Origin: an uncultured Alphaproteobacteria bacterium | Lineage (GTDB): Bacteria; Pseudomonadota; Alphaproteobacteria; Rs-D84; CACZYB01 | Length of the DNA: 32,000 nt | Reading direction: 5' to 3' | Assembly: GCA_934246625.1 (NCBI GenBank) | Contig: CAKQHZ010000002.1 | Location: forward strand, 132,817-164,816 | Shown: positions 1-32,000 of the stretch, piece by piece | Layout of the letters: every line of letters begins with the position of its first letter | Numbering within the stretch: the stretch's first letter is position 1 | Notes under the pieces: generated by a model | What the model was told of the DNA's origin: nothing | The model's input: only the letters and a program-made list of their open reading frames with translations | Database searches by the model: none | Position numbers and translations under genes: made by a program

Positions 1-220
1 TCTTGCTGGGCTTGCTTCTATGTATATTGATGCGAATACTCGTGATAATTATTATGCTGTGCAAACAGATATTAGAATTACAGAAAAGTCAAAGGGTGTA
101 AATCCAAAATATTATACAACTGTTTTGACAGTTATGGCAAATCAAGTTAATTTGACCCCACAAAGTGCAAGTGCTCCTATTAAAGAAGCGATTGCAAATT
201 CTTTGGCTGGATTATTTTAA
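1..220 (+). CDS. 3' end of an ORF entering from the left window edge (partial); product unknown
   Basis: The frame is open from nt 2 (LAGLAS-MYIDANTRDNYY...) to a TAA at 218-220, followed by a hairpin terminator. The protein ends ...ANSLAGLF; a terminal aromatic residue is common in outer-membrane proteins, but this is a weak hint only. Confidence 0.35.
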   Translation, partial: LAGLASMYIDANTRDNYYAVQTDIRITEKSKGVNPKYYTTVLTVMANQVNLTPQSASAPIKEAIANSLAGLF

Positions 221-238
221 ATAAAAATATTGTTTTAG

Positions 239-266
239 TCCCCTTTTTGATAAGGGGATTTTTTTT
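239..266 (+). terminator. Rho-independent terminator
   Basis: tcccc (239-243) pairs with gggga (254-258), followed by a T8 run. Confidence 0.6.
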
Positions 267-277
267 ATATAAAATTA

Positions 278-306
278 TTGACAAAATAAATAAATTAGTA
301 TAAATT
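278..306 (+). promoter_or_regulatory. sigma70-like promoter
   Basis: TTGACA at 278-283, then either a 17-nt spacer and TAAATT or a 15-nt spacer and TATAAA, about 30 nt upstream of the ATG at 339. Confidence 0.4.
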
Positions 307-338
307 AAAGTCGATTATGTAATAAAAAGGACTTTAAA

Positions 339-1565
339 ATGGCTATAAACAAAGAAAAATCAATCAATTATGTTTTAAGTGGTGTTGTATTTATAATTGC
401 GGTTGTGATTGTAAGCAAGTTGGCTTTGAACCTATGGCAATTTGATATTTTTAATTTAAAACATTATAAGGCCTTTGGTAGATTTATTGCAAATGGAAGG
501 TTTTTTAAATCTCCTAAATATATTTCTTTTGTTATGGTTATGATTGGTTCTTGTTTAATTACTTATTTTTCAGTGTTGCAAAGTTTGGATTTTGATTTAA
601 GCAAGTTTGTAAAGACTCCTGAACCAAAAAATGAAGATGCGGAAGTTGTTCCTGCAAATGTTGAGGAAAAAGAAGTGGCTCCTGTTGCACAACAAAAAGC
701 AATGGAAGATGAAAAGAATTCACAATATGCAATGTATAATACTCCTTCTGAAGTAAAAGAAGTTGAAGTTGTAAATGAAAAGCAAGTTGTTCAAAATGCT
801 CCTGTGAAAGAAGAGGTTGTTCCAGTAAAAGAAAATGTTGATGAGGAAAAGGAACGTGAAAGACTTCAATCAAAAATCAGAGAAGTGATGGAACGACTTA
901 AAAACAAATCATTGAATCAAGATGAAAATGAAGATGAAGTCAAAGAAGAGGTTTCATCAGTTGTTCCAGAAGAACAAAAAATTTTGACACCTATGCAATT
1001 TGATGAATTAAAGAAAAGTAGTGAAATGAATTTCAAAAATATTTCACAAGAACAAAATACAAATATAGAGGAAACTTTTATTTCCGCTGGGTTTAAATTG
1101 CTAAGTGAAATAAGAATTGGTAAAACAGGTATTGATTATTTGGCGGTTTCAAAATCTGAAATTGCGATATTACAACTTGATACAAAAGATGGTAATTGGA
1201 TGGCATCAGAAGACAAAATTGGTGATGAACTTCCTGTATGGTTTTCAGAGGAGGAAAGAAAGTATTCTCCTGTGGCAAGGGCTGTTGAAGCAAAGAACGC
1301 CATTGCGGAACTTATAAATGGAAAAGTTGATTTGCCAATAAAGGCTTATGCTTGTCTTGCAAACAGTGGTGTTATGAATTATTTCGATATAGAAAATAGT
1401 TGGAAAAATCTTGGTGTCGATGTGATACGTCTTTCTTCTAATAAAACAATAGATGATATTGATACTTTGGAAGAAACTTTCCCAATTTCAAGTCAGGAAG
1501 AAGTTGATGAGGAAACTATGAATACTTTGATTGGAATTTTGGAAAAGGCTGAACTTCCTGAATAA
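339..1565 (+). CDS. Membrane-anchored acidic protein with a C-terminal NERD-like (PD-(D/E)xK-type) domain
   Basis: Two N-terminal hydrophobic helices (VLSGVVFIIAVVIVSKLAL, ISFVMVMIGSCLITYF), then a long E/K/V-rich linker. The C-terminal stretch GKTGIDYLAVSKSEIAILQLDTKDGNW...SPVARAVEAKNAIAELI matches my recollection of the NERD pattern (not searched). Confidence 0.6.
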   Translation: MAINKEKSINYVLSGVVFIIAVVIVSKLALNLWQFDIFNLKHYKAFGRFIANGRFFKSPKYISFVMVMIGSCLITYFSVLQSLDFDLSKFVKTPEPKNEDAEVVPANVEEKEVAPVAQQKAMEDEKNSQYAMYNTPSEVKEVEVVNEKQVVQNAPVKEEVVPVKENVDEEKERERLQSKIREVMERLKNKSLNQDENEDEVKEEVSSVVPEEQKILTPMQFDELKKSSEMNFKNISQEQNTNIEETFISAGFKLLSEIRIGKTGIDYLAVSKSEIAILQLDTKDGNWMASEDKIGDELPVWFSEEERKYSPVARAVEAKNAIAELINGKVDLPIKAYACLANSGVMNYFDIENSWKNLGVDVIRLSSNKTIDDIDTLEETFPISSQEEVDEETMNTLIGILEKAELPE

Positions 1566-1715
1566 TCTTTGGCAATACAACTAAAATCCTATTTTTATAC
1601 AAAATATAGGGTTATAAATAATCTTGCTTTACTTTTTGTAAAATATTTTATATATTGTTATGCACGTATTTAAATTTGATACAAAAAATTATTTAACAAA
1701 CAAAAGGAAACATAA

Positions 1716-2168
1716 ATGTTTAAAAAAAGAAAAGATATAAATGAATTGGTAACTGAATTAGTTGGACTTTTAAATCAACATAACCTTTCTGAAATTGAAT
1801 ATGAAAGAAATGGTTCAAGAATTAAAATTTCAAATTCAAAAGGTGGTGCAATTATCGCTGGTGGTGTAATGCCTTCTGCAAGTGCTCCTGTTGCATCTGC
1901 TTCAAATACAAGTGTTTCTGTAAAAGAAGATTATTCAAATGCTCTTAAATCACCTATGGTTGGTGTTGTTTATATGAGCCCAGAACCAAATGCAAAAAGT
2001 TTTGTTGTTGAAGGTCAATCAGTTAAAAAAGGTGATACTCTTTGTTTAATTGAAGCAATGAAAACTTTCAATCCTGTTAAATCACCTGTTGATGGTGTTG
2101 TTAAAAAAATCCTTGTTAAAAATTCTGAAACAGTTGAATATGAACAACCTTTATTCGTTATAGAATAA
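1716..2168 (+). CDS. accB: Acetyl-CoA carboxylase biotin carboxyl carrier protein
   Basis: Biotinyl-lysine motif CLIEAMKTFNPV, an Ala/Pro/Ser-rich linker, 150 aa, and position immediately upstream of accC. Confidence 0.9.
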   Translation: MFKKRKDINELVTELVGLLNQHNLSEIEYERNGSRIKISNSKGGAIIAGGVMPSASAPVASASNTSVSVKEDYSNALKSPMVGVVYMSPEPNAKSFVVEGQSVKKGDTLCLIEAMKTFNPVKSPVDGVVKKILVKNSETVEYEQPLFVIE

Positions 2169-2181
2169 GAAAGGCAATGAT

Positions 2182-3603
2182 ATGTTTAAAAAAATATTGA
2201 TTGCGAATCGTGGTGAAATTGCACTTCGTATAATTCGTGCTTGTCGCGAAATGGGTATTAAAACTGTAGCTGTGCATTCTACTGTAGATAGTGATGCTAT
2301 GTATGTTAAAATGGCAGATGAATCTGTTTGTATTGGACCTGCATCTTCTGCGGAATCTTATTTGAATAAGTCTGCAATTATTTCTGCTGCGGTGGTTACA
2401 AATGCAGATGCTGTGCACCCTGGATATGGTTTCTTGTCTGAAAATGCTGAATTTGCAGATATGTTAGAAGCTCATGGTATTGAATTTATTGGACCTACAC
2501 CTGAACATATACGAAAAATGGGTGATAAGGTTGAAGCAAAAAGAACTGCTATTGAATATGGTATTCCAGTTGTTCCAGGTAGTGATGGCGCTTTGGATAA
2601 TGTAAACGATGCAATTAAAACTGCAGAAAAAATTGGTTATCCTGTTATTATTAAGGCTGCTAGTGGTGGTGGCGGTAGAGGTATGAAAATTGCTTTTAAT
2701 GAAGAAGAGTTAAAGGCGCAATATCCTATTGCTAAATCTGAAGCAAAGTCTGCTTTTGGTGATGAACGTGTTTATATGGAAAAATATCTTGTGAACCCAA
2801 AGCATATTGAAGTTCAAGTCCTTGGCGATAAATATGGTAATGTTGTAACTCTTGGTGAACGTGATTGTTCTTGCCAAAGAAAAAACCAAAAACTTATTGA
2901 AGAGGCTCCTGCTTCTATTTTGACTAAAAAAGAAAGCACTGATATACAAGCTATTGTAAGAAATGCAATGCAAAAAATGGGTTATCGTGGTGTTGGAACT
3001 ATTGAATTTTTGTTTGAAAATGGAAAATTCTATTTCATGGAAATGAATACAAGACTTCAAGTTGAACATCCTGTAACTGAACAAGTTTTCGGTGTTGATT
3101 TGGTTCGTGAACAAATTCGTGTTGCTCAAGGTGAAAAACTTGGTTATAAACAAGAAGATATTAAACCAAATGGTCATGCTATTGAATGTCGTATCAATGC
3201 AGAAGACCCAGAAACATTTATTCCTTTCCCTGGAACAGTAAAATATTATCATGCTCCTGGTGGTTTAGGTGTTCGTGTTGATAGTGGTCTTTACAGTGGT
3301 TATAAAATTCCATCTTGTTATGATAGTATGATTGCGAAAATTATTGTTTTTGCACCAACAAGAAAAGATGCAATTATCAGAATGCATCATTCTTTGAACG
3401 AATTTGTTATTGATGGTATTAAAACTTCTATTCCTTTGGATCAAAAAATTCTTGCACAAGAAGAATTTAAAAAGGGAACTTATCCAATTCATTGGTTAGA
3501 GGATTTTATTAAATCTGAACGAGCAGAAAAGGAAGAAGCTCTTAAACAAGAAGAGGAAAAAGAAGTTAAAAAACATAAAAAAACTTCAAAATCAAAAAAG
3601 TAA
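2182..3603 (+). CDS. accC: Acetyl-CoA carboxylase biotin carboxylase subunit
   Basis: KILIANRGEIA N-terminus, ATP-grasp loop KAASGGGGRGM, and EMNTRLQVEHPVTE. It also has a K/E-rich C-terminal tail of about 30 aa beyond the usual end. Confidence 0.95.
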   Translation: MFKKILIANRGEIALRIIRACREMGIKTVAVHSTVDSDAMYVKMADESVCIGPASSAESYLNKSAIISAAVVTNADAVHPGYGFLSENAEFADMLEAHGIEFIGPTPEHIRKMGDKVEAKRTAIEYGIPVVPGSDGALDNVNDAIKTAEKIGYPVIIKAASGGGGRGMKIAFNEEELKAQYPIAKSEAKSAFGDERVYMEKYLVNPKHIEVQVLGDKYGNVVTLGERDCSCQRKNQKLIEEAPASILTKKESTDIQAIVRNAMQKMGYRGVGTIEFLFENGKFYFMEMNTRLQVEHPVTEQVFGVDLVREQIRVAQGEKLGYKQEDIKPNGHAIECRINAEDPETFIPFPGTVKYYHAPGGLGVRVDSGLYSGYKIPSCYDSMIAKIIVFAPTRKDAIIRMHHSLNEFVIDGIKTSIPLDQKILAQEEFKKGTYPIHWLEDFIKSERAEKEEALKQEEEKEVKKHKKTSKSKK

Positions 3604-3610
3604 AAATGAA

Positions 3611-3634
3611 ATCCCCCAATAAGGGGGATTTTTT
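3611..3634. terminator. Bidirectional hairpin terminator between the convergent accC and the Cys-rich protein gene
   Basis: atccccc (3611-3617) pairs with gggggat (3623-3629). T-runs follow the hairpin on both strands. Confidence 0.6.
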
Positions 3635-3650
3635 AATTGTATAAATTATT

Positions 3651-4115
3651 TTATTGGTGAACACCTCCACCAGTATTTTGGCCACGTTCGTTTGCAGATA
3701 TTTTATATGATGATTTTTCTGTGCAATATCCAAATGAATTTACGACATAACCATTTTTGCAAGTTGTTGACCAGCCAGTTTTGTTATCACAAGTTTCCAT
3801 ATAAGGATCTCTTTGAGAACAAGACTTGCATGCAGTTTGTCCATAACTTGGATTGTATGTTTTAGCTGGGCATGTGTCACAATAATTTTTAGGGTAACGG
3901 TTAAATATAATAGGACGTCTATCAGAGTAAGGGCTAAATATAATAGGACGTCTATCAGAGTAAGGGCTAAATATAATAGGACGGCTATATTTAGAAATTG
4001 TTCCTGGTGGGCATGCTTTACAGCTGTAAGTTTTTTGAGTGTTTGCATAGGTTTGTTGTATAGGTATGCTTAATATTCCTATTATCACAAATAGGGAAAA
4101 GTGTAATTTCGTCAT
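3651..4115 (-). CDS. Secreted Cys-rich protein with three tandem RPIIFSPYSDR units
   Basis: I moved the start to the ATG at 4115, which has an AGGAAG SD; the track start at 4151 sits inside a terminator hairpin. The signal peptide is MTKLHFSLFVIIGILSIPIQQTYA. There are nine Cys, including the CKACPPGT and CDTCPAKTY..CKSC spacings. Confidence 0.7.
   Translation of the reverse strand: MTKLHFSLFVIIGILSIPIQQTYANTQKTYSCKACPPGTISKYSRPIIFSPYSDRRPIIFSPYSDRRPIIFNRYPKNYCDTCPAKTYNPSYGQTACKSCSQRDPYMETCDNKTGWSTTCKNGYVVNSFGYCTEKSSYKISANERGQNTGGGVHQ
3903..3988. repeat. 33-bp tandem repeat, about 2.6 copies, in frame within the Cys-rich protein gene
   Basis: aaatataataggacgtctatcagagtaagggct occurs at 3903-3935 and, identically, at 3936-3968. 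A partial copy with one mismatch lies at 3969-3988. Confidence 0.9.
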
Positions 4116-4138
4116 TGGTCTTCCTTTCTTTTTTACAT

Positions 4139-4267
4139 AAAAAAGCCACACTTGTCCTTGTGTGGTCGGGTAGTTAGTCGAATCTTACAATAAAATTCCT
4201 ATGGCTTTTGGAAAAAAAATTTCCCTGTTCTATAACCATAGCTACCCGACTTTTTAAAGTCAGGTAG
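4139..4267 (-). promoter_or_regulatory. Structured 5' leader with alternative pairings and a terminator (attenuator/riboswitch-like) upstream of the Cys-rich protein gene
   Basis: On the minus-strand RNA, CUACCUGAC (4267-4259) and CUACCCGAC (4173-4165) can each pair with GUCGGGUAG (4250-4242). The downstream copy abuts the hairpin ccacac/gtgtgg (4146-4165) and a U6 run (4144-4139), 24 nt before the ATG. The first pairing has a G.U on the minus strand but a C.A mismatch on the plus strand, which favours a minus-strand RNA. Confidence 0.4.
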
Positions 4268-4451
4268 TTTGGTGGTGATTACACCTTTTTATTGTAATGG
4301 GCGACTAAACCCTAAATATAGAGACTAATCTATATTTGTTGATAGTATATATGATAAGTTTTTATGGCGCAAGTTGAAATTTTTTGTGTGAATTTTTCGT
4401 AGGGTTTTAAGATTTGTAATTGGCAAAAAATAAAGTGTTCTAAAATTGTTC

Positions 4452-4480
4452 TTGACTTTTTATCAAAAATAGTGTATAGT
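4452..4480 (+). promoter_or_regulatory. sigma70-like promoter of the virion block
   Basis: TTGACT (4452-4457), a 17-nt spacer, then TATAGT (4475-4480). Confidence 0.55.
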
Positions 4481-4492
4481 AAATTTCAACTA

Positions 4493-4562
4493 ATGGGATA
4501 AGTGTGCCCATTTTTATATTTAATTTAGCCTTCATATTTTCTTATGAAGGTTTTTCTTTTTT
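4493..4562 (+). promoter_or_regulatory. Leader with two consecutive terminator-like hairpins (motif TGGGATAAG..GCCCATTTTT, then agccttcata/tatgaaggt plus a T-run)
   Basis: Hairpin 1 is aatggg/cccatt (4492-4512), followed by T5. Hairpin 2 spans 4527-4551, followed by a T-rich run to 4562. The SD AGGAG and the ATG at 4575 follow directly. Confidence 0.45.
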
Positions 4563-4574
4563 AGGAGTTATGTT

Positions 4575-4862
4575 ATGAACGGAGGAATTGATTTATCCTG
4601 GTGGATAAGTGTTGTTGAAATACCCGTGTTCTTAGGTTTGTTTTGGATTATCCGAAATAATATGAGTTATTTGGAAAATTCGTTGAAACAACAAGAAGAA
4701 AAATCAAAACGAGAAATTGTTTCAATGATTGAAAATATTGCGTCTTTTCGTGTTGATGTGGCAATGAACTATGCCTCTATGTCTTATTTAAAAGACGTGG
4801 AAAATCGATTGACGGCTCATCTTCTTCGTATTGAAGAAAAAATTTCATCAGGAGGGTTTTGA
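4575..4862 (+). CDS. Small membrane-anchored coiled-coil protein (possibly holin/spanin-like)
   Basis: One N-terminal TM helix (WWISVVEIPVFLGLFWII) followed by a coiled-coil-like segment. An ATGA overlap couples it to the next gene, which is hydrolase-like. The function is inferred from context only. Confidence 0.55.
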   Translation: MNGGIDLSWWISVVEIPVFLGLFWIIRNNMSYLENSLKQQEEKSKREIVSMIENIASFRVDVAMNYASMSYLKDVENRLTAHLLRIEEKISSGGF

Positions 4863-5308
4863 TGGCTTTTATAGAAAACAGAAATAATCAAATTCGCAAA
4901 ATGAAACTTGATAATAATTTTAATAAATTAGTTTTTGCAAAAACAATTTTTAAAGTTGTTGGCGAAAATCAAAATATTGAATTGTTAAAAGCTGTTGCAA
5001 ATGTTGTGATGAACAGATTTTTATATGAATATGAAATTGATGATGAAATGACTTTTGTAAAATGTATTACAAATGTAGATTTGTTTCCATGTTGGAAAAA
5101 TCTTAAATCAATGGATGAAATTGATTTGCAAAATTGCTTTTTTAAAAAATGTTTTTCTTTGGCTTTAAAAATGTTGAATGGAAAAGTGGAAGATAATACT
5201 TTGTCTTCTATTAAATTTAAAAAAGTTTCTGAGTGTCCTGTATGGGCTGTGGGTTTAAAATATGTTAAGGCGATAGATGATTATCTTTTTTACAATAATT
5301 GTGATTAA
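4859..5308 (+). CDS. SleB/Hydrolase_2-family cell-wall hydrolase-like protein (endolysin candidate)
   Basis: The pattern AKTIFKVVGENQN..LLKAVANVVMNRF ... LFPCW ... ALKMLNGKVEDNT...CPVWA...IDDYLFY matches my recollection of the SleB-type hydrolase signature (LA.tiygEa...AVa.VilNR ... qFscw ... P.Wa ... h.Fy). Confidence 0.55.
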   Translation: MMAFIENRNNQIRKMKLDNNFNKLVFAKTIFKVVGENQNIELLKAVANVVMNRFLYEYEIDDEMTFVKCITNVDLFPCWKNLKSMDEIDLQNCFFKKCFSLALKMLNGKVEDNTLSSIKFKKVSECPVWAVGLKYVKAIDDYLFYNNCD

Positions 5309-5329
5309 CAATAAGCAAAGGAGTTTATT

Positions 5330-6064
5330 ATGACAGAGTTAAAAAATGATGAATTAAAAAAATCTGTGGAAAAAAAGGAAGAAAAAATTTCAAAATTAAA
5401 ACCTGAAAATGTTCCTGTGAAATTTTGGAATGATGCAAATGGTGAAATTCGTGTTGATGAACTTTTGAAATCATATTTGGAATTGGAAAAAAAGTTTAGT
5501 GAAGTTTCAAAAAATAAAAATGATAAAAATATTTTGGAACTTGCTCTTGAAACAGATGTGCCTGCTGGTGAATATCAAATTGAACTTCATCATAAACTTT
5601 TGACGATTGATGATAATGTTAATAAACGTTTGAAAGATGCAGGTTTTACAAATAAGCAAGCTCAACTTGTTTATGATTTGGGTGCTGAAATTATGATGCC
5701 TTTGATTGAGGAAATCAGCGGAGAATTTCGTATGTATCGAGAATTAGAAAAACTTGAAAAATACTTTGGTGGAGAAGAACGTTTTGATGAAATTTCACGA
5801 CAAATTTCAAAGTGGGCAGAAAAAAATATTCCATCAGAAATTTATAATTCTCTTAACAAATCTTATTATGGTGTGATTGCTTTGTTTAATATGATGAATG
5901 GTGGTAATGAACCATCAATGATAAATATGGTTGGCGAAAAAGAAAATATTTTAAATGAAAAAAAATTAAAAGATATGATGAACGATCCTCGTTATTGGAG
6001 AGATGGTGATAAAGATTTTATAAAAAAAGTTGATGATGGATTTAAAAATTTATATGACAGATAA
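5330..6064 (+). CDS. Acidic coiled-coil protein in the scaffold (T7 gp9) position
   Basis: 244 aa, E/K-rich and helical-looking, located upstream of the capsid gene as in T7-like phages. I recognised no sequence motif. Confidence 0.5.
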   Translation: MTELKNDELKKSVEKKEEKISKLKPENVPVKFWNDANGEIRVDELLKSYLELEKKFSEVSKNKNDKNILELALETDVPAGEYQIELHHKLLTIDDNVNKRLKDAGFTNKQAQLVYDLGAEIMMPLIEEISGEFRMYRELEKLEKYFGGEERFDEISRQISKWAEKNIPSEIYNSLNKSYYGVIALFNMMNGGNEPSMINMVGEKENILNEKKLKDMMNDPRYWRDGDKDFIKKVDDGFKNLYDR

Positions 6065-6158
6065 TTACTTTTTTGTATTTTTTTTGATAATTTTTATTGC
6101 AGTGTAATTTTGATTATGTTATACTAAACTTGTCTTTTGTTAAATAGGAGAGAGAAAT

Positions 6159-6500
6159 ATGTTTAAAAGTATAATTAAAAAAGCTAAATCTACTGCTAAA
6201 AAAGTTGAAACAAAAAAGGCAGAAGTTAAAAAGGCACCTGCAAAAAAAGTTGCAGTAAAAAAAGTAGCTGAAAAGAAAGCTCCAGCTAAGAAAGTAGTTG
6301 CTAAAAAGGCACCTGCAAAAAAAGTTGCAGTAAAAAAAGTGGCTGTGAAAAAAGCTCCTGCTAAAAAAGTAGTTGCTAAAAAAGCACCTGCAAAAAAAGT
6401 AGTTGTAAAAAAAATCGTAGTTAAAAAAGCATCTGTTAAAACTACTTCTGTAAAAAAAACAGTTAAACCAGTTGCAAAAAAAAAAGTAGCAAAGAAGTAG
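6159..6500 (+). CDS. Lysine/alanine-rich histone H1-like repeat protein (KKAPAKKV repeats)
   Basis: 113 aa, almost entirely K/A/V/P, with AKKAPAKKVAVKKVA-type repeats. An AGGAGAG SD precedes the ATG. The composition is typical of bacterial H1-like/AlgP-like DNA binders. Confidence 0.65.
   Translation: MFKSIIKKAKSTAKKVETKKAEVKKAPAKKVAVKKVAEKKAPAKKVVAKKAPAKKVAVKKVAVKKAPAKKVVAKKAPAKKVVVKKIVVKKASVKTTSVKKTVKPVAKKKVAKK
6228..6420. repeat. 75-bp tandem repeat (about 2.6 copies) encoding the KKAPAKK units
   Basis: aaaaaggcacctgcaaaaaaagt... restarts at 6228, 6303 and 6378, with few substitutions between copies. Confidence 0.8.
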
Positions 6501-6514
6501 TTGTTGATATTTCT

Positions 6515-7075
6515 TTGGTAAAATCAAATCCCAATAAAAAGGGTGATGAGGTAGTTCAAAAGAAAACTTCATTACTTTCTTCTTTGTTGGGATTTTTTTA
6601 TACGAAAACAAAAAAAATACTTAGTGTTTATTTGTCTTTGGTTGTAATTTTTTCTTTTGCATTTGCATTTTACAAAGAACTTAAGGTTTATAGTTTAGTT
6701 CGTTTTGCAATGAACCCATTGGAAATTATGTTTATAAGTGTTGTTGGTGCAGTATTCTTGATTATTAAATTATTTATACCTGTTTTAATTGTTGTGGTTA
6801 TTGCAAAATTATTTATGTTAAAGTCAAGAAAAATAAAGGTTCAACCAAAATTTAAAAAAAGTTTTAAAAGACAAACTTTGATTGCATTTGTGGTTTCATT
6901 TATTTTTGCAACTTTGTTTTATTATGATGTTGTTTTGGTTGCAAAATTTTCTCCACAACTTGTAAAATCTTCTGTTGAATTATTTGTGTTATTTTTTATA
7001 TCTGTTTTATTTACTTTGTCTTCTATGTATGGTGTTATCAAAGGAGTTGCACCAGTTTTGGAAGAAAAAAAATAA
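6515..7075 (+). CDS. Polytopic membrane protein (4-5 TM helices), unknown function
   Basis: The track ORF uses a non-ATG start, so the true start is uncertain. Hydrophobic helices include VYLSLVVIFSFAFAF, ISVVGAVFLIIKLFIPVLIVVVIAKLF, LIAFVVSFIFATLFYY and LFVLFFISVLFTL. Confidence 0.55.
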   Translation: MVKSNPNKKGDEVVQKKTSLLSSLLGFFYTKTKKILSVYLSLVVIFSFAFAFYKELKVYSLVRFAMNPLEIMFISVVGAVFLIIKLFIPVLIVVVIAKLFMLKSRKIKVQPKFKKSFKRQTLIAFVVSFIFATLFYYDVVLVAKFSPQLVKSSVELFVLFFISVLFTLSSMYGVIKGVAPVLEEKK

Positions 7076-7110
7076 TTCGATATACTTTTTAATTATACTT
7101 TGTAAAGTTT

Positions 7111-7140
7111 AAAATCCGTCAGTTTTTGGCGGATTTTTAA
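7111..7140 (+). terminator. Rho-independent terminator
   Basis: aatccgtc/ggcggatt hairpin followed by TTTTTAATTTT. Confidence 0.5.
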
Positions 7141-7165
7141 TTTTGCAAATAATACTTGCAAAAAT

Positions 7166-7219
7166 TGGGATAACATTTTTTTGCCCCATTTTACCGACCC
7201 TTTTATGGGTCTTTTTTTT
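7166..7219 (+). promoter_or_regulatory. Second copy of the dual-hairpin leader motif, directly upstream of the capsid gene
   Basis: TGGGATAAC (7166-7174) ... GCCCCATTTT (7183-7192), then the gaccc/gggtc hairpin (7196-7211) plus T8. The SD AGGAG and the ATG at 7243 follow. Confidence 0.4.
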
Positions 7220-7242
7220 AACAATAAAAAAGGAGATAAAAT

Positions 7243-8079
7243 ATGTCAATTTCTATTGATCAATCTTTTATAAAACAGTTTGAAGCAGAAGTTCATCTTG
7301 CTTTTCAACAAATGGGAACAAAACTTCGTTCTACTGTAAGAACAAAAAATGATGTAAAGGGAAGTTCAACAACTTTTCAAAAAGTAGGTAAGGGAACTGC
7401 AACTACAAAGGCAAGACACGGACTTGTTCCTGTGATGAATTTGGACCATACTCCTGTTGAATGTGTGCTTTCTGATTTCTATGCTGGTGATTGGATTGAT
7501 GAGCTTGATGAAATCAAAACAAATGTTGATGAACGTCGTGTTGTTGCAAGTGCTGGTGCCTATGCTTTGGGTCGCAAAAGTGATGAACTTATTATTTCAG
7601 AACTTAATCAAGCAAATGTGTCTGTTGCAATGGGTGATACTGGTTTAACAAAGGCAAAAATTCTTTCTGCTTTGGAATTACTTAACAATAGCGATGTGCC
7701 AGATGATGGTCAAAGATTTGCAGTTGTTGGTGTGCATCAATGGAATGAACTTTTGAATATGAAAGAATTTTCTTCTGCGGAATATGTTGGTGATACTTAT
7801 CCTTTACTTAAGGGAACAGAAACAAGAAAATGGCTTGGCATAAATTGGATTATGCATAATGCTTTGCCATTTGATGAAAAAACAAAAGCAAGAAATTGCT
7901 TTATATATCACAAAAATTCTGTGGGTCATGCATCTGGTTGTGATGTGAAAACTGATATTACATGGCATGGTGAAAGGGCTGCGCACTTTATTTCAAATTG
8001 TATGAGCCAAGGTGCAAAACTTATTGATAACACAGGTGTTGTGAAAATTATTTGTAAAGATACTTCTGTAATTGCTTAA
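7243..8079 (+). CDS. Major capsid protein, T7 gp10-like
   Basis: FIKQFEAEVHLAFQQ...RSTVRTKNDVKGSSTTFQKVGKG...DELDEIKTNVDERR...SAGAYALGRKSDELIISEL parallels my recollection of T7 gp10A (FLKVFGGEVLTAF...MVRSISSGKSAQFPVLGR...YDIEDAMNHYDVRSE...LGESLAMAADGAVLAEI). At 278 aa it is shorter than T7 gp10A. Confidence 0.8.
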   Translation: MSISIDQSFIKQFEAEVHLAFQQMGTKLRSTVRTKNDVKGSSTTFQKVGKGTATTKARHGLVPVMNLDHTPVECVLSDFYAGDWIDELDEIKTNVDERRVVASAGAYALGRKSDELIISELNQANVSVAMGDTGLTKAKILSALELLNNSDVPDDGQRFAVVGVHQWNELLNMKEFSSAEYVGDTYPLLKGTETRKWLGINWIMHNALPFDEKTKARNCFIYHKNSVGHASGCDVKTDITWHGERAAHFISNCMSQGAKLIDNTGVVKIICKDTSVIA

Positions 8080-8100
8080 CTTTAACAAAAGGAAATAAAA

Positions 8101-8349
8101 ATGGCTATTGATTCAAAAAATTTATCTGTACTTGCTTACTCAAATGGATTTACTTTGTGGCATTATAAAACAACCGATACAAAAACTGTTGTTGAAACAT
8201 CAGGTTATTTTGATAAGGTTGCGAATATTTTTAACGAAGGCGATATGATTTTTACATCTGTGCTTGGTGGTGATACAAAGCAAACAATTATTTATATTGT
8301 AAGTTCTGTTGAAAATGGTGTGGTTAGTGTTTCTAACTTACTTGCTTAA
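8101..8349 (+). CDS. Small protein following the capsid gene (possible decoration or minor capsid protein)
   Basis: 82 aa with an SD (AAGGAAA) 8 nt upstream. It sits between the capsid gene and a strong terminator. Function unknown. Confidence 0.5.
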   Translation: MAIDSKNLSVLAYSNGFTLWHYKTTDTKTVVETSGYFDKVANIFNEGDMIFTSVLGGDTKQTIIYIVSSVENGVVSVSNLLA

Positions 8350-8362
8350 TTTAGTGTGATAA

Positions 8363-8387
8363 ATCCCCAGTTTTGGGGATTTTTTTT
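8363..8387 (+). terminator. Rho-independent terminator after the capsid operon segment
   Basis: atcccc (8363-8368) pairs with ggggat (8375-8380), followed by T8. Confidence 0.65.
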
Positions 8388-8399
8388 AAGGAGAAATTT

Positions 8400-8957
8400 A
8401 TGAATAATTTTACAATGATTGATTTGTGTTCAAAGGCTTTGCATAAAATTGGAGCAAATGAAATTGTTTCGTTTGATGAAAATACTCCTGAAGCAGAATT
8501 AAGTAAAAGTATTTATCCTGTTTTAAAAAGGAAATTGCTTTCATCTTTTGTATGGAGTTTTGCAACAAAAGTTTTAAAACTTTCATTGATAGAAGATGAA
8601 AATCAAACAGAGTTTCAATATTGTTTTTTGCTTCCATCTGATTTTATAAGAGCGATTAAAATATCACCAAAAGTTCCATATAAAATTATTGAAAATAAAT
8701 TGGTTGCGAATGTGTCTGATATAGTATTGACGTATGTTTCTGATGTTGATGAGGAAAATTTTTCACCTGCATTTTTAAATGCGTTTATTTATATTTTGTC
8801 CGCAGAATTATCTCTTTCTTTGTTGGACGATGTAGCAAAATTTAATTTGTTTTATCGACTTTATAATTCAGAATTAAGAGAGGCAAGATTTTTGGATAGT
8901 GCACAAGAAACGGCAAAACATTTTGATAATTTTTCTTTAATTGATGTAAGGTATTAG
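8400..8957 (+). CDS. Tail tubular protein A / gatekeeper, T7 gp11-like
   Basis: I moved the start to the ATG at 8400, which has an AAGGAG SD; the track start at 8373 lies inside the terminator. IDLCSKALHKIGANEIVSFDENTPEAELSKSIYPVLKRKLLSSFVWSFA parallels T7 gp11 [46 protein letters not shown]. At 185 aa it is close to T7 gp11 (196 aa). Confidence 0.7.
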   Translation: MNNFTMIDLCSKALHKIGANEIVSFDENTPEAELSKSIYPVLKRKLLSSFVWSFATKVLKLSLIEDENQTEFQYCFLLPSDFIRAIKISPKVPYKIIENKLVANVSDIVLTYVSDVDEENFSPAFLNAFIYILSAELSLSLLDDVAKFNLFYRLYNSELREARFLDSAQETAKHFDNFSLIDVRY

Positions 8958-8965
8958 GTGTTGGT

Positions 8966-10870
8966 ATGTATAAACAAATTATTTCAAATACAAATTTTGC
9001 GTTTGGTGAAATTTCTCCTTATCTTTTTGGAAGGGGAGATATTGAGGCATATAAAAATGGTGCTATGACTATGTCAAATATGACAGTTATTCCCACAGGT
9101 GGAGTTAAGCGTCGAGCAGGATTAAAGTTTTTGTGTGATTTGCCAAATGCTGGAAAATTGATAAATTTTGATTACTCTTCTTTGGAAAATTTTTTACTTT
9201 ATTTCAGTGAAAATATTTTGTGGATTTATAATAGCATTGGTGAAAAGGTTGCAAGTCTTATGACTCCATTTTCCATTGCTCAATTATCAAATATACGATG
9301 GTCGCAAAAGGGAAATCAATTATATATTGTGCATAAAGATGTTGCACCAAAAGTTTTGAAATATTATCCTCTTGAAGATAATTGGATTTTGGAAGATTGG
9401 CAATATGCGGTAAGTGATAAAAACTTTTCTTGTGAACCATTTGCAAAGTTTGAAGACACAGAAAATATTATGATTACTCCGTCTGGAAAAACTGGTGAAA
9501 TTTCATTGGTTTCATCACAAAGTTTGTTTGATAATTCGTTTTTGGGTATTAAACTTCTTATTGATGGAGGTGAAGTTTGTATTACTCAAATAATTTCTGG
9601 AACAGAGGCAAAGGCTGTTGTAAAAGCAGAATTGAGTGCTTTGGTTGCAACTTCTTCTTGGCAAGAACAGGCATTTTCGCTTAAGCGTGGTTTCCCAAAA
9701 AGTATTGCATTTCATCAAAACAGATTGGTGATTGGTGGGTCAAAAAGTTTGGCGAATAGATTGTGGTTTTCAAAAACAGGAGAATATTTTAATTTTGATT
9801 TGGGTGAAGGTCTTGATGACGAAGCGATTGAGTTTGATTTATTGTCAGACAGAGTTAATGAAATTTTGTGTGTTTTTTCAGGAAAGCATTTACAAATTTT
9901 TACATCAGATTCTGAATGGATGGTGTCTGGGTATCCATTGACACCAACTTCATTGACGGTAAAGCAACAAACCAAAATTGGTTCTGTGGCAGATAAATTT
10001 ATTTCACCAAAACTTGTTGAAGGTTCAACTATATTTGTTGCAAAAAACAACAAAGAAATTCGAGAATTTTTTTATGGAGATATTTCTGAAAATTATTCGT
10101 CCGAAGATTTAATTTTGCTTTCAAATCATTTAATGAATAAACCAAAAGAATTGGATTACGATATTAAAAACCGAATGCTTTATGTTTTGCAAAGTGATGG
10201 GACTATATCAATATTGCTTACAAATAAAACCAATGCTATAAATGCGTGGTTTAAGTATGAAACTCAAGGTGAATTTATTTCGCTTAATGTGTTTAATAAT
10301 ACTTTATATGTTATTGTTAAACGAGATGATAAGTATTTTTTAGAGTATTTGTCCGATGATGTGATGACAGATTCTTCTTTGACTTTTTCTTTTGATACAA
10401 AGGTTGATAAGATTGTTGGAATTTCACATTTGAACAATAAAATTGTTAGTGTTAATGCGGATAATTATGTTTTTGATGTAAAGGTTGAAAATAATGAACT
10501 TATACTTCCTTTGTCAGCAAAAAATGTTTTTTTGGGATTAAGTTATACACATACTTTGTGTCCGTTGCCAGTGTTAATAAATGGGGTTGTCCCACCAAAA
10601 ATTGTGCGACTTTTTGAGTTGACTTTTCGTGTGGTTGATACTCCTTTATTACAAATTGATACTGGTGATGGAATAAGAAATATTACTTGTATGGATTTTG
10701 ATAAGGATAATATCCTTGATAATTCGTTGGTGCCATTTAATGGTGATATTCATATCAAAGCAAAAGGTTTGATTAAAAATTTTGAAGTCCCATTATGGAA
10801 GGTGCAAAGTTCAAAACCTTATAATGTAAAAATTTTAAATATTTCTGCAAAAATTGGTAGTGTAAAATAG
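8966..10870 (+). CDS. Tail tubular protein B / nozzle, T7 gp12-like
   Basis: It sits directly after the gp11-like gene. The N-terminus NFAFGEISPYLFGRGDIEAYKNGAMTMSNMTVIPTGGVKRRAG resembles the gp12-type opening (GGISQQP..R....G...NG.....G..KRP). 634 aa. Confidence 0.6.
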   Translation: MYKQIISNTNFAFGEISPYLFGRGDIEAYKNGAMTMSNMTVIPTGGVKRRAGLKFLCDLPNAGKLINFDYSSLENFLLYFSENILWIYNSIGEKVASLMTPFSIAQLSNIRWSQKGNQLYIVHKDVAPKVLKYYPLEDNWILEDWQYAVSDKNFSCEPFAKFEDTENIMITPSGKTGEISLVSSQSLFDNSFLGIKLLIDGGEVCITQIISGTEAKAVVKAELSALVATSSWQEQAFSLKRGFPKSIAFHQNRLVIGGSKSLANRLWFSKTGEYFNFDLGEGLDDEAIEFDLLSDRVNEILCVFSGKHLQIFTSDSEWMVSGYPLTPTSLTVKQQTKIGSVADKFISPKLVEGSTIFVAKNNKEIREFFYGDISENYSSEDLILLSNHLMNKPKELDYDIKNRMLYVLQSDGTISILLTNKTNAINAWFKYETQGEFISLNVFNNTLYVIVKRDDKYFLEYLSDDVMTDSSLTFSFDTKVDKIVGISHLNNKIVSVNADNYVFDVKVENNELILPLSAKNVFLGLSYTHTLCPLPVLINGVVPPKIVRLFELTFRVVDTPLLQIDTGDGIRNITCMDFDKDNILDNSLVPFNGDIHIKAKGLIKNFEVPLWKVQSSKPYNVKILNISAKIGSVK

Positions 10871-10891
10871 GTTAAATGAAAGGATAATAAT

Positions 10892-11338
10892 ATGGGAGCA
10901 AGTGCTGGTGTTGCCGCAGTTCTTACTGCTGCGGATAGTATTATTGATTATAGAGAAAAAAAGAAGCAACAAAAGGCAAATGAAAAATTATTAAATCAAC
11001 AACAGGAAGTCAAGGAAGAAGAAAATGAAATAAAAAAACAAATTTTAAAAGATGAAAAGACAAATTTGCTTAAAACAAAATTGGCTTCGCAAAAGGCAAA
11101 GTTAGGTGCAAGTGGACTTGTGTCAACAACTGGGTCTTCGGCTGCTTATCTTTCAAGTTTGGAAAAGGATACAGATGAGGAAATTTTGAAAAAAACTTCG
11201 CTTAGTGATTTGAATTTATTAAATGAAACGGCAAATTATGATTACAGAAAAAAGCTAAATTTATTAGATCAAGCAAAGAATGATTATGATTTTTCAAAAG
11301 GCTTGGTTAATAACATTTTTTCAAAAAAATTATTTTAG
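10892..11338 (+). CDS. Small coiled-coil protein in the internal-virion-protein (gp13/gp14) position
   Basis: 148 aa with a hydrophobic N-terminus (GASAGVAAVLTAA) and a K/E-rich coiled-coil-like middle. Assigned from position only. Confidence 0.5.
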   Translation: MGASAGVAAVLTAADSIIDYREKKKQQKANEKLLNQQQEVKEEENEIKKQILKDEKTNLLKTKLASQKAKLGASGLVSTTGSSAAYLSSLEKDTDEEILKKTSLSDLNLLNETANYDYRKKLNLLDQAKNDYDFSKGLVNNIFSKKLF

Positions 11339-11350
11339 GAGAGTTATGTT

Positions 11351-12073
11351 ATGGGTAAAAATAGTTTAGTAAAACATATATATATTTGTGATGGTGTGCA
11401 AAAAAATTTTGACTATCAATTTGAAAGTTTTTCAAAAACAAGTATAAAAGTTTTTATTGATAACTTGATGATAAAATCTGGGTATGAGATAGTTCCATTT
11501 TCTGACAAGGTTGGTGGAAAAATTATTTTTAATACTCCTCCTTTGAAAGGGAAAGTTTTATCGATTATTCGTGAGTTAGATTTTTCACGAAGTTGTGATT
11601 TTCAAACAGGTGGAATTTTTCGTGCTGAAGATTTGAACTATGAACTTAACTATAATATTGCTTGTCTTAATCAAGTCAATGATGTTTTAACTTTGGCAGT
11701 TAAACTTTCACCACTTGATACAAAAATAAATCCAGTATTGCCAAAGGCAAAAGCAGGCTATGCAATTGTTTGGAATGATACAGAAGATGGATTTTCAAAT
11801 TTAGATGTTAATATTACAGAGCAAGTTCGTTATGTTGAAGATTGCACAAATCTTGTTGAAAATCTTTATAATGATTTAAGTGATTTATTTGCAAGCAATT
11901 CTGATATAGGAGTATTGGGGTTTGTGAATAATTTGCTTACGATTTTAAAAGAACATCATGGTGAAGCGTTTGTTGATTTTCAAAATCTTAATTGTGTAGC
12001 AAATGATGTTATTGATTTTGGAAATGTGTCTGATGAATCACAAATTAGTGTGAAAGATAATGGAATACTTTGA
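11351..12073 (+). CDS. Tail fibre protein, T7 gp17 N-terminal (tail-attachment) domain only
   Basis: YICDGVQKNFDYQFESFSKTSIKVFID...LSIIRELDFSRSCDFQTGGIFRAEDLNYELN parallels T7 gp17 YQLDGSNRDFNIPFEYLARKFVVVTL...[31 protein letters not shown]. Only 240 aa, against 553 aa in T7. Confidence 0.7.
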   Translation: MGKNSLVKHIYICDGVQKNFDYQFESFSKTSIKVFIDNLMIKSGYEIVPFSDKVGGKIIFNTPPLKGKVLSIIRELDFSRSCDFQTGGIFRAEDLNYELNYNIACLNQVNDVLTLAVKLSPLDTKINPVLPKAKAGYAIVWNDTEDGFSNLDVNITEQVRYVEDCTNLVENLYNDLSDLFASNSDIGVLGFVNNLLTILKEHHGEAFVDFQNLNCVANDVIDFGNVSDESQISVKDNGIL

Positions 12074-12668
12074 TAAAAAAATCAGTTTTTTGGATTTTTT
12101 GAAAGATTGGTATAAAACTCAGGGACTTTTGTTTCCAGAACATCATAAAAAAATTGCAAAATGGTTGGAGAGTGTTTATTTTTCTGATAAAAAGCGAGGG
12201 CTTTTGCTTGCTTTTCGAAGTAGTGGAAAGTCAACGGTGGTTGGGCTTTTTTGTTCGTGGCTTTTGTATATAAATCCGAATTTAAGGATTTTGGTTGTTG
12301 CAGCAGATACTATGTTGGCAAAAAAGATGGTGCGAAATATCAAATATATTGTTGAACTTCACCCATTATTGGAAAGTATTAGACCAAAGAAAAAGCAAGA
12401 ATGGGCATCTGGAAGTTTTACCGTGGAAAGAAATTTGGTGTTAAGGGACCCATCTGTGATGGCTGTGGGACTTTTATCAAATTCGACTGGAAGCAGGGCT
12501 GATGTTATTATTTGTGATGATGTGGAGGTGCCAAAAAATTGTGATACTTATCAAAAACGGTGTGATTTGAGAGAGAAATTGTTGGAGTTTAATTTTATTT
12601 TGGTGCCTAATGGTATGCAAATTTTTATTGGGACACCGCATACTTTGGATACTATTTATAAAGTTTAG
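12060..12668 (+). CDS. Terminase large subunit, N-terminal fragment (Walker A/B ATPase core); split gene
   Basis: LLAFRSSGKSTV (Walker A), PNLRILVVAAD, DPSVMAVGLLSNSTGSRADVIICDDVEVPKNC (Walker B) and IFIGTPHTLDTIYKV-stop closely track T7 gp19 ([73 protein letters not shown]). The ORF stops exactly after the LYK-equivalent residues. Confidence 0.85.
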   Translation: MEYFDKKISFLDFLKDWYKTQGLLFPEHHKKIAKWLESVYFSDKKRGLLLAFRSSGKSTVVGLFCSWLLYINPNLRILVVAADTMLAKKMVRNIKYIVELHPLLESIRPKKKQEWASGSFTVERNLVLRDPSVMAVGLLSNSTGSRADVIICDDVEVPKNCDTYQKRCDLREKLLEFNFILVPNGMQIFIGTPHTLDTIYKV

Positions 12669-12729
12669 TATTGATTTTAGGGGAATTTTTTAGTTGTTTT
12701 ATACAAAAAAATATTTTTTTAAAATTTTA

Positions 12730-12757
12730 TTGACAAATTCGAATTAGTTTGTATAAT
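12730..12757 (+). promoter_or_regulatory. Near-consensus sigma70 promoter with no ORF behind it
   Basis: TTGACA (12730-12735), a 16-nt spacer, then TATAAT (12752-12757). Confidence 0.6.
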
Positions 12758-12763
12758 GAGGTT

Positions 12764-12894
12764 GTTTCGTTAATAAGAAAAAAGAATTTGCCGAGACGAC
12801 CCCTCATTTCGGCAGATCTGGTGAAAGCCAGTAATAATCCCCTAAGTCATTCCCTCCTTATTTTCTCTCTCCTCGACTTGGGGGATATTTTTTT
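12764..12894 (+). ncRNA. Candidate sRNA with a CU-rich (anti-SD-like) loop
   Basis: It lies downstream of the consensus promoter. Hairpins are tgccga/tcggca (12789-12814) and ctgg/ccag. A 10-bp stem atcccctaag/cttgggggat (12837-12846 / 12877-12886) encloses the 30-nt loop tcattccctccttattttctctctcctcga, followed by T7. No credible ORF is present; the track ORF 12749..12931 starts with TTG inside the -10 box. Confidence 0.35.
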
Positions 12895-13133
12895 GTCGGG
12901 ACGCCCGAGTAATCTCACAAAGGCAAACTAGAATTTTCTACTAACCCCGTAGAAAATTAAGTTTTTGTTTGTTCGGTTTCTCTCTCCTCGACTTGGGGGA
13001 TATTTTTTTAGTTCAGAAAAGTTAGGATTTGTGAGCTTTTGTTGTGTTTTTGAGGGAAAATAGTCAAATTTGTAAAAAATGTGTGAAAAATTAGAATTTT
13101 CTGTTGAAATTTTGGTTTTAAATTGCTAAAAAA

Positions 13134-13358
13134 GAATCAGTTTTTGAAAAGATTCTCGAATCGATAGTAAAATTTAAAAAAAAGAATCGATTCTTGGTGG
13201 TTTTTTAAGGTTTTATTTTATAGACAATTTGAAATTGCAAAAAGAATCTTTTAATTTTTAATATGTTGTTTTTACAGCATTCTTTTTTGTTTTTTGATGG
13301 CTAATAAGTTGCCAAAAAAAGAATCTCTTGACTTTTTTTGTCGATTGCTTTAAGAATC
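13134..13358. promoter_or_regulatory. Cluster of AAGAATC / GANTC motifs, including the palindrome AAGAATCGATTCTT
   Basis: GANTC sites lie at 13134, 13151, 13158, 13184, 13189, 13244, 13321 and 13354, mostly within A-run+GAATC words. The perfect 14-bp palindrome lies at 13182-13195. Confidence 0.5.
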
Positions 13359-13738
13359 GTTGTATGAGGCGAGTGGAAATTTTCCATTTTGTTTCAAACA
13401 TATTCCCTGTTGCGTTCCTTTTCTCTCCTTTCCTCCTTCTCTCCTCGCAACGGGGGATTTTTTTATACTTGAGTTTTTTTCTGACTGATTCCCTTCGTTA
13501 ATGTCTCACTTACGATTTGTTAAGATGCTAGTTTTTTGCAGGGTGGCGTGGCAACAAGCTAAGCAAACCTAAAACTTTTCACTAATGCCGTTCAAAGTTT
13601 AAGGATAGCTATGCTTGGTGTCTCTTCGCAACGGGGGATTTTTTTTATATAATCTCTTCTCAAGATAGTTAAATTTGCATAAAATGAAAAAAATAACTTG
13701 CGTTTTGGGAAAATATAGGTTATAAACTTGTTATCTTT

Positions 13739-13814
13739 GGCTAGGTAGCTCAGTCGGTAGAGCAAAGGACTGAAAATCCTTGTGTCGGCAGTTCGATTCT
13801 GCCCCTCGCCACCA
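13739..13814 (+). tRNA. tRNA-Phe(GAA): tRNA-Phe (anticodon GAA), CCA encoded
   Basis: 76 nt. The D arm is GCTCAGTCGGTAGAGC, the anticodon arm aagga-CTGAAAA-tcctt, and the T arm ggcag-TTCGATT-ctgcc, ending in ACCA. There is one U:C mismatch at acceptor pair 4:69. Confidence 0.9.
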
Positions 13815-13847
13815 TTATTGGTCCCCCGTTTGGGGGATTTTTTATTT

Positions 13848-14141
13848 GTGTCGGCAGTTCGATTGTCCTCGTGATTGAAAATCACTCGTTCGTCCCGTAA
13901 GCCTAAAACTTCGCCAAAGGCTCGTGTTTAGGCAACTATCGACTCCTGCCCCTCGCCACCACTATTGGTCCCTCATTTGGGGGATTTTTTATTTGTGTCG
14001 GCAGTTCGATTGTCCTCGTGATTGAAAATCACTCGTTCGTCCCGTAAGCCTAAAACTTCGCCAAAGGCTCGTGTTTAGGCAACTATCGACTCCTGCCCCT
14101 CGCCACCATTATTGGTCCCCCGCTTGGGGGATTTTTTATTT
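13848..14141. repeat. 147-bp tandem repeat x2 (plus a 12-nt start of a third unit), each unit a tRNA-Phe 3' half interrupted by 81 nt
   Basis: gtgtcggcagttcgatt recurs at 13782 (inside the tRNA), 13848 and 13995, and partially at 14142. The period is exactly 147 bp, and the units differ at only a few positions in the terminator stem. Confidence 0.9.
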
Positions 14142-14222
14142 GTGTCGGCAGTTTATTGACTTTTAAACCTTCGTTAAATGAGTTTGATGTCATATAGTTT
14201 CTTTGCAAAGTAAGGCAAAACC

Positions 14223-14231
14223 TGTGGATAA
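14223..14231. promoter_or_regulatory. Perfect DnaA box (TGTGGATAA = complement of TTATCCACA) upstream of the ftsZ promoter
   Basis: An exact 9-mer located 33 nt upstream of the putative -35 element. Confidence 0.5.
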
Positions 14232-14263
14232 AAGTTTTTTTTCTTAATTTTTGTTTTCTTTTC

Positions 14264-14292
14264 TTAACATTTGGCTTTTTTTATGCTATAGT
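14264..14292 (+). promoter_or_regulatory. sigma70-like ftsZ promoter
   Basis: TTAACA (14264-14269), a 17-nt spacer, then TATAGT (14287-14292). The SD AAGGAGAGAG precedes the ATG at 14322. Confidence 0.5.
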
Positions 14293-14321
14293 TTATTTGA
14301 GAAAAAATTAAGGAGAGAGAT

Positions 14322-16004
14322 ATGATAGGAGAAGGAAACTTCGGCTATAATTCACAAAATGATGATGAAATTCAAAATTTTATTCCACGAATCACTGTAA
14401 TGGGTGTTGGTGGTGCTGGTTGTAATGCTGTTGGCAATATGATTTCTCAAGGTATTGATGGTGTGGATTTTGTTGTGGCAAATACTGATGCTCAATCTTT
14501 GATGTTGTCAAAGGCTCCTCGTAAAATTCAACTTGGAAAACAAACTACTCGTGGATTTGGTGCTGGCTCAAAACCAGAAGTTGGTAAAACTGCGGCTGAA
14601 GAATCTTTGAATGAAATTGCAGATGTCGTTAAAAATGCAAATATTCTTTTCTTGACTGGTGGTATGGGTGGTGGAACTGGAAGTGGTGCTATACCTGTGA
14701 TTGCATCTGTGGCAAAGGAAAAGGGAATTTTGACTATTGCAATTATTACAACTCCTTTTGATTTTGAAGGTGAAAAGAAAAAACGTATTGCAGAGGAGGC
14801 AATAGCTGAATTACTTCCTAATGTGGATTGTGTTATTACTTTGCCAAATCAAAATTTGTTCAAGGTTGCGGATAAACAAATGTCATTTATCAATGCCTTT
14901 AAACTTTCTGATAATGTCCTTTATGAAGGTGTTAGAAATATTACAGATTTGATTATGAAACCTGGTTTGATTAACCTTGATTTCGCAGATATAAGAACTG
15001 TGATGGAAGGTCAGGGAAAAACCATTATTGGAACAAGTGTTCAAAGTGGTGAAGATAGGGCATTGAAAGCAGTGAAGGGTGCTTTGCTTAATCCTCTTCT
15101 TTCTAATGAAAGTATTAGTGGGGCAAAGGGTATTTTGGTAAATATTACTGGTAATGCTGATAATCTTTCTTTGGAAGAAGTTAATGATATTATGAATACA
15201 ATTCGTGCCGATATAAATTCAAATGATGTTAATTTCGGCTTTGGAACTTGCTTTGACCCATCTATGGGTGATAGCTTGAAAGTTGCTATTATTGCAACTG
15301 GTATTAACGGTGATAATGTTAAAACAGATGTAAATACAACAAAAACAGAAGTTAATAATACTTCTTATAATTCATTTAATAATGTTGCAACTTCTAAACC
15401 TTACTCATTTACAAATATTGAAGAAAAAAAAGAAGAAGTTCGTGTTGAGCCAAAACCAATGGAAAAGCCTATGCCTAGTTTTATGGAAGAAACAGTTGTA
15501 AGTGATAATAAACTTGATAATTTCTTTAAAACCGGTGATGAAAAGGATATTCAAGCCTTTATTGATGAGGAAGCAGAAAAACTTAATGTCGCAAGTTCTG
15601 TTTCAAATGAACTTTTTTCTGATGAAAAAAATAGTATTTTAGATAGTAATGAAGATACTTCTTCTTTGGATAATGTATCTTTGAATGGCAATGGTGATGA
15701 TGACCATGATCCTGAACCACCAAAGGGAAAAAAGAAAAATCCTTTGTCTTCTTTCTTTGATATGATTGGTGAAAAGGATAGTGATGATACTTTTTTTGAT
15801 GATGTGGAAAAAGATGATAATGGTGATGTAAAATTTGAAAATCAATCTGAAATATCAGATAAAAAAGAAGATGATAATGTCGTTTTCTTGGCTGGAAATT
15901 TGGATACAAAGGACCCAGATGATAAGCAAATTGATTTGATGGAAATGATAAAGAAAATGGAAGAAACTTTGGAAATTCCTGCGATATTTAAAAAAGGTTC
16001 ATAA
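14322..16004 (+). CDS. ftsZ: Cell division protein FtsZ (long acidic C-terminal linker)
   Basis: GVGGAGCNAV, the tubulin signature GGMGGGTGSGA, and NLDFADIRTVM are all present. An acidic linker of about 230 aa ends in LEIPAIFKK, which looks like the conserved C-terminal peptide. Confidence 0.95.
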   Translation: MIGEGNFGYNSQNDDEIQNFIPRITVMGVGGAGCNAVGNMISQGIDGVDFVVANTDAQSLMLSKAPRKIQLGKQTTRGFGAGSKPEVGKTAAEESLNEIADVVKNANILFLTGGMGGGTGSGAIPVIASVAKEKGILTIAIITTPFDFEGEKKKRIAEEAIAELLPNVDCVITLPNQNLFKVADKQMSFINAFKLSDNVLYEGVRNITDLIMKPGLINLDFADIRTVMEGQGKTIIGTSVQSGEDRALKAVKGALLNPLLSNESISGAKGILVNITGNADNLSLEEVNDIMNTIRADINSNDVNFGFGTCFDPSMGDSLKVAIIATGINGDNVKTDVNTTKTEVNNTSYNSFNNVATSKPYSFTNIEEKKEEVRVEPKPMEKPMPSFMEETVVSDNKLDNFFKTGDEKDIQAFIDEEAEKLNVASSVSNELFSDEKNSILDSNEDTSSLDNVSLNGNGDDDHDPEPPKGKKKNPLSSFFDMIGEKDSDDTFFDDVEKDDNGDVKFENQSEISDKKEDDNVVFLAGNLDTKDPDDKQIDLMEMIKKMEETLEIPAIFKKGS

Positions 16005-16024
16005 AAATAATTTTTTAAACTTTG

Positions 16025-16059
16025 TCCCCCTTTGATTTTTTTCAAAGGGGGATTTTTTT
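16025..16059 (+). terminator. Rho-independent terminator after ftsZ
   Basis: tccccctttga pairs with tcaaaggggga (an 11-bp stem), followed by T7. The portal gene's SD and ATG follow only about 20 nt later. Confidence 0.7.
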
Positions 16060-16079
16060 AACTTAAATAAGGAGTTAAT

Positions 16080-17576
16080 ATGATTGAAAAGGAAATTTTT
16101 GATAAAAATTTTGTTGATGATGTCTATAACAGATATTTGAATGCAATAGAGAAAAGGTCAGTGTGGGAAAGTTATTGGGAAGAATGTTATGAATATGCTT
16201 TGCCACAAAAAAGTGGAACTTTTAATGGTGAAAATTTTTCTAATGTAAAGAAAAATACAAATGTTTTTGATTCCACTGCGGAATCTGCAGTTGACAGACT
16301 TGCAAGTAGTCTTCTTTCCCAACTTACTCCACCATGGTCAAAATGGTTTGGGTTGGAATTTGGTATTGATATAGCTGATGATGATAAAAAGGAAAAGTAT
16401 CTTCAACTTGAAAATATTGAAAAGATTTTGCAATCTCATTTGGATAGGTCAAATTTTTATGTGGAAGCTCATCAATGCTATTTGGATTTAATTACGGTTG
16501 GAACTGCGGTTATGTTATTTGAAGAAAATGCAGTAGGTGAAAATTCCGCATTTAAGTTTACTTCTGTGCCAATGAATGAAGTTGCGTTTGAAGAAAATAC
16601 GAATGGAAAGTTGGATACTGTATTTCGTCGTTCTTATGTCTCACTTGCAAATTTAAAAATAAGGTTTGCCAATGTTATTTTTGATGAAAAACAACAGGAA
16701 ATTATTTCCAAAAACCTTGATAAAAAAGTGTATGTGATAGAGGCTGTGTTGCCACGAATAACTTCTTCTGGACAACAGGGATATAATTATATTGCGTTTA
16801 TTGATGATGTAGAAAATATTTTTAATAGCTCTGTTAAAATAATTCTTAAAACAGGAGTATTTGCAAATTCTCCGTTTATTTGTTTCAGATGGCAAAAGGT
16901 TAGTTCTGAAATTTATGGAAGGTCTCCTGTGATGAAGGCTTTGCCAGATATTAAAACCGCAAATAAAGTTGTGGAACTTATTCTTAAAAATGCGTCTATT
17001 GCAGTAAGTGGTATTTGGCAAGCAGATGATGATGGCGTTTTGAATCCGCAAAATATAACTCTTGCTCCAGGAACAATTATTCCAAAGGCAGTTGGTTCTA
17101 GTGGGCTTACTCCACTTAGAAGTGGTGCCGATTTTGATGTTTCTCAGTTGGTATTGTCTGATTTGCGTGCAAAGATAAATCATTGTTTACTTGTGGATCA
17201 ATTAGATGTGTCAAATAATTTTAAAATGACTGCAACAGAAGTGATGGAAAGAATAAATCAAATATCTCGTGTGTTGGGGGCAACCTATGGCAGACTTCAA
17301 TCTGAATTTTTGACACCTGTGGTTATTCGTGCAATTTCTATTTTAAAAAGACGTGGTGAAATTTCAGATATACTTGTTAATGGATATGAAGTTGATTTGA
17401 AATATCAATCTCCACTTGCTCAAAATCAAATTGTTCGTGATGCAGAAAATATTTTGAATTGGATAAAAACTTTGTCAGAAGTGTGTGGTGATGCAACAAG
17501 TGTTATTGATAAAAAAGCGGTTGCGTTATATTTGGGAAAAGTTTTTGGTATTTCAGAACGATTGATTTGTGCATAG
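16080..17576 (+). CDS. Portal (head-to-tail connector) protein, T7 gp8-like
   Basis: VYNRYLNAIEKR..W.ECYEYALPQ, VDRLASSLLSQLTPPWSKWF, YGRSPVMKALPDI and MTATEVMERINQISRVLGATYGRLQSEFLTPVV parallel T7 gp8 (VYERLKNDR...CAQYTIPS, LNNLASKLMLALFPMQTWM, YGRSYIEEYLGDL, VTAEEIRYVASELEDTLGGVYSILSQELQLPLV). Confidence 0.85.
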   Translation: MIEKEIFDKNFVDDVYNRYLNAIEKRSVWESYWEECYEYALPQKSGTFNGENFSNVKKNTNVFDSTAESAVDRLASSLLSQLTPPWSKWFGLEFGIDIADDDKKEKYLQLENIEKILQSHLDRSNFYVEAHQCYLDLITVGTAVMLFEENAVGENSAFKFTSVPMNEVAFEENTNGKLDTVFRRSYVSLANLKIRFANVIFDEKQQEIISKNLDKKVYVIEAVLPRITSSGQQGYNYIAFIDDVENIFNSSVKIILKTGVFANSPFICFRWQKVSSEIYGRSPVMKALPDIKTANKVVELILKNASIAVSGIWQADDDGVLNPQNITLAPGTIIPKAVGSSGLTPLRSGADFDVSQLVLSDLRAKINHCLLVDQLDVSNNFKMTATEVMERINQISRVLGATYGRLQSEFLTPVVIRAISILKRRGEISDILVNGYEVDLKYQSPLAQNQIVRDAENILNWIKTLSEVCGDATSVIDKKAVALYLGKVFGISERLICA

Positions 17577-17586
17577 TGAGGATATT

Positions 17587-18465
17587 ATGGAGGAAGATTT
17601 TAGCTTGCCTTTTTTGGCTGGGTTTGATGTCCTTAAAATTCCAGTTATTGAAAATGGGATTCCTGTATGGCCTGAAAAATTCCCGATTGAAAAAATTGAG
17701 GAATTAAAGGTTCGGGTTGGAATGACAAAATTTTCTTCGCAAATGCTACTTAATCCTGTGCAATTAAATAAAGGGCGATTTGATATAAACAAGTTAAAAT
17801 TTTATAATTCTGATTTGTGTGTAGAGGAACATAATCACCTTTTGACCTTTACAATAAATGGTAAAAAAGTTGTCAGTTGTTCGTGTTGGTGGGATCCTTC
17901 GTATGGTTCAATCGGTGGTGATGGAAGTGTTATATCTGTTGTCTTTATTGATGTGGAAGGGCATTACTATCTTCATGACATAAAATATCTTTATCATTCG
18001 GATAAGAAAAAGGAAGAAATTCAATCGGCATTGGAACAATGTCAGCAGGTTGGTGAGTTTGTTAAGGCAAACTATATACCTTCGGTTTATGTTGAAACGA
18101 ATGGTATTGGTAAATTTTTACCAGAGTTTTTAAGAAATGAGTTTTTGAAAATGGGAATTTCCGCTGGGGTTGTTGAAAAGGTTTCTAGGGTTTCAAAAAA
18201 TCTTAGGATTTTAGATGCTTTTGATGTGATTACTTCGGCAGGATATTTATATGTTAATGAAAAGGTGAAAAATACCCCTTGGGTTGCGGAATTTTGTGAT
18301 TGGGGTGTTGATTCAAAAGCTCATGATGATGGACTTGATAGTGTGGCTGGTGCAATTTCGTCTGTGCCAGCCAAGTTGCCTATTTCTGTGTTGGCAAAAC
18401 AAAGAAAAGTAAGTTTTGCAGGGAAAACGTATAGGGTAAAGACAAATTTTGATATAGACTTTTGA
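17587..18465 (+). CDS. Terminase large subunit, C-terminal fragment (rest of the ATPase domain plus RNase H-like nuclease); split gene
   Basis: I prefer the ATG at 17587, which has a GAGGA SD 5 nt upstream; the track uses the GTG at 17569, overlapping the portal stop. IPVWPEKFP...MTKFSSQMLLNP matches T7 gp19 IIWPALYP...GKAGFTLQFMLNP. The nuclease motifs are WWDPSYGSIGGDGSVISVV, VYVETNGIG and KAHDDGLDSVAGAI (T7: ALAHDDRLDALA). Confidence 0.85.
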   Translation: MEEDFSLPFLAGFDVLKIPVIENGIPVWPEKFPIEKIEELKVRVGMTKFSSQMLLNPVQLNKGRFDINKLKFYNSDLCVEEHNHLLTFTINGKKVVSCSCWWDPSYGSIGGDGSVISVVFIDVEGHYYLHDIKYLYHSDKKKEEIQSALEQCQQVGEFVKANYIPSVYVETNGIGKFLPEFLRNEFLKMGISAGVVEKVSRVSKNLRILDAFDVITSAGYLYVNEKVKNTPWVAEFCDWGVDSKAHDDGLDSVAGAISSVPAKLPISVLAKQRKVSFAGKTYRVKTNFDIDF

Positions 18466-18484
18466 TTTTTTAGACAAATTATTA

Positions 18485-18513
18485 TTGACAAATAATGTTT
18501 TTAAGTTTATATT
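18485..18513 (+). promoter_or_regulatory. sigma70-like promoter
   Basis: TTGACA (18485-18490), a 17-nt spacer, then TATATT (18508-18513). Confidence 0.45.
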
Positions 18514-18542
18514 TAAGCTATATTTAATAAAGAGGTCAAAAT

Positions 18543-19184
18543 ATGGATATAAAGAAAAAAAGATATTATATTGTTTTTACTGGATTATTTCTTATAATTC
18601 TAGGTATGCTTATTTATGCTTTGCGACCTGTGAAAAAAGTTAAAAAAGAATCTAATGTGTTGACAAAAGTGTCGGCAGTAAAGACTGTAAAGGTAGTAAA
18701 GGCTGAAAAAGCAAAGGGATTGCCTCTTAATTTTGTTTATGATGTGCCAAGTGATTATAAAAGAACTATACCTCATTATGTTGGTATGAAACGACATATT
18801 GAAGATATGGATAATATGCAAATTGTTTGTAATGGTAAAAATTGTAAAAGACAGGTTCTTACAACTTCAAAGGTAAAAGTTTATCATACCAAAAAAGCAA
18901 AGAAAACTTTGAGTGTTGTAAATGGAAATGTTGTTTTTTCAAAAAATAATTTAAAATATCTTAAAAGTGATGTGAAAATTATTGGTGATTTGTATATTAA
19001 GGATATAAATTTCCTTAAAATTCCTGATAATTTTATTGTGCTTGGTAATATTTACCTTATCAATTCAGAAGGTTTGACTTTTATGGGTAAAACATATATT
19101 GATGGTCATATTTTTGTTAAGGGTAAAAGTAGTGTTAGGGCTTTGCCTTATAATGTGAAATTAACAGGACAGATTTTTATTTAA
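18543..19184 (+). CDS. Membrane-anchored protein with a repetitive beta-strand-rich C-terminus; unknown function
   Basis: The N-terminal TM helix is YYIVFTGLFLIILGMLIYAL. The C-terminus (IIGDLYIKDINFLKIPDNFIVLGNIYLINSEGLTFMGKTYIDGHIFVKG) has a periodic hydrophobic pattern. Confidence 0.5.
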   Translation: MDIKKKRYYIVFTGLFLIILGMLIYALRPVKKVKKESNVLTKVSAVKTVKVVKAEKAKGLPLNFVYDVPSDYKRTIPHYVGMKRHIEDMDNMQIVCNGKNCKRQVLTTSKVKVYHTKKAKKTLSVVNGNVVFSKNNLKYLKSDVKIIGDLYIKDINFLKIPDNFIVLGNIYLINSEGLTFMGKTYIDGHIFVKGKSSVRALPYNVKLTGQIFI

Positions 19185-19208
19185 GTTTTTAAAATAAATT
19201 TTATTATA

Positions 19209-19235
19209 GGGAGTTTTTTTAAACTCCCTTTTTTT
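19209..19235 (+). terminator. Rho-independent terminator
   Basis: gggagttt pairs with aaactccc, followed by T7. Confidence 0.6.
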
Positions 19236-19248
19236 ATTGGAGGAATAT

Positions 19249-19488
19249 ATGGAAGACAGTTTGAAAATTTTGTTAAAAGATAGCAAAGAAGATTTTTCAA
19301 ATATTGAAATTGATTTTTTGCGAACTTTTAATTCACTATCAGGGAAAAAAGTTTTGAAGTATTTGGTTGCCTTAACATTAGGGCGATATTTACCTTCGAA
19401 TTCGTCAAATGAAGAACTTCGTTATTTGGAGGGTGAACGTTTTATTGTATCATTTATTATCAATATGATAAAGAAAGCAAGACAATGA
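19249..19488 (+). CDS. Small phage-type protein (reminiscent of Bbp19-like proteins)
   Basis: I moved the start to the ATG at 19249, which has a GGAGGA SD; the track start is a TTG at 19237. F..FNSLSGKKVLKYL....LRYLEGERFIVSFIINMI resembles the F.t.eG..VL..L....l..eG.R.vv..I pattern I recall for Bbp19-family phage proteins. This is a low-certainty recollection. Confidence 0.45.
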   Translation: MEDSLKILLKDSKEDFSNIEIDFLRTFNSLSGKKVLKYLVALTLGRYLPSNSSNEELRYLEGERFIVSFIINMIKKARQ

Positions 19489-19590
19489 AAGCATTTATAC
19501 TTATTGCTATAATGTGTTTTCTTTGTTATTTATAAAATATATTTGTTTCAATTTTATATGTAATTTCTTTTTATTTTATAGGAGGAAATT

Positions 19591-19842
19591 ATGGTAAAAT
19601 CTATTTATTCGGCGAATTACGACTTTATGATAAATTTGTTGATTGAAAACAGAAAAAGTATTGGGCTTACACAAACAGAGTTGGCAAAATTGCTTGATAA
19701 ACCTCAATCATATATTTCAAAATATGAAAGCAAGGAAAGGAGAATTGATTTGTGTGAATTTCTTACTATTGTGAAGGCTATTAACAATAAAGATGCCTTA
19801 AGTTTGATTTCAACTTTGCTTGATAATTGGGTTTTGGAATAA
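19591..19842 (+). CDS. XRE/Cro-C1-type helix-turn-helix transcriptional regulator
   Basis: IGLTQTELAKLLDKPQSYISKYESKERRIDLCEF is a classic HTH_3 pattern. An extended -10 (TGCTATAAT, about 19510-19518) lies upstream. Confidence 0.75.
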   Translation: MVKSIYSANYDFMINLLIENRKSIGLTQTELAKLLDKPQSYISKYESKERRIDLCEFLTIVKAINNKDALSLISTLLDNWVLE

Positions 19843-20658
19843 TTATTTTTTAAGGTTTTTAAGTGGAATGTTGATAGTGTTTAATACTGTCAATAATTCA
19901 TTTTTTGCAGCAATGTGTGAAAGTGAAATTTCATCTTTGCCAATTTCCATTAAGTCAAGAATTGTTAAGCCCTTTAAAAACATTTCGCGGTAGACAACTC
20001 GTTCGCCAATGCCTGAAATGTATGTAAAACCAATTTCTGTTTGAAGCAATTTTAATATTGCGTCAATTTCACGTTTGTTTTTTGCATCTATGTGTGAAAT
20101 ACGATTTCTTAAAACTATCCAACGAAGGTCTTGTTTGCCAAGTTCCTTTCTTTTCTTTTGTATATCACGAATATTGTTTGTGTATTGGGATTCTGATATA
20201 ATCTTTTTTGTGTATGGGTCAATGTTTGCAATAACATCTATATCAACAAGGCTGTCATTTACAGGAGTTATCAAAATGTCTGCATTTTTGTGTCCTGCAT
20301 TTGAAAGATGATTGAATGTTCCTGGTGTATCAATAATGATTATATCGTATTCCTTTTTTAAATCTTGGATTTCTGCATCAAGTTGTTCTTCGTCCTCTGC
20401 AGAACTACGTTTGTTAGAAAATTGTGATGGAGTTACAACAAGATGTTCTGGCATAGGCAATTTTAGATGATTGTCATTTGCATAGCGAATACGATTTTCA
20501 ATGTAATGAGTAAGTGTTCCTTGACGACCATCTAGGTCAATAGTTGCAACTTTGTATCCTGCATATAGATAAGCTATAGCAAGATGGATTGAAAGTGTGG
20601 ATTTTCCACTGCCACCTTTCTCATTACCAACGACAATGACATAAGAATTATTGCTCAT
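19843..20658 (-). CDS. mipZ: Division-plane positioning ATPase MipZ
   Basis: I moved the start to the ATG at 20658, which has a GGAGAG SD. VIVVGNEKGGSGKSTLSIHLAIAYLYAGYKVATIDLDGRQGT...LRNR...YREMFLKGLTILDL closely follows Caulobacter MipZ (VIVVGNEKGGAGKSTIAVHL..ALLYGGAKVAVIDLDLRQRT...LRNR...YRELFPFGLTIADL). Confidence 0.8.
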   Translation of the reverse strand: MSNNSYVIVVGNEKGGSGKSTLSIHLAIAYLYAGYKVATIDLDGRQGTLTHYIENRIRYANDNHLKLPMPEHLVVTPSQFSNKRSSAEDEEQLDAEIQDLKKEYDIIIIDTPGTFNHLSNAGHKNADILITPVNDSLVDIDVIANIDPYTKKIISESQYTNNIRDIQKKRKELGKQDLRWIVLRNRISHIDAKNKREIDAILKLLQTEIGFTYISGIGERVVYREMFLKGLTILDLMEIGKDEISLSHIAAKNELLTVLNTINIPLKNLKK

Positions 20659-20742
20659 TTTTTCTCTCCAGTCGCTATTATACATTTTTTTTATGTTAAA
20701 ATAAAGAGATTTGTTTAATGTTTTTATATTTTTTTATCAATT

Positions 20743-20819
20743 TGGAGCACCCAAGAGGATTTAAACCTCTGACCTTTGGTTCCGGAAACCAATGCTCTGT
20801 TCAACTGAGCTATGGGTGC
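20743..20819 (-). tRNA. tRNA-Arg(CCG): tRNA-Arg (anticodon CCG), CCA encoded
   Basis: The reverse complement is GCACCCA-TA-GCTCAGTTGAACAGAGC-A-TTGGT-TTCCGGA-ACCAA-AGGTC-AGAGG-TTTAAAT-CCTCT-TGGGTGC-T-CCA, a full cloverleaf of 77 nt. Confidence 0.9.
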
Positions 20820-20830
20820 ATAAATTGAAA

Positions 20831-21091
20831 TTAAATCAATTTTGTAATTATATCTTCATCAGAGTCTATACAGATGGTTTTATCTCTGCTTGTTAATCCC
20901 TTTACAACTTCAATATTTGATTTTGCAATTTTTAATTTCTTTGAAAGAAATTTTATAAGTGCTTCGTTTGCCTTTCCATCAATGGGTGGCGTTGAAATTG
21001 CTATTTTTATCCTTTGTTCATCATACATTCCGCAAACTTCTTCGCGTTTTGCATTTGGTTGAAGATGTATGTAAATTAACCTTTTTGACAT
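20831..21091 (-). CDS. yggU: DUF167 / YggU-family protein
   Basis: 86 aa. V.PNAKREEV...IKIAISTPPIDGKANEALIKFLSKKLKIAKSNIEVVKGLTSRDK matches the UPF0235 signature (P..GKAN..L..fLa..l......i.i..G..sr.K). Confidence 0.75.
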   Translation of the reverse strand: MSKRLIYIHLQPNAKREEVCGMYDEQRIKIAISTPPIDGKANEALIKFLSKKLKIAKSNIEVVKGLTSRDKTICIDSDEDIITKLI

Positions 21092-21633
21092 ATTTCACTA
21101 AGGTGGTTTAAGATAATTTGTTTTGTTTGTTCTGGTGAAAGGTTTGAATTATCTATTTCCAATTTGTTTTTATTTTTTATTTCAATCATATCATATTTGT
21201 AGACTTGTTTTGCAATGTCGGTATTTGTTAATTTCATTTTTTTTGCACGTTCTTCGTTCACAACTCGTGAAAGCAAAGTTTTTTCGTTTGGTTTAAGTAT
21301 TACAGGAACATAAGTATGATTGATGTCCTTTGCAAATTTTGTTATAAGTTTATAAAATTCTTTATCATCTTTGGAATTTGTAAGAAAGTTTGTGAAAATA
21401 AGGTCATCTTTTATGTCAAGTTTTGTAAAATATTCAAATGCAACTTCGTATAATTTATTTATGTATTTGTCCTTGAATGCAGGAAGGGTTGTTGACAAGT
21501 CAGTTAAACAGAAAAGGACATTGTTTATTGTGTGATTATCAAAAATTTTGAAATTTCCGTCCTTTGCAATTTCGTTTGCAATAGTTAATTTTCCAGCTGC
21601 AGGGTATCCAATAAGATGTGTTATAAATTTCAT
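21076..21633 (-). CDS. P-loop NTPase / kinase-like protein
   Basis: Walker A-like GYPAAGKLT at the N-terminus; 185 aa. No further family assignment is possible by eye. Confidence 0.55.
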   Translation of the reverse strand: MKFITHLIGYPAAGKLTIANEIAKDGNFKIFDNHTINNVLFCLTDLSTTLPAFKDKYINKLYEVAFEYFTKLDIKDDLIFTNFLTNSKDDKEFYKLITKFAKDINHTYVPVILKPNEKTLLSRVVNEERAKKMKLTNTDIAKQVYKYDMIEIKNKNKLEIDNSNLSPEQTKQIILNHLSEICQKG

Positions 21634-21644
21634 TTTTTAACCTT

Positions 21645-22388
21645 TCAATATTGAGCTTTTTCAAAATAAAGACCGCAAGCAGGGGCGGTTGGACCAGCAA
21701 CTTTTCGGTCCTTTGCATTAAGTATTTTTATAAAATCTTCCTCTGTAAGTTTATGACGACCGACCATTTCAAGTGTGCCGACAATATTTCTTACCTGATG
21801 ATGAAGAAAGGATTTTGCATTTACCTTTATTTCTATTAAATCGTTATATCTTTCTACACTTATTTTGTCAAGTGTTTTGATAGGGGATTTCGCTTGACAT
21901 TCAGAGGCACGAAACGATGAAAAATCGTGTTTGCCGACAAGGTTTTGTGCTACTTTGTCCATAAAATCAACGTCCAATGGGTGATATACCCACCATACAC
22001 GATTTTTTTCAATAATGGGGCGTGATGGACGATTTAGGATTTTGTAAATGTAATATCTTTTTTTGCATGAAAATCTTGCGTGGAAATCATCATCTACTTT
22101 TTCAACATTAAGTATGGTTATATCTTCGTTTGCAGATTGAAGATGAAAATTTGTTGCCATTAAAATTTTGTATGGGTCGTATTCCTTTGAAAGTTCTATG
22201 TGTGCGGACATTGCGATTGCGTGAACGCCAGCGTCTGTGCGGCCTGCAGAATAGCACTCTGTTTTTTCACCACAAAATTTGAATATGGCGGTTTCTATTG
22301 CCTGTTGTATAGATGGGCTGTCGTCTTGGATTTGCCAACCAGAATATTTTGTTCCGATATATTCTATTTCAAGTTTGTATTTTGCCAT
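21645..22388 (-). CDS. truA: tRNA pseudouridine(38-40) synthase TruA
   Basis: YKLEIEYIGTKYSGWQIQ, the catalytic GRTDAGVHA, FHARFSCKKRYY and SFLHHQVRNIVG are all present. Confidence 0.9.
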   Translation of the reverse strand: MAKYKLEIEYIGTKYSGWQIQDDSPSIQQAIETAIFKFCGEKTECYSAGRTDAGVHAIAMSAHIELSKEYDPYKILMATNFHLQSANEDITILNVEKVDDDFHARFSCKKRYYIYKILNRPSRPIIEKNRVWWVYHPLDVDFMDKVAQNLVGKHDFSSFRASECQAKSPIKTLDKISVERYNDLIEIKVNAKSFLHHQVRNIVGTLEMVGRHKLTEEDFIKILNAKDRKVAGPTAPACGLYFEKAQY

Positions 22389-23300
22389 TTATTTTAAAAC
22401 TTCGCCTACTGTAAATTTATATCCGTTTGTAAAATCCTTTGTTGTAAGTGGTTTGCCACCAGATTTTTGAAGTTCTTCTATTTTAATAACTTCACCATTT
22501 TGGCATGCAATTTTTAAATCAGGAGTTAAGATTGTCCCCGCTGGTTTATCGGTAGTTTCGTTTTGAATAGTTGTTTTTAATACCTTTATTTGCATATCGT
22601 TGTGTATAAAAAATGCCTTTGGTGCAGGCATAAGTCCACGAACTAAATTATGAATAACTTGTGCTGGATTGTTCCAGTTTAGTTTTGCTTCTTCCTTTGT
22701 TAATTTAGGGGCAAGTGTGAATACTCCTTCTTGTTTTTGTGGAAGAATGCTATCCTTGTTTTCAATATAATCAAGTATCATTTCACCACCAAGAATTGAC
22801 ATTTTTTCTTCTAATTCTCCATAAGTGATTTCATTTGTGATAGGGAGAACTTCTTTTAATAACATATCGCCTGTATCCATACCTGCGTCCATTTGCATAA
22901 TGGTGATACCTGCAACTTTGTCGCCATTTAATATTGCACGTTGAATTGGGTTTGCACCACGAAGTTTTGGAAGAATTGATGCGTGAATATTTATGCAACC
23001 CATTGGAGGAATATCAAGAACGGATTGTGGTAAAATAATTCCGTATGCGGCAACAACAATCATATCAGGGTGAAGTTTTTTAAGTGTGTCAATATCCTCT
23101 TGATTTTTAAAATTTTTTGGTGTGAAAACAGAAATGTTATGTTCTTCGGCTGTGATGTGTATAGGTGATTTTGTTAAAATCATTTTGCGACCTTGAGGTT
23201 TTGGTGCCTTTGTATATACACCTATCACATTATATTTTTTTATTAGGTTTAATAATGCTGGAACTGCGAAATCAGGAGTTCCCATAAAAACTATATTCAC
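22389..23300 (-). CDS. fmt: Methionyl-tRNA formyltransferase
   Basis: MNIVFMGTPDFAVP, INIHASILPKLRGANPIQRAI and GITIMQMDAGMDTGD are present, and the gene sits directly downstream of def. Confidence 0.9.
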   Translation of the reverse strand: MNIVFMGTPDFAVPALLNLIKKYNVIGVYTKAPKPQGRKMILTKSPIHITAEEHNISVFTPKNFKNQEDIDTLKKLHPDMIVVAAYGIILPQSVLDIPPMGCINIHASILPKLRGANPIQRAILNGDKVAGITIMQMDAGMDTGDMLLKEVLPITNEITYGELEEKMSILGGEMILDYIENKDSILPQKQEGVFTLAPKLTKEEAKLNWNNPAQVIHNLVRGLMPAPKAFFIHNDMQIKVLKTTIQNETTDKPAGTILTPDLKIACQNGEVIKIEELQKSGGKPLTTKDFTNGYKFTVGEVLK

Positions 23301-23302
23301 TT

Positions 23303-23854
23303 TTATTTTCCAAATTTTATTTTTCTTAGTTTGTTTATTATAAGTTTCTTTTTTAATGAACTTAGGTAATCAATAAAAAGTTTTCCATTAAGGTGGTCAA
23401 TTTCGTGTTCTATACAACGGGCAAGAAGTCCGTCTGCTTCCAATTCTATATTTTTGCCATTTTCATCTGTGTATGAAATTTTTACAGATTTTGGTCTTTC
23501 AATTTCATAATAAATTGTTGGCACAGAAAGACAACCTTCTTCCTTTACACATAATTCCTTTGATACAGAAAGTATTTTTGGATTGATAAGTTTTAAATAT
23601 CTTTTTGATGGAAGAGTTTGACCTTCTTCTTTTGCAATAGTTTCAGCATCAATTACAATTATTTTTTTAAGACAGCCAACCTGTGGTCCAGCAAGTCCAA
23701 TTCCATCGAATTGTCCCATTATTTTAATCATATCATCAAATAAATCCAATAAATCATCAGTAATTTGGTCAACTGGAGTTGTTGGTTTTCGAAGAATTGG
23801 GTCTGGTTCAATACATAATGTAATCGGTTTTTTATTCTTTTTTAAGTCTTCCAT
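23303..23854 (-). CDS. def: Peptide deformylase
   Basis: All three deformylase motifs are present: GIGLAGPQVG, EGCLSVP and HEIDHLNG. Confidence 0.92.
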   Translation of the reverse strand: MEDLKKNKKPITLCIEPDPILRKPTTPVDQITDDLLDLFDDMIKIMGQFDGIGLAGPQVGCLKKIIVIDAETIAKEEGQTLPSKRYLKLINPKILSVSKELCVKEEGCLSVPTIYYEIERPKSVKISYTDENGKNIELEADGLLARCIEHEIDHLNGKLFIDYLSSLKKKLIINKLRKIKFGK

Positions 23855-23912
23855 TTTATAAATCTTTCTGTTAATATATCTATATTATTTAATATAAAGG
23901 GAATTTTGTAAA

Positions 23913-25094
23913 ATGACAATAGTTTTTATTATTTTAATTTCAGTATTTATCTCACTTTCCATTTATTTATTTTTGAAAAATCAAAAATTATCACAAAGGA
24001 ATTTTGAACTTAAGATTTCTTTGGAACAGGAGGTCAAAAATAACGAAGCAAAAATTTCAGAAATGTTAAAAATCAAAGAACAATTTTCAAGGGAATTTGA
24101 AAACATTTCCAATCGTGTGATTAAAATGCAAAAGGAGGATTTTGATAGAGAGCAAAGACAATCTTTGACAACTTTGCTTAATCCTTTTCAAACTCAGATA
24201 AAAGATTTTCGTGAACAAATTGAACGAACAAATCTTAAAAATGAAAATGATAAAGGTGTATTGAAGCGAGAGCTAGAAGAGCTTAAAAATATGAATACAA
24301 CACTTTCAAAAAATGCTGATGATTTGGTAAATGCCCTTAAAGGTAATAGCAAAGTTCAAGGTGATTGGGGTGAACATCAACTTAAAACTATACTTGATAT
24401 GTCAGGACTTAACGAAGGGATTGATTATCAAATGCAATTTAATACAAAGGGTGAAGTGGGACAAAATCTTCGCCCTGATTGTGTTATAAATCTTCCAAAT
24501 GGGAAAAAGTTGATTGTGGATTCAAAGGTTTCTATTACAAACTATATTGATTTCGTAAAGGAGGAAAATGAAGAAAAGAAAAAGCAATATTTGAATCTTC
24601 ATATATCTTCTATTAAAAAACATATTGCTGAACTTTCAAATAAGGAATATCAAAAATATCTTTCCGATATTGATTTTGTTTTTATGTTTATTCCGAATGA
24701 ACAGGCATATATAGAAGCATTAAAATGCGATAATAAAATTTATGATACTGCATATAAAGCAAATGTTGCGATTACAACACCATCTTCTATTTTACCGATA
24801 CTTAGAACTGTGAAAAATTTGTGGAATATTGAAAATCAAAATAAAAATGCTTCGTTGATTGCGGAAAAGGCTGGAAAACTTTATGATAAACTTGTCGGTT
24901 TTGTTGAAAATATGAAAAAGATTGATAAGAATTTGATAAATGCAAAAAGTGCATACGATGATGCCTTTAATCAACTTTCTGATGGAAGAGGATCTGCGTT
25001 ATCGATTGCCGAGGATATGAAAGAAATGGGTGCAAAGACAACAAAGCAAATAAAAGTTGAAAATAAAAGTTTGCTTTTGGACGAAAATAAATAA
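23913..25094 (+). CDS. rmuC: DNA recombination protein RmuC
   Basis: An N-terminal TM helix and long coiled coil, with a C-terminal core (GDWGEHQLKTIL...RPDCVINLP.GK.LIVDSK...FVFMFIPNE) typical of the RmuC family. Confidence 0.8.
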   Translation: MTIVFIILISVFISLSIYLFLKNQKLSQRNFELKISLEQEVKNNEAKISEMLKIKEQFSREFENISNRVIKMQKEDFDREQRQSLTTLLNPFQTQIKDFREQIERTNLKNENDKGVLKRELEELKNMNTTLSKNADDLVNALKGNSKVQGDWGEHQLKTILDMSGLNEGIDYQMQFNTKGEVGQNLRPDCVINLPNGKKLIVDSKVSITNYIDFVKEENEEKKKQYLNLHISSIKKHIAELSNKEYQKYLSDIDFVFMFIPNEQAYIEALKCDNKIYDTAYKANVAITTPSSILPILRTVKNLWNIENQNKNASLIAEKAGKLYDKLVGFVENMKKIDKNLINAKSAYDDAFNQLSDGRGSALSIAEDMKEMGAKTTKQIKVENKSLLLDENK

Positions 25095-25146
25095 TTGCAC
25101 CAGATTGGCTTTTGTGTTATTATGTAAAAGTTATTAGGAGATAAAT

Positions 25147-25806
25147 ATGTTTAAAAAATTTTTAATTTTGTTTTTTGTGATTGGGTTTGGTTTTGTCTTT
25201 GATGCTTTTTCACAAACAAGGACTAGAGCCCATTATGGACGTGGAAATGGTTTTACTTTTTCTCAAGATGCAAAGGAGCGAATTAGACTTGGTTGTCCAA
25301 ATGTTTTAAGACGTGCAAATCAATTTTCAAAGGATATGAAAACAAAGGGTGCATCAAATATTGAATCTGAAATCATTTATATGTGTTCAGTTAATTCTAT
25401 TGAACTTGAAAAGGGGGATTTGGGTCCATGGAAAAAATTTGTTCATGCCCTTGAAAAGGTATTTAAGCAATTCAGAAATCTTATTTATCTTGCCGCTATA
25501 TTTATGCTTCTTTGGATTATCGTAAAGGCTATGTATGAAGGTGATATGAAGTGGATGCATATTGGTATGATGGTTTTGGGTATTACTATGCTTTCGTTTG
25601 CAGAGGTGTTTTTGGATATTGCAACCAATAGAGTTACCATAGATGATATTCGAAATAGTGAAATTTATGTTGATTGTCGTGAACCTGATAGAGGTCTTTA
25701 TATTTGTTCTGTGGATACAGATGGTGCGGTTGATAAAGAATCTGTGTATTTATATGATGTGAATCACAAGGCAACTAAAACCAAAGTCTTTAAAGGACTT
25801 TATTAG
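25147..25806 (+). CDS. Secreted/membrane protein with a central two-helix hydrophobic hairpin; unknown function
   Basis: The signal peptide is MFKKFLILFFVIGFGFVFDAFS. The two adjacent TM helices are LIYLAAIFMLLWIIVKAMY and MHIGMMVLGITMLSFAEVFLDIA. Cys pairs are present in both flanking soluble regions. Confidence 0.55.
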   Translation: MFKKFLILFFVIGFGFVFDAFSQTRTRAHYGRGNGFTFSQDAKERIRLGCPNVLRRANQFSKDMKTKGASNIESEIIYMCSVNSIELEKGDLGPWKKFVHALEKVFKQFRNLIYLAAIFMLLWIIVKAMYEGDMKWMHIGMMVLGITMLSFAEVFLDIATNRVTIDDIRNSEIYVDCREPDRGLYICSVDTDGAVDKESVYLYDVNHKATKTKVFKGLY

Positions 25807-25841
25807 ATTTTAGTAATATTTACATAAAATATATGACAAAT

Positions 25842-25874
25842 GGAGTTTTTTAGTTTAAAAACTCCGTTTTTTTT
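25842..25874 (+). terminator. Rho-independent terminator
   Basis: ggagtttt pairs with aaaactcc, followed by T8. Confidence 0.6.
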
Positions 25875-25915
25875 GAAAAATTTGTGGTTTTTTATGAGAA
25901 AATAAAGATTTTTTA

Positions 25916-25945
25916 TTGACTTATTGTGTTTTTTATAAGTAGAAT
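25916..25945 (+). promoter_or_regulatory. sigma70-like promoter of the HU gene
   Basis: TTGACT (25916-25921), an 18-nt spacer, then TAGAAT (25940-25945). Confidence 0.4.
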
Positions 25946-26005
25946 CAGATTGTGTGTTGCAAAATACAATACATTAACTTTAAAGGTAAACAAAGGAGAT
26001 AGATT

Positions 26006-26281
26006 ATGAATAAAAATGATTTAATCAATGCTATTGCAGATTCAACAGAACTTTCAAAAGTTAAAGTTGGTGAAGTTCTTGACAGCTTTGTTAATGTTAT
26101 CACAAAAGCTTTGAAAAAAGGTGAAGAAGTTCGTCTTATAGGTTTTGGAACTTTTGCTGTTTCAAAAAGAAAAGCAACAAAAGGTCATAACCCAAGAACT
26201 GGTGAAGAAATTAAAATACCTGCTTCTAAACAACCTAAATTTAAAGCTGGTAAAACTTTGAAAGAAGCTGTTAACAAATAA
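26006..26281 (+). CDS. hup: Nucleoid-associated DNA-binding protein HU
   Basis: MNKNDLINAIA...GFGTFAVSKRKATKGHNPRTGEEIKIPASKQPKFKAGK is a canonical HU/IHF fold signature; 91 aa. Confidence 0.92.
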   Translation: MNKNDLINAIADSTELSKVKVGEVLDSFVNVITKALKKGEEVRLIGFGTFAVSKRKATKGHNPRTGEEIKIPASKQPKFKAGKTLKEAVNK

Positions 26282-26300
26282 GCTATCTTTTTTAATTAAG

Positions 26301-26330
26301 TCCCCCGCCAATCGGTTGGGGGATTTTTTT
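26301..26330 (+). terminator. Rho-independent terminator
   Basis: tcccccgcc pairs with ggttggggga, followed by T7. Confidence 0.65.
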
Positions 26331-26352
26331 ATTCTATTATTTATTTTTTTGT

Positions 26353-26381
26353 TTGATATTATTCTTAAAATGAGATATTAT
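26353..26381 (+). promoter_or_regulatory. sigma70-like promoter of the surface-protein locus
   Basis: TTGATA (26353-26358), a 17-nt spacer, then TATTAT (26376-26381). Confidence 0.4.
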
Positions 26382-26428
26382 ACATATAAGTTTAACCAAT
26401 GAGAAAGGAAAAAATATGTTAGACAAAT

Positions 26429-27922
26429 TTGACAAAACGGGGGGGGGTAAAACAGGTAAATAATTCTGAAACTTCTCTTAAAATCAATTCTGGTTTTAAA
26501 TCAATAAAATTCGGTTTGGTTAGTTTTTTAACCATTGCAACCTTGATAGGTGCAACATCTGTAAATGCAAGTCCTCGTAGAAATAGAAGACAAGGTAAAA
26601 CAACCCTTAACCAAAATAATACAAGAATTAATGCTGGTATGACTTCTGGTTATAGTAATAAATTTTTTACAAATACTCTTATTACATTTATGGAACAAAG
26701 ACAAATTGATGTTGATACAGTTATCAATGCAGGAACAACAACAGGAATAGCTTTATTAAAGGCAGATGTTGTTGGTAATAAACCAGCATATAAACTTTGT
26801 TTCCCTTGCTCTTCTATTGTTATGAAAGGTAATGTTGAAGAAGCAACGAGTATGACTGGTGAAAAATGTTATACTTTAAAGGCTGGTGATTTTAAATCTC
26901 AAATAGTTATTCCTGCAAATGCACAAAAAACTTGTGGAGATTTATCTTCAAAACGTTTAACAATTCGTTCAAATGATGAATTTGAAACAATCGCGGATAG
27001 TGCAAATTTGGCAATAGTTCAAAATGATTTTGGTGTGGATTATGATAATATTGCTCTTTCTGAAGATACTGAAACAAAGGAACTTTCTCAAGTTTTTCTT
27101 GATGCAAAAGCAAAGGCAGTAGAGGCATGTGTAAATTCTGATTTTTCAAAATCTTATGATACTGTAAAGGGTTTATTTATTGGTTCAACTGTTGCTTCTG
27201 GTGTTGCAACTGGAACTGGTGCTGCGGGAACAGCTATTAGTGCTCTTAATATAAATAAGGGACAAAGTGCAACAGTAGATTATGACAAACTTAAAAAACT
27301 TGTTGATGTAGATGTATCTGTGAAAGATTATTTTAAATGTGAAACAAAGAAAGCTCTTAACACTATTGTTGATACAGATGAAACTTGTGATATTACTTCT
27401 GGAACAACAGATAGTAGTGTAAAAACTGTATTTGCTAAGGCTTTGGCAATGAAAGATTTAAACAATGAACTTTTTTCTGAAAAATTTATGTCTTTTGTTG
27501 ATAAATATAAAACTGAAACAGATGAGACTAAAAAAACAGAATATGCAAATGAATTAAAGTCAAGAAAATCTTCTTTGATTAAGGATTTTGAAAATGTTGA
27601 TGATTTAGTTGCAAATGTAGTTTCTGCACAAAAATCACTTGAAACAAAACTTTCTTTTGTGGAAGAAAATCTTATTGATAAAATTGAAAGTGATAAAAAT
27701 TTAAAGAAAAAGTATGCAATGACAGGAGCAAATATTGCTAATGTGGCTTTGTCTGGTGCAACATCTGTGTCTGGTGTAGCTACTTCTGTGATGGGATTTA
27801 GTGCTGTTGGTGAAATTGATAAACTTATCAATCGTGTAAAAGAATGTAAATCTGCAGCGTCAAAAATGTATGATGCAGGTCTTGCTCTTGAAGCTCAATT
27901 ACAAGAATTAAAAGGAGAATAA
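26429..27922 (+). CDS. Secreted Cys-containing, glycine-zipper-rich protein, large paralogue A (probable true start ATG 26416, out of frame at G9)
   Basis: Track ORF from a TTG start. The signal peptide is IKFGLVSFLTIATLIGATSVNA|SP. It shares SGY..K.F.N..IT..E.R.I......N.G..G......D.....YKLC.PC, EAC..S and a C-terminal ..CK.AA.KM..AG.ALE with the 28450 ORF. Confidence 0.7.
   Translation: MTKRGGVKQVNNSETSLKINSGFKSIKFGLVSFLTIATLIGATSVNASPRRNRRQGKTTLNQNNTRINAGMTSGYSNKFFTNTLITFMEQRQIDVDTVINAGTTTGIALLKADVVGNKPAYKLCFPCSSIVMKGNVEEATSMTGEKCYTLKAGDFKSQIVIPANAQKTCGDLSSKRLTIRSNDEFETIADSANLAIVQNDFGVDYDNIALSEDTETKELSQVFLDAKAKAVEACVNSDFSKSYDTVKGLFIGSTVASGVATGTGAAGTAISALNINKGQSATVDYDKLKKLVDVDVSVKDYFKCETKKALNTIVDTDETCDITSGTTDSSVKTVFAKALAMKDLNNELFSEKFMSFVDKYKTETDETKKTEYANELKSRKSSLIKDFENVDDLVANVVSAQKSLETKLSFVEENLIDKIESDKNLKKKYAMTGANIANVALSGATSVSGVATSVMGFSAVGEIDKLINRVKECKSAASKMYDAGLALEAQLQELKGE
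26439..26447 (+). promoter_or_regulatory. Homopolymeric G9 tract 21 nt after the SD-preceded ATG (candidate slipped-strand phase-variation switch)
   Basis: The ATG at 26416, with an AAGGAAAAAA SD, reads MLDKFDKTGGGKTGK-stop at G9. With G8 (or G11) it would read straight into the 497-aa ORF. This is the only G/C run longer than 5 that I noticed in the window. Confidence 0.6.
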
Positions 27923-27923
27923 T

Positions 27924-28325
27924 ATGAAAATTTCCAAAATAGTTTTAATGGCTGTTGCAATGTTTTCTTTGACTGCAAATGCAAATACTAAATTTACAGT
28001 TAATGATAAAGATGCAGCAGAATATTGTAAAAATTTAGATGTTAATAAAATTGAAAAACTTAAAAGTTTGGCTACAACCTCTGCTATTGGTGGAGTTGTT
28101 GGTGCTGCTTCTGGTGCATCTGGAGTTGCGACTTCTTTGATAAGTGGTTCAAAACTTTCTGATGAAAAAGGTAAAAAAGGACTTGATATTGCAACCACAA
28201 TTACCTCTGGTTTAGGGGCAACAGCTGGAATTATGTCTGTGTCAACCAGTGGTGCTGGGCTTGCTGAAATTGAAGGTATCTTTGATACAATCAATAAATG
28301 TAAGGAAAAAATGTCAAAAATTTAA
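27924..28325 (+). CDS. Secreted small glycine-zipper protein, small paralogue A
   Basis: The signal peptide is MKISKIVLMAVAMFSLTANA. There are two uncharged G/A/S/T-rich segments (LATTSAIGGVVGAASGASGVATSLISG and LDIATTITSGLGATAGIMSVSTSGAGLA) and two Cys. Its start lies 1 nt after the stop of the large gene, with the SD inside that gene's 3' end. Confidence 0.7.
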   Translation: MKISKIVLMAVAMFSLTANANTKFTVNDKDAAEYCKNLDVNKIEKLKSLATTSAIGGVVGAASGASGVATSLISGSKLSDEKGKKGLDIATTITSGLGATAGIMSVSTSGAGLAEIEGIFDTINKCKEKMSKI

Positions 28326-28449
28326 TTATTATTTCGTCTTTTTTATAAAAACAAACTCTTCGTTTTGAGGGGTTTGTTTTTTTTGTTGTTTATGTCTAAA
28401 TTTTATGATATAATACAGATAATTTTGTATAAAAAGGAAAGGAAATAAT

Positions 28450-29445
28450 ATGAAACAAAAAGTTAGTTTAGTTTCTTTGGCTTTGCTTCTTGCCTTTACA
28501 TCTGTTGATGCAGGTGCAAGGGTTTCTCGTTCAAGACATGCTTCTTCAAAGAAAATTAGTTCAGGTTTGGTCTCTGGATATAATGATAAAATTTTCGTTA
28601 ATCCATCAATCACATTGATTGAAAAGCGTTCTATTGAACTTGCTCCACTTATCAATGTTGGTGAAAATGGTATCGGAAAAATTACAAGAAAAGCAGATGG
28701 CACAGAGCCATATTATAAACTTTGCATACCTTGTGCAAATATATTCTTAGAAGCAACTTTGGCTGATGGAAGTTTTAAATCTTTGACTGCTAATGGAAGT
28801 TGTTATTCTTTGGAACCTGGTGCAAAATATACTATTGCAACAGCTGATGGTGCAATTAACACTTGCGGTTCAAAGTTAAGAATGACAATCAATGATATGA
28901 GAAGTGCTGCAAAAACAGAAGTTGATAGTGTTGTTTTAAATCTTCTTCCAAACAGCAGTGCTTATGATTACACAAATATTCAGCTTGGTCAAGATACTTT
29001 GATGACAGATTTGATTACTGATTATAATGATGCAAAACGTGAAGCGATTGAGGCTTGCACTTCTAGCAACATTATGGAAACATTGGATATTATCAAAGGT
29101 TGGATGATTGCTTCTGTTTCAGGAAGTGGTGTTGCAACTGTAACAGGTGCTACTGATACTGCTTTTCAAACTATTGAAACTGTGAAAGGTGATACTAAAG
29201 TAGGAAATGGTGTTCTTCAAGGGACATTGTCAGCAGTAAGTGCAACAGGTAATACTTTGTCAATGACTGGTGCAATCGTTTCTGCAGTGCAACTTGATAA
29301 ACTTGTTTCAAGTTTGGATAAGTGTAAAAAAGCTGCTCAAAAAATGAACAATGCTGGTGTTGCTTTGGAATATGGATTGGCTGACTTGATGTCTGCTGAT
29401 GAAAGCAATGTTAAAACATCAACAGAAACAAAAACTGAAGAATAA
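28450..29445 (+). CDS. Secreted Cys-containing, glycine-zipper-rich protein, large paralogue B
   Basis: The signal peptide is MKQKVSLVSLALLLAFTSVDA. It is collinear with paralogue A but lacks about 160 aa of the middle region. An extended -10 (TGATATAAT) lies upstream. Confidence 0.75.
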   Translation: MKQKVSLVSLALLLAFTSVDAGARVSRSRHASSKKISSGLVSGYNDKIFVNPSITLIEKRSIELAPLINVGENGIGKITRKADGTEPYYKLCIPCANIFLEATLADGSFKSLTANGSCYSLEPGAKYTIATADGAINTCGSKLRMTINDMRSAAKTEVDSVVLNLLPNSSAYDYTNIQLGQDTLMTDLITDYNDAKREAIEACTSSNIMETLDIIKGWMIASVSGSGVATVTGATDTAFQTIETVKGDTKVGNGVLQGTLSAVSATGNTLSMTGAIVSAVQLDKLVSSLDKCKKAAQKMNNAGVALEYGLADLMSADESNVKTSTETKTEE

Positions 29446-29456
29446 AGGAGTTTAAT

Positions 29457-29888
29457 ATGAAAAAATTATTTATACTTATGTTTTCATTATTATCTGTTGC
29501 TGTAAAAGCAGAAAAGCCAGTTTTCCCAAGATATACTGAAAATGAAAAGGCAACAGTTAATCATTGTAGAGCAATTAATACTTCAAAAATAGAAGAAATC
29601 AAAGGAAGAATGATTGCAGTTGGTGTTGTAAGTGGTATTAGTGCTGGTGCAAATACTTATTCTGCTGTTGTTAACTATGCTAAATTCGATAAGGCAGGAG
29701 CTGATGCAGATGAGAAGAAAAAAGCCTCAGCTACGGCTCACGGAATTGCATCAAATATTGCAACTGGTGTGGCTGCGGCTGGTTCTATTACTTCTACTGG
29801 TTTGACTGGTGCAAGTTTGGCAGATTTGGAAAACATTATTGATAATGTTAAAAAATGTCAAAGCGGTTTAAACTCACTTAGCTATTAG
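29457..29888 (+). CDS. Secreted small glycine-zipper protein, small paralogue B
   Basis: The signal peptide is MKKLFILMFSLLSVAVKA. It has the same architecture as 27924..28325 (C....N.SKIE.IKG, G/A/S-rich segments, LE.I.D.V.KC). Confidence 0.75.
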   Translation: MKKLFILMFSLLSVAVKAEKPVFPRYTENEKATVNHCRAINTSKIEEIKGRMIAVGVVSGISAGANTYSAVVNYAKFDKAGADADEKKKASATAHGIASNIATGVAAAGSITSTGLTGASLADLENIIDNVKKCQSGLNSLSY

Positions 29889-29924
29889 AATATAGATAGA
29901 AACTGTTTCTAATTACATATTTTG

Positions 29925-29946
29925 CCTCCCAATTGGGAGGTTTTTT
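29925..29946 (+). terminator. Rho-independent terminator
   Basis: cctccc pairs with gggagg, followed by T6. Confidence 0.6.
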
Positions 29947-30008
29947 ATATTTCCTTTTACATTTTTGCTTTTCGTTGTTATACTTTATTGAAAACAAGGG
30001 AGATAAAT

Positions 30009-30476
30009 ATGCCAAAAGTAAAAGCAAAGATTTTTTATTTACCAAATTATGATATGAATGCGTGGGGACCAATGAAGTATGTTCATGAAAGTGATACTGG
30101 ATTTGATGTTCGTGCATGTGTAAGTGAAGATGTTGTGCTTGCCCCTATGGAAAGAAAGATTATCCCGCTGGGGTTTAAGATTGCTCCTTCGTTGGGATAT
30201 GGTTTTGAATTAAGGGCACGAAGTGGTAATGCGATTAAACTTGGGCTTTGCCCTGTGAATGGTGTCGGAACCATTGATAATGAATACCGTGGTGAAGTTG
30301 GTATTATATTGGTGAATCTTTCATCTGAACCAGTGGTTATTGAACGTGGTATGCGTGTAGGTCAGGGTGTTGTTGAACCAGTTTATCAATTTGATTTTGA
30401 AGAAGTTGATTGTGAGGAAAAACTTGGCATTTCACAAAGAGGTGAATGTGGGTTTGGTTCTACTGGTAAAAAATAA
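30009..30476 (+). CDS. dut: dUTP diphosphatase
   Basis: I moved the start to the ATG at 30009, which has a GGGAG SD; the track start at 29922 is a TTG inside the terminator. The motifs are DTGFDVRA, LRARSG, GTIDNEYRGEVGIILVN and RGECGFGSTG. Confidence 0.9.
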   Translation: MPKVKAKIFYLPNYDMNAWGPMKYVHESDTGFDVRACVSEDVVLAPMERKIIPLGFKIAPSLGYGFELRARSGNAIKLGLCPVNGVGTIDNEYRGEVGIILVNLSSEPVVIERGMRVGQGVVEPVYQFDFEEVDCEEKLGISQRGECGFGSTGKK

Positions 30477-30490
30477 TTATACAAAAAATA

Positions 30491-30518
30491 TTGACAAAAT
30501 AAAATGACTTTATAAAAT
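30491..30518 (+). promoter_or_regulatory. sigma70-like promoter
   Basis: TTGACA (30491-30496), a 16-nt spacer, then TAAAAT (30513-30518). Confidence 0.4.
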
Positions 30519-30547
30519 ATTTATATGTTTTATAAAGGAGTTTTGTT

Positions 30548-31831
30548 ATGCAAGTAGTTGAACAAATTGAAGAACATAGCTTTGGTGTAAGTTTGATTCT
30601 TTCATATAAACCTGAGTCTGGTATTGGGCAAAGGATTGCTCGTTCTTTGGATAATAAGTTTGGTTGGAAAAAAAATGTGGTTTCAAAACAACTTAATTTT
30701 GATAAGCCTATCGTTCTTTGTTTTGGTGGAGCAGGGATTGATGATGATAAATCCGCAAATGGTATTGCAAAGATTGTTCAGGGTATGCTTGGAAGAAACA
30801 ATATTTATGATAATGATGTTCAACTTTTTTCTGTTGTGTATCCAAAGGATTTGGAACGACTTGGCGATGAAAGAGCTAAATTCCTTCGTGGAGAAATTAA
30901 GAAAAAAATCGATTACATAGGACGAATTTATGAAACTATATTTATCCCAATGTTGCGATTTATTATTGAAAATGGTGATGATAAATCTTCACTTGATATA
31001 GTCAGAAAGCAATTTCGTAATATTACAATATTTTCACATTGTCATGGAAGTTTTGTTGCATGTGAGCTTATAAATTATTTAAAGGAAGGTTTTGAAATCC
31101 TTTGTAAAAAAAATACTATTTCAAAAGAAAATGCGGATAGCTTGATTGGTGAAATTACCAATATAATGCTTAGCCCTCGTGATGGGGTGCAATATAGCTA
31201 TGGTGCACTTAATCTTGGTTTTACTATGGCGACGGATAATCTTGAAGGTGGTATAAAGGAACCTCAACGTAAGGGATTTAATGTTGGTATTTCGAATTTT
31301 GCGGATAAACTTTTGGCTGGAAAAATTAAAGGGTGTGAAAGTTTTGGATTTAAAGATGGTGCCTTTTTTAATTTTTGGGATACGGACAGATTTGGTGCCG
31401 ATATTAAATTTATTGATGATATGGACGACTCTTTTTGTGGAAATGTTTCTGAAATGATTTATTCCAATATTTTTATGGGTAATCATTTCCATCTTTTTGA
31501 AAATTATTGTTCTTTGAATGGTGGTTTTGATGAAGATGGTGTTGGTGCAATTCTTAAAAATGAAAAGGGTAAAAATTTTACTTATATGATTGCGAGAGCT
31601 TTGCAAAATGCGGTTTCTCTTTCTTTGGCAGGTAAAAAACGCACCATTGAAAATGTTGTTTCAAATGCTACTCCGATTATTTATAATAAAGGAGATAAAG
31701 AAAGTAATCTTGATTTTTTTGATGTGAAGTTTGATGGTTCACTTGAAACTTTGTTTGCAAATTATAACAAGATGATTGGTGGGTCAAAAACATCTTTGAC
31801 TTTATCTGAAATTTCACAAAATCAAAGATAG
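30548..31831 (+). CDS. Large cytoplasmic-looking protein of unknown function (possible alpha/beta-hydrolase-like core with a Cys nucleophile elbow)
   Basis: 427 aa with no signal peptide. PIVLCFGGAGIDD is followed later by NITIFSHCHGSF, which fits beta-strand plus small-x-Cys-x-Gly, and this is only suggestive. I recognise no family. Confidence 0.55.
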   Translation: MQVVEQIEEHSFGVSLILSYKPESGIGQRIARSLDNKFGWKKNVVSKQLNFDKPIVLCFGGAGIDDDKSANGIAKIVQGMLGRNNIYDNDVQLFSVVYPKDLERLGDERAKFLRGEIKKKIDYIGRIYETIFIPMLRFIIENGDDKSSLDIVRKQFRNITIFSHCHGSFVACELINYLKEGFEILCKKNTISKENADSLIGEITNIMLSPRDGVQYSYGALNLGFTMATDNLEGGIKEPQRKGFNVGISNFADKLLAGKIKGCESFGFKDGAFFNFWDTDRFGADIKFIDDMDDSFCGNVSEMIYSNIFMGNHFHLFENYCSLNGGFDEDGVGAILKNEKGKNFTYMIARALQNAVSLSLAGKKRTIENVVSNATPIIYNKGDKESNLDFFDVKFDGSLETLFANYNKMIGGSKTSLTLSEISQNQR

Positions 31832-31842
31832 TCGATTAAAAA

Positions 31843-31870
31843 AGAGGAGTTTGTGGCTCCTCTTTTGTTT
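31843..31870 (+). terminator. Rho-independent terminator
   Basis: agaggag pairs with ctcctct, followed by TTTTGTTT. Confidence 0.55.
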
Positions 31871-32000
31871 ATCGTTTCATATAAAAATAATGCACAAAAA
31901 AATGAAAGAGTATCAGAAATTTCATAGTTTTGGATTATTTTGTTTATAAATGTAATGTTTAAAATAAAACTGAAATATAGTGATAGTATAAAGATAAATT

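Follow-up and report, generated by a model that had tools for sequence, protein, structure and literature searches.

Relationship to described systems

GTAs of the RcGTA type, described in Rhodobacter, Caulobacter and Dinoroseobacter, are phage-derived sets of head, tail, packaging and lysis genes that are fixed in the chromosome, lack replication and integration genes, and are inherited vertically under purifying selection. The locus reported here, from an uncultured gut bacterium of the same class, the Alphaproteobacteria, resembles them in these respects. The two are, however, unrelated in ancestry: RcGTA resembles siphoviruses and has a prohead protease and a capsid of the HK97 type, whereas the locus encodes a T7-type portal (PF12236), scaffold (PF05396), capsid (PF19821) and gp11/gp12 tail. 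The locus also differs in its split terminase, in the host genes inside it and in that no TerS was found, and its GTA-like function is a putative one. PBSX-type particles of Bacillus are likewise chromosome-fixed, not self-propagating and probably SOS-linked, and their particles, filled with host DNA, leave the cell by lysis, as is predicted for the locus. They are, however, myovirus-like, encoded by one contiguous region of ~28 kb with its own regulators, and have no sequence relationship to the locus.

A podovirus-like GTA, FpGTA, was reported in 2026 in Faecalibacterium prausnitzii and validated experimentally (~40 nm particles, 8.4-8.9 kb DNA, proteomics) (PMC12946183). Consequently, a podovirus-type GTA is no longer unprecedented, and the statement in the original prediction that none was known is out of date. 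In its described features, FpGTA resembles the locus in its gut host, its compact operons, which include TerL, portal, scaffold and capsid genes, its proposed podovirus-like morphology and the GTA-like concept; it differs in its Firmicute host, putative TerS and unsplit TerL (PMC12946183).

The closest isolated phages are the pelagiphages of the HTVC010P type and 'Hodr', which have the same structural families as the locus and share the order TerL-portal-scaffold-capsid-small protein-gp11-gp12, but are real phages of 34-35 kb with ~20 kb of further genes. The portal and capsid of Hodr, whose genome measures 34 kb, are 35% and 47% identical to those of the locus; chromosomal relatives in other alphaproteobacterial orders reach 50-55% and ~70%, respectively. 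Nothing closely related to the type found in the window, i.e. the whole 32 kb stretch of DNA analysed, is present in IMG/VR (best match 53%). Bordetella phage BPP-1 shares the Bbp19-like family (PF25181) with the locus and an Mtd_N-type fibre domain with one relative (L175); BPP-1 is, however, an entire temperate phage that carries a diversity-generating retroelement, and neither a reverse transcriptase nor a template repeat was seen at the locus.

A sister group carries an unsplit version of ~12 kb, which is intact in 16 species and always in the same place on the chromosome, flanked by yhdP and an abhydrolase gene. This version encodes a CI/LexA-like repressor and has a Pfam GTA_holin_3TM gene, a further likeness to RcGTA-type GTAs; no integrase or replication genes were found in it in the 16 species.

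Gene content of the locus

We consider it fairly probable that the window carries a host-fixed, vertically inherited and domesticated remnant of a T7-supergroup podovirus, most likely a GTA-like particle locus. Judged from its genes, this remnant has probably been cut down to what is needed for building, filling and releasing a particle (T7-type head, tail, DNA packaging and lysis). The genes and other transcribed features are as follows.

4575-4862, + strand: phrog_29007 protein (2e-20), 95 aa, one TM helix and a coiled coil
4859-5308, + strand: SleB-type cell-wall hydrolase (Hydrolase_2, PF07486, 1e-4), candidate endolysin
5330-6064, + strand: scaffolding protein, T7 gp9 family (PF05396, 1.3e-8)
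6159-6500, + strand: lysine-rich KKAPAKKV-repeat protein, found only in the split-terminase clade (from the translation)
6515-7075, + strand: clade-specific multi-pass membrane protein (TM segments read from the sequence; position conserved)
7243-8079, + strand: major capsid protein (PF19821, 3e-77)
8101-8349, + strand: small conserved head-associated protein (phrog_18004)
8373-8957, + strand: gp11-like tail adaptor (phrog_394, 4e-38)
8966-10870, + strand: gp12-like nozzle (phrog_376, 2.5e-112; PF25675)
10892-11338, + strand: gp14-like internal virion protein (phrog_418, 3e-5; weak PF24072)
11351-12073, + strand: short tail fibre, T7 gp17 N-domain plus ~125 aa (PF03906, 2.5e-5; phrog_1640, 4e-11)
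12060-12668, + strand: TerL N-terminal piece, ATPase core with Walker A, Walker B and motif III (phrog_38 positions 270-458)
12730-13647, + strand: tandem small-RNA-like units (CU-rich, anti-SD-like sequences, four terminators, nine GANTC sites)
13739-13814, + strand: tRNA-Phe, host gene within the locus, followed by a 147-nt tandem repeat of the tRNA 3' end (13799-14153)
14322-16004, + strand: ftsZ, host gene within the locus (PF00091, PF12327), with a strong terminator at 16024-16053
16080-17576, + strand: portal protein (PF12236, 2e-119)
17569-18465, + strand: TerL C-terminal piece, lid subdomain and RNase-H-like nuclease (phrog_38 positions 458-715)
18543-19184, + strand: clade-specific protein, N-terminal TM helix and C-terminal beta-solenoid-like region (AF2 single-sequence model, low confidence)
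19237-19488, + strand: Bbp19-like small phage protein (PF25181, 1.8e-6; family profile, 1e-17)
19591-19842, + strand: HTH_3 (Cro/CI-type) regulator (PF01381, 5e-10)

Profile searches thus recovered, as open reading frames all on the + strand, a lysis pair, scaffold, capsid and portal, the gp11 adaptor, gp12 nozzle and gp14-like protein, the N-domain of a short fibre, a two-polypeptide large terminase and the Bbp19-like protein. The virion genes had been predicted to be uninterrupted, which holds for the portal, scaffold, capsid, gp11, gp12 and fibre N-domain, but not for TerL, which consists of two ORFs. The original prediction had overlooked that the terminase is split, that lysis genes are present and that a wider family exists. 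Phage-like genes are interleaved with ftsZ and tRNA-Phe, and accBC, tRNA-Phe, ftsZ and mipZ were confirmed around and inside them, as expected from the original prediction; in GC and GC3 the phage-like genes have host-gene values. The other architectural features predicted were also found: AGGAG-type SD sites precede nearly every gene, and overlaps of 4 nt (4859/4862), 14 nt (12060/12073) and 8 nt (17569/17576) fall within the 4-14 nt range given.

The 5' end of the locus carries the lysis pair. The product of 4575-4862, whose gene adjoins the hydrolase gene throughout the family, is inferred to be lysis-associated and holin- or spanin-like. The SleB-type match of the hydrolase is weak in the window and clear in orthologues, and the gene is kept in L175, L176, L178 and L179. 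The membrane protein at 6515-7075 had no family match in profile searches and is possibly a holin; its neighbour, the KKAPAKKV-repeat protein, keeps its position in L175, L011, L176 and L034. At E<=1e-30, 3489 proteins match the capsid, and the phrog_18004 gene comes after the capsid gene throughout the family. The gp14-like assignment is weak; the same protein has a 6e-8 match to a profile built on the canonical o122 protein. The Bbp19-like gene adjoins the portal gene in unrearranged relatives. With this gene the locus extends to 19488 at the least, and probably to 19842 with the HTH_3 regulator, which possibly belongs to the locus and is present in L012 and L014 and absent from L010 and L011.

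No polymerase, integrase or ejection-protein-sized gene was found in the window, as had been predicted, nor in the readable flanks (~2-5 kb upstream, ~10 kb downstream), where a replication or integration module was also not found. At the locus itself we found no genes for replication or integration, no repressor gene and no recognisable gene for a small terminase (the last likewise predicted to be absent), and the locus would consequently be unable to propagate itself. Neither an ejection protein of the gp15/gp16 type nor a clear receptor-binding domain was seen there, and the short fibre gene is absent in L012 and L014, so that delivery of DNA to a recipient is uncertain.

The split large terminase

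The two terminase ORFs lie 4.9 kb apart and nothing was lost at the break. The N-terminal piece aligns to residues 41-211 of T7-type gp19 (2e-25), and its AF2 model (pLDDT 89) has a TM score of 0.81 against the PhiV-1 terminase (8dgc). The C-terminal piece, which likely starts at ATG 17587, is exactly complementary to it and retains WDPS, ETNG and HDDGLDS. In five lineages the break point is identical and the catalytic motifs are retained, which indicates one ancient fission point. Homologues of the N-terminal piece, of ~200 aa, form more than 100 sequence clusters, down to 51% identity. These sequences suggest that TerL probably now works as two polypeptides, one the ATPase core and the other the lid and nuclease. 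To our knowledge, there is no tested precedent for a terminase cut within the ATPase domain. Both the lineage and its split terminase appear to be new.

The break is occupied by the small-RNA-like units, which have no Rfam family match. In each of the seven relatives with a detected tRNA, a tRNA-Phe lies close to the break. The ftsZ gene is embedded likewise in L175, L010-L014, L174, L176 and L178, and in L179 dnaB lies within the locus.

Conservation and selection

The loci were read together with ~10 kb of each flank. At least 10 related gut, rumen and termite lineages share the rearranged locus and its break point, in the order accBC-[lysis, head, tail, TerL-N]-(tRNA-Phe)-ftsZ-[portal, TerL-C] in L175, L010-L014, L174 and L176 and as variants of it in L178, L179 and L034. 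Its ORFs are open in every lineage, with no frameshifts or truncations, at portal identities down to ~60%, and the homologues among the matches listed are all full length (portals 470-505 aa, capsids 271-304 aa). Relative to the window, ftsZ is 82/77/65/63/61/53% and the portal 83/78/72/69/62/62% identical; the capsid is 88-74% identical across the clade and ~70% identical to wider homologues among the matches listed. Divergence of the portal, capsid and terminase is in step with that of ftsZ and accC. The dN/dS values, which are rough because dS is near saturation (~1), are 0.09-0.31 for the portal, capsid and both terminase halves versus 0.17-0.26 for ftsZ and fmt. Within the species, synonymous and non-synonymous differences stand at 34:11 in the phage-like genes and 26:11 in host genes. 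These comparisons indicate that the locus is under purifying selection and has long been inherited with host genes. The open frames in at least 10 lineages, the host-like divergence, the low dN/dS and the lack of a replication or integration module in the readable flanks all support the domesticated, GTA-like reading put forward in the original prediction, which would have been contradicted by missing or frameshifted copies, by dN/dS near 1 or by the missing modules lying just outside the window.

Regulatory signals

4437-4451, + strand: LexA-type direct repeat GTTC-N7-GTTC, abutting the promoter
4452-4480, + strand: sigma-70 promoter TTGACT-17-TATAGT (promoter scan)
4487-4574, + strand: leader RNA, hairpin GGGAUAA..CCCA at 4495-4510, then an intrinsic terminator (4527-4552) right before the first SD
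7111-7137 and 7196-7211, + strand: two terminator hairpins around a second GGGATAA..CCCA (7167-7188), directly before the capsid SD

The promoter, already noted in the original prediction, is conserved in L175 and L176. The LexA-type box has one mismatch in each of these and is exact only in the species of the window. It is the only SOS-box match in the 32 kb, versus 0.58 expected, and could be a chance occurrence, as 48 of 100 shuffles of the 32 kb contained at least one match. The leader terminator is retained in L175 with a compensatory change and is replaced in L176 by a different hairpin in the same place. The GGGATAA..CCCA motif occurs twice in the window versus 0.05 expected, and the block at 7111-7211 is conserved in L175. 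In total, 27 terminator-like sites were found in the window versus 6.4 expected, nearly all on the + strand; they include the predicted post-capsid terminator, located at 8361-8382 behind the capsid gene and its small neighbour. The 18543-19184 gene is flanked by a promoter (18485-18513) and a terminator (19208-19229) of its own. The portal SD begins ~10 nt past the ftsZ terminator, which leaves no room for a portal promoter; this layout is kept in five relatives.

Possible function and alternatives

A plausible scenario is that the promoter, with the LexA-type box at it, would fire upon DNA damage, and that transcription would pass the leader terminator and then the many + strand terminators, including those of the small RNAs, tRNA-Phe and ftsZ. 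The region 4575-19842 would then be an antitermination unit in the style of the lambda late operon; no antiterminator was identified at the locus. T7-like proheads would be assembled on the portal, and the two terminase pieces would come together and, as no TerS or pac system is left, load host DNA regardless of its sequence. Lysis by the hydrolase and membrane proteins would release a short-tailed, GTA-like particle. If this reading is true, the locus would represent what looks like a new short-tailed kind of GTA-like particle system.

Particles could also be made for a selected role other than gene transfer, either as PBSX-like, SOS-induced defective-phage particles that kill or compete or as a lysis and DNA-release device in which host DNA is packaged incidentally. 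The LexA-type box, the CI/LexA-like repressor of the sister clade and the retained lysis genes fit such a role, and efficient DNA delivery is hard to reconcile with the lack of ejection proteins and with a fibre that is short or, in L012 and L014, missing. Nevertheless, we regard such a role as rather unlikely: the portal and the two halves of the terminase rank with the best-conserved genes, which suggests that DNA packaging itself is under selection, and there is no sequence sign of a toxin or killing function. It is quite improbable that the locus belongs to a still-complete phage or helper-dependent element that spreads horizontally, with the missing genes elsewhere or on a helper. Chromosomal position and flanks are fixed across species, divergence follows that of host genes, host genes lie inside, no integrase or att structure brackets the locus, and IMG/VR has no match of the window type above 53%. 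Such an arrangement would nonetheless be compatible with an inspection that covered only ~10 kb of each flank, with the genome-split nature that GTA and phage loci can have, and with the tail-fibre-like Mtd_N gene of L175, which lies 5 kb from the cluster and shows that components can be dispersed.

The rearranged order, the split terminase and the loss of TerS and repressor are typical marks of decay and would suit an inert, unusually well-preserved prophage remnant without current function. This is the least probable of the explanations, given that no lineage has frameshifts or truncations, that dN/dS (0.1-0.3) is the same as in housekeeping genes, that conservation extends to divergences at which ftsZ is only 53-63% identical, that the promoter, the SD sites and the arrangement of terminators have been conserved, and that more than 100 sequence clusters retain the split form. 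Retention of only some genes for host functions unrelated to particles, such as co-transcription with ftsZ or the embedded small RNAs, would accord with a portal gene lacking its own promoter directly behind the ftsZ terminator and with essential genes inside the locus (ftsZ, or dnaB in L179). We consider it highly improbable, since the scaffold, capsid, portal, adaptor, nozzle and both terminase pieces, a complete set of parts that depend on one another, are conserved together, and the 16 species of the sister clade conserve the set with no embedded host gene.

Gene content of the locus

The window has a GC content of ~30%, and from 4575 to 19842 all genes are on the + strand. Profile searches confirmed the phage-like gene set of the original prediction and added several genes to it.

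Phage-like and associated genes of the locus, with profile matches
4575-4862, +, one-TM protein, phrog_29007
4859-5308, +, SleB-type hydrolase, PF07486 (weak in the window)
5330-6064, +, T7-type scaffold, PF05396 (1e-8)
6159-6500, +, Lys-rich repeat protein
7243-8079, +, capsid, PF19821 (3e-77)
8101-8349, +, small protein, phrog_18004
8373-8957, +, gp11-like adaptor, phrog_394 (4e-38)
8966-10870, +, gp12 nozzle, phrog_376 (2.5e-112)
10892-11338, +, gp14-like protein (weak match)
11351-12073, +, fibre of 240 aa with T7 gp17 N-domain, PF03906, phrog_1640
12060-12668, +, TerL-N, N-terminal piece of the large terminase
16080-17576, +, portal, PF12236 (2e-119)
17569-18465, +, TerL-C, C-terminal piece of the large terminase
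18543-19184, +, orf213, clade-specific protein
19237-19488, +, Bbp19-like protein, PF25181
19591-19842, +, HTH_3 regulator, PF01381

AGGAG-type ribosome-binding sites lie upstream of almost all phage-like genes, whose GC and GC3 values equal those of the neighbouring housekeeping genes. The host genes around and inside the locus are accB, accC, tRNA-Phe, ftsZ and mipZ, followed by truA-fmt-def, so that the core genes originally placed in the flanks and interior are indeed there. Contigs as long as 262 kb from metagenomes of the human gut, Hadza among others, encode exact copies of the window's proteins, which marks the host as an uncultured gut alphaproteobacterium; it carries mipZ and a long-linker ftsZ. 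For orf213, a single-sequence AF2 model was poor (pLDDT 56) and gave no function. The Lys-rich repeat protein could, speculatively, be an unspecific DNA binder that replaces TerS.

The readable flanks comprise ~2 kb upstream in the same species, ~5 kb upstream in the related lineage L175 and ~10 kb downstream. In the window and these flanks there is no replication, integration or self-transfer module, and the flanks hold no phage module at all; a lone resolvase gene lies 16 kb downstream. Proteins of the gp15/gp16 ejection type were not found in the locus. TerS (including phrog_31793), a repressor, GTA_holin_3TM and other small canonical genes were sought in the readable DNA of the split-terminase clade with HMMs built from 4-131 orthologues, and the sole exception to their absence was a repressor fragment in the lineage L179. 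Neither the locus nor the terminase pieces are flanked by repeats, the unknown ORFs at 25-32 kb have no PHROG or Pfam match, and the only near-identical DNA in GenBank phage records consists of tRNA matches.

A large terminase in two pieces

The gp19-type terminase originally reported is present, but as two ORFs and not as one. In profile searches TerL-N matches phrog_38 positions 270-458 and TerL-C positions 458-715; when aligned to an unsplit 501-aa relative the two are exactly complementary, with the break inside an 11-residue linker directly past ATPase motif III (GTPH). The cut falls inside the ATPase domain, and neither the Walker A and Walker B motifs nor the acidic motifs of the nuclease have been lost. 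TerL-N aligns with residues 41-211 of T7-type gp19 (E = 2e-25), and its predicted structure, based on an alignment of 41 homologues, is a compact ATPase core (pLDDT 89) that superposes on the PhiV-1 terminase (TM 0.81); the lid subdomain and the nuclease are therefore located in TerL-C.

More than 100 clusters of such N-terminal pieces (~195-215 aa, 100% to 51% identical to that of the window) were found on contigs of up to 455 kb. In the lineage L178 the two pieces are adjacent, 237 nt apart, and ftsZ lies between TerL-C and the portal gene; in L179, dnaB and two other genes separate them and TerL-C precedes the portal gene. The break point is identical in all of these, which suggests that the gene was split once, long ago, and that the lineages were then rearranged in different ways; no parsimonious series of events could be reconstructed for the rearrangement. 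In L178 a small-RNA-like, CU-rich unit that has a promoter and a terminator of its own fills the gap between the pieces, and in the window and its close relatives conserved CU-rich units of that kind begin directly after TerL-N. From this we infer that the fission was caused by the insertion of a small-RNA gene. Recombination in the style of the skin element, which would rejoin the terminase, was considered and rejected for lack of evidence: no direct or inverted repeats link the break points and the locus has no recombinase.

Covalent linkage of the ATPase and nuclease parts is regarded as a requirement of packaging motors. A natural two-polypeptide terminase would be a ready-made experiment on the need for this linkage; literature searches found no paper describing a split large terminase.

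Inheritance and selection in related lineages

The rearranged order recurs in at least ten related lineages from human gut, rumen and termite gut. Its upstream half runs accBC-[lysis pair, scaffold, Lys-rich protein, membrane protein, capsid, small protein, gp11, gp12, gp14, fibre, TerL-N] and its downstream half (tRNA-Phe)-ftsZ-[portal, TerL-C]. All ORFs are open in the loci of these relatives and the listed homologues are all full length (portals 470-505 aa, capsids 271-304 aa); the fibre gene is absent in the lineages L012 and L014. The phage-like genes diverge in parallel with the host genes ftsZ and accC.

Identity of the relatives' genes to the window (%) and dN/dS (Nei-Gojobori; as dS is near 1, the ratios are rough and, if anything, too high)
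ftsZ: 82, 77, 65, 63, 61, 53; dN/dS 0.17-0.25
accC: 90, 83
fmt: dN/dS 0.26
portal: 83, 78, 72, 69, 62, 62; dN/dS 0.14-0.23
capsid: 88-74; dN/dS 0.15
TerL-N: 83-61; dN/dS 0.09-0.20
TerL-C: dN/dS 0.15-0.31

Only gp14 and the fibre gene evolve faster (dN/dS 0.5-0.7). Within the species, the ratio of synonymous to non-synonymous changes is 34:11 in the phage-like genes and 26:11 in the host genes. Three of the observations named in advance as speaking against a domesticated podovirus locus concern the genomes: relatives that lack it or carry frameshifted copies, dN/dS near 1, and replication or integration genes contiguous just outside the window. Instead, the relatives carry the locus with open ORFs, dN/dS is 0.09-0.31 for portal, capsid and terminase pieces, and the readable flanks hold no such genes. 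These checks favour maintenance of the locus, and the domestication reading is supported.

A wider family of podovirus clusters

Portal relatives occur at no fewer than 567 places in species-representative genomes; outside the window's own clade, the best 80 are 49-56% identical. Among the carriers are Magnetospirillum, Azospirillum, Terasakiella, Thalassospiraceae and many gut MAGs. The unrearranged order is TerL-phrog_29007-hydrolase-portal-Bbp19-scaffold-capsid-small protein-gp11-gp12. In a sister clade, a ~12 kb version is found at one site in 16 gut species, with prfB-yhdP and abhydrolase-SBP-mlaC-gltX as flanks. In this version a CI/LexA-like S24 repressor is transcribed divergently, and a Pfam GTA_holin_3TM gene and three small genes are also present. 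Among the three, phrog_31793 is always directly 5' of TerL and is a candidate TerS; an integrase is absent. The genes of the element have diverged in step with its flanks (yhdP 56-73%, portal 66-80%, capsid 74-91%). Azospirillum species likewise share both the element and its flanks. Magnetospirillum has kept only repressor-portal-Bbp19-scaffold at this site. The survey thus places the window in a large family of host-fixed, stripped-down podovirus clusters, of which its own clade is a derived form.

The best match among isolated phages is the pelagiphage Hodr (portal 35%, capsid 47% identity). In IMG/VR, most matches are proviruses of 15-25 kb called in isolate genomes, and the window type has no close match there. 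The unsplit gut version is carried by MT838907.1 (our L180), an unverified 'Bacteriophage sp.' scaffold of 5 kb obtained from human faeces in Mexico; its portal is 49% and its capsid 62% identical to those of the window. In the reduced Magnetospirillum cluster the scaffold gene is immediately followed by a gene for a ParA/MipZ-like ATPase (L007, 12594-13220; also L022 and L025). The true mipZ adjoins the locus of the window on the opposite strand, a parallel that may be coincidence.

Expression signals

Both L175 and a further relative, L176, conserve the promoter at 4452-4480 (TTGACT-17-TATAGT). Directly upstream of it lies GTTCTAAAATTGTTC, the sole match in the window (0.58 expected) to GTTC-N7-GTTC, which we take to be the alphaproteobacterial LexA box; it is exact in this species only and has one mismatch each in L175 and L176. 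Control by CtrA as in RcGTA was rejected, because no TTAA-N7-TTAAC site is present in the 32 kb. In the leader, a small hairpin (GGGAUAA..CCCA) is followed by a 10-bp intrinsic terminator that immediately precedes the first ribosome-binding site. A compensatory change preserves this terminator in L175, and L176 has another hairpin in its place. GGGATAA-N(2-14)-CCCA occurs exactly twice in the window (0.05 expected), at 4495-4510 and at 7167-7188, the latter between two terminators just 5' of the capsid gene. Both copies, conserved in L175, stand just 5' of an intrinsic terminator heading a block of phage-like genes, and the motif may be a nut- or put-like antitermination signal.

Terminator-like sites number 27 (6.4 expected), almost all on the + strand. 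The ribosome-binding site of the portal gene starts ~10 nt past a strong ftsZ terminator, a layout conserved in five relatives, which leaves no room for a portal promoter. A late operon like that of lambda would be consistent with these signals: a strong promoter would be restrained by LexA and the leader terminator, and a polymerase modified by a putative antiterminator would read through all terminators as far as the Bbp19 or HTH gene.

Relation to known systems and possible function

To our knowledge, known GTAs represent a handful of independent domestications and are long-tailed, apart from a recent case in Faecalibacterium. By gene content and inheritance, the locus fits the genomic definition of a GTA: phage-derived structural and packaging genes lie in the chromosome without replication, integration or self-transfer genes (window and readable flanks), and they are inherited vertically under purifying selection (at least ten lineages, and 16 species of the sister clade). 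Packaging of essentially random host DNA, with no preference for the locus itself, would have its only indirect support in the lack of a TerS candidate. The locus is not a relative of the RcGTA-like GTAs (Rhodogtaviriformidae), because the capsid, portal and tail families differ: these have an HK97-type capsid, a prohead protease and a siphovirus tail homologous to RcGTA g1-g15, whereas the locus has a PF19821 capsid, a PF12236 portal, a T7-type scaffold in the place of the protease and a gp11/gp12 tail. All parts of the structural module of T7-supergroup podoviruses are present (PF12236, PF05396, gp11, gp12, gp17-type fibre N-domain, gp19-type terminase). Autographiviridae, in contrast, carry a single-subunit RNA polymerase and a T7-type replication module, both lacking in the window and readable flanks, and without the polymerase this is not a T7-like phage proper. 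The genome of Hodr (34 kb) has the same module order and ~20 kb of additional genes.

An ordinary or decaying prophage would be expected to have an integrase, bracketing att sites, a patchy distribution and, when defective, pseudogenes; the locus has no integrase and no bracketing repeats, its relatives all carry it, and its ORFs are all open. A phage satellite of the PICI or capsid-forming PICI type would be mobile and would bring an integrase, its own replication and helper-sensing regulators, whereas no such genes are seen here and the chromosomal position is fixed. A tailocin is tail-only, and the conserved capsid, portal, scaffold and terminase argue against it.

The genes conserved form a mutually dependent set for capsid building, a short tail, DNA pumping and cell lysis. 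As this set has been kept while the genes for autonomous propagation are gone, a domesticated particle system that packages host DNA, GTA-like or PBSX-like, appears to be the best explanation of the sequence data, and a function in gene transfer is plausible. The 34 kb genome of Hodr and the 47% capsid identity suggest that the ancestral head probably held ~30-35 kb. The weak points of the particle reading are the missing TerS and gp15/gp16-type ejection proteins, the short or missing fibre and the cut ATPase domain.

The original prediction held that a maintained podovirus-type particle locus would be new. This stands for the present lineage and host class, but not in general: FpGTA of Faecalibacterium, a podovirus-like GTA-like element called the first of its morphology, was described in 2026 (PMC12946183). 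Literature searches found no paper on this family or on a podovirus-type GTA in Alphaproteobacteria. Azospirillum particles with 10-kb DNA are cited in PMC3899980. Such particles were reportedly described as siphovirus-like; as a product of this family they were rejected and are a lead only.

Taken together, the data allow the tentative and rather doubtful speculation that Alphaproteobacteria carry a second, ancient GTA-like lineage of podovirus origin, one large subclade of which would have acquired a two-piece terminase through a small-RNA insertion in the linker, given up its own repressor for control by the host's LexA, and kept essential cell-cycle genes (ftsZ or dnaB) within an antiterminated late operon studded with terminators. 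Rhodospirillales-type and gut lineages are reported to have few or no RcGTA-like clusters. A podovirus-type particle locus inherited vertically in many Alphaproteobacteria, these very groups among them, would add a major GTA lineage, would change how 'prophage' calls in their genomes are read, and would offer a route of gene flow among never-cultured gut alphaproteobacteria. The presence of ftsZ or dnaB within the operon raises the question of coupling versus insulation between particle production and the cell cycle.

Small-RNA-like units, repeats and neighbouring genes

The following units lie downstream of TerL-N.

12730-12894, +, ~130-nt unit driven by a perfect sigma-70 promoter (TTGACA-16-TATAAT, 12730-12757), ending in ...CAUUCCCUCCUUAUUUUCUCUCUCCUC and a terminator
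12896-13009, second unit, with the same terminator
13365-13466, +, small-RNA-like unit with promoter cTTGACT-N17-TAAGAATC and a GANTC site within the -10

The first two are conserved directly after TerL-N in the related lineages L175, L011, L012 and L014; the third is also found in L175, L011, L010, L012, L014, L174 and L034. In its terminator, a stem of 13 bp closes a CU-rich loop of 31 nt (UUCCUUUUCUCUCCUUUCCUCCUUCUCUCCU). This loop is invariant, identical even in high-GC relatives with ~55% identical proteins, and looks anti-Shine-Dalgarno-like. Known RNA families were rejected for these units, as Rfam finds only the tRNA, even at E<=1.

Nine GANTC (CcrM-type) sites are crowded into 225 nt at 13134-13358, whereas across the window the motif is under-represented (44 found vs 81 expected). 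Several lie within repeated TTGC-N-AAAAAGAATC motifs upstream of the small-RNA-like units, tRNA-Phe and ftsZ. At 13799-14153 there is a 147-nt tandem repeat with two full copies and a partial third, each comprising the last 16 nt of tRNA-Phe together with its terminator hairpin, the T-arm's 5' half and ~80 nt more; these repeats may be scars of repeated integration at the 3' end of tRNA-Phe, or tRNA-derived elements.

The host genes found among the phage-like blocks vary between split-terminase lineages: they are dnaB and an HTH gene in L179 (10615-13864), and an Amidase_3 gene and ftsZ in L178 (11793-15983). Essential replication or division genes seem to end up inside the locus repeatedly. 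Secreted Cys-rich proteins with eukaryote-like Ephrin-receptor/TNFR-type repeats are encoded at 3651-4151 (-) in the window, at 18-740 in L091 and at 5657-6481 in L013, adjoining the phage-like cluster or, in L013, lying inside it. About 5 kb upstream of the cluster in L175 (portal 78%), on the other strand (803-2315, -), a 399-aa tail-fibre-like gene (Mtd_N domain, phrog_9648) and a 100-aa phrog_2687 gene may represent a detached receptor-binding module. Finally, the region 26429-29888 (+) encodes two paralogous pairs of secreted proteins (497+133 aa and 331+143 aa) with signal peptides and Gly/Ala/Ser-rich C-terminal regions, which match neither Pfam nor PHROG.

What the first reader, a model, noticed from the sequence alone, without database searches (positions are those of the whole stretch)
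12060..18465. Terminase large subunit split cleanly in two, with tRNA-Phe, ftsZ and the portal gene in between
The N-fragment (12060-12668) ends ...IFIGTPHTLDTIYKV-stop. The C-fragment (17587-18465) resumes ...IPVWPEKFP...QMLLNP. In T7 gp19 these are contiguous (...[31 protein letters not shown]...FMLNP). Nothing is duplicated, and at most a few residues are missing.

The C-fragment has acquired its own SD and ATG, which overlap the portal stop. Moving the block 4575-12668 into the portal/TerL-C junction would restore an intact terL. It would also restore the canonical T7 order: portal, scaffold, capsid, gp11, gp12, fibre, TerL. This suggests a single translocation of about 8 kb.

The break lies after the Walker A/B and GTP motifs, so a two-polypeptide terminase is conceivable but unproven.
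Basis: partly seen in the sequence, partly recalled or inferred. Interest (0 to 1): 0.85.

Follow-up and report, generated by a model that had tools for sequence, protein, structure and literature searches.

The report
Conserved two-gene split phage terminase
A gut bacterium keeps a domesticated T7-like virus-particle gene set. Its DNA-packaging motor gene has been cut into two separately encoded halves, 5 kb apart with the cell-division gene ftsZ between them, and both halves have stayed intact across many species, so the motor probably works as two polypeptides.

Summary
TerL-N (12060-12668) and TerL-C (17587-18465) are exactly collinear halves of one T7-type large terminase. They match PHROG 38 positions 270-458 and 458-715, with nothing lost or duplicated. 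tRNA-Phe, ftsZ and the portal gene lie between them.

- **Not an artefact or decay.** The same arrangement occurs in 21 independently assembled gut contigs and in 13 other species-level genomes. All split TerLs form one clade (bootstrap 100/100).
- **Both halves are constrained.** They keep every catalytic residue, and dN/dS is 0.09-0.23, like portal and ftsZ.
- **Relatives are unsplit.** About 145 related loci examined all have an unsplit TerL.
- **The cut is inside the ATPase domain.** It falls in a loop 10 residues after the C-motif, so TerL-C carries the last strand(s), the lid subdomain and the nuclease.
- **The 8-kb translocation origin is not supported.** One outgroup genome keeps the two halves adjacent, cut at the same residue and separated only by 0.55 kb. 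That spacer holds a conserved small-RNA gene, which also follows TerL-N in this window.

The host element has only structural, packaging and lysis genes, matches the host in GC and co-diverges with host genes. It is a candidate T7-type gene transfer agent. Function as a two-chain terminase is inferred, not shown.

The parts
4575..4862 (+). small membrane protein (orf95). In unsplit relatives its homologue sits directly downstream of TerL.
   Evidence: tblastn synteny; no Pfam hit
4859..5308 (+). cell-wall hydrolase-like protein (probable endolysin)
   Evidence: PF07486, E 1e-4, below cut-off; homologue follows orf95 in relatives
5330..6064 (+). T7-type scaffold protein
   Evidence: PF05396, E 1e-8
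7243..8079 (+). major capsid protein
   Evidence: PF19821, E 3e-77; phrog_3437
8373..8957 (+). gp11-like tail adaptor/tubular protein
   Evidence: phrog_394, E 4e-38
8966..10870 (+). nozzle (gp12-like tail tubular protein B)
   Evidence: PF25675; phrog_376, E 2.5e-112
10892..11338 (+). possible internal virion protein
   Evidence: phrog_418, E 3e-5
11351..12073 (+). tail fibre (T7 fibre N-terminal domain). Its 3' end overlaps the TerL-N start.
   Evidence: PF03906, E 2.5e-5; phrog_1640
12060..12668 (+). TerL-N, the RecA-like core of the packaging ATPase. Walker A is A51-S58 (K57 at 12228-12230). Walker B and catalytic Glu are D153, D154, E156 (12516-12527). C-motif is G191-T192-P193 (12630-12638).
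   Evidence: phrog_38 positions 270-458; PDB 8dgc_E, E 2e-25; invariant residues in A2; dN/dS 0.09-0.13
12730..12899 (+). perfect sigma-70 promoter (12730-12757) and a ~140-nt conserved small RNA. The RNA has three hairpins, and an invariant CCCUCCUUAUUUUCUCUC lies in the loop of its terminator hairpin. The same gene follows TerL-N in 7 other split loci and fills the N-C gap in L007.
   Evidence: no Rfam family
13739..13814 (+). tRNA-Phe (GAA)
   Evidence: ARAGORN and Rfam, 68 bits
13799..14153 (+). 2.4 tandem copies (147-nt period) that start in the 3' part of tRNA-Phe, each with a terminator. Copy number probably varies between strains.
   Evidence: TRF; spacer length is 1327-1505 nt in the other assemblies and 1654 nt in this window
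14322..16004 (+). host ftsZ with the C-terminal FtsA-binding peptide. It has its own promoter-like site (14264-14292) and its own terminator.
   Evidence: PF00091+PF12327
16024..16053 (+). strong intrinsic terminator between ftsZ and the portal gene
   Evidence: 12-bp stem, 6 GC pairs, T-run
16080..17576 (+). portal protein
   Evidence: PF12236, E 2e-119
17587..18465 (+). TerL-C, comprising the last ATPase strand(s), the lid subdomain, a linker and the RNase H-like nuclease. Nuclease acidic residues are D103 (17893-17895), E170 (18094-18096) and D247/D248/D251 (from 18325). The SD GAGGA (17578-17582) abuts the portal stop.
   Evidence: phrog_38 positions 458-715; invariant residues in A1 and A2; AF2 and Foldseek; dN/dS 0.10-0.23
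18543..19184 (+). conserved 213-aa protein of unknown function. It always follows TerL-C in the core split clade.
   Evidence: no family hit
19237..19488 (+). Bbp19-like phage protein. In unsplit relatives it follows the portal gene directly.
   Evidence: PF25181; synteny
19591..19842 (+). HTH_3 (Cro/CI-type) regulator at the right edge of the element
   Evidence: PF01381, E 5e-10
19843..20685 (-). host mipZ, the right flank. This flank is conserved across the split clade, including L007.
   Evidence: PF09140, E 3e-91

Best explanation
The window comes from the chromosome of a human-gut alphaproteobacterium (~31% GC). It carries a domesticated T7-type head-tail-packaging-lysis cluster with no replication or integration genes, which makes it a candidate gene transfer agent.

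In this gut-associated lineage the large-terminase gene is an old, fixed two-gene split.
- TerL-N (202 aa) is the RecA-like ATPase core, with Walker A, Walker B, the catalytic Glu and the C-motif.
- TerL-C (292 aa) carries the remaining strand(s) and lid subdomain of the ATPase, the linker and the RNase H-type nuclease.

The cut lies in a variable acidic surface loop 10 residues after the C-motif. The two products most likely assemble non-covalently (fragment complementation) into a working packaging ATPase/nuclease. TerL-C translation is coupled to the portal gene.

Origin: the gene was first interrupted in place. The interruption is associated with a promoter-sRNA-terminator unit that still follows TerL-N. 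Only later did rearrangements place ftsZ and the portal gene between the halves.

Shown: the split, its collinearity, monophyly, age, intact motifs, purifying selection and independent assemblies.
Inferred: physical assembly of the halves, enzymatic activity, particle production, and a causal role for the sRNA insertion.
For: - **Collinear halves.**
- **Same layout elsewhere.** 21 independent contigs of the same species and 13 other GTDB species genomes share it, with TerL-C identity down to 46%. A 57% GC contig also has the portal-TerL-C junction.
- **Single origin.** All split TerLs are monophyletic, 100/100 bootstraps. N alone gives 42/50 and C alone 43/50.
- **Relatives are unsplit.** About 65 genomic and 80 IMG/VR relatives are all unsplit.
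- **Catalytic residues kept.** K57, D153/D154/E156, T192, D305, E372 and D449/D450/D453 are invariant across 57 sequences, including the window.
- **Purifying selection.** dN/dS is 0.09-0.13 for TerL-N and 0.10-0.23 for TerL-C, against 0.06-0.17 for portal and 0.08-0.23 for ftsZ.
- **The concatenated halves fold as a TerL.** AF2 gives pLDDT 89 and pTM 0.79, with the junction in a loop. The model matches PhiV-1 TerL 8dgc_E at E 2e-27.
- **The break is inside the ATPase domain.** In unsplit P0083, Pfam Terminase_6N spans 65-274 and Terminase_6C spans 316-466.
- **Coupling to the portal gene.** The TerL-C start overlaps or abuts the portal stop in the window, L001, L004, L006, L028 and L179.
- **In-place split state.** L007 has N, then 0.55 kb, then C, cut at the same residue. 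The same sRNA follows TerL-N in 8 loci.
- **Element looks domesticated.** GC is uniform. Host genes flank the element and lie inside it, with no integrase or replication genes. Downstream synteny is conserved.
Against: - No experiment shows that the halves interact or are active.
- From my own knowledge of the T4 gp17 literature, separately expressed ATPase and nuclease domains did not restore packaging in trans.
- dS is near saturation (0.8-2), so dN/dS values are rough.
- The AF2 model used a covalently joined chain and mostly unsplit homologues, so it does not test trans assembly. I could not inspect its coordinates.
- Whole genomes were not scanned for a second intact TerL of this family.
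- The outgroup position of L007 inside the split clade is weakly resolved (44% for core+L028).
- No small terminase was identified.
- The portal/TerL-C promoter was not found. A strong terminator lies 26 nt upstream of the portal gene.
Confidence: 0.62

Rival explanations
1. The halves are both maintained but no longer act together as a terminase. For example, TerL-C could be a portal-associated nuclease and TerL-N a stand-alone ATPase, each recruited for another host function.
For: Purifying selection alone does not say which function is selected. The halves lie in different transcription units, separated by terminators. In L028 they have yet another arrangement.
Against: The break leaves neither half with a complete ATPase domain. 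Both halves are present wherever the contig is long enough, 11 of 11 loci. They evolve in parallel: the N:C conservation ratio is the same in split and unsplit groups. All other particle genes are intact and equally constrained.
Confidence: 0.15
2. One reading: a single ~8-kb translocation of block 4575-12668 broke an intact terL.
For: Re-inserting the block restores TerL continuity and a T7-like gene order.
Against: L007/L030 has the same cut with the halves still adjacent. The restored order would not match the order seen in ~145 unsplit relatives, because Bbp19 and orf95-hydrolase would be swapped. L028 has a third layout. The sRNA unit next to TerL-N is shared by the adjacent and the separated forms.
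Confidence: 0.1
3. These are decaying prophage remnants, and the two ORFs are pseudogene fragments without function.
For: The element lacks replication, integration and large internal-core genes. Some unsplit relatives look eroded, for example L090 lacks the nozzle.
Against: The ORFs are intact in 17 lineages that have diverged to 45-57% identity. Catalytic residues are invariant. dN/dS is ~0.1-0.2, equal to ftsZ. Start and stop positions are conserved.
Confidence: 0.07
4. The halves are rejoined into one polypeptide or one gene. Possible routes are an intron, trans-splicing, a split intein, ribosomal bypassing, or programmed DNA excision of the intervening segment in producer cells.
For: There are precedents. 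TerL genes are interrupted by group I introns in some phages (PMC11878797). Herpesvirus UL15 has two exons with genes in between (my own knowledge).
Against: N plus C is 494 aa, the same length as unsplit TerL (~499 aa), which leaves no room for intein sequence. No intron family is found in the window spacer or the L007 spacer. TerL-C has its own SD and ATG, and TerL-N has its own stop. The spacer carries sigma-70 promoters and terminators. No direct repeats above chance occur at the two junctions in 9 loci. No recombinase is nearby.
Confidence: 0.03
5. The arrangement is an assembly or binning chimera.
For: The window is probably from a metagenome assembly.
Against: The identical order occurs in 21 independently assembled contigs up to 116 kb. 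The exact TerL-N is on 109 contigs up to 715 kb. The arrangement is also conserved across species.
Confidence: 0.01

Closest known systems
T7/PhiV-1 large terminase gp19 (PDB 8dgc, 4bij); PHROG 38; Pfam Terminase_6N + Terminase-T7_RNaseH-like
   Same: Same fold and motifs: Walker A/B, catalytic Glu, C-motif and the acidic residues of the RNase H-type nuclease. It sits in the same structural-gene neighbourhood of portal, scaffold, capsid, gp11, gp12 and fibre.
   Different: It is encoded as two polypeptides cut inside the ATPase domain. It shares only ~25-31% identity with deposited phage TerLs. It is chromosomal and host-ameliorated.
Unsplit T7-type elements of Alphaproteobacteria (Rhodospirillales, Micavibrio, Curvivirga, Novispirillum, Ferrovibrio; IMG/VR ~12-kb UViGs)
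   Same: All cluster genes are homologous (38-67% identity). The set contains only structural, packaging and lysis genes and is flanked by host genes.
   Different: Their TerL is one ~500-aa gene. The order is portal-Bbp19-scaffold...TerL-orf95-hydrolase. There is no ftsZ/mipZ linkage and no sRNA.
Gene transfer agents (RcGTA, BaGTA, BhGTA; FpGTA of Faecalibacterium)
   Same: A phage-derived particle cluster without replication functions, vertically inherited, under purifying selection, with host genes interspersed. FpGTA is also from the gut and podovirus-like (PMC12946183; PMC9662315).
   Different: It has a different phage ancestry (T7-type). No particle or transfer data exist. No recognised GTA has a split TerL.
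TerL genes interrupted by group I introns or inteins (e.g. Bastillevirinae, Twort-like phages), and herpesvirus UL15 (two exons with other genes in between)
   Same: The coding sequence of the packaging ATPase is interrupted, and in UL15 other genes lie in the gap.
   Different: Those cases are spliced back into one polypeptide. Here there is no intron or intein signature, and the halves have separate translation signals.
Naturally split enzymes of jumbo phages (RNAP beta/beta' and a minimal Pol III alpha encoded as separate, distant genes; PMC7824862)
   Same: A catalytic domain is divided between separately encoded polypeptides that are presumed to reassemble.
   Different: A different enzyme is involved. 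That review describes TerL as a universal two-domain protein.

Membership tests
Large terminase subunit (TerL), T7 type | N-terminal ASCE ATPase with Walker A, Walker B plus catalytic Glu, and the C (coupling) motif | tested here: met
   A51-S58, D153/D154/E156 and G191-T192-P193 are invariant in a 57-sequence alignment. PDB 8dgc_E matches at E 2e-25.
Large terminase subunit (TerL), T7 type | C-terminal RNase H-like nuclease with conserved acidic residues | tested here: met
   D103, E170 and D247/D248/D251 of TerL-C are invariant. PF22530 is weak (E 3e-3). Foldseek hits nuclease-domain structures.
Large terminase subunit (TerL), T7 type | Both domains on one polypeptide | tested here: not met
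   Two ORFs 4.9 kb apart, each with its own start and stop.
Large terminase subunit (TerL), T7 type | ATP-driven DNA packaging and DNA cleavage activity | not testable with these tools
   Needs biochemistry.
Gene transfer agent (viriform) | Phage-derived particle genes without replication or integration functions, scattered among host genes | tested here: met
   No integrase or replication domains in the 32-kb window. accBC, ftsZ, mipZ, truA-fmt-def flank or interrupt the cluster.
Gene transfer agent (viriform) | Vertical inheritance with the host and purifying selection | tested here: met
   ftsZ/mipZ/truA-fmt-def synteny is conserved across species. dN of phage genes tracks dN of ftsZ, and dN/dS is 0.06-0.3. 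GC is uniform.
Gene transfer agent (viriform) | Particles package random host DNA and transfer it, and cannot transmit their own full gene set | not testable with these tools
   Needs VLP sequencing or transfer assays.
Intron- or intein-interrupted TerL | A self-splicing intron or intein sequence between the halves | tested here: not met
   No Rfam intron. N plus C equals the unsplit length, with no extra residues.

The most novel reading that the evidence does not exclude
Alphaproteobacteria harbour a previously undescribed, vertically inherited T7-type (podovirus) gene transfer agent family. In its gut-associated branch the packaging motor is an obligate two-chain enzyme, whose ATPase domain is completed in trans by a fragment translated together with the portal protein. 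The halves were first separated by insertion of a small-RNA gene and are now wrapped around the essential division gene ftsZ. This layout may tie particle production to cell-division control.
Probability: 0.35. Interest if true: 0.85.

Novelty: new variant of a known kind. Interest (0 to 1): 0.76.

Why it matters
TerL is treated as a universal single-chain, two-domain motor protein. A natural split that has been stable over long evolutionary time and falls between the RecA core and the lid subdomain is an evolutionary experiment on the motor. It shows which covalent connections the motor can do without. It also gives a ready-made system for testing how lid and nuclease movements couple to ATP hydrolysis, and whether motor activity can be gated by assembly with a portal-coupled fragment.

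The split also points to a large, apparently undescribed family of ~12-kb T7-type, structural-genes-only elements. Relatives occur in 273 alphaproteobacterial species genomes, several of them cultured. This family may be a new GTA lineage, including members in the human gut.

Tried and rejected
- **TerL-C against PDB sequences.** The single sequence gave no hit and the A1 profile only chance SRP hits at E~0.5. I used PHROG profiles, AF2 and Foldseek instead.
- **Rfam on the spacers.** Nothing beyond tRNA was found.
- **Direct repeats at the two junctions.** The test for DNA-level rejoining gave nothing above chance.
- **L028 as an active phage with a split TerL.** PHROG hits were too few to decide.
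- **Genes after TerL-C in L007 versus genes between TerL-N and ftsZ in L001/L004.** No homology was found, so the exact series of rearrangements could not be reconstructed.
- **Representative-library search with TerL-N.** It lists several ~200-250-aa N-only proteins in other lineages. Contig truncation cannot be excluded, so I did not use them.
- **PHROG families 4758 (N-only length) and 5573 (C-only length).** They hint at other split TerLs. I did not follow this up.
- **sRNA loop against the ftsZ ribosome-binding site.** The loop is complementary to strong SD sequences in general, so no specific ftsZ targeting can be claimed.
- **Literature searches.** I found no description of a T7-type GTA or of a two-polypeptide TerL. 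The library is incomplete.

Full report
**1.

The window (~31% GC throughout) encodes on the + strand a T7-type morphogenesis set:
- scaffold (PF05396)
- capsid (PF19821, E 3e-77)
- gp11-like adaptor (phrog_394)
- nozzle (PF25675; phrog_376, E 2.5e-112)
- a possible internal virion protein
- a fibre N-domain protein (PF03906)
- portal (PF12236, E 2e-119)

The 202-aa ORF at 12060-12668 matches PHROG 38 'terminase large subunit' positions 270-458 (E 3e-42). The ORF ending at 18465 matches positions 458-715 (E 5e-34). The two therefore abut at one profile position. TerL-N also aligns to residues ~41-211 of the T7-family TerL chains 8dgc_E and 4bij_A (E ~1e-25).

tRNA-Phe (13739-13814), ftsZ (14322-16004) and the portal gene (16080-17576) lie between the halves. 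The portal stop, TAG at 17574-17576, is followed directly by GAGGA and then ATG at 17587. Gene callers and all homologues use that ATG, giving 292 aa.

**2. It is not an artefact**

The exact TerL-N protein is recorded on 109 contigs up to 715 kb. In the 21 contigs read, all from human-gut assemblies including Hadza samples, the order is the same (7 places shown)...nozzle-ivp-fibre-TerL-N-(1.3-1.5 kb)-ftsZ-portal-TerL-C-orf213-Bbp19-HTH-mipZ.

**3. The split is old, arose once and is conserved**

A search with TerL-C found ~23 clusters at 59-76% identity, all 287-293 aa long. More distant relatives (40-49%) are ~470-520-aa full-length TerLs from Alphaproteobacteria, many on contigs of 0.2-3 Mb.

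A scan of one genome per GTDB species found relatives in 273 genomes. I mapped all window proteins onto the 80 best loci and checked reading frames.
- 13 species-level genomes share the window's layout. TerL-C identity falls as low as 46%, and the set includes MAGs labelled Rickettsiales.
- One genome (L007=L030) has TerL-N and TerL-C adjacent but as separate ORFs.
- One genome (L028) has portal-TerL-C followed 3.2 kb later by TerL-N.
- About 65 genomes have one continuous TerL.

All 80 IMG/VR relatives are continuous too. A 57% GC metagenome contig (L179) also has the portal/TerL-C junction.

In an NJ tree of TerL (76 loci, 486 columns) every split form falls in one clade, 100/100 bootstraps. 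N-only and C-only columns recover the same clade in 42/50 and 43/50 replicates. The halves therefore share one history and one lineage.

**4. Nothing is missing and both halves are constrained**

Unsplit relatives read ..GTPHTxxTIYxx, then an 8-10 aa variable acidic loop, then FLxGF... The window reads ..GTPHTLDTIYKV-stop and then MEEDFSLPFLAGF.... In L008 the distance between the two HSPs equals the number of residues left unaligned in the window halves.

In a 57-sequence alignment of the concatenated window protein with unsplit homologues, the following columns are invariant:
- Walker A (G56, K57, S58)
- Walker B and catalytic Glu (D153, D154, E156)
- the C-motif (G191, T192, P193)
- the nuclease acidic residues (D305, E372, D449, D450, D453)

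Pairwise Nei-Gojobori estimates within the split clade:

| Gene | dN/dS |
|---|---|
| TerL-N | 0.09-0.13 |
| TerL-C | 0.10-0.23 |
| portal | 0.06-0.17 |
| ftsZ (host, essential) | 0.08-0.23 |

dS is 0.8-2, near saturation, so these ratios are rough. They are clearly far below 1. The N:C conservation ratio is the same in split and unsplit groups.

**5. Where the cut falls**

AlphaFold2 on the concatenated halves, with the alignment, gave pLDDT 89 and pTM 0.79. The junction (202/203) lies in a loop of lower confidence, between the strand that ends in the C-motif (181-191) and a further strand at 216-220. Two short helices follow (236-254), and the nuclease sheet starts at ~273.

Foldseek matched full-length TerLs: PhiV-1 8dgc_E at E 2e-27, plus T4 gp17, Sf6 gp2, HK97 and D6E. 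ATPase-only structures aligned over ~250-280 columns and nuclease-only structures over ~200-220.

In the unsplit homologue P0083, Pfam Terminase_6N spans residues 65-274 and Terminase_6C spans 316-466. The break corresponds to ~215-220 in that numbering.

The cut is therefore inside the ATPase domain. TerL-N is the RecA-like core. TerL-C carries the last strand(s), the lid subdomain, the linker and the nuclease. I infer that the ATPase can only be completed by association of the two chains. I could not inspect the model coordinates, and a joined-chain model does not test trans assembly.

**6. How the split arose**

L007/L030 belongs to the split clade. Its host genes are more distant than any core member (ftsZ 42%, mipZ 53%). 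Its layout is ...fibre-TerL-N-(0.55 kb)-TerL-C...ftsZ-portal-Bbp19-mipZ, with the cut at the same residue.

Correct order, orientation and adjacency of the two halves are far more likely to be retained than re-created. The gene was therefore most probably interrupted in place first.

The 0.55-kb spacer contains a sigma-70 promoter and a small RNA. The same RNA gene lies directly 3' of TerL-N in the window and in L001, L004, L011, L013, L017 and L018. In L028 it lies between TerL-C and TerL-N on the other strand. Its features are:
- a perfect TTGACA-16-TATAAT promoter at 12730-12757
- three hairpins
- an 18-nt invariant CCCUCCUUAUUUUCUCUC in the loop of the terminator hairpin
- compensatory changes in the stems

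It is absent from unsplit loci and matches no Rfam family. Association of this transcription unit with the cut is shown. That it caused the cut is inferred.

Later rearrangements put ftsZ-portal between the halves, or equivalently moved TerL-C and orf213 behind the portal gene. That is not the order of the ~145 unsplit relatives, which read portal-Bbp19-scaffold-capsid-orf82-gp11-nozzle-(ivp)-(fibre)-TerL-orf95-hydrolase, or the circular permutation starting at TerL.

**7. No sign of rejoining**

- The two halves sum to the unsplit length, so there is no room for intein sequence.
- No intron family is found in either spacer.
- The spacer holds promoters and terminators, and ftsZ ends in a strong terminator at 16024-16053.
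- The two junctions share no repeats above chance in nine loci.
- The TerL-C start overlaps or abuts the portal stop in the window, L001, L004, L006, L028 and L179. This points to translational coupling with the portal gene.

**8. What the element is**

- Within 32 kb there is no integrase, replication or polymerase gene.
- The flanks are accB/accC on one side and mipZ, tRNA-Arg, truA, fmt, def and rmuC on the other.
- The downstream synteny is kept in species whose TerL-C is only 63% identical.
- GC is uniform.
- dN of the phage genes tracks dN of ftsZ across pairs.
- All particle genes are full length compared with relatives.
- Unsplit relatives are likewise 10-14-kb sets with only structural and lysis genes, inside chromosomes. 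Some have a GTA-type holin (PF11351) and a GcrA gene next to them. Many IMG/VR entries are only ~12 kb.

This fits the genomic definition of a gene transfer agent, but no particle or transfer data exist.

The recognised GTA families are RcGTA, BaGTA and BhGTA, which that review traces to three independent phage domestication events; none is described as T7-derived in the passages I read (PMC9662315). A 2026 paper presents Faecalibacterium FpGTA as the first podovirus-like GTA-like element and the first in the human gut (PMC12946183). I found no description of this alphaproteobacterial family or of a two-polypeptide TerL. Deposited phages show only single-feature TerLs at 25-31% identity.

**9. 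Verdict**

The proposed origin is revised. The 'two-polypeptide terminase' reading is upgraded from conceivable to best-supported, but it is still untested experimentally.

The finding is a new variant of a known kind: TerL within a GTA-like domesticated phage cluster. A packaging-motor specialist would find it surprising, and it can be tested directly.

Noticed in passing
window 12730-12899 (paralogue-like weaker copies at 12908-13014 and 13291-13471); L001 3132-3271; L004 1366-1505; L007 9488-9624; L011 2592-2728; L013 5883-6011; L017 2000-2139; L018 3342-3480; L028 12118-12294 (-): An undescribed ~140-nt small RNA with a perfect sigma-70 promoter. Its terminator hairpin has a ~30-nt CU-rich loop that contains an invariant anti-Shine-Dalgarno-like CCCUCCUUAUUUUCUCUC, and the stems show compensatory changes. 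It is always next to TerL-N, is absent from unsplit loci and has no Rfam match. It could pair with strong ribosome-binding sites, for example AAGGAGAGAGA of ftsZ, but specificity is not shown.
   Followed up: partly
window 13799-14153: 2.4 tandem copies of a 147-nt unit that begins inside the 3' part of tRNA-Phe. Each copy carries an ~80-nt insert and its own terminator. The TerL-N to ftsZ spacer varies from 1327 to 1654 nt between assemblies of the same species, which suggests copy-number variation. The repeats may be scars of integration at the tRNA.
   Followed up: partly
window 14264-16053 and 19843-20685: ftsZ is not in a dcw cluster. It sits inside the phage-derived cluster as its own promoter-to-terminator unit, and mipZ (the FtsZ-positioning ATPase) flanks the element. 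The ftsZ-portal and Bbp19-mipZ adjacencies are conserved even in the outgroup L007. Unsplit relatives L008 and L090 have the cell-cycle regulator gene gcrA next to the element.
   Followed up: partly
window 16054-16079: Only 26 nt separate the strong ftsZ terminator from the portal start, and no promoter is evident. Portal/TerL-C expression might depend on terminator read-through, as with anti-termination control in Caulobacter GTA. Other internal terminators lie at 7111-7137, 7196-7211, 8361-8382 and 19208-19229.
   Followed up: no
window 6159-6500: A Lys/Ala-rich repeat protein (75-nt repeat, 2.9 copies) lies between the scaffold and capsid genes. It is 88, 113 or 138 aa in different assemblies of the same species. 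It looks like a histone H1-like or DNA-binding protein.
   Followed up: no
window 3651-4151 (-): A Cys-rich secreted-looking protein with 33-nt tandem repeats (RPIIFSPYSD units), just left of the element.
   Followed up: no
L028 8539-14680: A third arrangement of the split: portal-TerL-C (start overlapping the portal stop), then a flavodoxin-like gene, the sRNA on the opposite strand, three small ORFs and TerL-N. An anti-repressor-like gene precedes the portal gene, and no ftsZ is nearby.
   Followed up: partly
L179 1-2713: A 57% GC metagenome contig has the same portal/TerL-C junction (ATGA overlap). The split clade is therefore not confined to AT-rich gut genomes.
   Followed up: partly
L008-L090 and L099-L178 (unsplit loci): A T7-type element with only structural and lysis genes, ~10-14 kb long, is widespread in Alphaproteobacteria. 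Relatives occur in 273 GTDB species genomes and 109 IMG/VR contigs. Two circularly permuted gene orders exist. The elements lack the large internal-core proteins (T7 gp15/gp16 equivalents) and carry host-gene insertions, for example an ODP-family gene in L008.
   Followed up: partly
PHROG families 4758 and 5573; P0209, P0250, P0266: PHROG holds 'TerL' families whose profile lengths match an N-only (243) and a C-only (250) fragment. Several ~200-230-aa N-only proteins occur in other lineages. Other independent TerL splits may exist.
   Followed up: no

What the first reader, a model, noticed from the sequence alone, without database searches (positions are those of the whole stretch)
26416..26463. 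G9 homopolymer directly after the start codon of a secreted protein: likely phase-variation switch, currently OFF
The SD-preceded ATG at 26416 reads through G9 (26439-26447) into a stop at 26461-26463. Deleting one G (or adding two) fuses it in frame to the 497-aa signal-peptide protein. The only in-frame start in the present state is a TTG at 26429, which has no SD at a usable distance.

A 9-nt G run is very unlikely by chance in DNA this AT-rich. It also sits exactly where contingency loci place their repeats. The paralogue at 28450 has no such tract.
Basis: partly seen in the sequence, partly recalled or inferred. Interest (0 to 1): 0.8.

Follow-up and report, generated by a model that had tools for sequence, protein, structure and literature searches.

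The report
Poly-G on/off switch, secreted protein gene
A run of nine G's just after the start codon of a secreted-protein gene in an uncultured human-gut alphaproteobacterium changes length between otherwise identical strains, which marks it as a classic slipped-strand on/off (phase-variation) switch, here read in an out-of-frame state.

Summary
An SD-preceded ATG at 26416 reads through G9 (26439-26447) into a TAA at 26461-26463. Removing one G fuses it to the 497-aa signal-peptide ORF. G9 is the only G/C run longer than 5 in the 32-kb window (about 0.02 expected).

The decisive evidence comes from 28 homologous loci in independent gut-metagenome assemblies. The tract occurs as TG7, TG8, TG9, G9, G10, AG5, AG6 and AG9, so all three reading frames are seen. 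Nine assemblies with 0 SNPs and 0 other indels over 4.6-7.3 kb differ only in tract length (TG7/TG8/TG9). Six other runs of 7-8 nt in those flanks do not vary.

All 20 other start sites inspected in the window use ATG with an AAGGA/AGGAG-type SD-like motif. ATG 26416 fits that pattern and TTG 26429 does not. The tract lies in an N-terminal extension of about 29 codons that no homologue has. The gene is a lineage-specific duplicate, is hypervariable between alleles (88.8% identity against 96.5-100% for flanks), and is under selection (dN/dS about 0.55, no internal stops).

Verdict: a genuine homopolymeric-tract contingency locus. It is a new member of a well-known kind, in an unstudied lineage. 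"Currently OFF" is likely but inferred. The protein's function is unknown.

The parts
26302..26330 (+). Terminator-like hairpin (CCCCC...GGGGG) plus T7 that ends the upstream HU gene, so the switch gene starts its own transcription unit
   Evidence: Read directly. The same CCCCC..GGGGGATTTTTT motif recurs in the window. The terminator scan did not list it because its loop exceeds 8 nt.
26353..26381 (+). Sigma-70-like promoter candidate, TTGATA-17 nt-TATTAT (10 of 12 matches)
   Evidence: This is a consensus match only. The region is conserved in 26 of the 28 related loci; L030/L031 differ upstream.
26404..26409 (+). Shine-Dalgarno AAAGGA serving ATG 26416
   Evidence: the 20 other start sites inspected in the window use ATG, nearly all with an AAGGA/AGGAG-type motif a few nt upstream, and this site fits. 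It is conserved in the related loci (AAAGGG in L030/L031).
26409..26414 (+). A-run in the SD-ATG spacer, itself length-polymorphic (A6 here; A5 in most loci; A7 in L037/L038)
26416..26463 (+). Out-of-frame leader ORF in the present G9 state (MLDKFDKTGGGKTGK*). In the ON state (one G fewer) the ATG at 26416 is the start of the full protein.
   Evidence: The 501-aa ATG-started form, P0006, was found on 18 contigs.
26439..26447 (+). G9 homopolymeric tract, the hypermutable switch element (codons 8-11 of the ATG frame)
   Evidence: Length polymorphism across assemblies. It is the only difference within an otherwise identical clone.
26429..27922 (+). 497-aa ORF as open in the G9 state, from a TTG with no SD. 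It encodes a secreted protein of an unannotated family: a beta-rich domain at about residues 80-200, Gly/Ala/Ser/Thr-rich hydrophobic segments, a helical region, and a conserved C-terminal motif with an invariant Cys.
   Evidence: No Pfam or NCBIfam match. Family alignment A1. AF2 model with mean pLDDT 57. No PDB fold match.
26498..26569 (+). Signal-peptide coding region (KSIK n-region, FGLVSFLTIATLIGA h-region, VNA|SP cleavage-type site). Homologues start here, so everything upstream (26416-26497) is a lineage-specific extension that carries the tract.
   Evidence: Alignment A1. The sequence was read directly; the signal peptide is inferred, not run through a predictor.
26516..26518 (+). Downstream in-frame TTG. 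Gene callers fall back on it when the tract is in the third frame, giving the 467-469-aa 'MVSLL/MVSFL' forms. It has no SD.
27924..28325 (+). 133-aa secreted small partner gene. Its SD lies inside the end of the 497-aa ORF and its ATG is 1 nt after that ORF's stop, so it is probably co-transcribed and possibly affected by polarity.
   Evidence: Synteny holds in the related loci that extend that far.
28347..28391 (+). Intrinsic terminator (16-bp stem plus T-run) that closes the two-gene unit
28450..29888 (+). Ancestral paralogous module without a tract: a 331-aa large protein (28450-29445) and a 143-aa small protein (29457-29888). It is the only module present in the related species L019 and L020.

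Best explanation
The G tract is a hypermutable simple-sequence repeat. It switches translation of a secreted or surface protein gene on and off by slipped-strand mispairing during replication.

Transcription probably starts at the promoter-like site around 26353-26381. Ribosomes load at the SD (26404-26409) and initiate at ATG 26416. With 8 or 11 positions in the tract, that ATG is in frame and produces a 501-aa pre-protein, whose unusual N-terminal extension of about 33 residues precedes a normal signal peptide. With 9 positions (this window), ribosomes stop after 15 codons. With 10, they stop after 11 codons.

The window is therefore most likely in an OFF, or at best strongly reduced, state. 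The co-transcribed 133-aa partner gene may be affected by polarity.

What is shown:
- the tract, the frames and the start-site pattern;
- tract-length polymorphism between otherwise identical strains;
- the lineage-specific origin of the extension;
- allelic hypervariation of the gene with selective constraint.

What is inferred:
- slippage as the mutational mechanism;
- reversibility and a high switching rate;
- the expression consequence;
- surface exposure, and immune or phage selection as the driver.
For: 1. Anatomy: SD, ATG, G9 and stop as described.

2. Tract states: 29 loci including the window show TG7 (x5, ATG frame), TG8 (x4), G9 (x2), AG5 (x3), TG9 (x2), G10 (x4), AG9 (x5) and AG6 (x1), plus two degenerate forms. 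Each of the three sub-lineages, defined by the first base (G, T or A), has several lengths, which implies at least 5 independent length changes.

3. Identical clone: L001, L003, L004, L006, L009, L010, L011, L012 and L013 come from different samples. They have 0 SNPs and 0 other indels over 4.6-7.3 kb but carry TG7, TG8 or TG9.

4. Internal control: the other runs of 7 nt or more in that clone's flanks (T7 x2, T8 x2, A7, A8) are invariant.

5. Start site: the 20 other start sites inspected in the window use ATG, nearly all with an AAGGA/AGGAG-type motif a few nt upstream. ATG 26416 matches this pattern and TTG 26429 does not.

6. ON form exists: the ATG-started 501-aa protein P0006 is present on 18 contigs.

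7. Origin: all homologues start at the signal peptide, and only this gene has the extension holding the tract. Related species have a single module and no G/C run of 7 or more near it.

8. Selection: in L017 the flanks are 96.5-100% identical to the window but the gene body is 88.8% identical. Mosaic alleles exist (P0021, P0024). dN/dS is 0.55 overall, 0.22 in the beta domain and 1.4 against L035, with no internal stops.

9. Precedent: G runs of 9 or more are the accepted threshold for candidate phase variation in Neisseria, and pilC has a genic G(9-20) tract (PMC5953494).
Against: - No read-level data were available, so heterogeneity within one population and reversibility are not shown.
- Several assemblies have only 2-6x coverage (contig names).
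- The ON frame is the minority, about 18 of about 130 counted contigs. The TTG frame is the commonest at about 73. That could mean the TTG frame is not truly OFF.
- Short-tract lineages are fixed out of the ATG frame. AG5 is in the TTG frame. L018 has G5 in the third frame with a newly created in-frame ATG. L030/L031 have lost the SD-proximal ATG (ATG to ATA). This pattern is as expected for a switch being locked or lost, but it also fits partial decay.
- Only one such tract was seen in 32 kb, and no genome-wide census could be made.
- My choice of which protein variants to look up biases the table of 29 loci.
Confidence: 0.8

Rival explanations
1. The tract is hypermutable but not an adaptive switch. 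The duplicated gene is dispensable and drifting toward pseudogenisation, and the G tract is merely the first place where it breaks.
For: - The ON frame is a minority, about 14% of counted contigs.
- L030/L031 have lost the start codon, and a TAG closes the TTG frame.
- The L018 lineage carries a 240-bp in-frame deletion.
- AG5 is fixed out of the ATG frame.
- dN/dS is elevated (0.55; 1.4 against L035).
Against: - All 29 protein variants inspected, which together account for roughly 130 contigs, keep the ORF open to its normal C-terminus. None has an internal stop or frameshift outside the tract.
- dS of 0.17-0.19 with dN/dS of 0.22 in the beta domain shows purifying selection across divergent alleles.
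- SD, ATG and the first 7 codons are identical in 27 of 29 loci.
- The L018 lineage gained a new in-frame ATG exactly at the tract, which suggests selection to keep making the protein.
- Localised allelic hypervariation and mosaicism are typical of expressed surface antigens.
Confidence: 0.1
2. The gene is expressed constitutively regardless of tract length. Possible routes are initiation at TTG 26429, reinitiation after the short leader ORF, or RNA-polymerase or ribosome slippage on the G run. The DNA length differences would then have little phenotypic effect.
For: - The TTG frame is the commonest state, and the AG5 variant is fixed in it.
- In L018 the leader ORF's stop (TAA) lies 7 nt downstream of the new in-frame ATG, a geometry compatible with termination-reinitiation coupling (inference).
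- Transcriptional slippage on long homopolymers is known in bacteria (own knowledge).
Against: - TTG 26429 lies about 19 nt from the SD and has no SD of its own. None of the 20 other start sites inspected shows such an arrangement.
- In the G9 state the leader stop is 32 nt downstream of the TTG, which is far for back-scanning reinitiation.
- The third frame has no start codon until TTG 26516, which would remove the charged n-region of the signal peptide.
- Recoding sites are normally conserved in length, whereas this one varies across all three frames.
- Bacterial transcriptional slippage is documented mainly for A/T runs (own knowledge).
Confidence: 0.07
3. The length differences are homopolymer sequencing or assembly artefacts, and the true tract has one fixed length.
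For: - Homopolymers are error-prone.
- Several contigs have 2-6x coverage.
- No raw reads were inspected.
Against: - Each state recurs in several independent assemblies made with different pipelines (ENA MEGAHIT/SPAdes-style assemblies and Logan).
- Lengths span 5-10, not plus or minus 1 around one value.
- G9 is seen at 18.9x coverage in L017.
- A8, T8, A7 and T7 runs in the same contigs never vary within the clone.
- Tract variants are linked to haplotypes through the first base (G, T or A).
Confidence: 0.03

Closest known systems
Neisseria gonorrhoeae / N. meningitidis pilC1 and pilC2 poly-G phase variation
   Same: A G tract inside the 5' coding region of a gene for an exported surface protein. 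Gain or loss of one G shifts the frame and turns the protein ON or OFF. Tract length is polymorphic among strains. pilC has a genic G(9-20) tract (PMC5953494). That the tract lies in the signal-peptide-coding region is my own knowledge (Jonsson et al. 1991).
   Different: There is no sequence or fold relationship, since the protein here belongs to an unannotated family. The tract here lies in a novel N-terminal extension upstream of the signal peptide's charged n-region. The runs are shorter (5-10). The organism is an uncultured gut alphaproteobacterium. Switching has not been measured.
Campylobacter jejuni poly-G contingency loci (e.g. Cj1295; PMC3068675, listed)
   Same: Intragenic G8-G10-type tracts stand out in an AT-rich (about 30% GC) genome of a gut-associated bacterium, with ON/OFF switching by frameshift.
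   Different: C. jejuni carries dozens of such tracts, mostly in surface-glycan modification genes (own knowledge). Here only one tract was seen in 32 kb, and the genome-wide number is unknown. The lineage is also different (Alphaproteobacteria).
Population-genomic inference of homopolymer-tract phase variation, e.g. in the Mycobacterium tuberculosis complex (PMC10334774)
   Same: The same kind of evidence is used: recurrent, homoplastic length changes of a homopolymer among closely related genomes, taken as the signature of reversible frameshifting.
   Different: That study used tens of thousands of isolate genomes and experimental validation. Here the evidence is 29 metagenome-derived loci with no experiment.
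Frameshifted genes rescued by transcriptional slippage on homopolymers in endosymbionts (own knowledge: poly(A) tracts in Buchnera and Blochmannia)
   Same: A homopolymer near the 5' end puts the ORF out of frame in the genome sequence of a small, AT-rich, host-associated bacterium.
   Different: Those tracts are A/T runs with a fixed DNA length, rescued at the RNA level. Here the DNA length itself varies among strains and covers all three frames.

Membership tests
Simple-sequence-repeat (homopolymeric tract) contingency locus / phase-variable gene | A mononucleotide repeat long enough to be hypermutable (commonly G/C of about 7-9 or more) | tested here: met
   G9 at 26439-26447. Related loci carry G7-G10. 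The threshold of 9 or more is used in PMC5953494.
Simple-sequence-repeat (homopolymeric tract) contingency locus / phase-variable gene | The repeat is placed so that unit changes alter expression (within the ORF near the 5' end, or in the promoter) | tested here: met
   The tract occupies codons 8-11 after the SD-preceded ATG. Lengths of 8 or 11 are in frame, while 9, 10 and 7 terminate after 15, 11 and 10 codons. Start-site pattern.
Simple-sequence-repeat (homopolymeric tract) contingency locus / phase-variable gene | Repeat length varies among closely related strains faster than the surrounding sequence | tested here: met
   Nine loci with 0 SNPs and 0 other indels over 4.6-7.3 kb carry TG7, TG8 or TG9. 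The other runs of 7-8 nt are invariant. Eight length states are seen overall.
Simple-sequence-repeat (homopolymeric tract) contingency locus / phase-variable gene | Length heterogeneity within a single population, and reversible high-frequency ON/OFF switching | not testable with these tools
   No raw reads and no culture were available. Only consensus assemblies could be compared.
Simple-sequence-repeat (homopolymeric tract) contingency locus / phase-variable gene | The expression state follows the repeat length (protein present only in in-frame variants) | not testable with these tools
   Inferred from the frames and SD pattern only.
Simple-sequence-repeat (homopolymeric tract) contingency locus / phase-variable gene | The gene product interacts with the environment (surface, secreted, R-M and similar) | tested here: inconclusive
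   A signal-peptide-like N-terminus is conserved across the family, and the gene shows allelic hypervariation and mosaicism. However, there is no family, fold or localisation assignment.
Programmed recoding site (ribosomal frameshift or transcriptional slippage) | The slippery tract and the out-of-frame arrangement are conserved among relatives | tested here: not met
   Tract length and frame differ among near-identical strains, and in-frame genomic versions exist.
Frameshifted pseudogene | Loss of constraint downstream of the lesion (further stops or frameshifts, dN/dS about 1 throughout) | tested here: not met
   The ORF is intact in every variant inspected. dN/dS is 0.22 in the beta domain and 0.55 overall. 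It is 1.4 against L035, which is compatible with diversifying selection but keeps this open for part of the gene.
PilC/PilY1 or any annotated adhesin/toxin family | Sequence or fold similarity to the family | tested here: not met
   No Pfam or NCBIfam hit. Only 9 related representatives at E<1e-30 among 1.84 billion proteins, none of the 10 hits scanned carrying a Pfam domain above its curated cut-off. Best Foldseek PDB hit has E about 0.14.

The most novel reading that the evidence does not exclude
The tract is not a binary switch but part of a three-state translational rheostat built on a leader ORF.

- ATG frame: full SD-driven expression of a pre-protein with a long N-terminal extension.
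- TTG frame (the commonest state, and that of the window): low expression, by leaky TTG initiation or by reinitiation after the 15-codon leader peptide.
- Third frame: silent.

The 'locked' L018 lineage would have converted this into constitutive leader-coupled expression, by creating an ATG 7 nt upstream of the leader's stop.

In addition, the large + small secreted pair, with glycine-rich hydrophobic segments and a shared C-terminal Cys motif, would be a previously undescribed surface or membrane-active system of a host-associated gut alphaproteobacterium under immune or phage selection.
Probability: 0.15. Interest if true: 0.6.

Novelty: new member of a known kind. Interest (0 to 1): 0.45.

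Why it matters
Homopolymeric-tract phase variation is textbook biology in Neisseria, Haemophilus, Campylobacter and Helicobacter. It has hardly been looked for in uncultured commensals known only from metagenomes.

Here public assemblies alone show a contingency locus operating in an uncultured, AT-rich alphaproteobacterium of the human gut, seen in Hadza, Nepali and other cohorts. The switched gene is a lineage-specific, hypervariable, secreted protein of an unannotated family.

That marks this protein, and its small partner, as the likely interface between the organism and host immunity, phage or a eukaryotic host. It also gives a concrete target for read-level population analysis.

There is a practical warning for annotation too. 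Gene callers split this one gene into products of 501, 497, 496, 467-469, 413 and 388 aa depending on tract length and allele.

Tried and rejected
- **Genome scan with the 497-aa protein:** no relative found. The species itself seems absent from the one-genome-per-species collection at this locus. RmuC then recovered only relatives of 78% identity or less. Both scans are now used.
- **JGI metagenome pattern scan across the tract:** 0 hits.
- **Look-up of P0010, the exact window protein:** not on record for DNA retrieval, although it is listed on 6 contigs.
- **Family libraries:** Pfam and NCBIfam on the protein, its paralogue and its partners gave nothing above the curated cut-offs. Pfam on distant HMMER hits gave nothing useful.
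- **Rfam on the window:** only two tRNAs, so no riboswitch or leader RNA at the locus.
- **First multi-locus indel listing:** cluttered by contigs with unrelated upstream sequence (L002, L016). Only the within-clone comparison and the listed homopolymer indels were used.
- **A naive upstream comparison of L029 with the window:** invalid because of the A5/A6 offset, and discarded.
- **Interpretations rejected:** sequencing error, programmed recoding and simple pseudogene (see rivals and membership tests).
- **Other switch-like repeats:** the long A/T runs in the window (A8-A10, T8) are mostly terminator tails or lysine-rich coding stretches.
Full report
**1. The observation**

- AAAGGA (26404-26409) is followed after six bases by ATG 26416.
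- The reading frame runs ATG TTA GAC AAA TTT GAC AAA ACG GGG GGG GGT AAA ACA GGT AAA TAA.
- G9 is at 26439-26447 and the stop at 26461-26463.
- The long ORF (26429..27922, 497 aa) is open in the +1 frame from a TTG.

Simulating tract lengths shows that G8 or G11 put the ATG in frame (MLDKFDKTGGVKQ...). G9 stops after 15 codons. G10 and G7 stop right after the tract.

The window is 31.5% G+C. G9 is its only G or C run longer than 5. Every C5 and 9 of the 12 G5 runs are arms of CCCCC..GGGGGATTTTTT-type terminator-like hairpins or G5 runs directly followed by a T-run. The chance expectation for a G run of 9 or more is 0.01-0.02 per 32 kb. Scaled to a genome of about 1 Mb that is roughly one, so rarity alone does not prove function.

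**2. Which start codon is real**

I listed the 25 nt upstream of 20 other start sites in the window. All use ATG, nearly all with an AAGGA/AGGAG-type motif a few nt upstream.
- ATG 26416 (gAGAAAGGAaaaaatATG) fits this pattern. It closely resembles the start of the paralogue at 28450 (aAAGGAAAGGAaataatATG).
- TTG 26429 lies about 19 nt from that SD and has none of its own.
- A sigma-70-like promoter candidate (TTGATA-17-TATTAT, 26353-26381) and a terminator-like hairpin after the HU gene (26302-26330, read directly) place ATG 26416 as the first start codon of a separate transcription unit.
- That unit continues into the 133-aa gene (ATG 27924, with its SD inside the end of the large ORF) and ends at a strong terminator (28347-28391).

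**3. Population evidence**

A search of 5.8 billion proteins found only four 90%-identity clusters. Their members have different N-termini:

| Form | N-terminus | Note |
|---|---|---|
| 501 aa | MLDKFDKTGG... | ATG start |
| 497 aa | MTKRGG... or MTKLGG... | |
| 496 aa | MTKQG... | |
| 467-469 aa | MVSLL... | called from a downstream TTG |
| 413 aa | MGVKQ... | |

Retrieving the DNA of 28 loci from independent human-gut metagenome assemblies gave the tract table:

| Frame | States (number of loci) |
|---|---|
| ATG frame | TG7 (5) |
| TTG frame | TG8 (4), G9 (window and L017), AG5 (3) |
| Third frame | TG9 (2), G10 (4), AG9 (5), AG6 (1) |

Two degenerate forms also exist.
- L018 reads ...GACAAATGGGGGTAAAAC..., a G5 run with a newly created in-frame ATG.
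- L030/L031 have the SD-proximal ATG mutated to ATA, and a TAG closes the TTG frame.

Nine loci (L001, L003, L004, L006, L009, L010, L011, L012, L013) from different samples are identical at every one of 4.6-7.3 kb of compared flank (0 SNPs, 0 indels). They carry TG7, TG8 or TG9. The six other homopolymers of 7-8 nt in those flanks never vary, which serves as an internal control against generic homopolymer error. G9 itself recurs at 18.9x coverage in L017.

Counting contigs per protein variant gives roughly 18 in the ATG frame, 73 in the TTG frame and 39 in the third frame. The count is incomplete, because only 15 of the 37 members of the largest cluster were listed.

**4. Origin of the switch**

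MipZ in the window and the RmuC relatives place the organism among uncultured gut Alphaproteobacteria. The closest species-level genomes are MAGs labelled 'bacterium' (Mgla_MAG) or 'Alphaproteobacteria bacterium', with 61-78% RmuC identity. More distant ones are labelled 'Rickettsiales'.

In the relatives L019 and L020, the interval between HU and dut holds only one large + small gene pair. It is orthologous to the window's 331-aa and 143-aa genes, and there is no G/C run of 7 or more. The 497-aa + 133-aa pair is therefore a lineage-specific duplication.

The family alignment shows that every homologue begins directly at the signal peptide (M-x-K-K-V/I-S-L...). Only the 497-aa gene has about 29 extra N-terminal codons, and the G tract lies inside that extension. 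The A-run between SD and ATG is also length-polymorphic: A5 in most loci, A6 in the window, A7 in L037/L038.

**5. Is the gene alive?**

All variants keep the ORF open. In L017 the neighbouring genes are 96.5-100% identical to the window, but the body of this gene is only 88.8% identical. Mosaic alleles combine the two allele classes (P0021, P0024).

dN/dS figures:
- 0.55 overall between allele classes, with dS of 0.17-0.19;
- 0.22 in the beta-rich domain;
- 0.70 in the helical region;
- 1.4 against L035.

This is the profile of an expressed, diversifying, probably exposed protein, not of a dead gene. Some lineages do appear to be locking or losing the switch (AG5, L018, L030/L031).

**6. What the protein is**

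It matches no Pfam or NCBIfam family. An exhaustive HMMER profile search of 1.84 billion representatives finds only 9 proteins at E<1e-30, and none of the 10 hits scanned matched a Pfam family above its curated cut-off.

The AF2 model (mean pLDDT 57) suggests a beta-rich domain at about residues 80-200 and a helical region at about 285-430. Foldseek against PDB gives nothing below E=0.1.

Large and small proteins share Gly/Ala/Ser/Thr-rich hydrophobic segments and a C-terminal helix with an invariant Cys. Function is unknown. Secretion is inferred from the conserved signal-peptide-like N-terminus.

**7. Mechanism and rivals**

The best explanation, at confidence 0.8, is slipped-strand mispairing at the G tract toggling translation from ATG 26416. 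The window is in an out-of-frame state.

| Rival | Confidence |
|---|---|
| Non-adaptive hypermutable site in a decaying duplicate | 0.10 |
| Length-independent expression through TTG, reinitiation or slippage | 0.07 |
| Sequencing or assembly artefact | 0.03 |

'Currently OFF' is likely but not proven. The prevalence of the TTG frame, and the L018 geometry (new ATG 7 nt upstream of the leader ORF's stop), leave room for graded rather than binary control.

**8. Comparison and novelty**

The mechanism is that of classic contingency loci. Neisseria pilC has a genic G(9-20) tract (PMC5953494), and that its tract lies in the signal-peptide region is my own knowledge. Campylobacter poly-G genes are a second parallel (PMC3068675, listed).

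The locus meets the sequence-level criteria for membership: repeat length, position, and polymorphism exceeding that of the flanks. Switching rate and phenotype could not be tested. The protein is not homologous to any known phase-variable protein family.

I rate it a new member of a known kind. It is a sound finding, unusually well supported for a sequence-only call. It is of moderate interest because the principle is well established, while the organism and the protein family are unexplored.

Noticed in passing
window 5330-12668 and 16080-18465: This looks like a T7-like podovirus structural module that is scrambled. It comprises scaffold (5330), capsid (7243), tail tubular A (8373), nozzle/tubular B (8966), internal virion protein (10892), tail-fibre N-terminus (11351) and the middle part of terminase-L (12060-12668, phrog_38 positions 270-458). 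Then come tRNA-Phe, ftsZ (14322-16004), portal (16080-17576) and the C-terminal part of terminase-L (17569-18465, phrog_38 positions 458-715). So the terminase gene is split into two pieces 5 kb apart, with a cell-division gene between them. It could be a prophage remnant or a domesticated particle.
   Followed up: partly
window 12862-14153: tRNA-Phe (13739-13814) is followed by three tandem 147-nt units. Each repeats the tRNA 3' end (CTGCCCCTCGCCACCA) plus a CCCCC..GGGGGATTTTTT hairpin. Further copies of a 33-nt terminator-like element lie at 12862, 12977, 13434 and 13615. The pattern looks like serial integration scars at a tRNA attachment site.
   Followed up: partly
L028 14676-16616 (-), tract at 14731-14739: In a more distant gut 'Rickettsiales' MAG, a G9 run on the gene strand sits in the last ~20 codons of a 646-aa NPPY-motif N6-adenine methyltransferase-like gene. 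It lies immediately upstream of a 184-aa specificity-subunit-like ORF. This may be a phase-variable restriction-modification system, and a hint that poly-G switches are used more widely in these gut lineages.
   Followed up: partly
window 26409-26414; L037/L038, L032-L034: The A-run in the spacer between the SD and ATG 26416 is itself length-polymorphic: A5 in most loci, A6 in the window and L032-L034, A7 in L037/L038. It is a second small repeat that could tune initiation efficiency.
   Followed up: no
L018 (gene 3001-4242), equivalent to window ~27047-27286: One allele lineage (413-aa and 388-aa forms) has a clean 240-bp in-frame deletion between two VDYD-encoding direct repeats. It removes the first glycine-rich hydrophobic segment. 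The same lineage replaced the long tract by G5 with a new ATG (L018), or lost the original ATG (L030/L031).
   Followed up: partly
window 25147-25806: A 219-aa signal-peptide protein lies between rmuC and HU, with a weak, sub-threshold TrbC/VirB2-pilin match (E=4e-4, 20.9 bits against a cut-off of 27.9). It is conserved in all relatives, down to 44% identity. One strain group has a 6-nt in-frame insertion (221 aa).
   Followed up: no
window 26416-27922 versus public gene calls: Automatic gene callers report this single gene as products of 501, 497, 496, 467-469, 413 and 388 aa, depending on tract length and allele. That splits one locus over four 90%-identity clusters and many 'different' proteins.
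   Followed up: yes

Follow-up and report, generated by a model that had tools for sequence, protein, structure and literature searches.

The closest described counterparts of the locus analyzed here are Gram-negative envelope proteins of the SlyB, YfgH, and Pcp type, including the Rickettsia 17-kDa surface antigen (PF05433 and related glycine-zipper families), in which a hairpin of 2 G/A-rich helices self-associates into oligomers and to which SlyB adds a folded periplasmic domain. Under stress, glycine-zipper proteins of the SlyB/YfgH/Pcp kind form rings around lipids and outer-membrane proteins. A second point of reference is the Cdz system of Caulobacter, in which a two-protein glycine-zipper bacteriocin, CdzC/CdzD, mediates contact-dependent inhibition; the 2 genes are adjacent, and their products cooperate and remain cell-surface associated (PMC5380434). 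The Cdz proteins are 84 to 86 aa long, carry RTX-type leaders, are served by adjacent type I export, and need CdzI immunity, and the search conducted by the Cdz authors excluded glycine zippers interrupted by Cys or Pro or containing polar or charged spans (PMC5380434). The proteins described here are likewise alphaproteobacterial, but have signal-peptide-like N-termini, mature lengths of 110 to 480 aa, invariant Cys residues, and a charged loop, and no type I secretion system (T1SS) or immunity gene is present in the window (the whole 32-kb stretch of DNA analyzed) or in related loci.

The locus belongs to an uncultured gut alphaproteobacterium and comprises 4 ORFs, all on the forward strand, like the other features given below, arranged as 2 bicistronic operons, each encoding a large (L) and a small (S) protein. 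The ORF list bears out the sizes given in the initial annotation: L1 (497 aa; 26429–27922) and S1 (133 aa; 27924–28325) form pair 1, and L2 (331 aa; 28450–29445) and S2 (143 aa; 29457–29888) form pair 2. L1 and L2 are homologous over the N-terminal 244 aa (BLASTP E-value of 6e-39) and at the C-terminal end (2e-7), as are S1 and S2 (3e-14). In both pairs, the Shine–Dalgarno sequence of the small gene sits at the end of the large gene: AAAGGAG precedes S1, the ATG of which follows the L1 stop codon after 1 nt, and AAGGAG overlaps the L2 stop codon, 11 nt separating L2 from S2. A promoter-like site for pair 1 (TTGATA, a 17-nt spacer, and TATTAT; 26353–26381), a consensus match only (10 of 12 positions), is located 3′ of the HU terminator hairpin, and terminator-like hairpins with T-runs lie between the operons (28347–28391; 16-pair stem) and 3′ of S2 (29924–29951; 7-pair stem with 5 GC pairs). 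The 2-operon arrangement is consistent with the ORFs and their ribosome-binding sites as well as with the promoter-like sites and the terminators. As annotated initially, all 4 proteins start with a signal peptide, judged from sequence reading and hydropathy, in which a hydrophobic stretch is followed by a small-x-small motif; the putative cleavage motifs are ANA-N, VDA-G, VKA-E, and VNA-S, and no lipobox could be read in any of the 4 proteins.

Sequence searches of Pfam, NCBIfam, and PDB with the 4 proteins produced no match above threshold, in line with the earlier failure to place them in any family, and neither the Pfam glycine-zipper families nor PDB SlyB chains were matched even at E-values of up to 10. 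The relatives, hypothetical proteins throughout, come from a small number of gut Alphaproteobacteria or “Rickettsiales” MAGs, and we regard the proteins as a predicted two-component family that is undescribed and lineage specific. Sub-threshold echoes were obtained to the henipavirus F fusion peptide/HRA (E-values of 0.0035–0.05), the diphtheria toxin T domain (0.003; 1 member), YopD (0.12 or worse; 4 members), and 2-TMS holins. As in the paramyxovirus F fusion peptide and HRA, the T domain, and YopD, apolar helices rich in G/A/T/S/I/V precede an amphipathic helix, but the matches are short and the domain architecture is not shared, leaving an analogy at most. These echoes, the sole ones found and all to membrane-inserting helical proteins, bring to mind a toxin of two components that damages membranes as a pore-former or bacteriocin, in which released L and S hairpins would insert into the membrane of a host, protist, or competing bacterium, with the Ig-like domain of the large protein binding a receptor. 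Two-component toxins also feature an adjacent gene pair with marginally hydrophobic amphipathic hairpins, and Cdz shows that two-protein killing by glycine zippers exists in Alphaproteobacteria (PMC5380434). We nonetheless consider a toxin unlikely: the echoes, which fall below family thresholds, are probably compositional; no T1SS, dedicated secretion system, immunity, or mobility genes were found around any family member examined; and the pair resides in conserved housekeeping synteny (rmuC, HU, and dut) across species, whereas islands encoding bacteriocins usually move horizontally (PMC5380434).

The initial annotation had also related the C-terminal approximately 60 aa of each large protein to the small proteins. 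In pairwise comparisons, the similarity between large and small proteins is weak (E-values of 4e-4 and 0.005); hhalign, comparing profiles built from 5 small and 8 large proteins, yielded a probability of 96.7% (E-value of 4.2e-10), and the small-protein HMM assigned 30.8 bits to the L2 module and 39.0 bits to the L1 module, against a mean of about 0.5 ± 2 bits for 1,000 composition-preserving shuffles (maxima of 16.7 for L2 and 13.0 for L1). The hhalign E-value, the scores relative to the shuffles, and the presence of 2 invariant Cys indicate that the homology goes beyond composition. The proposed relationship is thus statistically robust when profiles are used, but its extent is approximately 110 aa rather than 60 aa, with the whole mature small protein corresponding to the region of the large protein between the EAC Cys and the CK Cys. 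The L and S modules are ancient paralogues, and each of L1, S1, L2, and S2 combines a signal-peptide-like N-terminus with 1 module of approximately 110 residues (module HMM E-values of 2.6e-28 for S1, 7.7e-11 for L2, and 4.3e-38 for S2). The conserved Cys positions noted earlier were likewise recovered, 6 being invariant in the 8 large proteins and 2 in 32 modules.

The module consists of a short helix, the first invariant Cys, a charged amphipathic “base” helix, and an uncharged G/A/S/T-rich amphipathic helix (24–33 residues), followed by a variable charged loop, a second uncharged helix, a second base helix, and the second invariant Cys. From Cys to loop, the 2 arms have the same length (41 and 40 profile positions), and hydrophobicity in the uncharged segments has a period of 100 degrees (p = 0.006 and p = 0.015 for the 2 segments), preserving the helical-hairpin look reported at the outset. 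Since the 2 invariant Cys bracket equal arms that end in amphipathic helices and are joined by a loop, the module is likely a disulfide-stapled helical hairpin. AlphaFold2 confidence for the module is low (mean pLDDT of 45 for S2 with 32 sequences; <50 for the L2 module), so that the proposed fold derives from sequence logic only. In L1, the N-domain (about residues 71–215; 26639–27073), delimited in the alignment of large proteins, contains a CxPC motif and conserved Cys and is homologous to the N-domain of L2. It is followed by the first half of the module (residues 216–277; 27074–27259; domain E-value of 1.8e-10), including the EAC-Cys helix, base helix, and first uncharged segment (residues 248–276), by a charged, probably helical tip insert of approximately 150 aa (residues 278–428; 27260–27712), which appears as a gap in the large-protein alignment and is the part of L1 most divergent from strain L018, and by the second half of the module (residues 429–482; 27713–27874; domain E-value of 2.6e-8), with the second uncharged segment (residues 429–461), base helix, and CK Cys. 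L2 is composed of the signal peptide, N-domain (approximately residues 39–185), module (approximately residues 187–300; 29008–29349), a conserved amphipathic C-helix, and an acidic tail. Beyond the module, the large proteins thus have a β-rich N-domain, modeled by AlphaFold2 for L2 only (pLDDT of 72–84), and a conserved amphipathic helix after the second Cys.

The uncharged segments have a mean Kyte–Doolittle hydropathy of 1.05–1.45 over 19 residues and summed Hessa energies of +4 to +6 kcal/mol, compared to −0.7 for the true transmembrane helix of the neighboring p219. The distal approximately 28 uncharged residues (about 42 Å) would be too weakly hydrophobic for inner-membrane arrest during export and yet long enough for later membrane embedding, most plausibly in the cell’s own outer membrane or surface layer. 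We propose that the module adopts an antiparallel helical-hairpin fold, in which a periplasmic disulfide closes the base and the loop forms the tip, and that the small-residue faces allow L hairpins to pack with S hairpins in a hetero-oligomeric helical bundle; once such a bundle is embedded in the outer membrane or surface layer, it is the tip loops that would face the outside. That the locus encodes 2 copies of a hetero-oligomer of this kind, located in the envelope or at the surface and subject to diversifying selection, is a reading to which we give about even chances. Against a surface location stand the absence of a lipobox, a β-barrel, a known surface-sorting signal, or an evident route across or into the outer membrane, and moving the tip inserts of 150–230 aa of some large proteins (L1, P0011, and P0012) across a membrane would be difficult, which argues against a simple outer-membrane-spanning hairpin for the large proteins.

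Hydropathy also bears on the idea of a surface fiber or pilus-like appendage, with S as the major subunit, L as a minor or tip subunit bearing an Ig-like adhesin domain, and the small-residue helices forming a tightly packed filament core. Two apolar helices and a charged loop in a small secreted protein are indeed reminiscent of VirB2/TrbC-type pilins; 2 genes upstream, in conserved synteny, lies a gene that weakly matches TrbC/VirB2 (E-value of 4e-4); the N-domain gave weak, generic β-sandwich matches in Foldseek; and in host-associated bacteria, genes for pilus subunits commonly duplicate in tandem and vary. However, the hydrophobicity of the segments falls far below that seen in the VirB2-like neighbor (Kyte–Doolittle values of 1.0–1.4 versus 1.8–2.2), and both the HU gene and a terminator stand between this neighbor and the operon. 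Neither S nor L matches a Pfam pilin family, genes for assembly machinery are absent nearby, and the would-be adhesin N-domain is the least variable part, making an appendage very improbable.

The start of L1 required revision. An ATG is indeed present at 26416, where the initial annotation began the locus, but its frame differs from that of the L1 ORF, with a tract of 9 G residues (26439–26447) in between; this out-of-frame L1 start codon behind a hypermutable poly-G tract had been overlooked. The stretch at 26403–26430, which includes a ribosome-binding site (GAAAGGA) and the ATG (together 26403–26418, with the ATG at 26416–26418), is 79% identical to the corresponding stretch of L2 (28437–28464), and the ATG is thus homologous to the L2 start and represents the ancestral L1 start codon, whereas the 497-aa length depends on a TTG at 26429 devoid of a ribosome-binding site. 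The tract is the sole G/C homopolymer of at least 7 nt in the window and measures 6 to 10 nt in other assemblies, as counted in assembled consensus sequences rather than reads. With the tract one base shorter, the ATG opens a 501-aa L1 (P0073), and an identical L1 allele occurs in all 3 frames across public assemblies, yielding proteins of 501 aa (ON; 17 contigs), 497 aa, and 468 aa; the lengths in the L1 cluster are 501, 497, 496, and 468 aa. In a 7.9-kb alignment of 5 contigs, poly-G is the only indel site differing among the near-identical contigs L012–L015, the other 3 indel columns merely splitting the window from this group. We interpret the frame differences among assemblies, based on lengths in assembled consensus sequences rather than reads, as phase variation.

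Poly-G/C contingency switches operate in surface-structure genes of host-adapted bacteria such as Campylobacter, Helicobacter, Neisseria, and Haemophilus. As in such loci, the gene product is exported, the G-run of L1 comes directly after the start codon, and the length of the tract changes in one-base steps more rapidly than anything else in the gene, with all 3 frames represented among assembled sequences from natural populations. Unlike in the known cases, the L1 protein family is new and the host is an uncultured gut alphaproteobacterial lineage, for which homopolymer switches have, to our knowledge, not been described. Slippage just after the L1 start codon would turn pair 1 on and off, with the OFF frame captured in the window; pair 2, always in frame, varies in sequence, most strongly in the S2 loop.

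Diversifying selection, a possibility raised in the initial annotation, is clearly supported by the strain comparison. S2 differs from its L012 counterpart by 13 nucleotide changes, all nonsynonymous and none synonymous, within codons 74–93, the remainder of the gene being identical; the hypervariable tip loop (codons 74–95; 29676–29741) varies at 19 of 20 sites among 18 alleles and contains indels between strains, a pattern to which localized recombination could contribute. Strain variation in L2 is focused on the module, with 14 of the 15 amino acid changes relative to L012 located within residues 178–291 and, among 17 alleles, 23% to 34% of sites varying in the segments and loop versus 3% in the N-domain. 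The 7.9-kb alignment has 48 of its 116 substituted columns at 28913–29912. The dN/dS ratios, from pairwise comparisons of few strains, are 1.0 for L2 (versus L012) and 1.3 for L1 (whole gene, 1.32) and 1.4 for S2 (versus L018), above the 0.06–0.25 of the flanking genes. Phase variation combined with a hypervariable loop is a classic signature of structures exposed to host antibodies or phages, and both features suggest, short of proof, surface exposure; likewise, the selection result favors, again short of proof, a surface antigen among the 3 options considered initially (surface antigen, adhesin, or pore-former). A toxin, too, could be under diversifying selection, through an arms race against a receptor or an immunity protein, but the variability is found at the hairpin tip and not in the putative receptor-binding N-domain, in which only 2% to 3% of sites vary. 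The same data weigh on a housekeeping, envelope-stabilizing oligomer in the periplasm or outer-membrane inner leaflet. The parts seen here resemble those of SlyB-type outer-membrane lipoproteins, in which a glycine-zipper helical hairpin and a folded periplasmic domain build oligomeric rings (bioRxiv 10.64898/2025.12.22.696046), and the locus is vertically inherited in a housekeeping neighborhood, with conserved N-domain and segments. However, the proteins lack the lipobox and match neither the Pfam glycine-zipper models nor PDB SlyB chains, and a phase switch and a 13:0 ratio of nonsynonymous to synonymous changes in the loop would be unexpected for such a periplasmic protein; we judge this role to be quite unlikely. 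The proteins further differ from the known glycine-zipper lipoproteins in having no lipid anchor, in the greater length of the arms (about 40 residues), which 2 invariant Cys staple, and in a long tip loop that is charged as well as hypervariable; the system also involves 2 paralogous genes, phase variation, and diversifying selection.

The preferred reading, an envelope or surface hetero-oligomer, presumes that L and S are partners. The 2 genes are adjacent in all 6 species-level loci, always between HU and dut, and a single L+S pair occupies the equivalent chromosomal position in 5 other species-level lineages, which makes the arrangement in the window a duplication, in line with the tandem duplication proposed in the initial annotation. 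In some distant relatives (P0016, P0018, and P0020), L-type and S-type modules are fused in a single chain, the first module scoring 57–87 bits with the L-module HMM versus 8–28 bits with the S HMM, and the second 40–59 bits with the S HMM versus 9–16 bits with the L HMM. These fusions lend independent support to the partnership, and from constant adjacency and fusion we infer that L and S of each pair probably form a complex, as initially suggested. Related contigs also carry, nearby, a homologue of lipid A phosphoethanolamine transferase, consistent with an LPS outer membrane.

The four open reading frames first noted at this locus are all present on the plus strand of the window (G+C ~31%), where they encode two large proteins, L1 (26429–27922, 497 aa) and L2 (28450–29445, 331 aa), and two small ones, S1 (27924–28325, 133 aa) and S2 (29457–29888, 143 aa), organized into two bicistronic operons, L1-S1 and L2-S2. 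A promoter-like site (26353–26381) is located downstream of the terminator of the HU gene. S1 starts 1 nt past the L1 stop codon, with AAAGGAG in front of it and a 16-pair terminator (28347–28381) downstream, whereas L2 has its own ribosome-binding site (RBS), and S2 starts 11 nt past L2, with an AAGGAG motif overlapping the L2 stop codon and a second terminator past its end (29924–29941). Export signals had been predicted for all four proteins and are supported by sequence reading and hydropathy: each protein carries an N-terminal hydrophobic stretch followed by a small-x-small cleavage motif (ANA↓N, VDA↓G, VKA↓E, and VNA↓S across the four, as read from the sequence). The same reading revealed no lipobox in L1, S1, L2, or S2; the first ~35 residues are free of Cys, which first occurs as C35 in S1, C37 in S2, C92 in L2, and C123 in L1. 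The mature proteins, 113 to 450 aa long, contain invariant Cys residues and a charged loop. Identical or near-identical contigs were found in metagenome assemblies only.

L1 and L2 are 36% identical across their 244 N-terminal residues (E 6e-39) and are again similar at the C-terminal end (E 2e-7), and S1 and S2 are homologous to each other (E 3e-14). Large and small proteins compared pairwise gave marginal matches; hhalign comparison of 5 small with 8 large proteins yielded a probability of 96.7% and an E of 4.2e-10, with the alignment running from the first residue past the signal peptide to the C-terminal Cys motif of the small proteins and from just ahead of the "EAC" Cys to the "CK" Cys of the large ones. 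Scored with the small-protein hidden Markov model (HMM), the L2 and L1 regions reached 30.8 and 39.0 bits, respectively, compared with a mean of ~0.5 ± 2 bits and a maximum of 16.7 for 1,000 shuffles of the same residues. Because the profile alignment spans the whole region, the small protein is a free-standing copy of the entire C-terminal module of ~110 residues; the homology described in the initial annotation thus stands, whereas its confinement to the last 60 residues of the large proteins does not.

Alignment of 32 modules from the window and distant relatives defines the anatomy of this unit. Only two columns are invariant, both of them Cys, and the Lys of an "IK" motif and one Ser are nearly so. 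The two arms are almost equal: the stretch between the first Cys and the variable loop spans 41 profile positions, and that between the loop end and the second Cys spans 40. On the side of the Cys, each arm has ~12 positions that are charged and amphipathic, followed by ~28 uncharged positions that are rich in G/A/S/T, in which I/V/L/M recur at intervals of three or four residues. Tests against permutations show a hydrophobicity period of 100 degrees in both uncharged segments (p = 0.006 and 0.015), the pattern expected of α-helices and not of strands. The segments are marginally hydrophobic (mean Kyte-Doolittle values over 19 residues of 1.05–1.45 and summed Hessa energies of +4 to +6 kcal/mol), compared with 2.2 and −0.7, respectively, for a genuine transmembrane helix of the neighboring 219-aa membrane protein, p219. 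We infer from these features that the module folds as an antiparallel helical hairpin with a disulfide staple at its base and an apolar distal part ~42 Å long, which would pass the Sec translocon and could later be buried in a bundle or membrane. The AlphaFold2 models of L2 (8 sequences) and S2 (32 sequences) were not used as evidence for the fold, because their helical modules are of low confidence (mean pLDDT 51 and 45, respectively, with the helices below 50). The inserts at the putative hairpin tip differ radically between species, being Cys-rich and charged in P0007–P0009, a low-complexity Thr/Glu run in P0005, and repetitive and coiled-coil-like in P0011 and P0012; judging from this comparison, the tip tolerates almost any hydrophilic cargo.

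The N-terminal domain of the large proteins is predicted to be β-rich (AlphaFold2 pLDDT 72–84), and its structural matches are weak and of a generic β-sandwich kind (E ~1e-3, TM-score ≤0.22). The large-protein alignment contains four invariant Cys residues in this domain, including those of a C-x-P-C motif, a pattern that may represent structural disulfides or a redox or metal site. The motif reads CIPC or CFPC at residues 92–95 of L2 (28723–28734) and 123–126 of L1 (26795–26806), and its position is invariant across the large proteins, with CFAC in one relative.

Relatives of these proteins are rare. A word-indexed search of 5.8 billion proteins recovered 8 large-type proteins, scanning 1.84 billion representatives in full with HMMER returned 47 proteins, only ~10 of which have the N-domain in common, and a scan of GTDB species representatives yielded 4 loci; neither the DNA pattern of the S2 loop alleles nor the protein pattern of the large family had a match in the JGI metagenome collection. 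All named relatives are annotated as "hypothetical protein" and originate from Alphaproteobacteria, Rickettsiales, or unclassified metagenome-assembled genomes (MAGs). The absence of a family placement, as first reported, held under wider searching: Pfam and NCBIfam scans of the four window proteins, 10 relatives, and the 32 modules produced nothing above threshold, and PDB sequence searches with large-protein and module profiles returned sub-threshold echoes only. We conclude that the proteins constitute a new, lineage-restricted family with a two-Cys glycine-zipper module. Carriers include, according to record names, Hadza and Nepali human gut metagenomes (L024 and L027), and other members derive from MAGs labeled Mgla, LOHA32, and E19 and from "Rickettsiales bacterium" MAGs (L010 and L011); the family appears to be confined to animal-gut-associated lineages.

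In the five other species-level lineages for which DNA is available, exactly one large gene is followed, 14 to 17 nt on, by one small gene, and the pair always directly precedes dut and, in most cases, follows rmuC, a gene for a 220-aa membrane protein, and HU. The presence of a single pair at this shared site indicates that the window carries a tandem duplication of an ancestral pair, as the initial annotation had proposed, and the gene order points to a vertically inherited housekeeping neighborhood. Distant relatives possess one to three modules behind unrelated N-terminal regions. In P0016, P0018, and P0020, a large-type module precedes a small-type module in one chain, the first scoring 57–87 bits with the large-module HMM and 8–28 bits with the small-protein HMM, and the second 9–16 and 40–59 bits, respectively. 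Such Rosetta-stone fusions support a physical partnership between the large and small proteins. The partnership itself is conserved, and the two proteins are predicted to be in contact. P0017 and P0022 are encoded by stand-alone genes among housekeeping genes, with no adjoining secretion, immunity, or mobility genes in either neighborhood.

In function, the nearest counterparts are SlyB, YfgH, Pcp, and the Rickettsia 17-kDa antigen, which are glycine-zipper 2TM lipoproteins of the outer membrane, and the two-protein glycine-zipper system Cdz of Caulobacter (PMC5380434). The SlyB-Pcp-17kDa lipoproteins have a lipobox Cys, which the window proteins lack, and no Pfam glycine-zipper model (PF05433; Gly-zipper_Omp, OmpA, or YMGG) matched the 4 window proteins, 10 relatives, or 32 modules at E ≤ 1. 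When the sequences of all PDB chains were searched with a profile of 28 modules, the only matches with E up to 10 were viral F0 proteins and one designed protein; no SlyB chain was among them. Cdz-like bacteriocins are proteins of 5 to 10 kDa with uninterrupted zippers free of Cys, Pro, and charged spans, accompanied by a small transmembrane immunity protein (PMC5380434). The window proteins differ in having an N-terminus that resembles a signal peptide, Cys residues, and a charged loop, and neither a type I secretion system (T1SS) nor an immunity gene accompanies them: no HlyD/ABC exporter pair is encoded beside the genes in the window or in loci L001–L007, L012–L018, L019, and L021 (L019 has an ABC transporter 4 kb from P0022, without an HlyD partner), and no conserved small transmembrane gene was seen to accompany the pair across species. 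Judged by models, lipobox, T1SS, immunity gene, size, and composition, membership in either the glycine-zipper lipoproteins or the Cdz group fails.

The second uncharged segment of the module (e.g., S2 residues 96–134, 29742–29858) has as its only PDB echoes the fusion peptide and heptad-repeat-A region of henipavirus F (E 0.0035–0.05), and two modules gave sub-threshold matches to Pfam Fusion_gly; this similarity is probably compositional convergence of apolar G/A/T-rich helices. Only analogy and sub-threshold matches to fusion peptides, the T domain of diphtheria toxin, YopD, and holins favor a two-component membrane-damaging toxin, a less likely explanation that is weakened by the absence of immunity and secretion genes, by a housekeeping synteny that is conserved, and by a putative receptor-binding domain that does not vary. 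Fibre or pilus subunits are another, likewise less likely, reading, for which no pilin signature or assembly genes were found. Membership in the VirB2/TrbC-type pilins was rejected, as S1, S2, L1, and L2 have no Pfam TrbC or T4SS_pilin match and low Kyte-Doolittle values (1.05–1.45). p219 (25147–25806) differs from them in this respect, with values of 1.83–2.21 and a weak TrbC match. Besides a signal peptide, this protein contains two helices of strong hydrophobicity (Kyte-Doolittle 1.8–2.2) and a C-terminal extension with Cys; its TrbC/VirB2 pilin match (E 4e-4) is below threshold, and it is kept at the same position in two other species (220 or 221 aa).

The start of the first gene holds a feature absent from the initial annotation. 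L1 had been assigned a start at 26416, where an ATG does follow a good RBS, in a stretch 79% identical to the RBS and ATG of L2; this codon is in a different frame from the L1 open reading frame, with a G9 tract (26439–26447) in between, so that homopolymer length in the 5′ coding region sets the reading frame. In the window, L1 is OFF: a ribosome starting at ATG 26416 would read through G9 and meet a stop after 15 codons, and no Shine-Dalgarno sequence precedes the TTG at 26429; S1 retains its own RBS. No other G/C run in the window reaches 7 nt. When five contigs were aligned over 7.9 kb, G9 was also the only indel position at which L012–L015, which are nearly identical, differ from each other. 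A8 and T8 runs are constant in this alignment, and the three other indel columns only set the window apart from L012–L015; they comprise single bases at 26303 and 26324, in the arm or tail of the HU terminator, and an A at 26409, in an A-run between the L1 RBS and ATG that is A6 in the window and A5 elsewhere, altering the RBS-to-ATG spacing.

In the initial contig set, assembled consensus sequences show tracts of 6, 7, 9, or 10 nt. The 90% cluster of L1 comprises 37 sequences in four length classes, one of which, a 501-aa protein starting MLDKFDKTGGVKQ, is exactly the product predicted with ATG 26416 in frame (ON). Among the 15 listed cluster members, this ON form occurs on 17 contigs, the 497/496-aa forms of one OFF frame on 56, and the 468-aa form of the other OFF frame on 26. 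Seven ON contigs have ACT followed by G7 at the DNA level, which places the ATG in frame, and OFF contigs have G6 to G10. All eight contigs of the initial set are OFF, which could have meant that ATG 26416 is not the true L1 start; homology of its RBS to that of L2 and the occurrence of the 501-aa form on 17 contigs rule this out. Over the remaining 467 residues, the proteins P0072 (497 aa), P0073 (501 aa, ON), and P0074 (468 aa) do not differ, and the tract therefore changes faster than the rest of the gene. With polymorphism among otherwise identical alleles and both ON and OFF frames observed, L1 qualifies, at the level of sequence, as a phase-variable contingency gene; its closest analogues in genetic behavior are the homopolymer contingency loci of host-adapted bacteria.

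The second pair varies in a different manner. Compared with the closely related strain L012, the flanking genes have dN/dS ratios of 0.06 to 0.25 and L1 one of 0.06, whereas L2 reaches 1.0 (25.5 nonsynonymous and 7.5 synonymous differences) and S2 differs by 13 nonsynonymous and 0 synonymous changes. Diversifying selection, a possibility raised at the outset, is thus indicated for the S2 loop: all changes fall in codons 74–93, the other ~370 nt being identical, and 14 of the 15 amino acid changes in L2 lie in residues 178–291. Against the more distant strain L018, dN/dS is 1.32 for L1, with changes concentrated in the tip insert, 1.40 for S2, with a 5-codon loop indel, 0.61 for L2, 0.60 for S1, and 0.09 for dut. 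The protein clusters of the four genes comprise 20 to 37 distinct proteins on more than 100 contigs. Among 18 S2 alleles from cluster members, 19 of 20 loop sites vary, with a mean pairwise difference of 0.39, compared with 0 to 0.06 outside the loop (0.08 in the signal region, a value inflated by truncated cluster members), and in 17 L2 alleles 23% to 34% of segment and loop sites vary vs 3% in the N-domain. The pattern recurs in a second species, where P0067–P0070 differ in the loop only. A diversity-generating retroelement is unlikely to act on the S2 loop, because the locus holds no second copy of the loop sequence that could serve as a template repeat and the gene tables of related contigs list no reverse transcriptase domain; recombination with unseen cassettes may contribute to the variation.

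The window thus carries a species-specific duplication in which one copy is phase-variable and the other hypervariable at the tip. The combination of a phase switch with a hypervariable loop points to a tip that faces an antagonist able to adapt, host antibody or phage for example, and fits poorly with a SlyB-like envelope stabilizer, a less likely explanation with which the architecture does agree. On sequence grounds, the locus probably encodes a system of variable, phase-switched envelope proteins based on glycine-zipper hairpins, a family and module not described before. In the most economical model of this putative envelope system, the large and small proteins would form a helical bundle whose apolar arms anchor it in the outer membrane or on its surface and whose loops face outward, so that both membrane embedding and surface exposure are predicted. 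Against this model stand the hydrophilic tip inserts of 150 to 230 residues in some large proteins and the lack of an evident export route across the outer membrane. A bolder version, which we consider improbable, is that the proteins represent a new class of exported, disulfide-stapled glycine-zipper hairpins, in which two paralogous subunits would build an α-helical, membrane-embedded scaffold of the outer membrane (or a host membrane) with a hypervariable tip and without a lipid anchor, β-barrel, or known secretion system. If true, it would be an unrecognized antigen-display or membrane-insertion architecture in human-gut Alphaproteobacteria that combines phase and loop variation.

Gut-associated uncultured Alphaproteobacteria are almost unknown functionally, and three independent signals at the locus suggest that the function is important and exposed: hypermutable on/off switching, extreme nonsynonymous variation in a loop, and a duplication that divides these two strategies between copies. 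Should the hairpin model hold, β-barrels and lipoproteins, which dominate the field, would be joined by a new α-helical architecture of the envelope or membrane. The proteins offer a handle on interactions with host immunity or phages, as candidate antigens and strain-tracking markers, and the module is a clean candidate for a new domain-family entry.

Two further features of the window deserve mention. An open reading frame of 427 aa with no family match (30548–31831) is present in the strain group of the window, is reduced to a 117-nt fragment in L018, and is missing from other species, which have different genes past dut; by this distribution, it is a strain-variable accessory gene adjoining the locus. 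At 4859–19184, structural genes of a T7-like podovirus lie among housekeeping genes and encode a scaffold-like protein (5330–6064), capsid (7243–8079), tail (8373–8957), nozzle (8966–10870), internal virion protein (10892–11338), tail-fibre N-terminus (11351–12073), and portal (16080–17576). The large terminase appears to be split, with 12060–12668 matching phrog_38 positions 270–458 and 17569–18465 matching positions 458–715; tRNA-Phe (13739–13814), ftsZ (14322–16004), and the portal gene lie between the parts. This gene set could be a rearranged or domesticated prophage.
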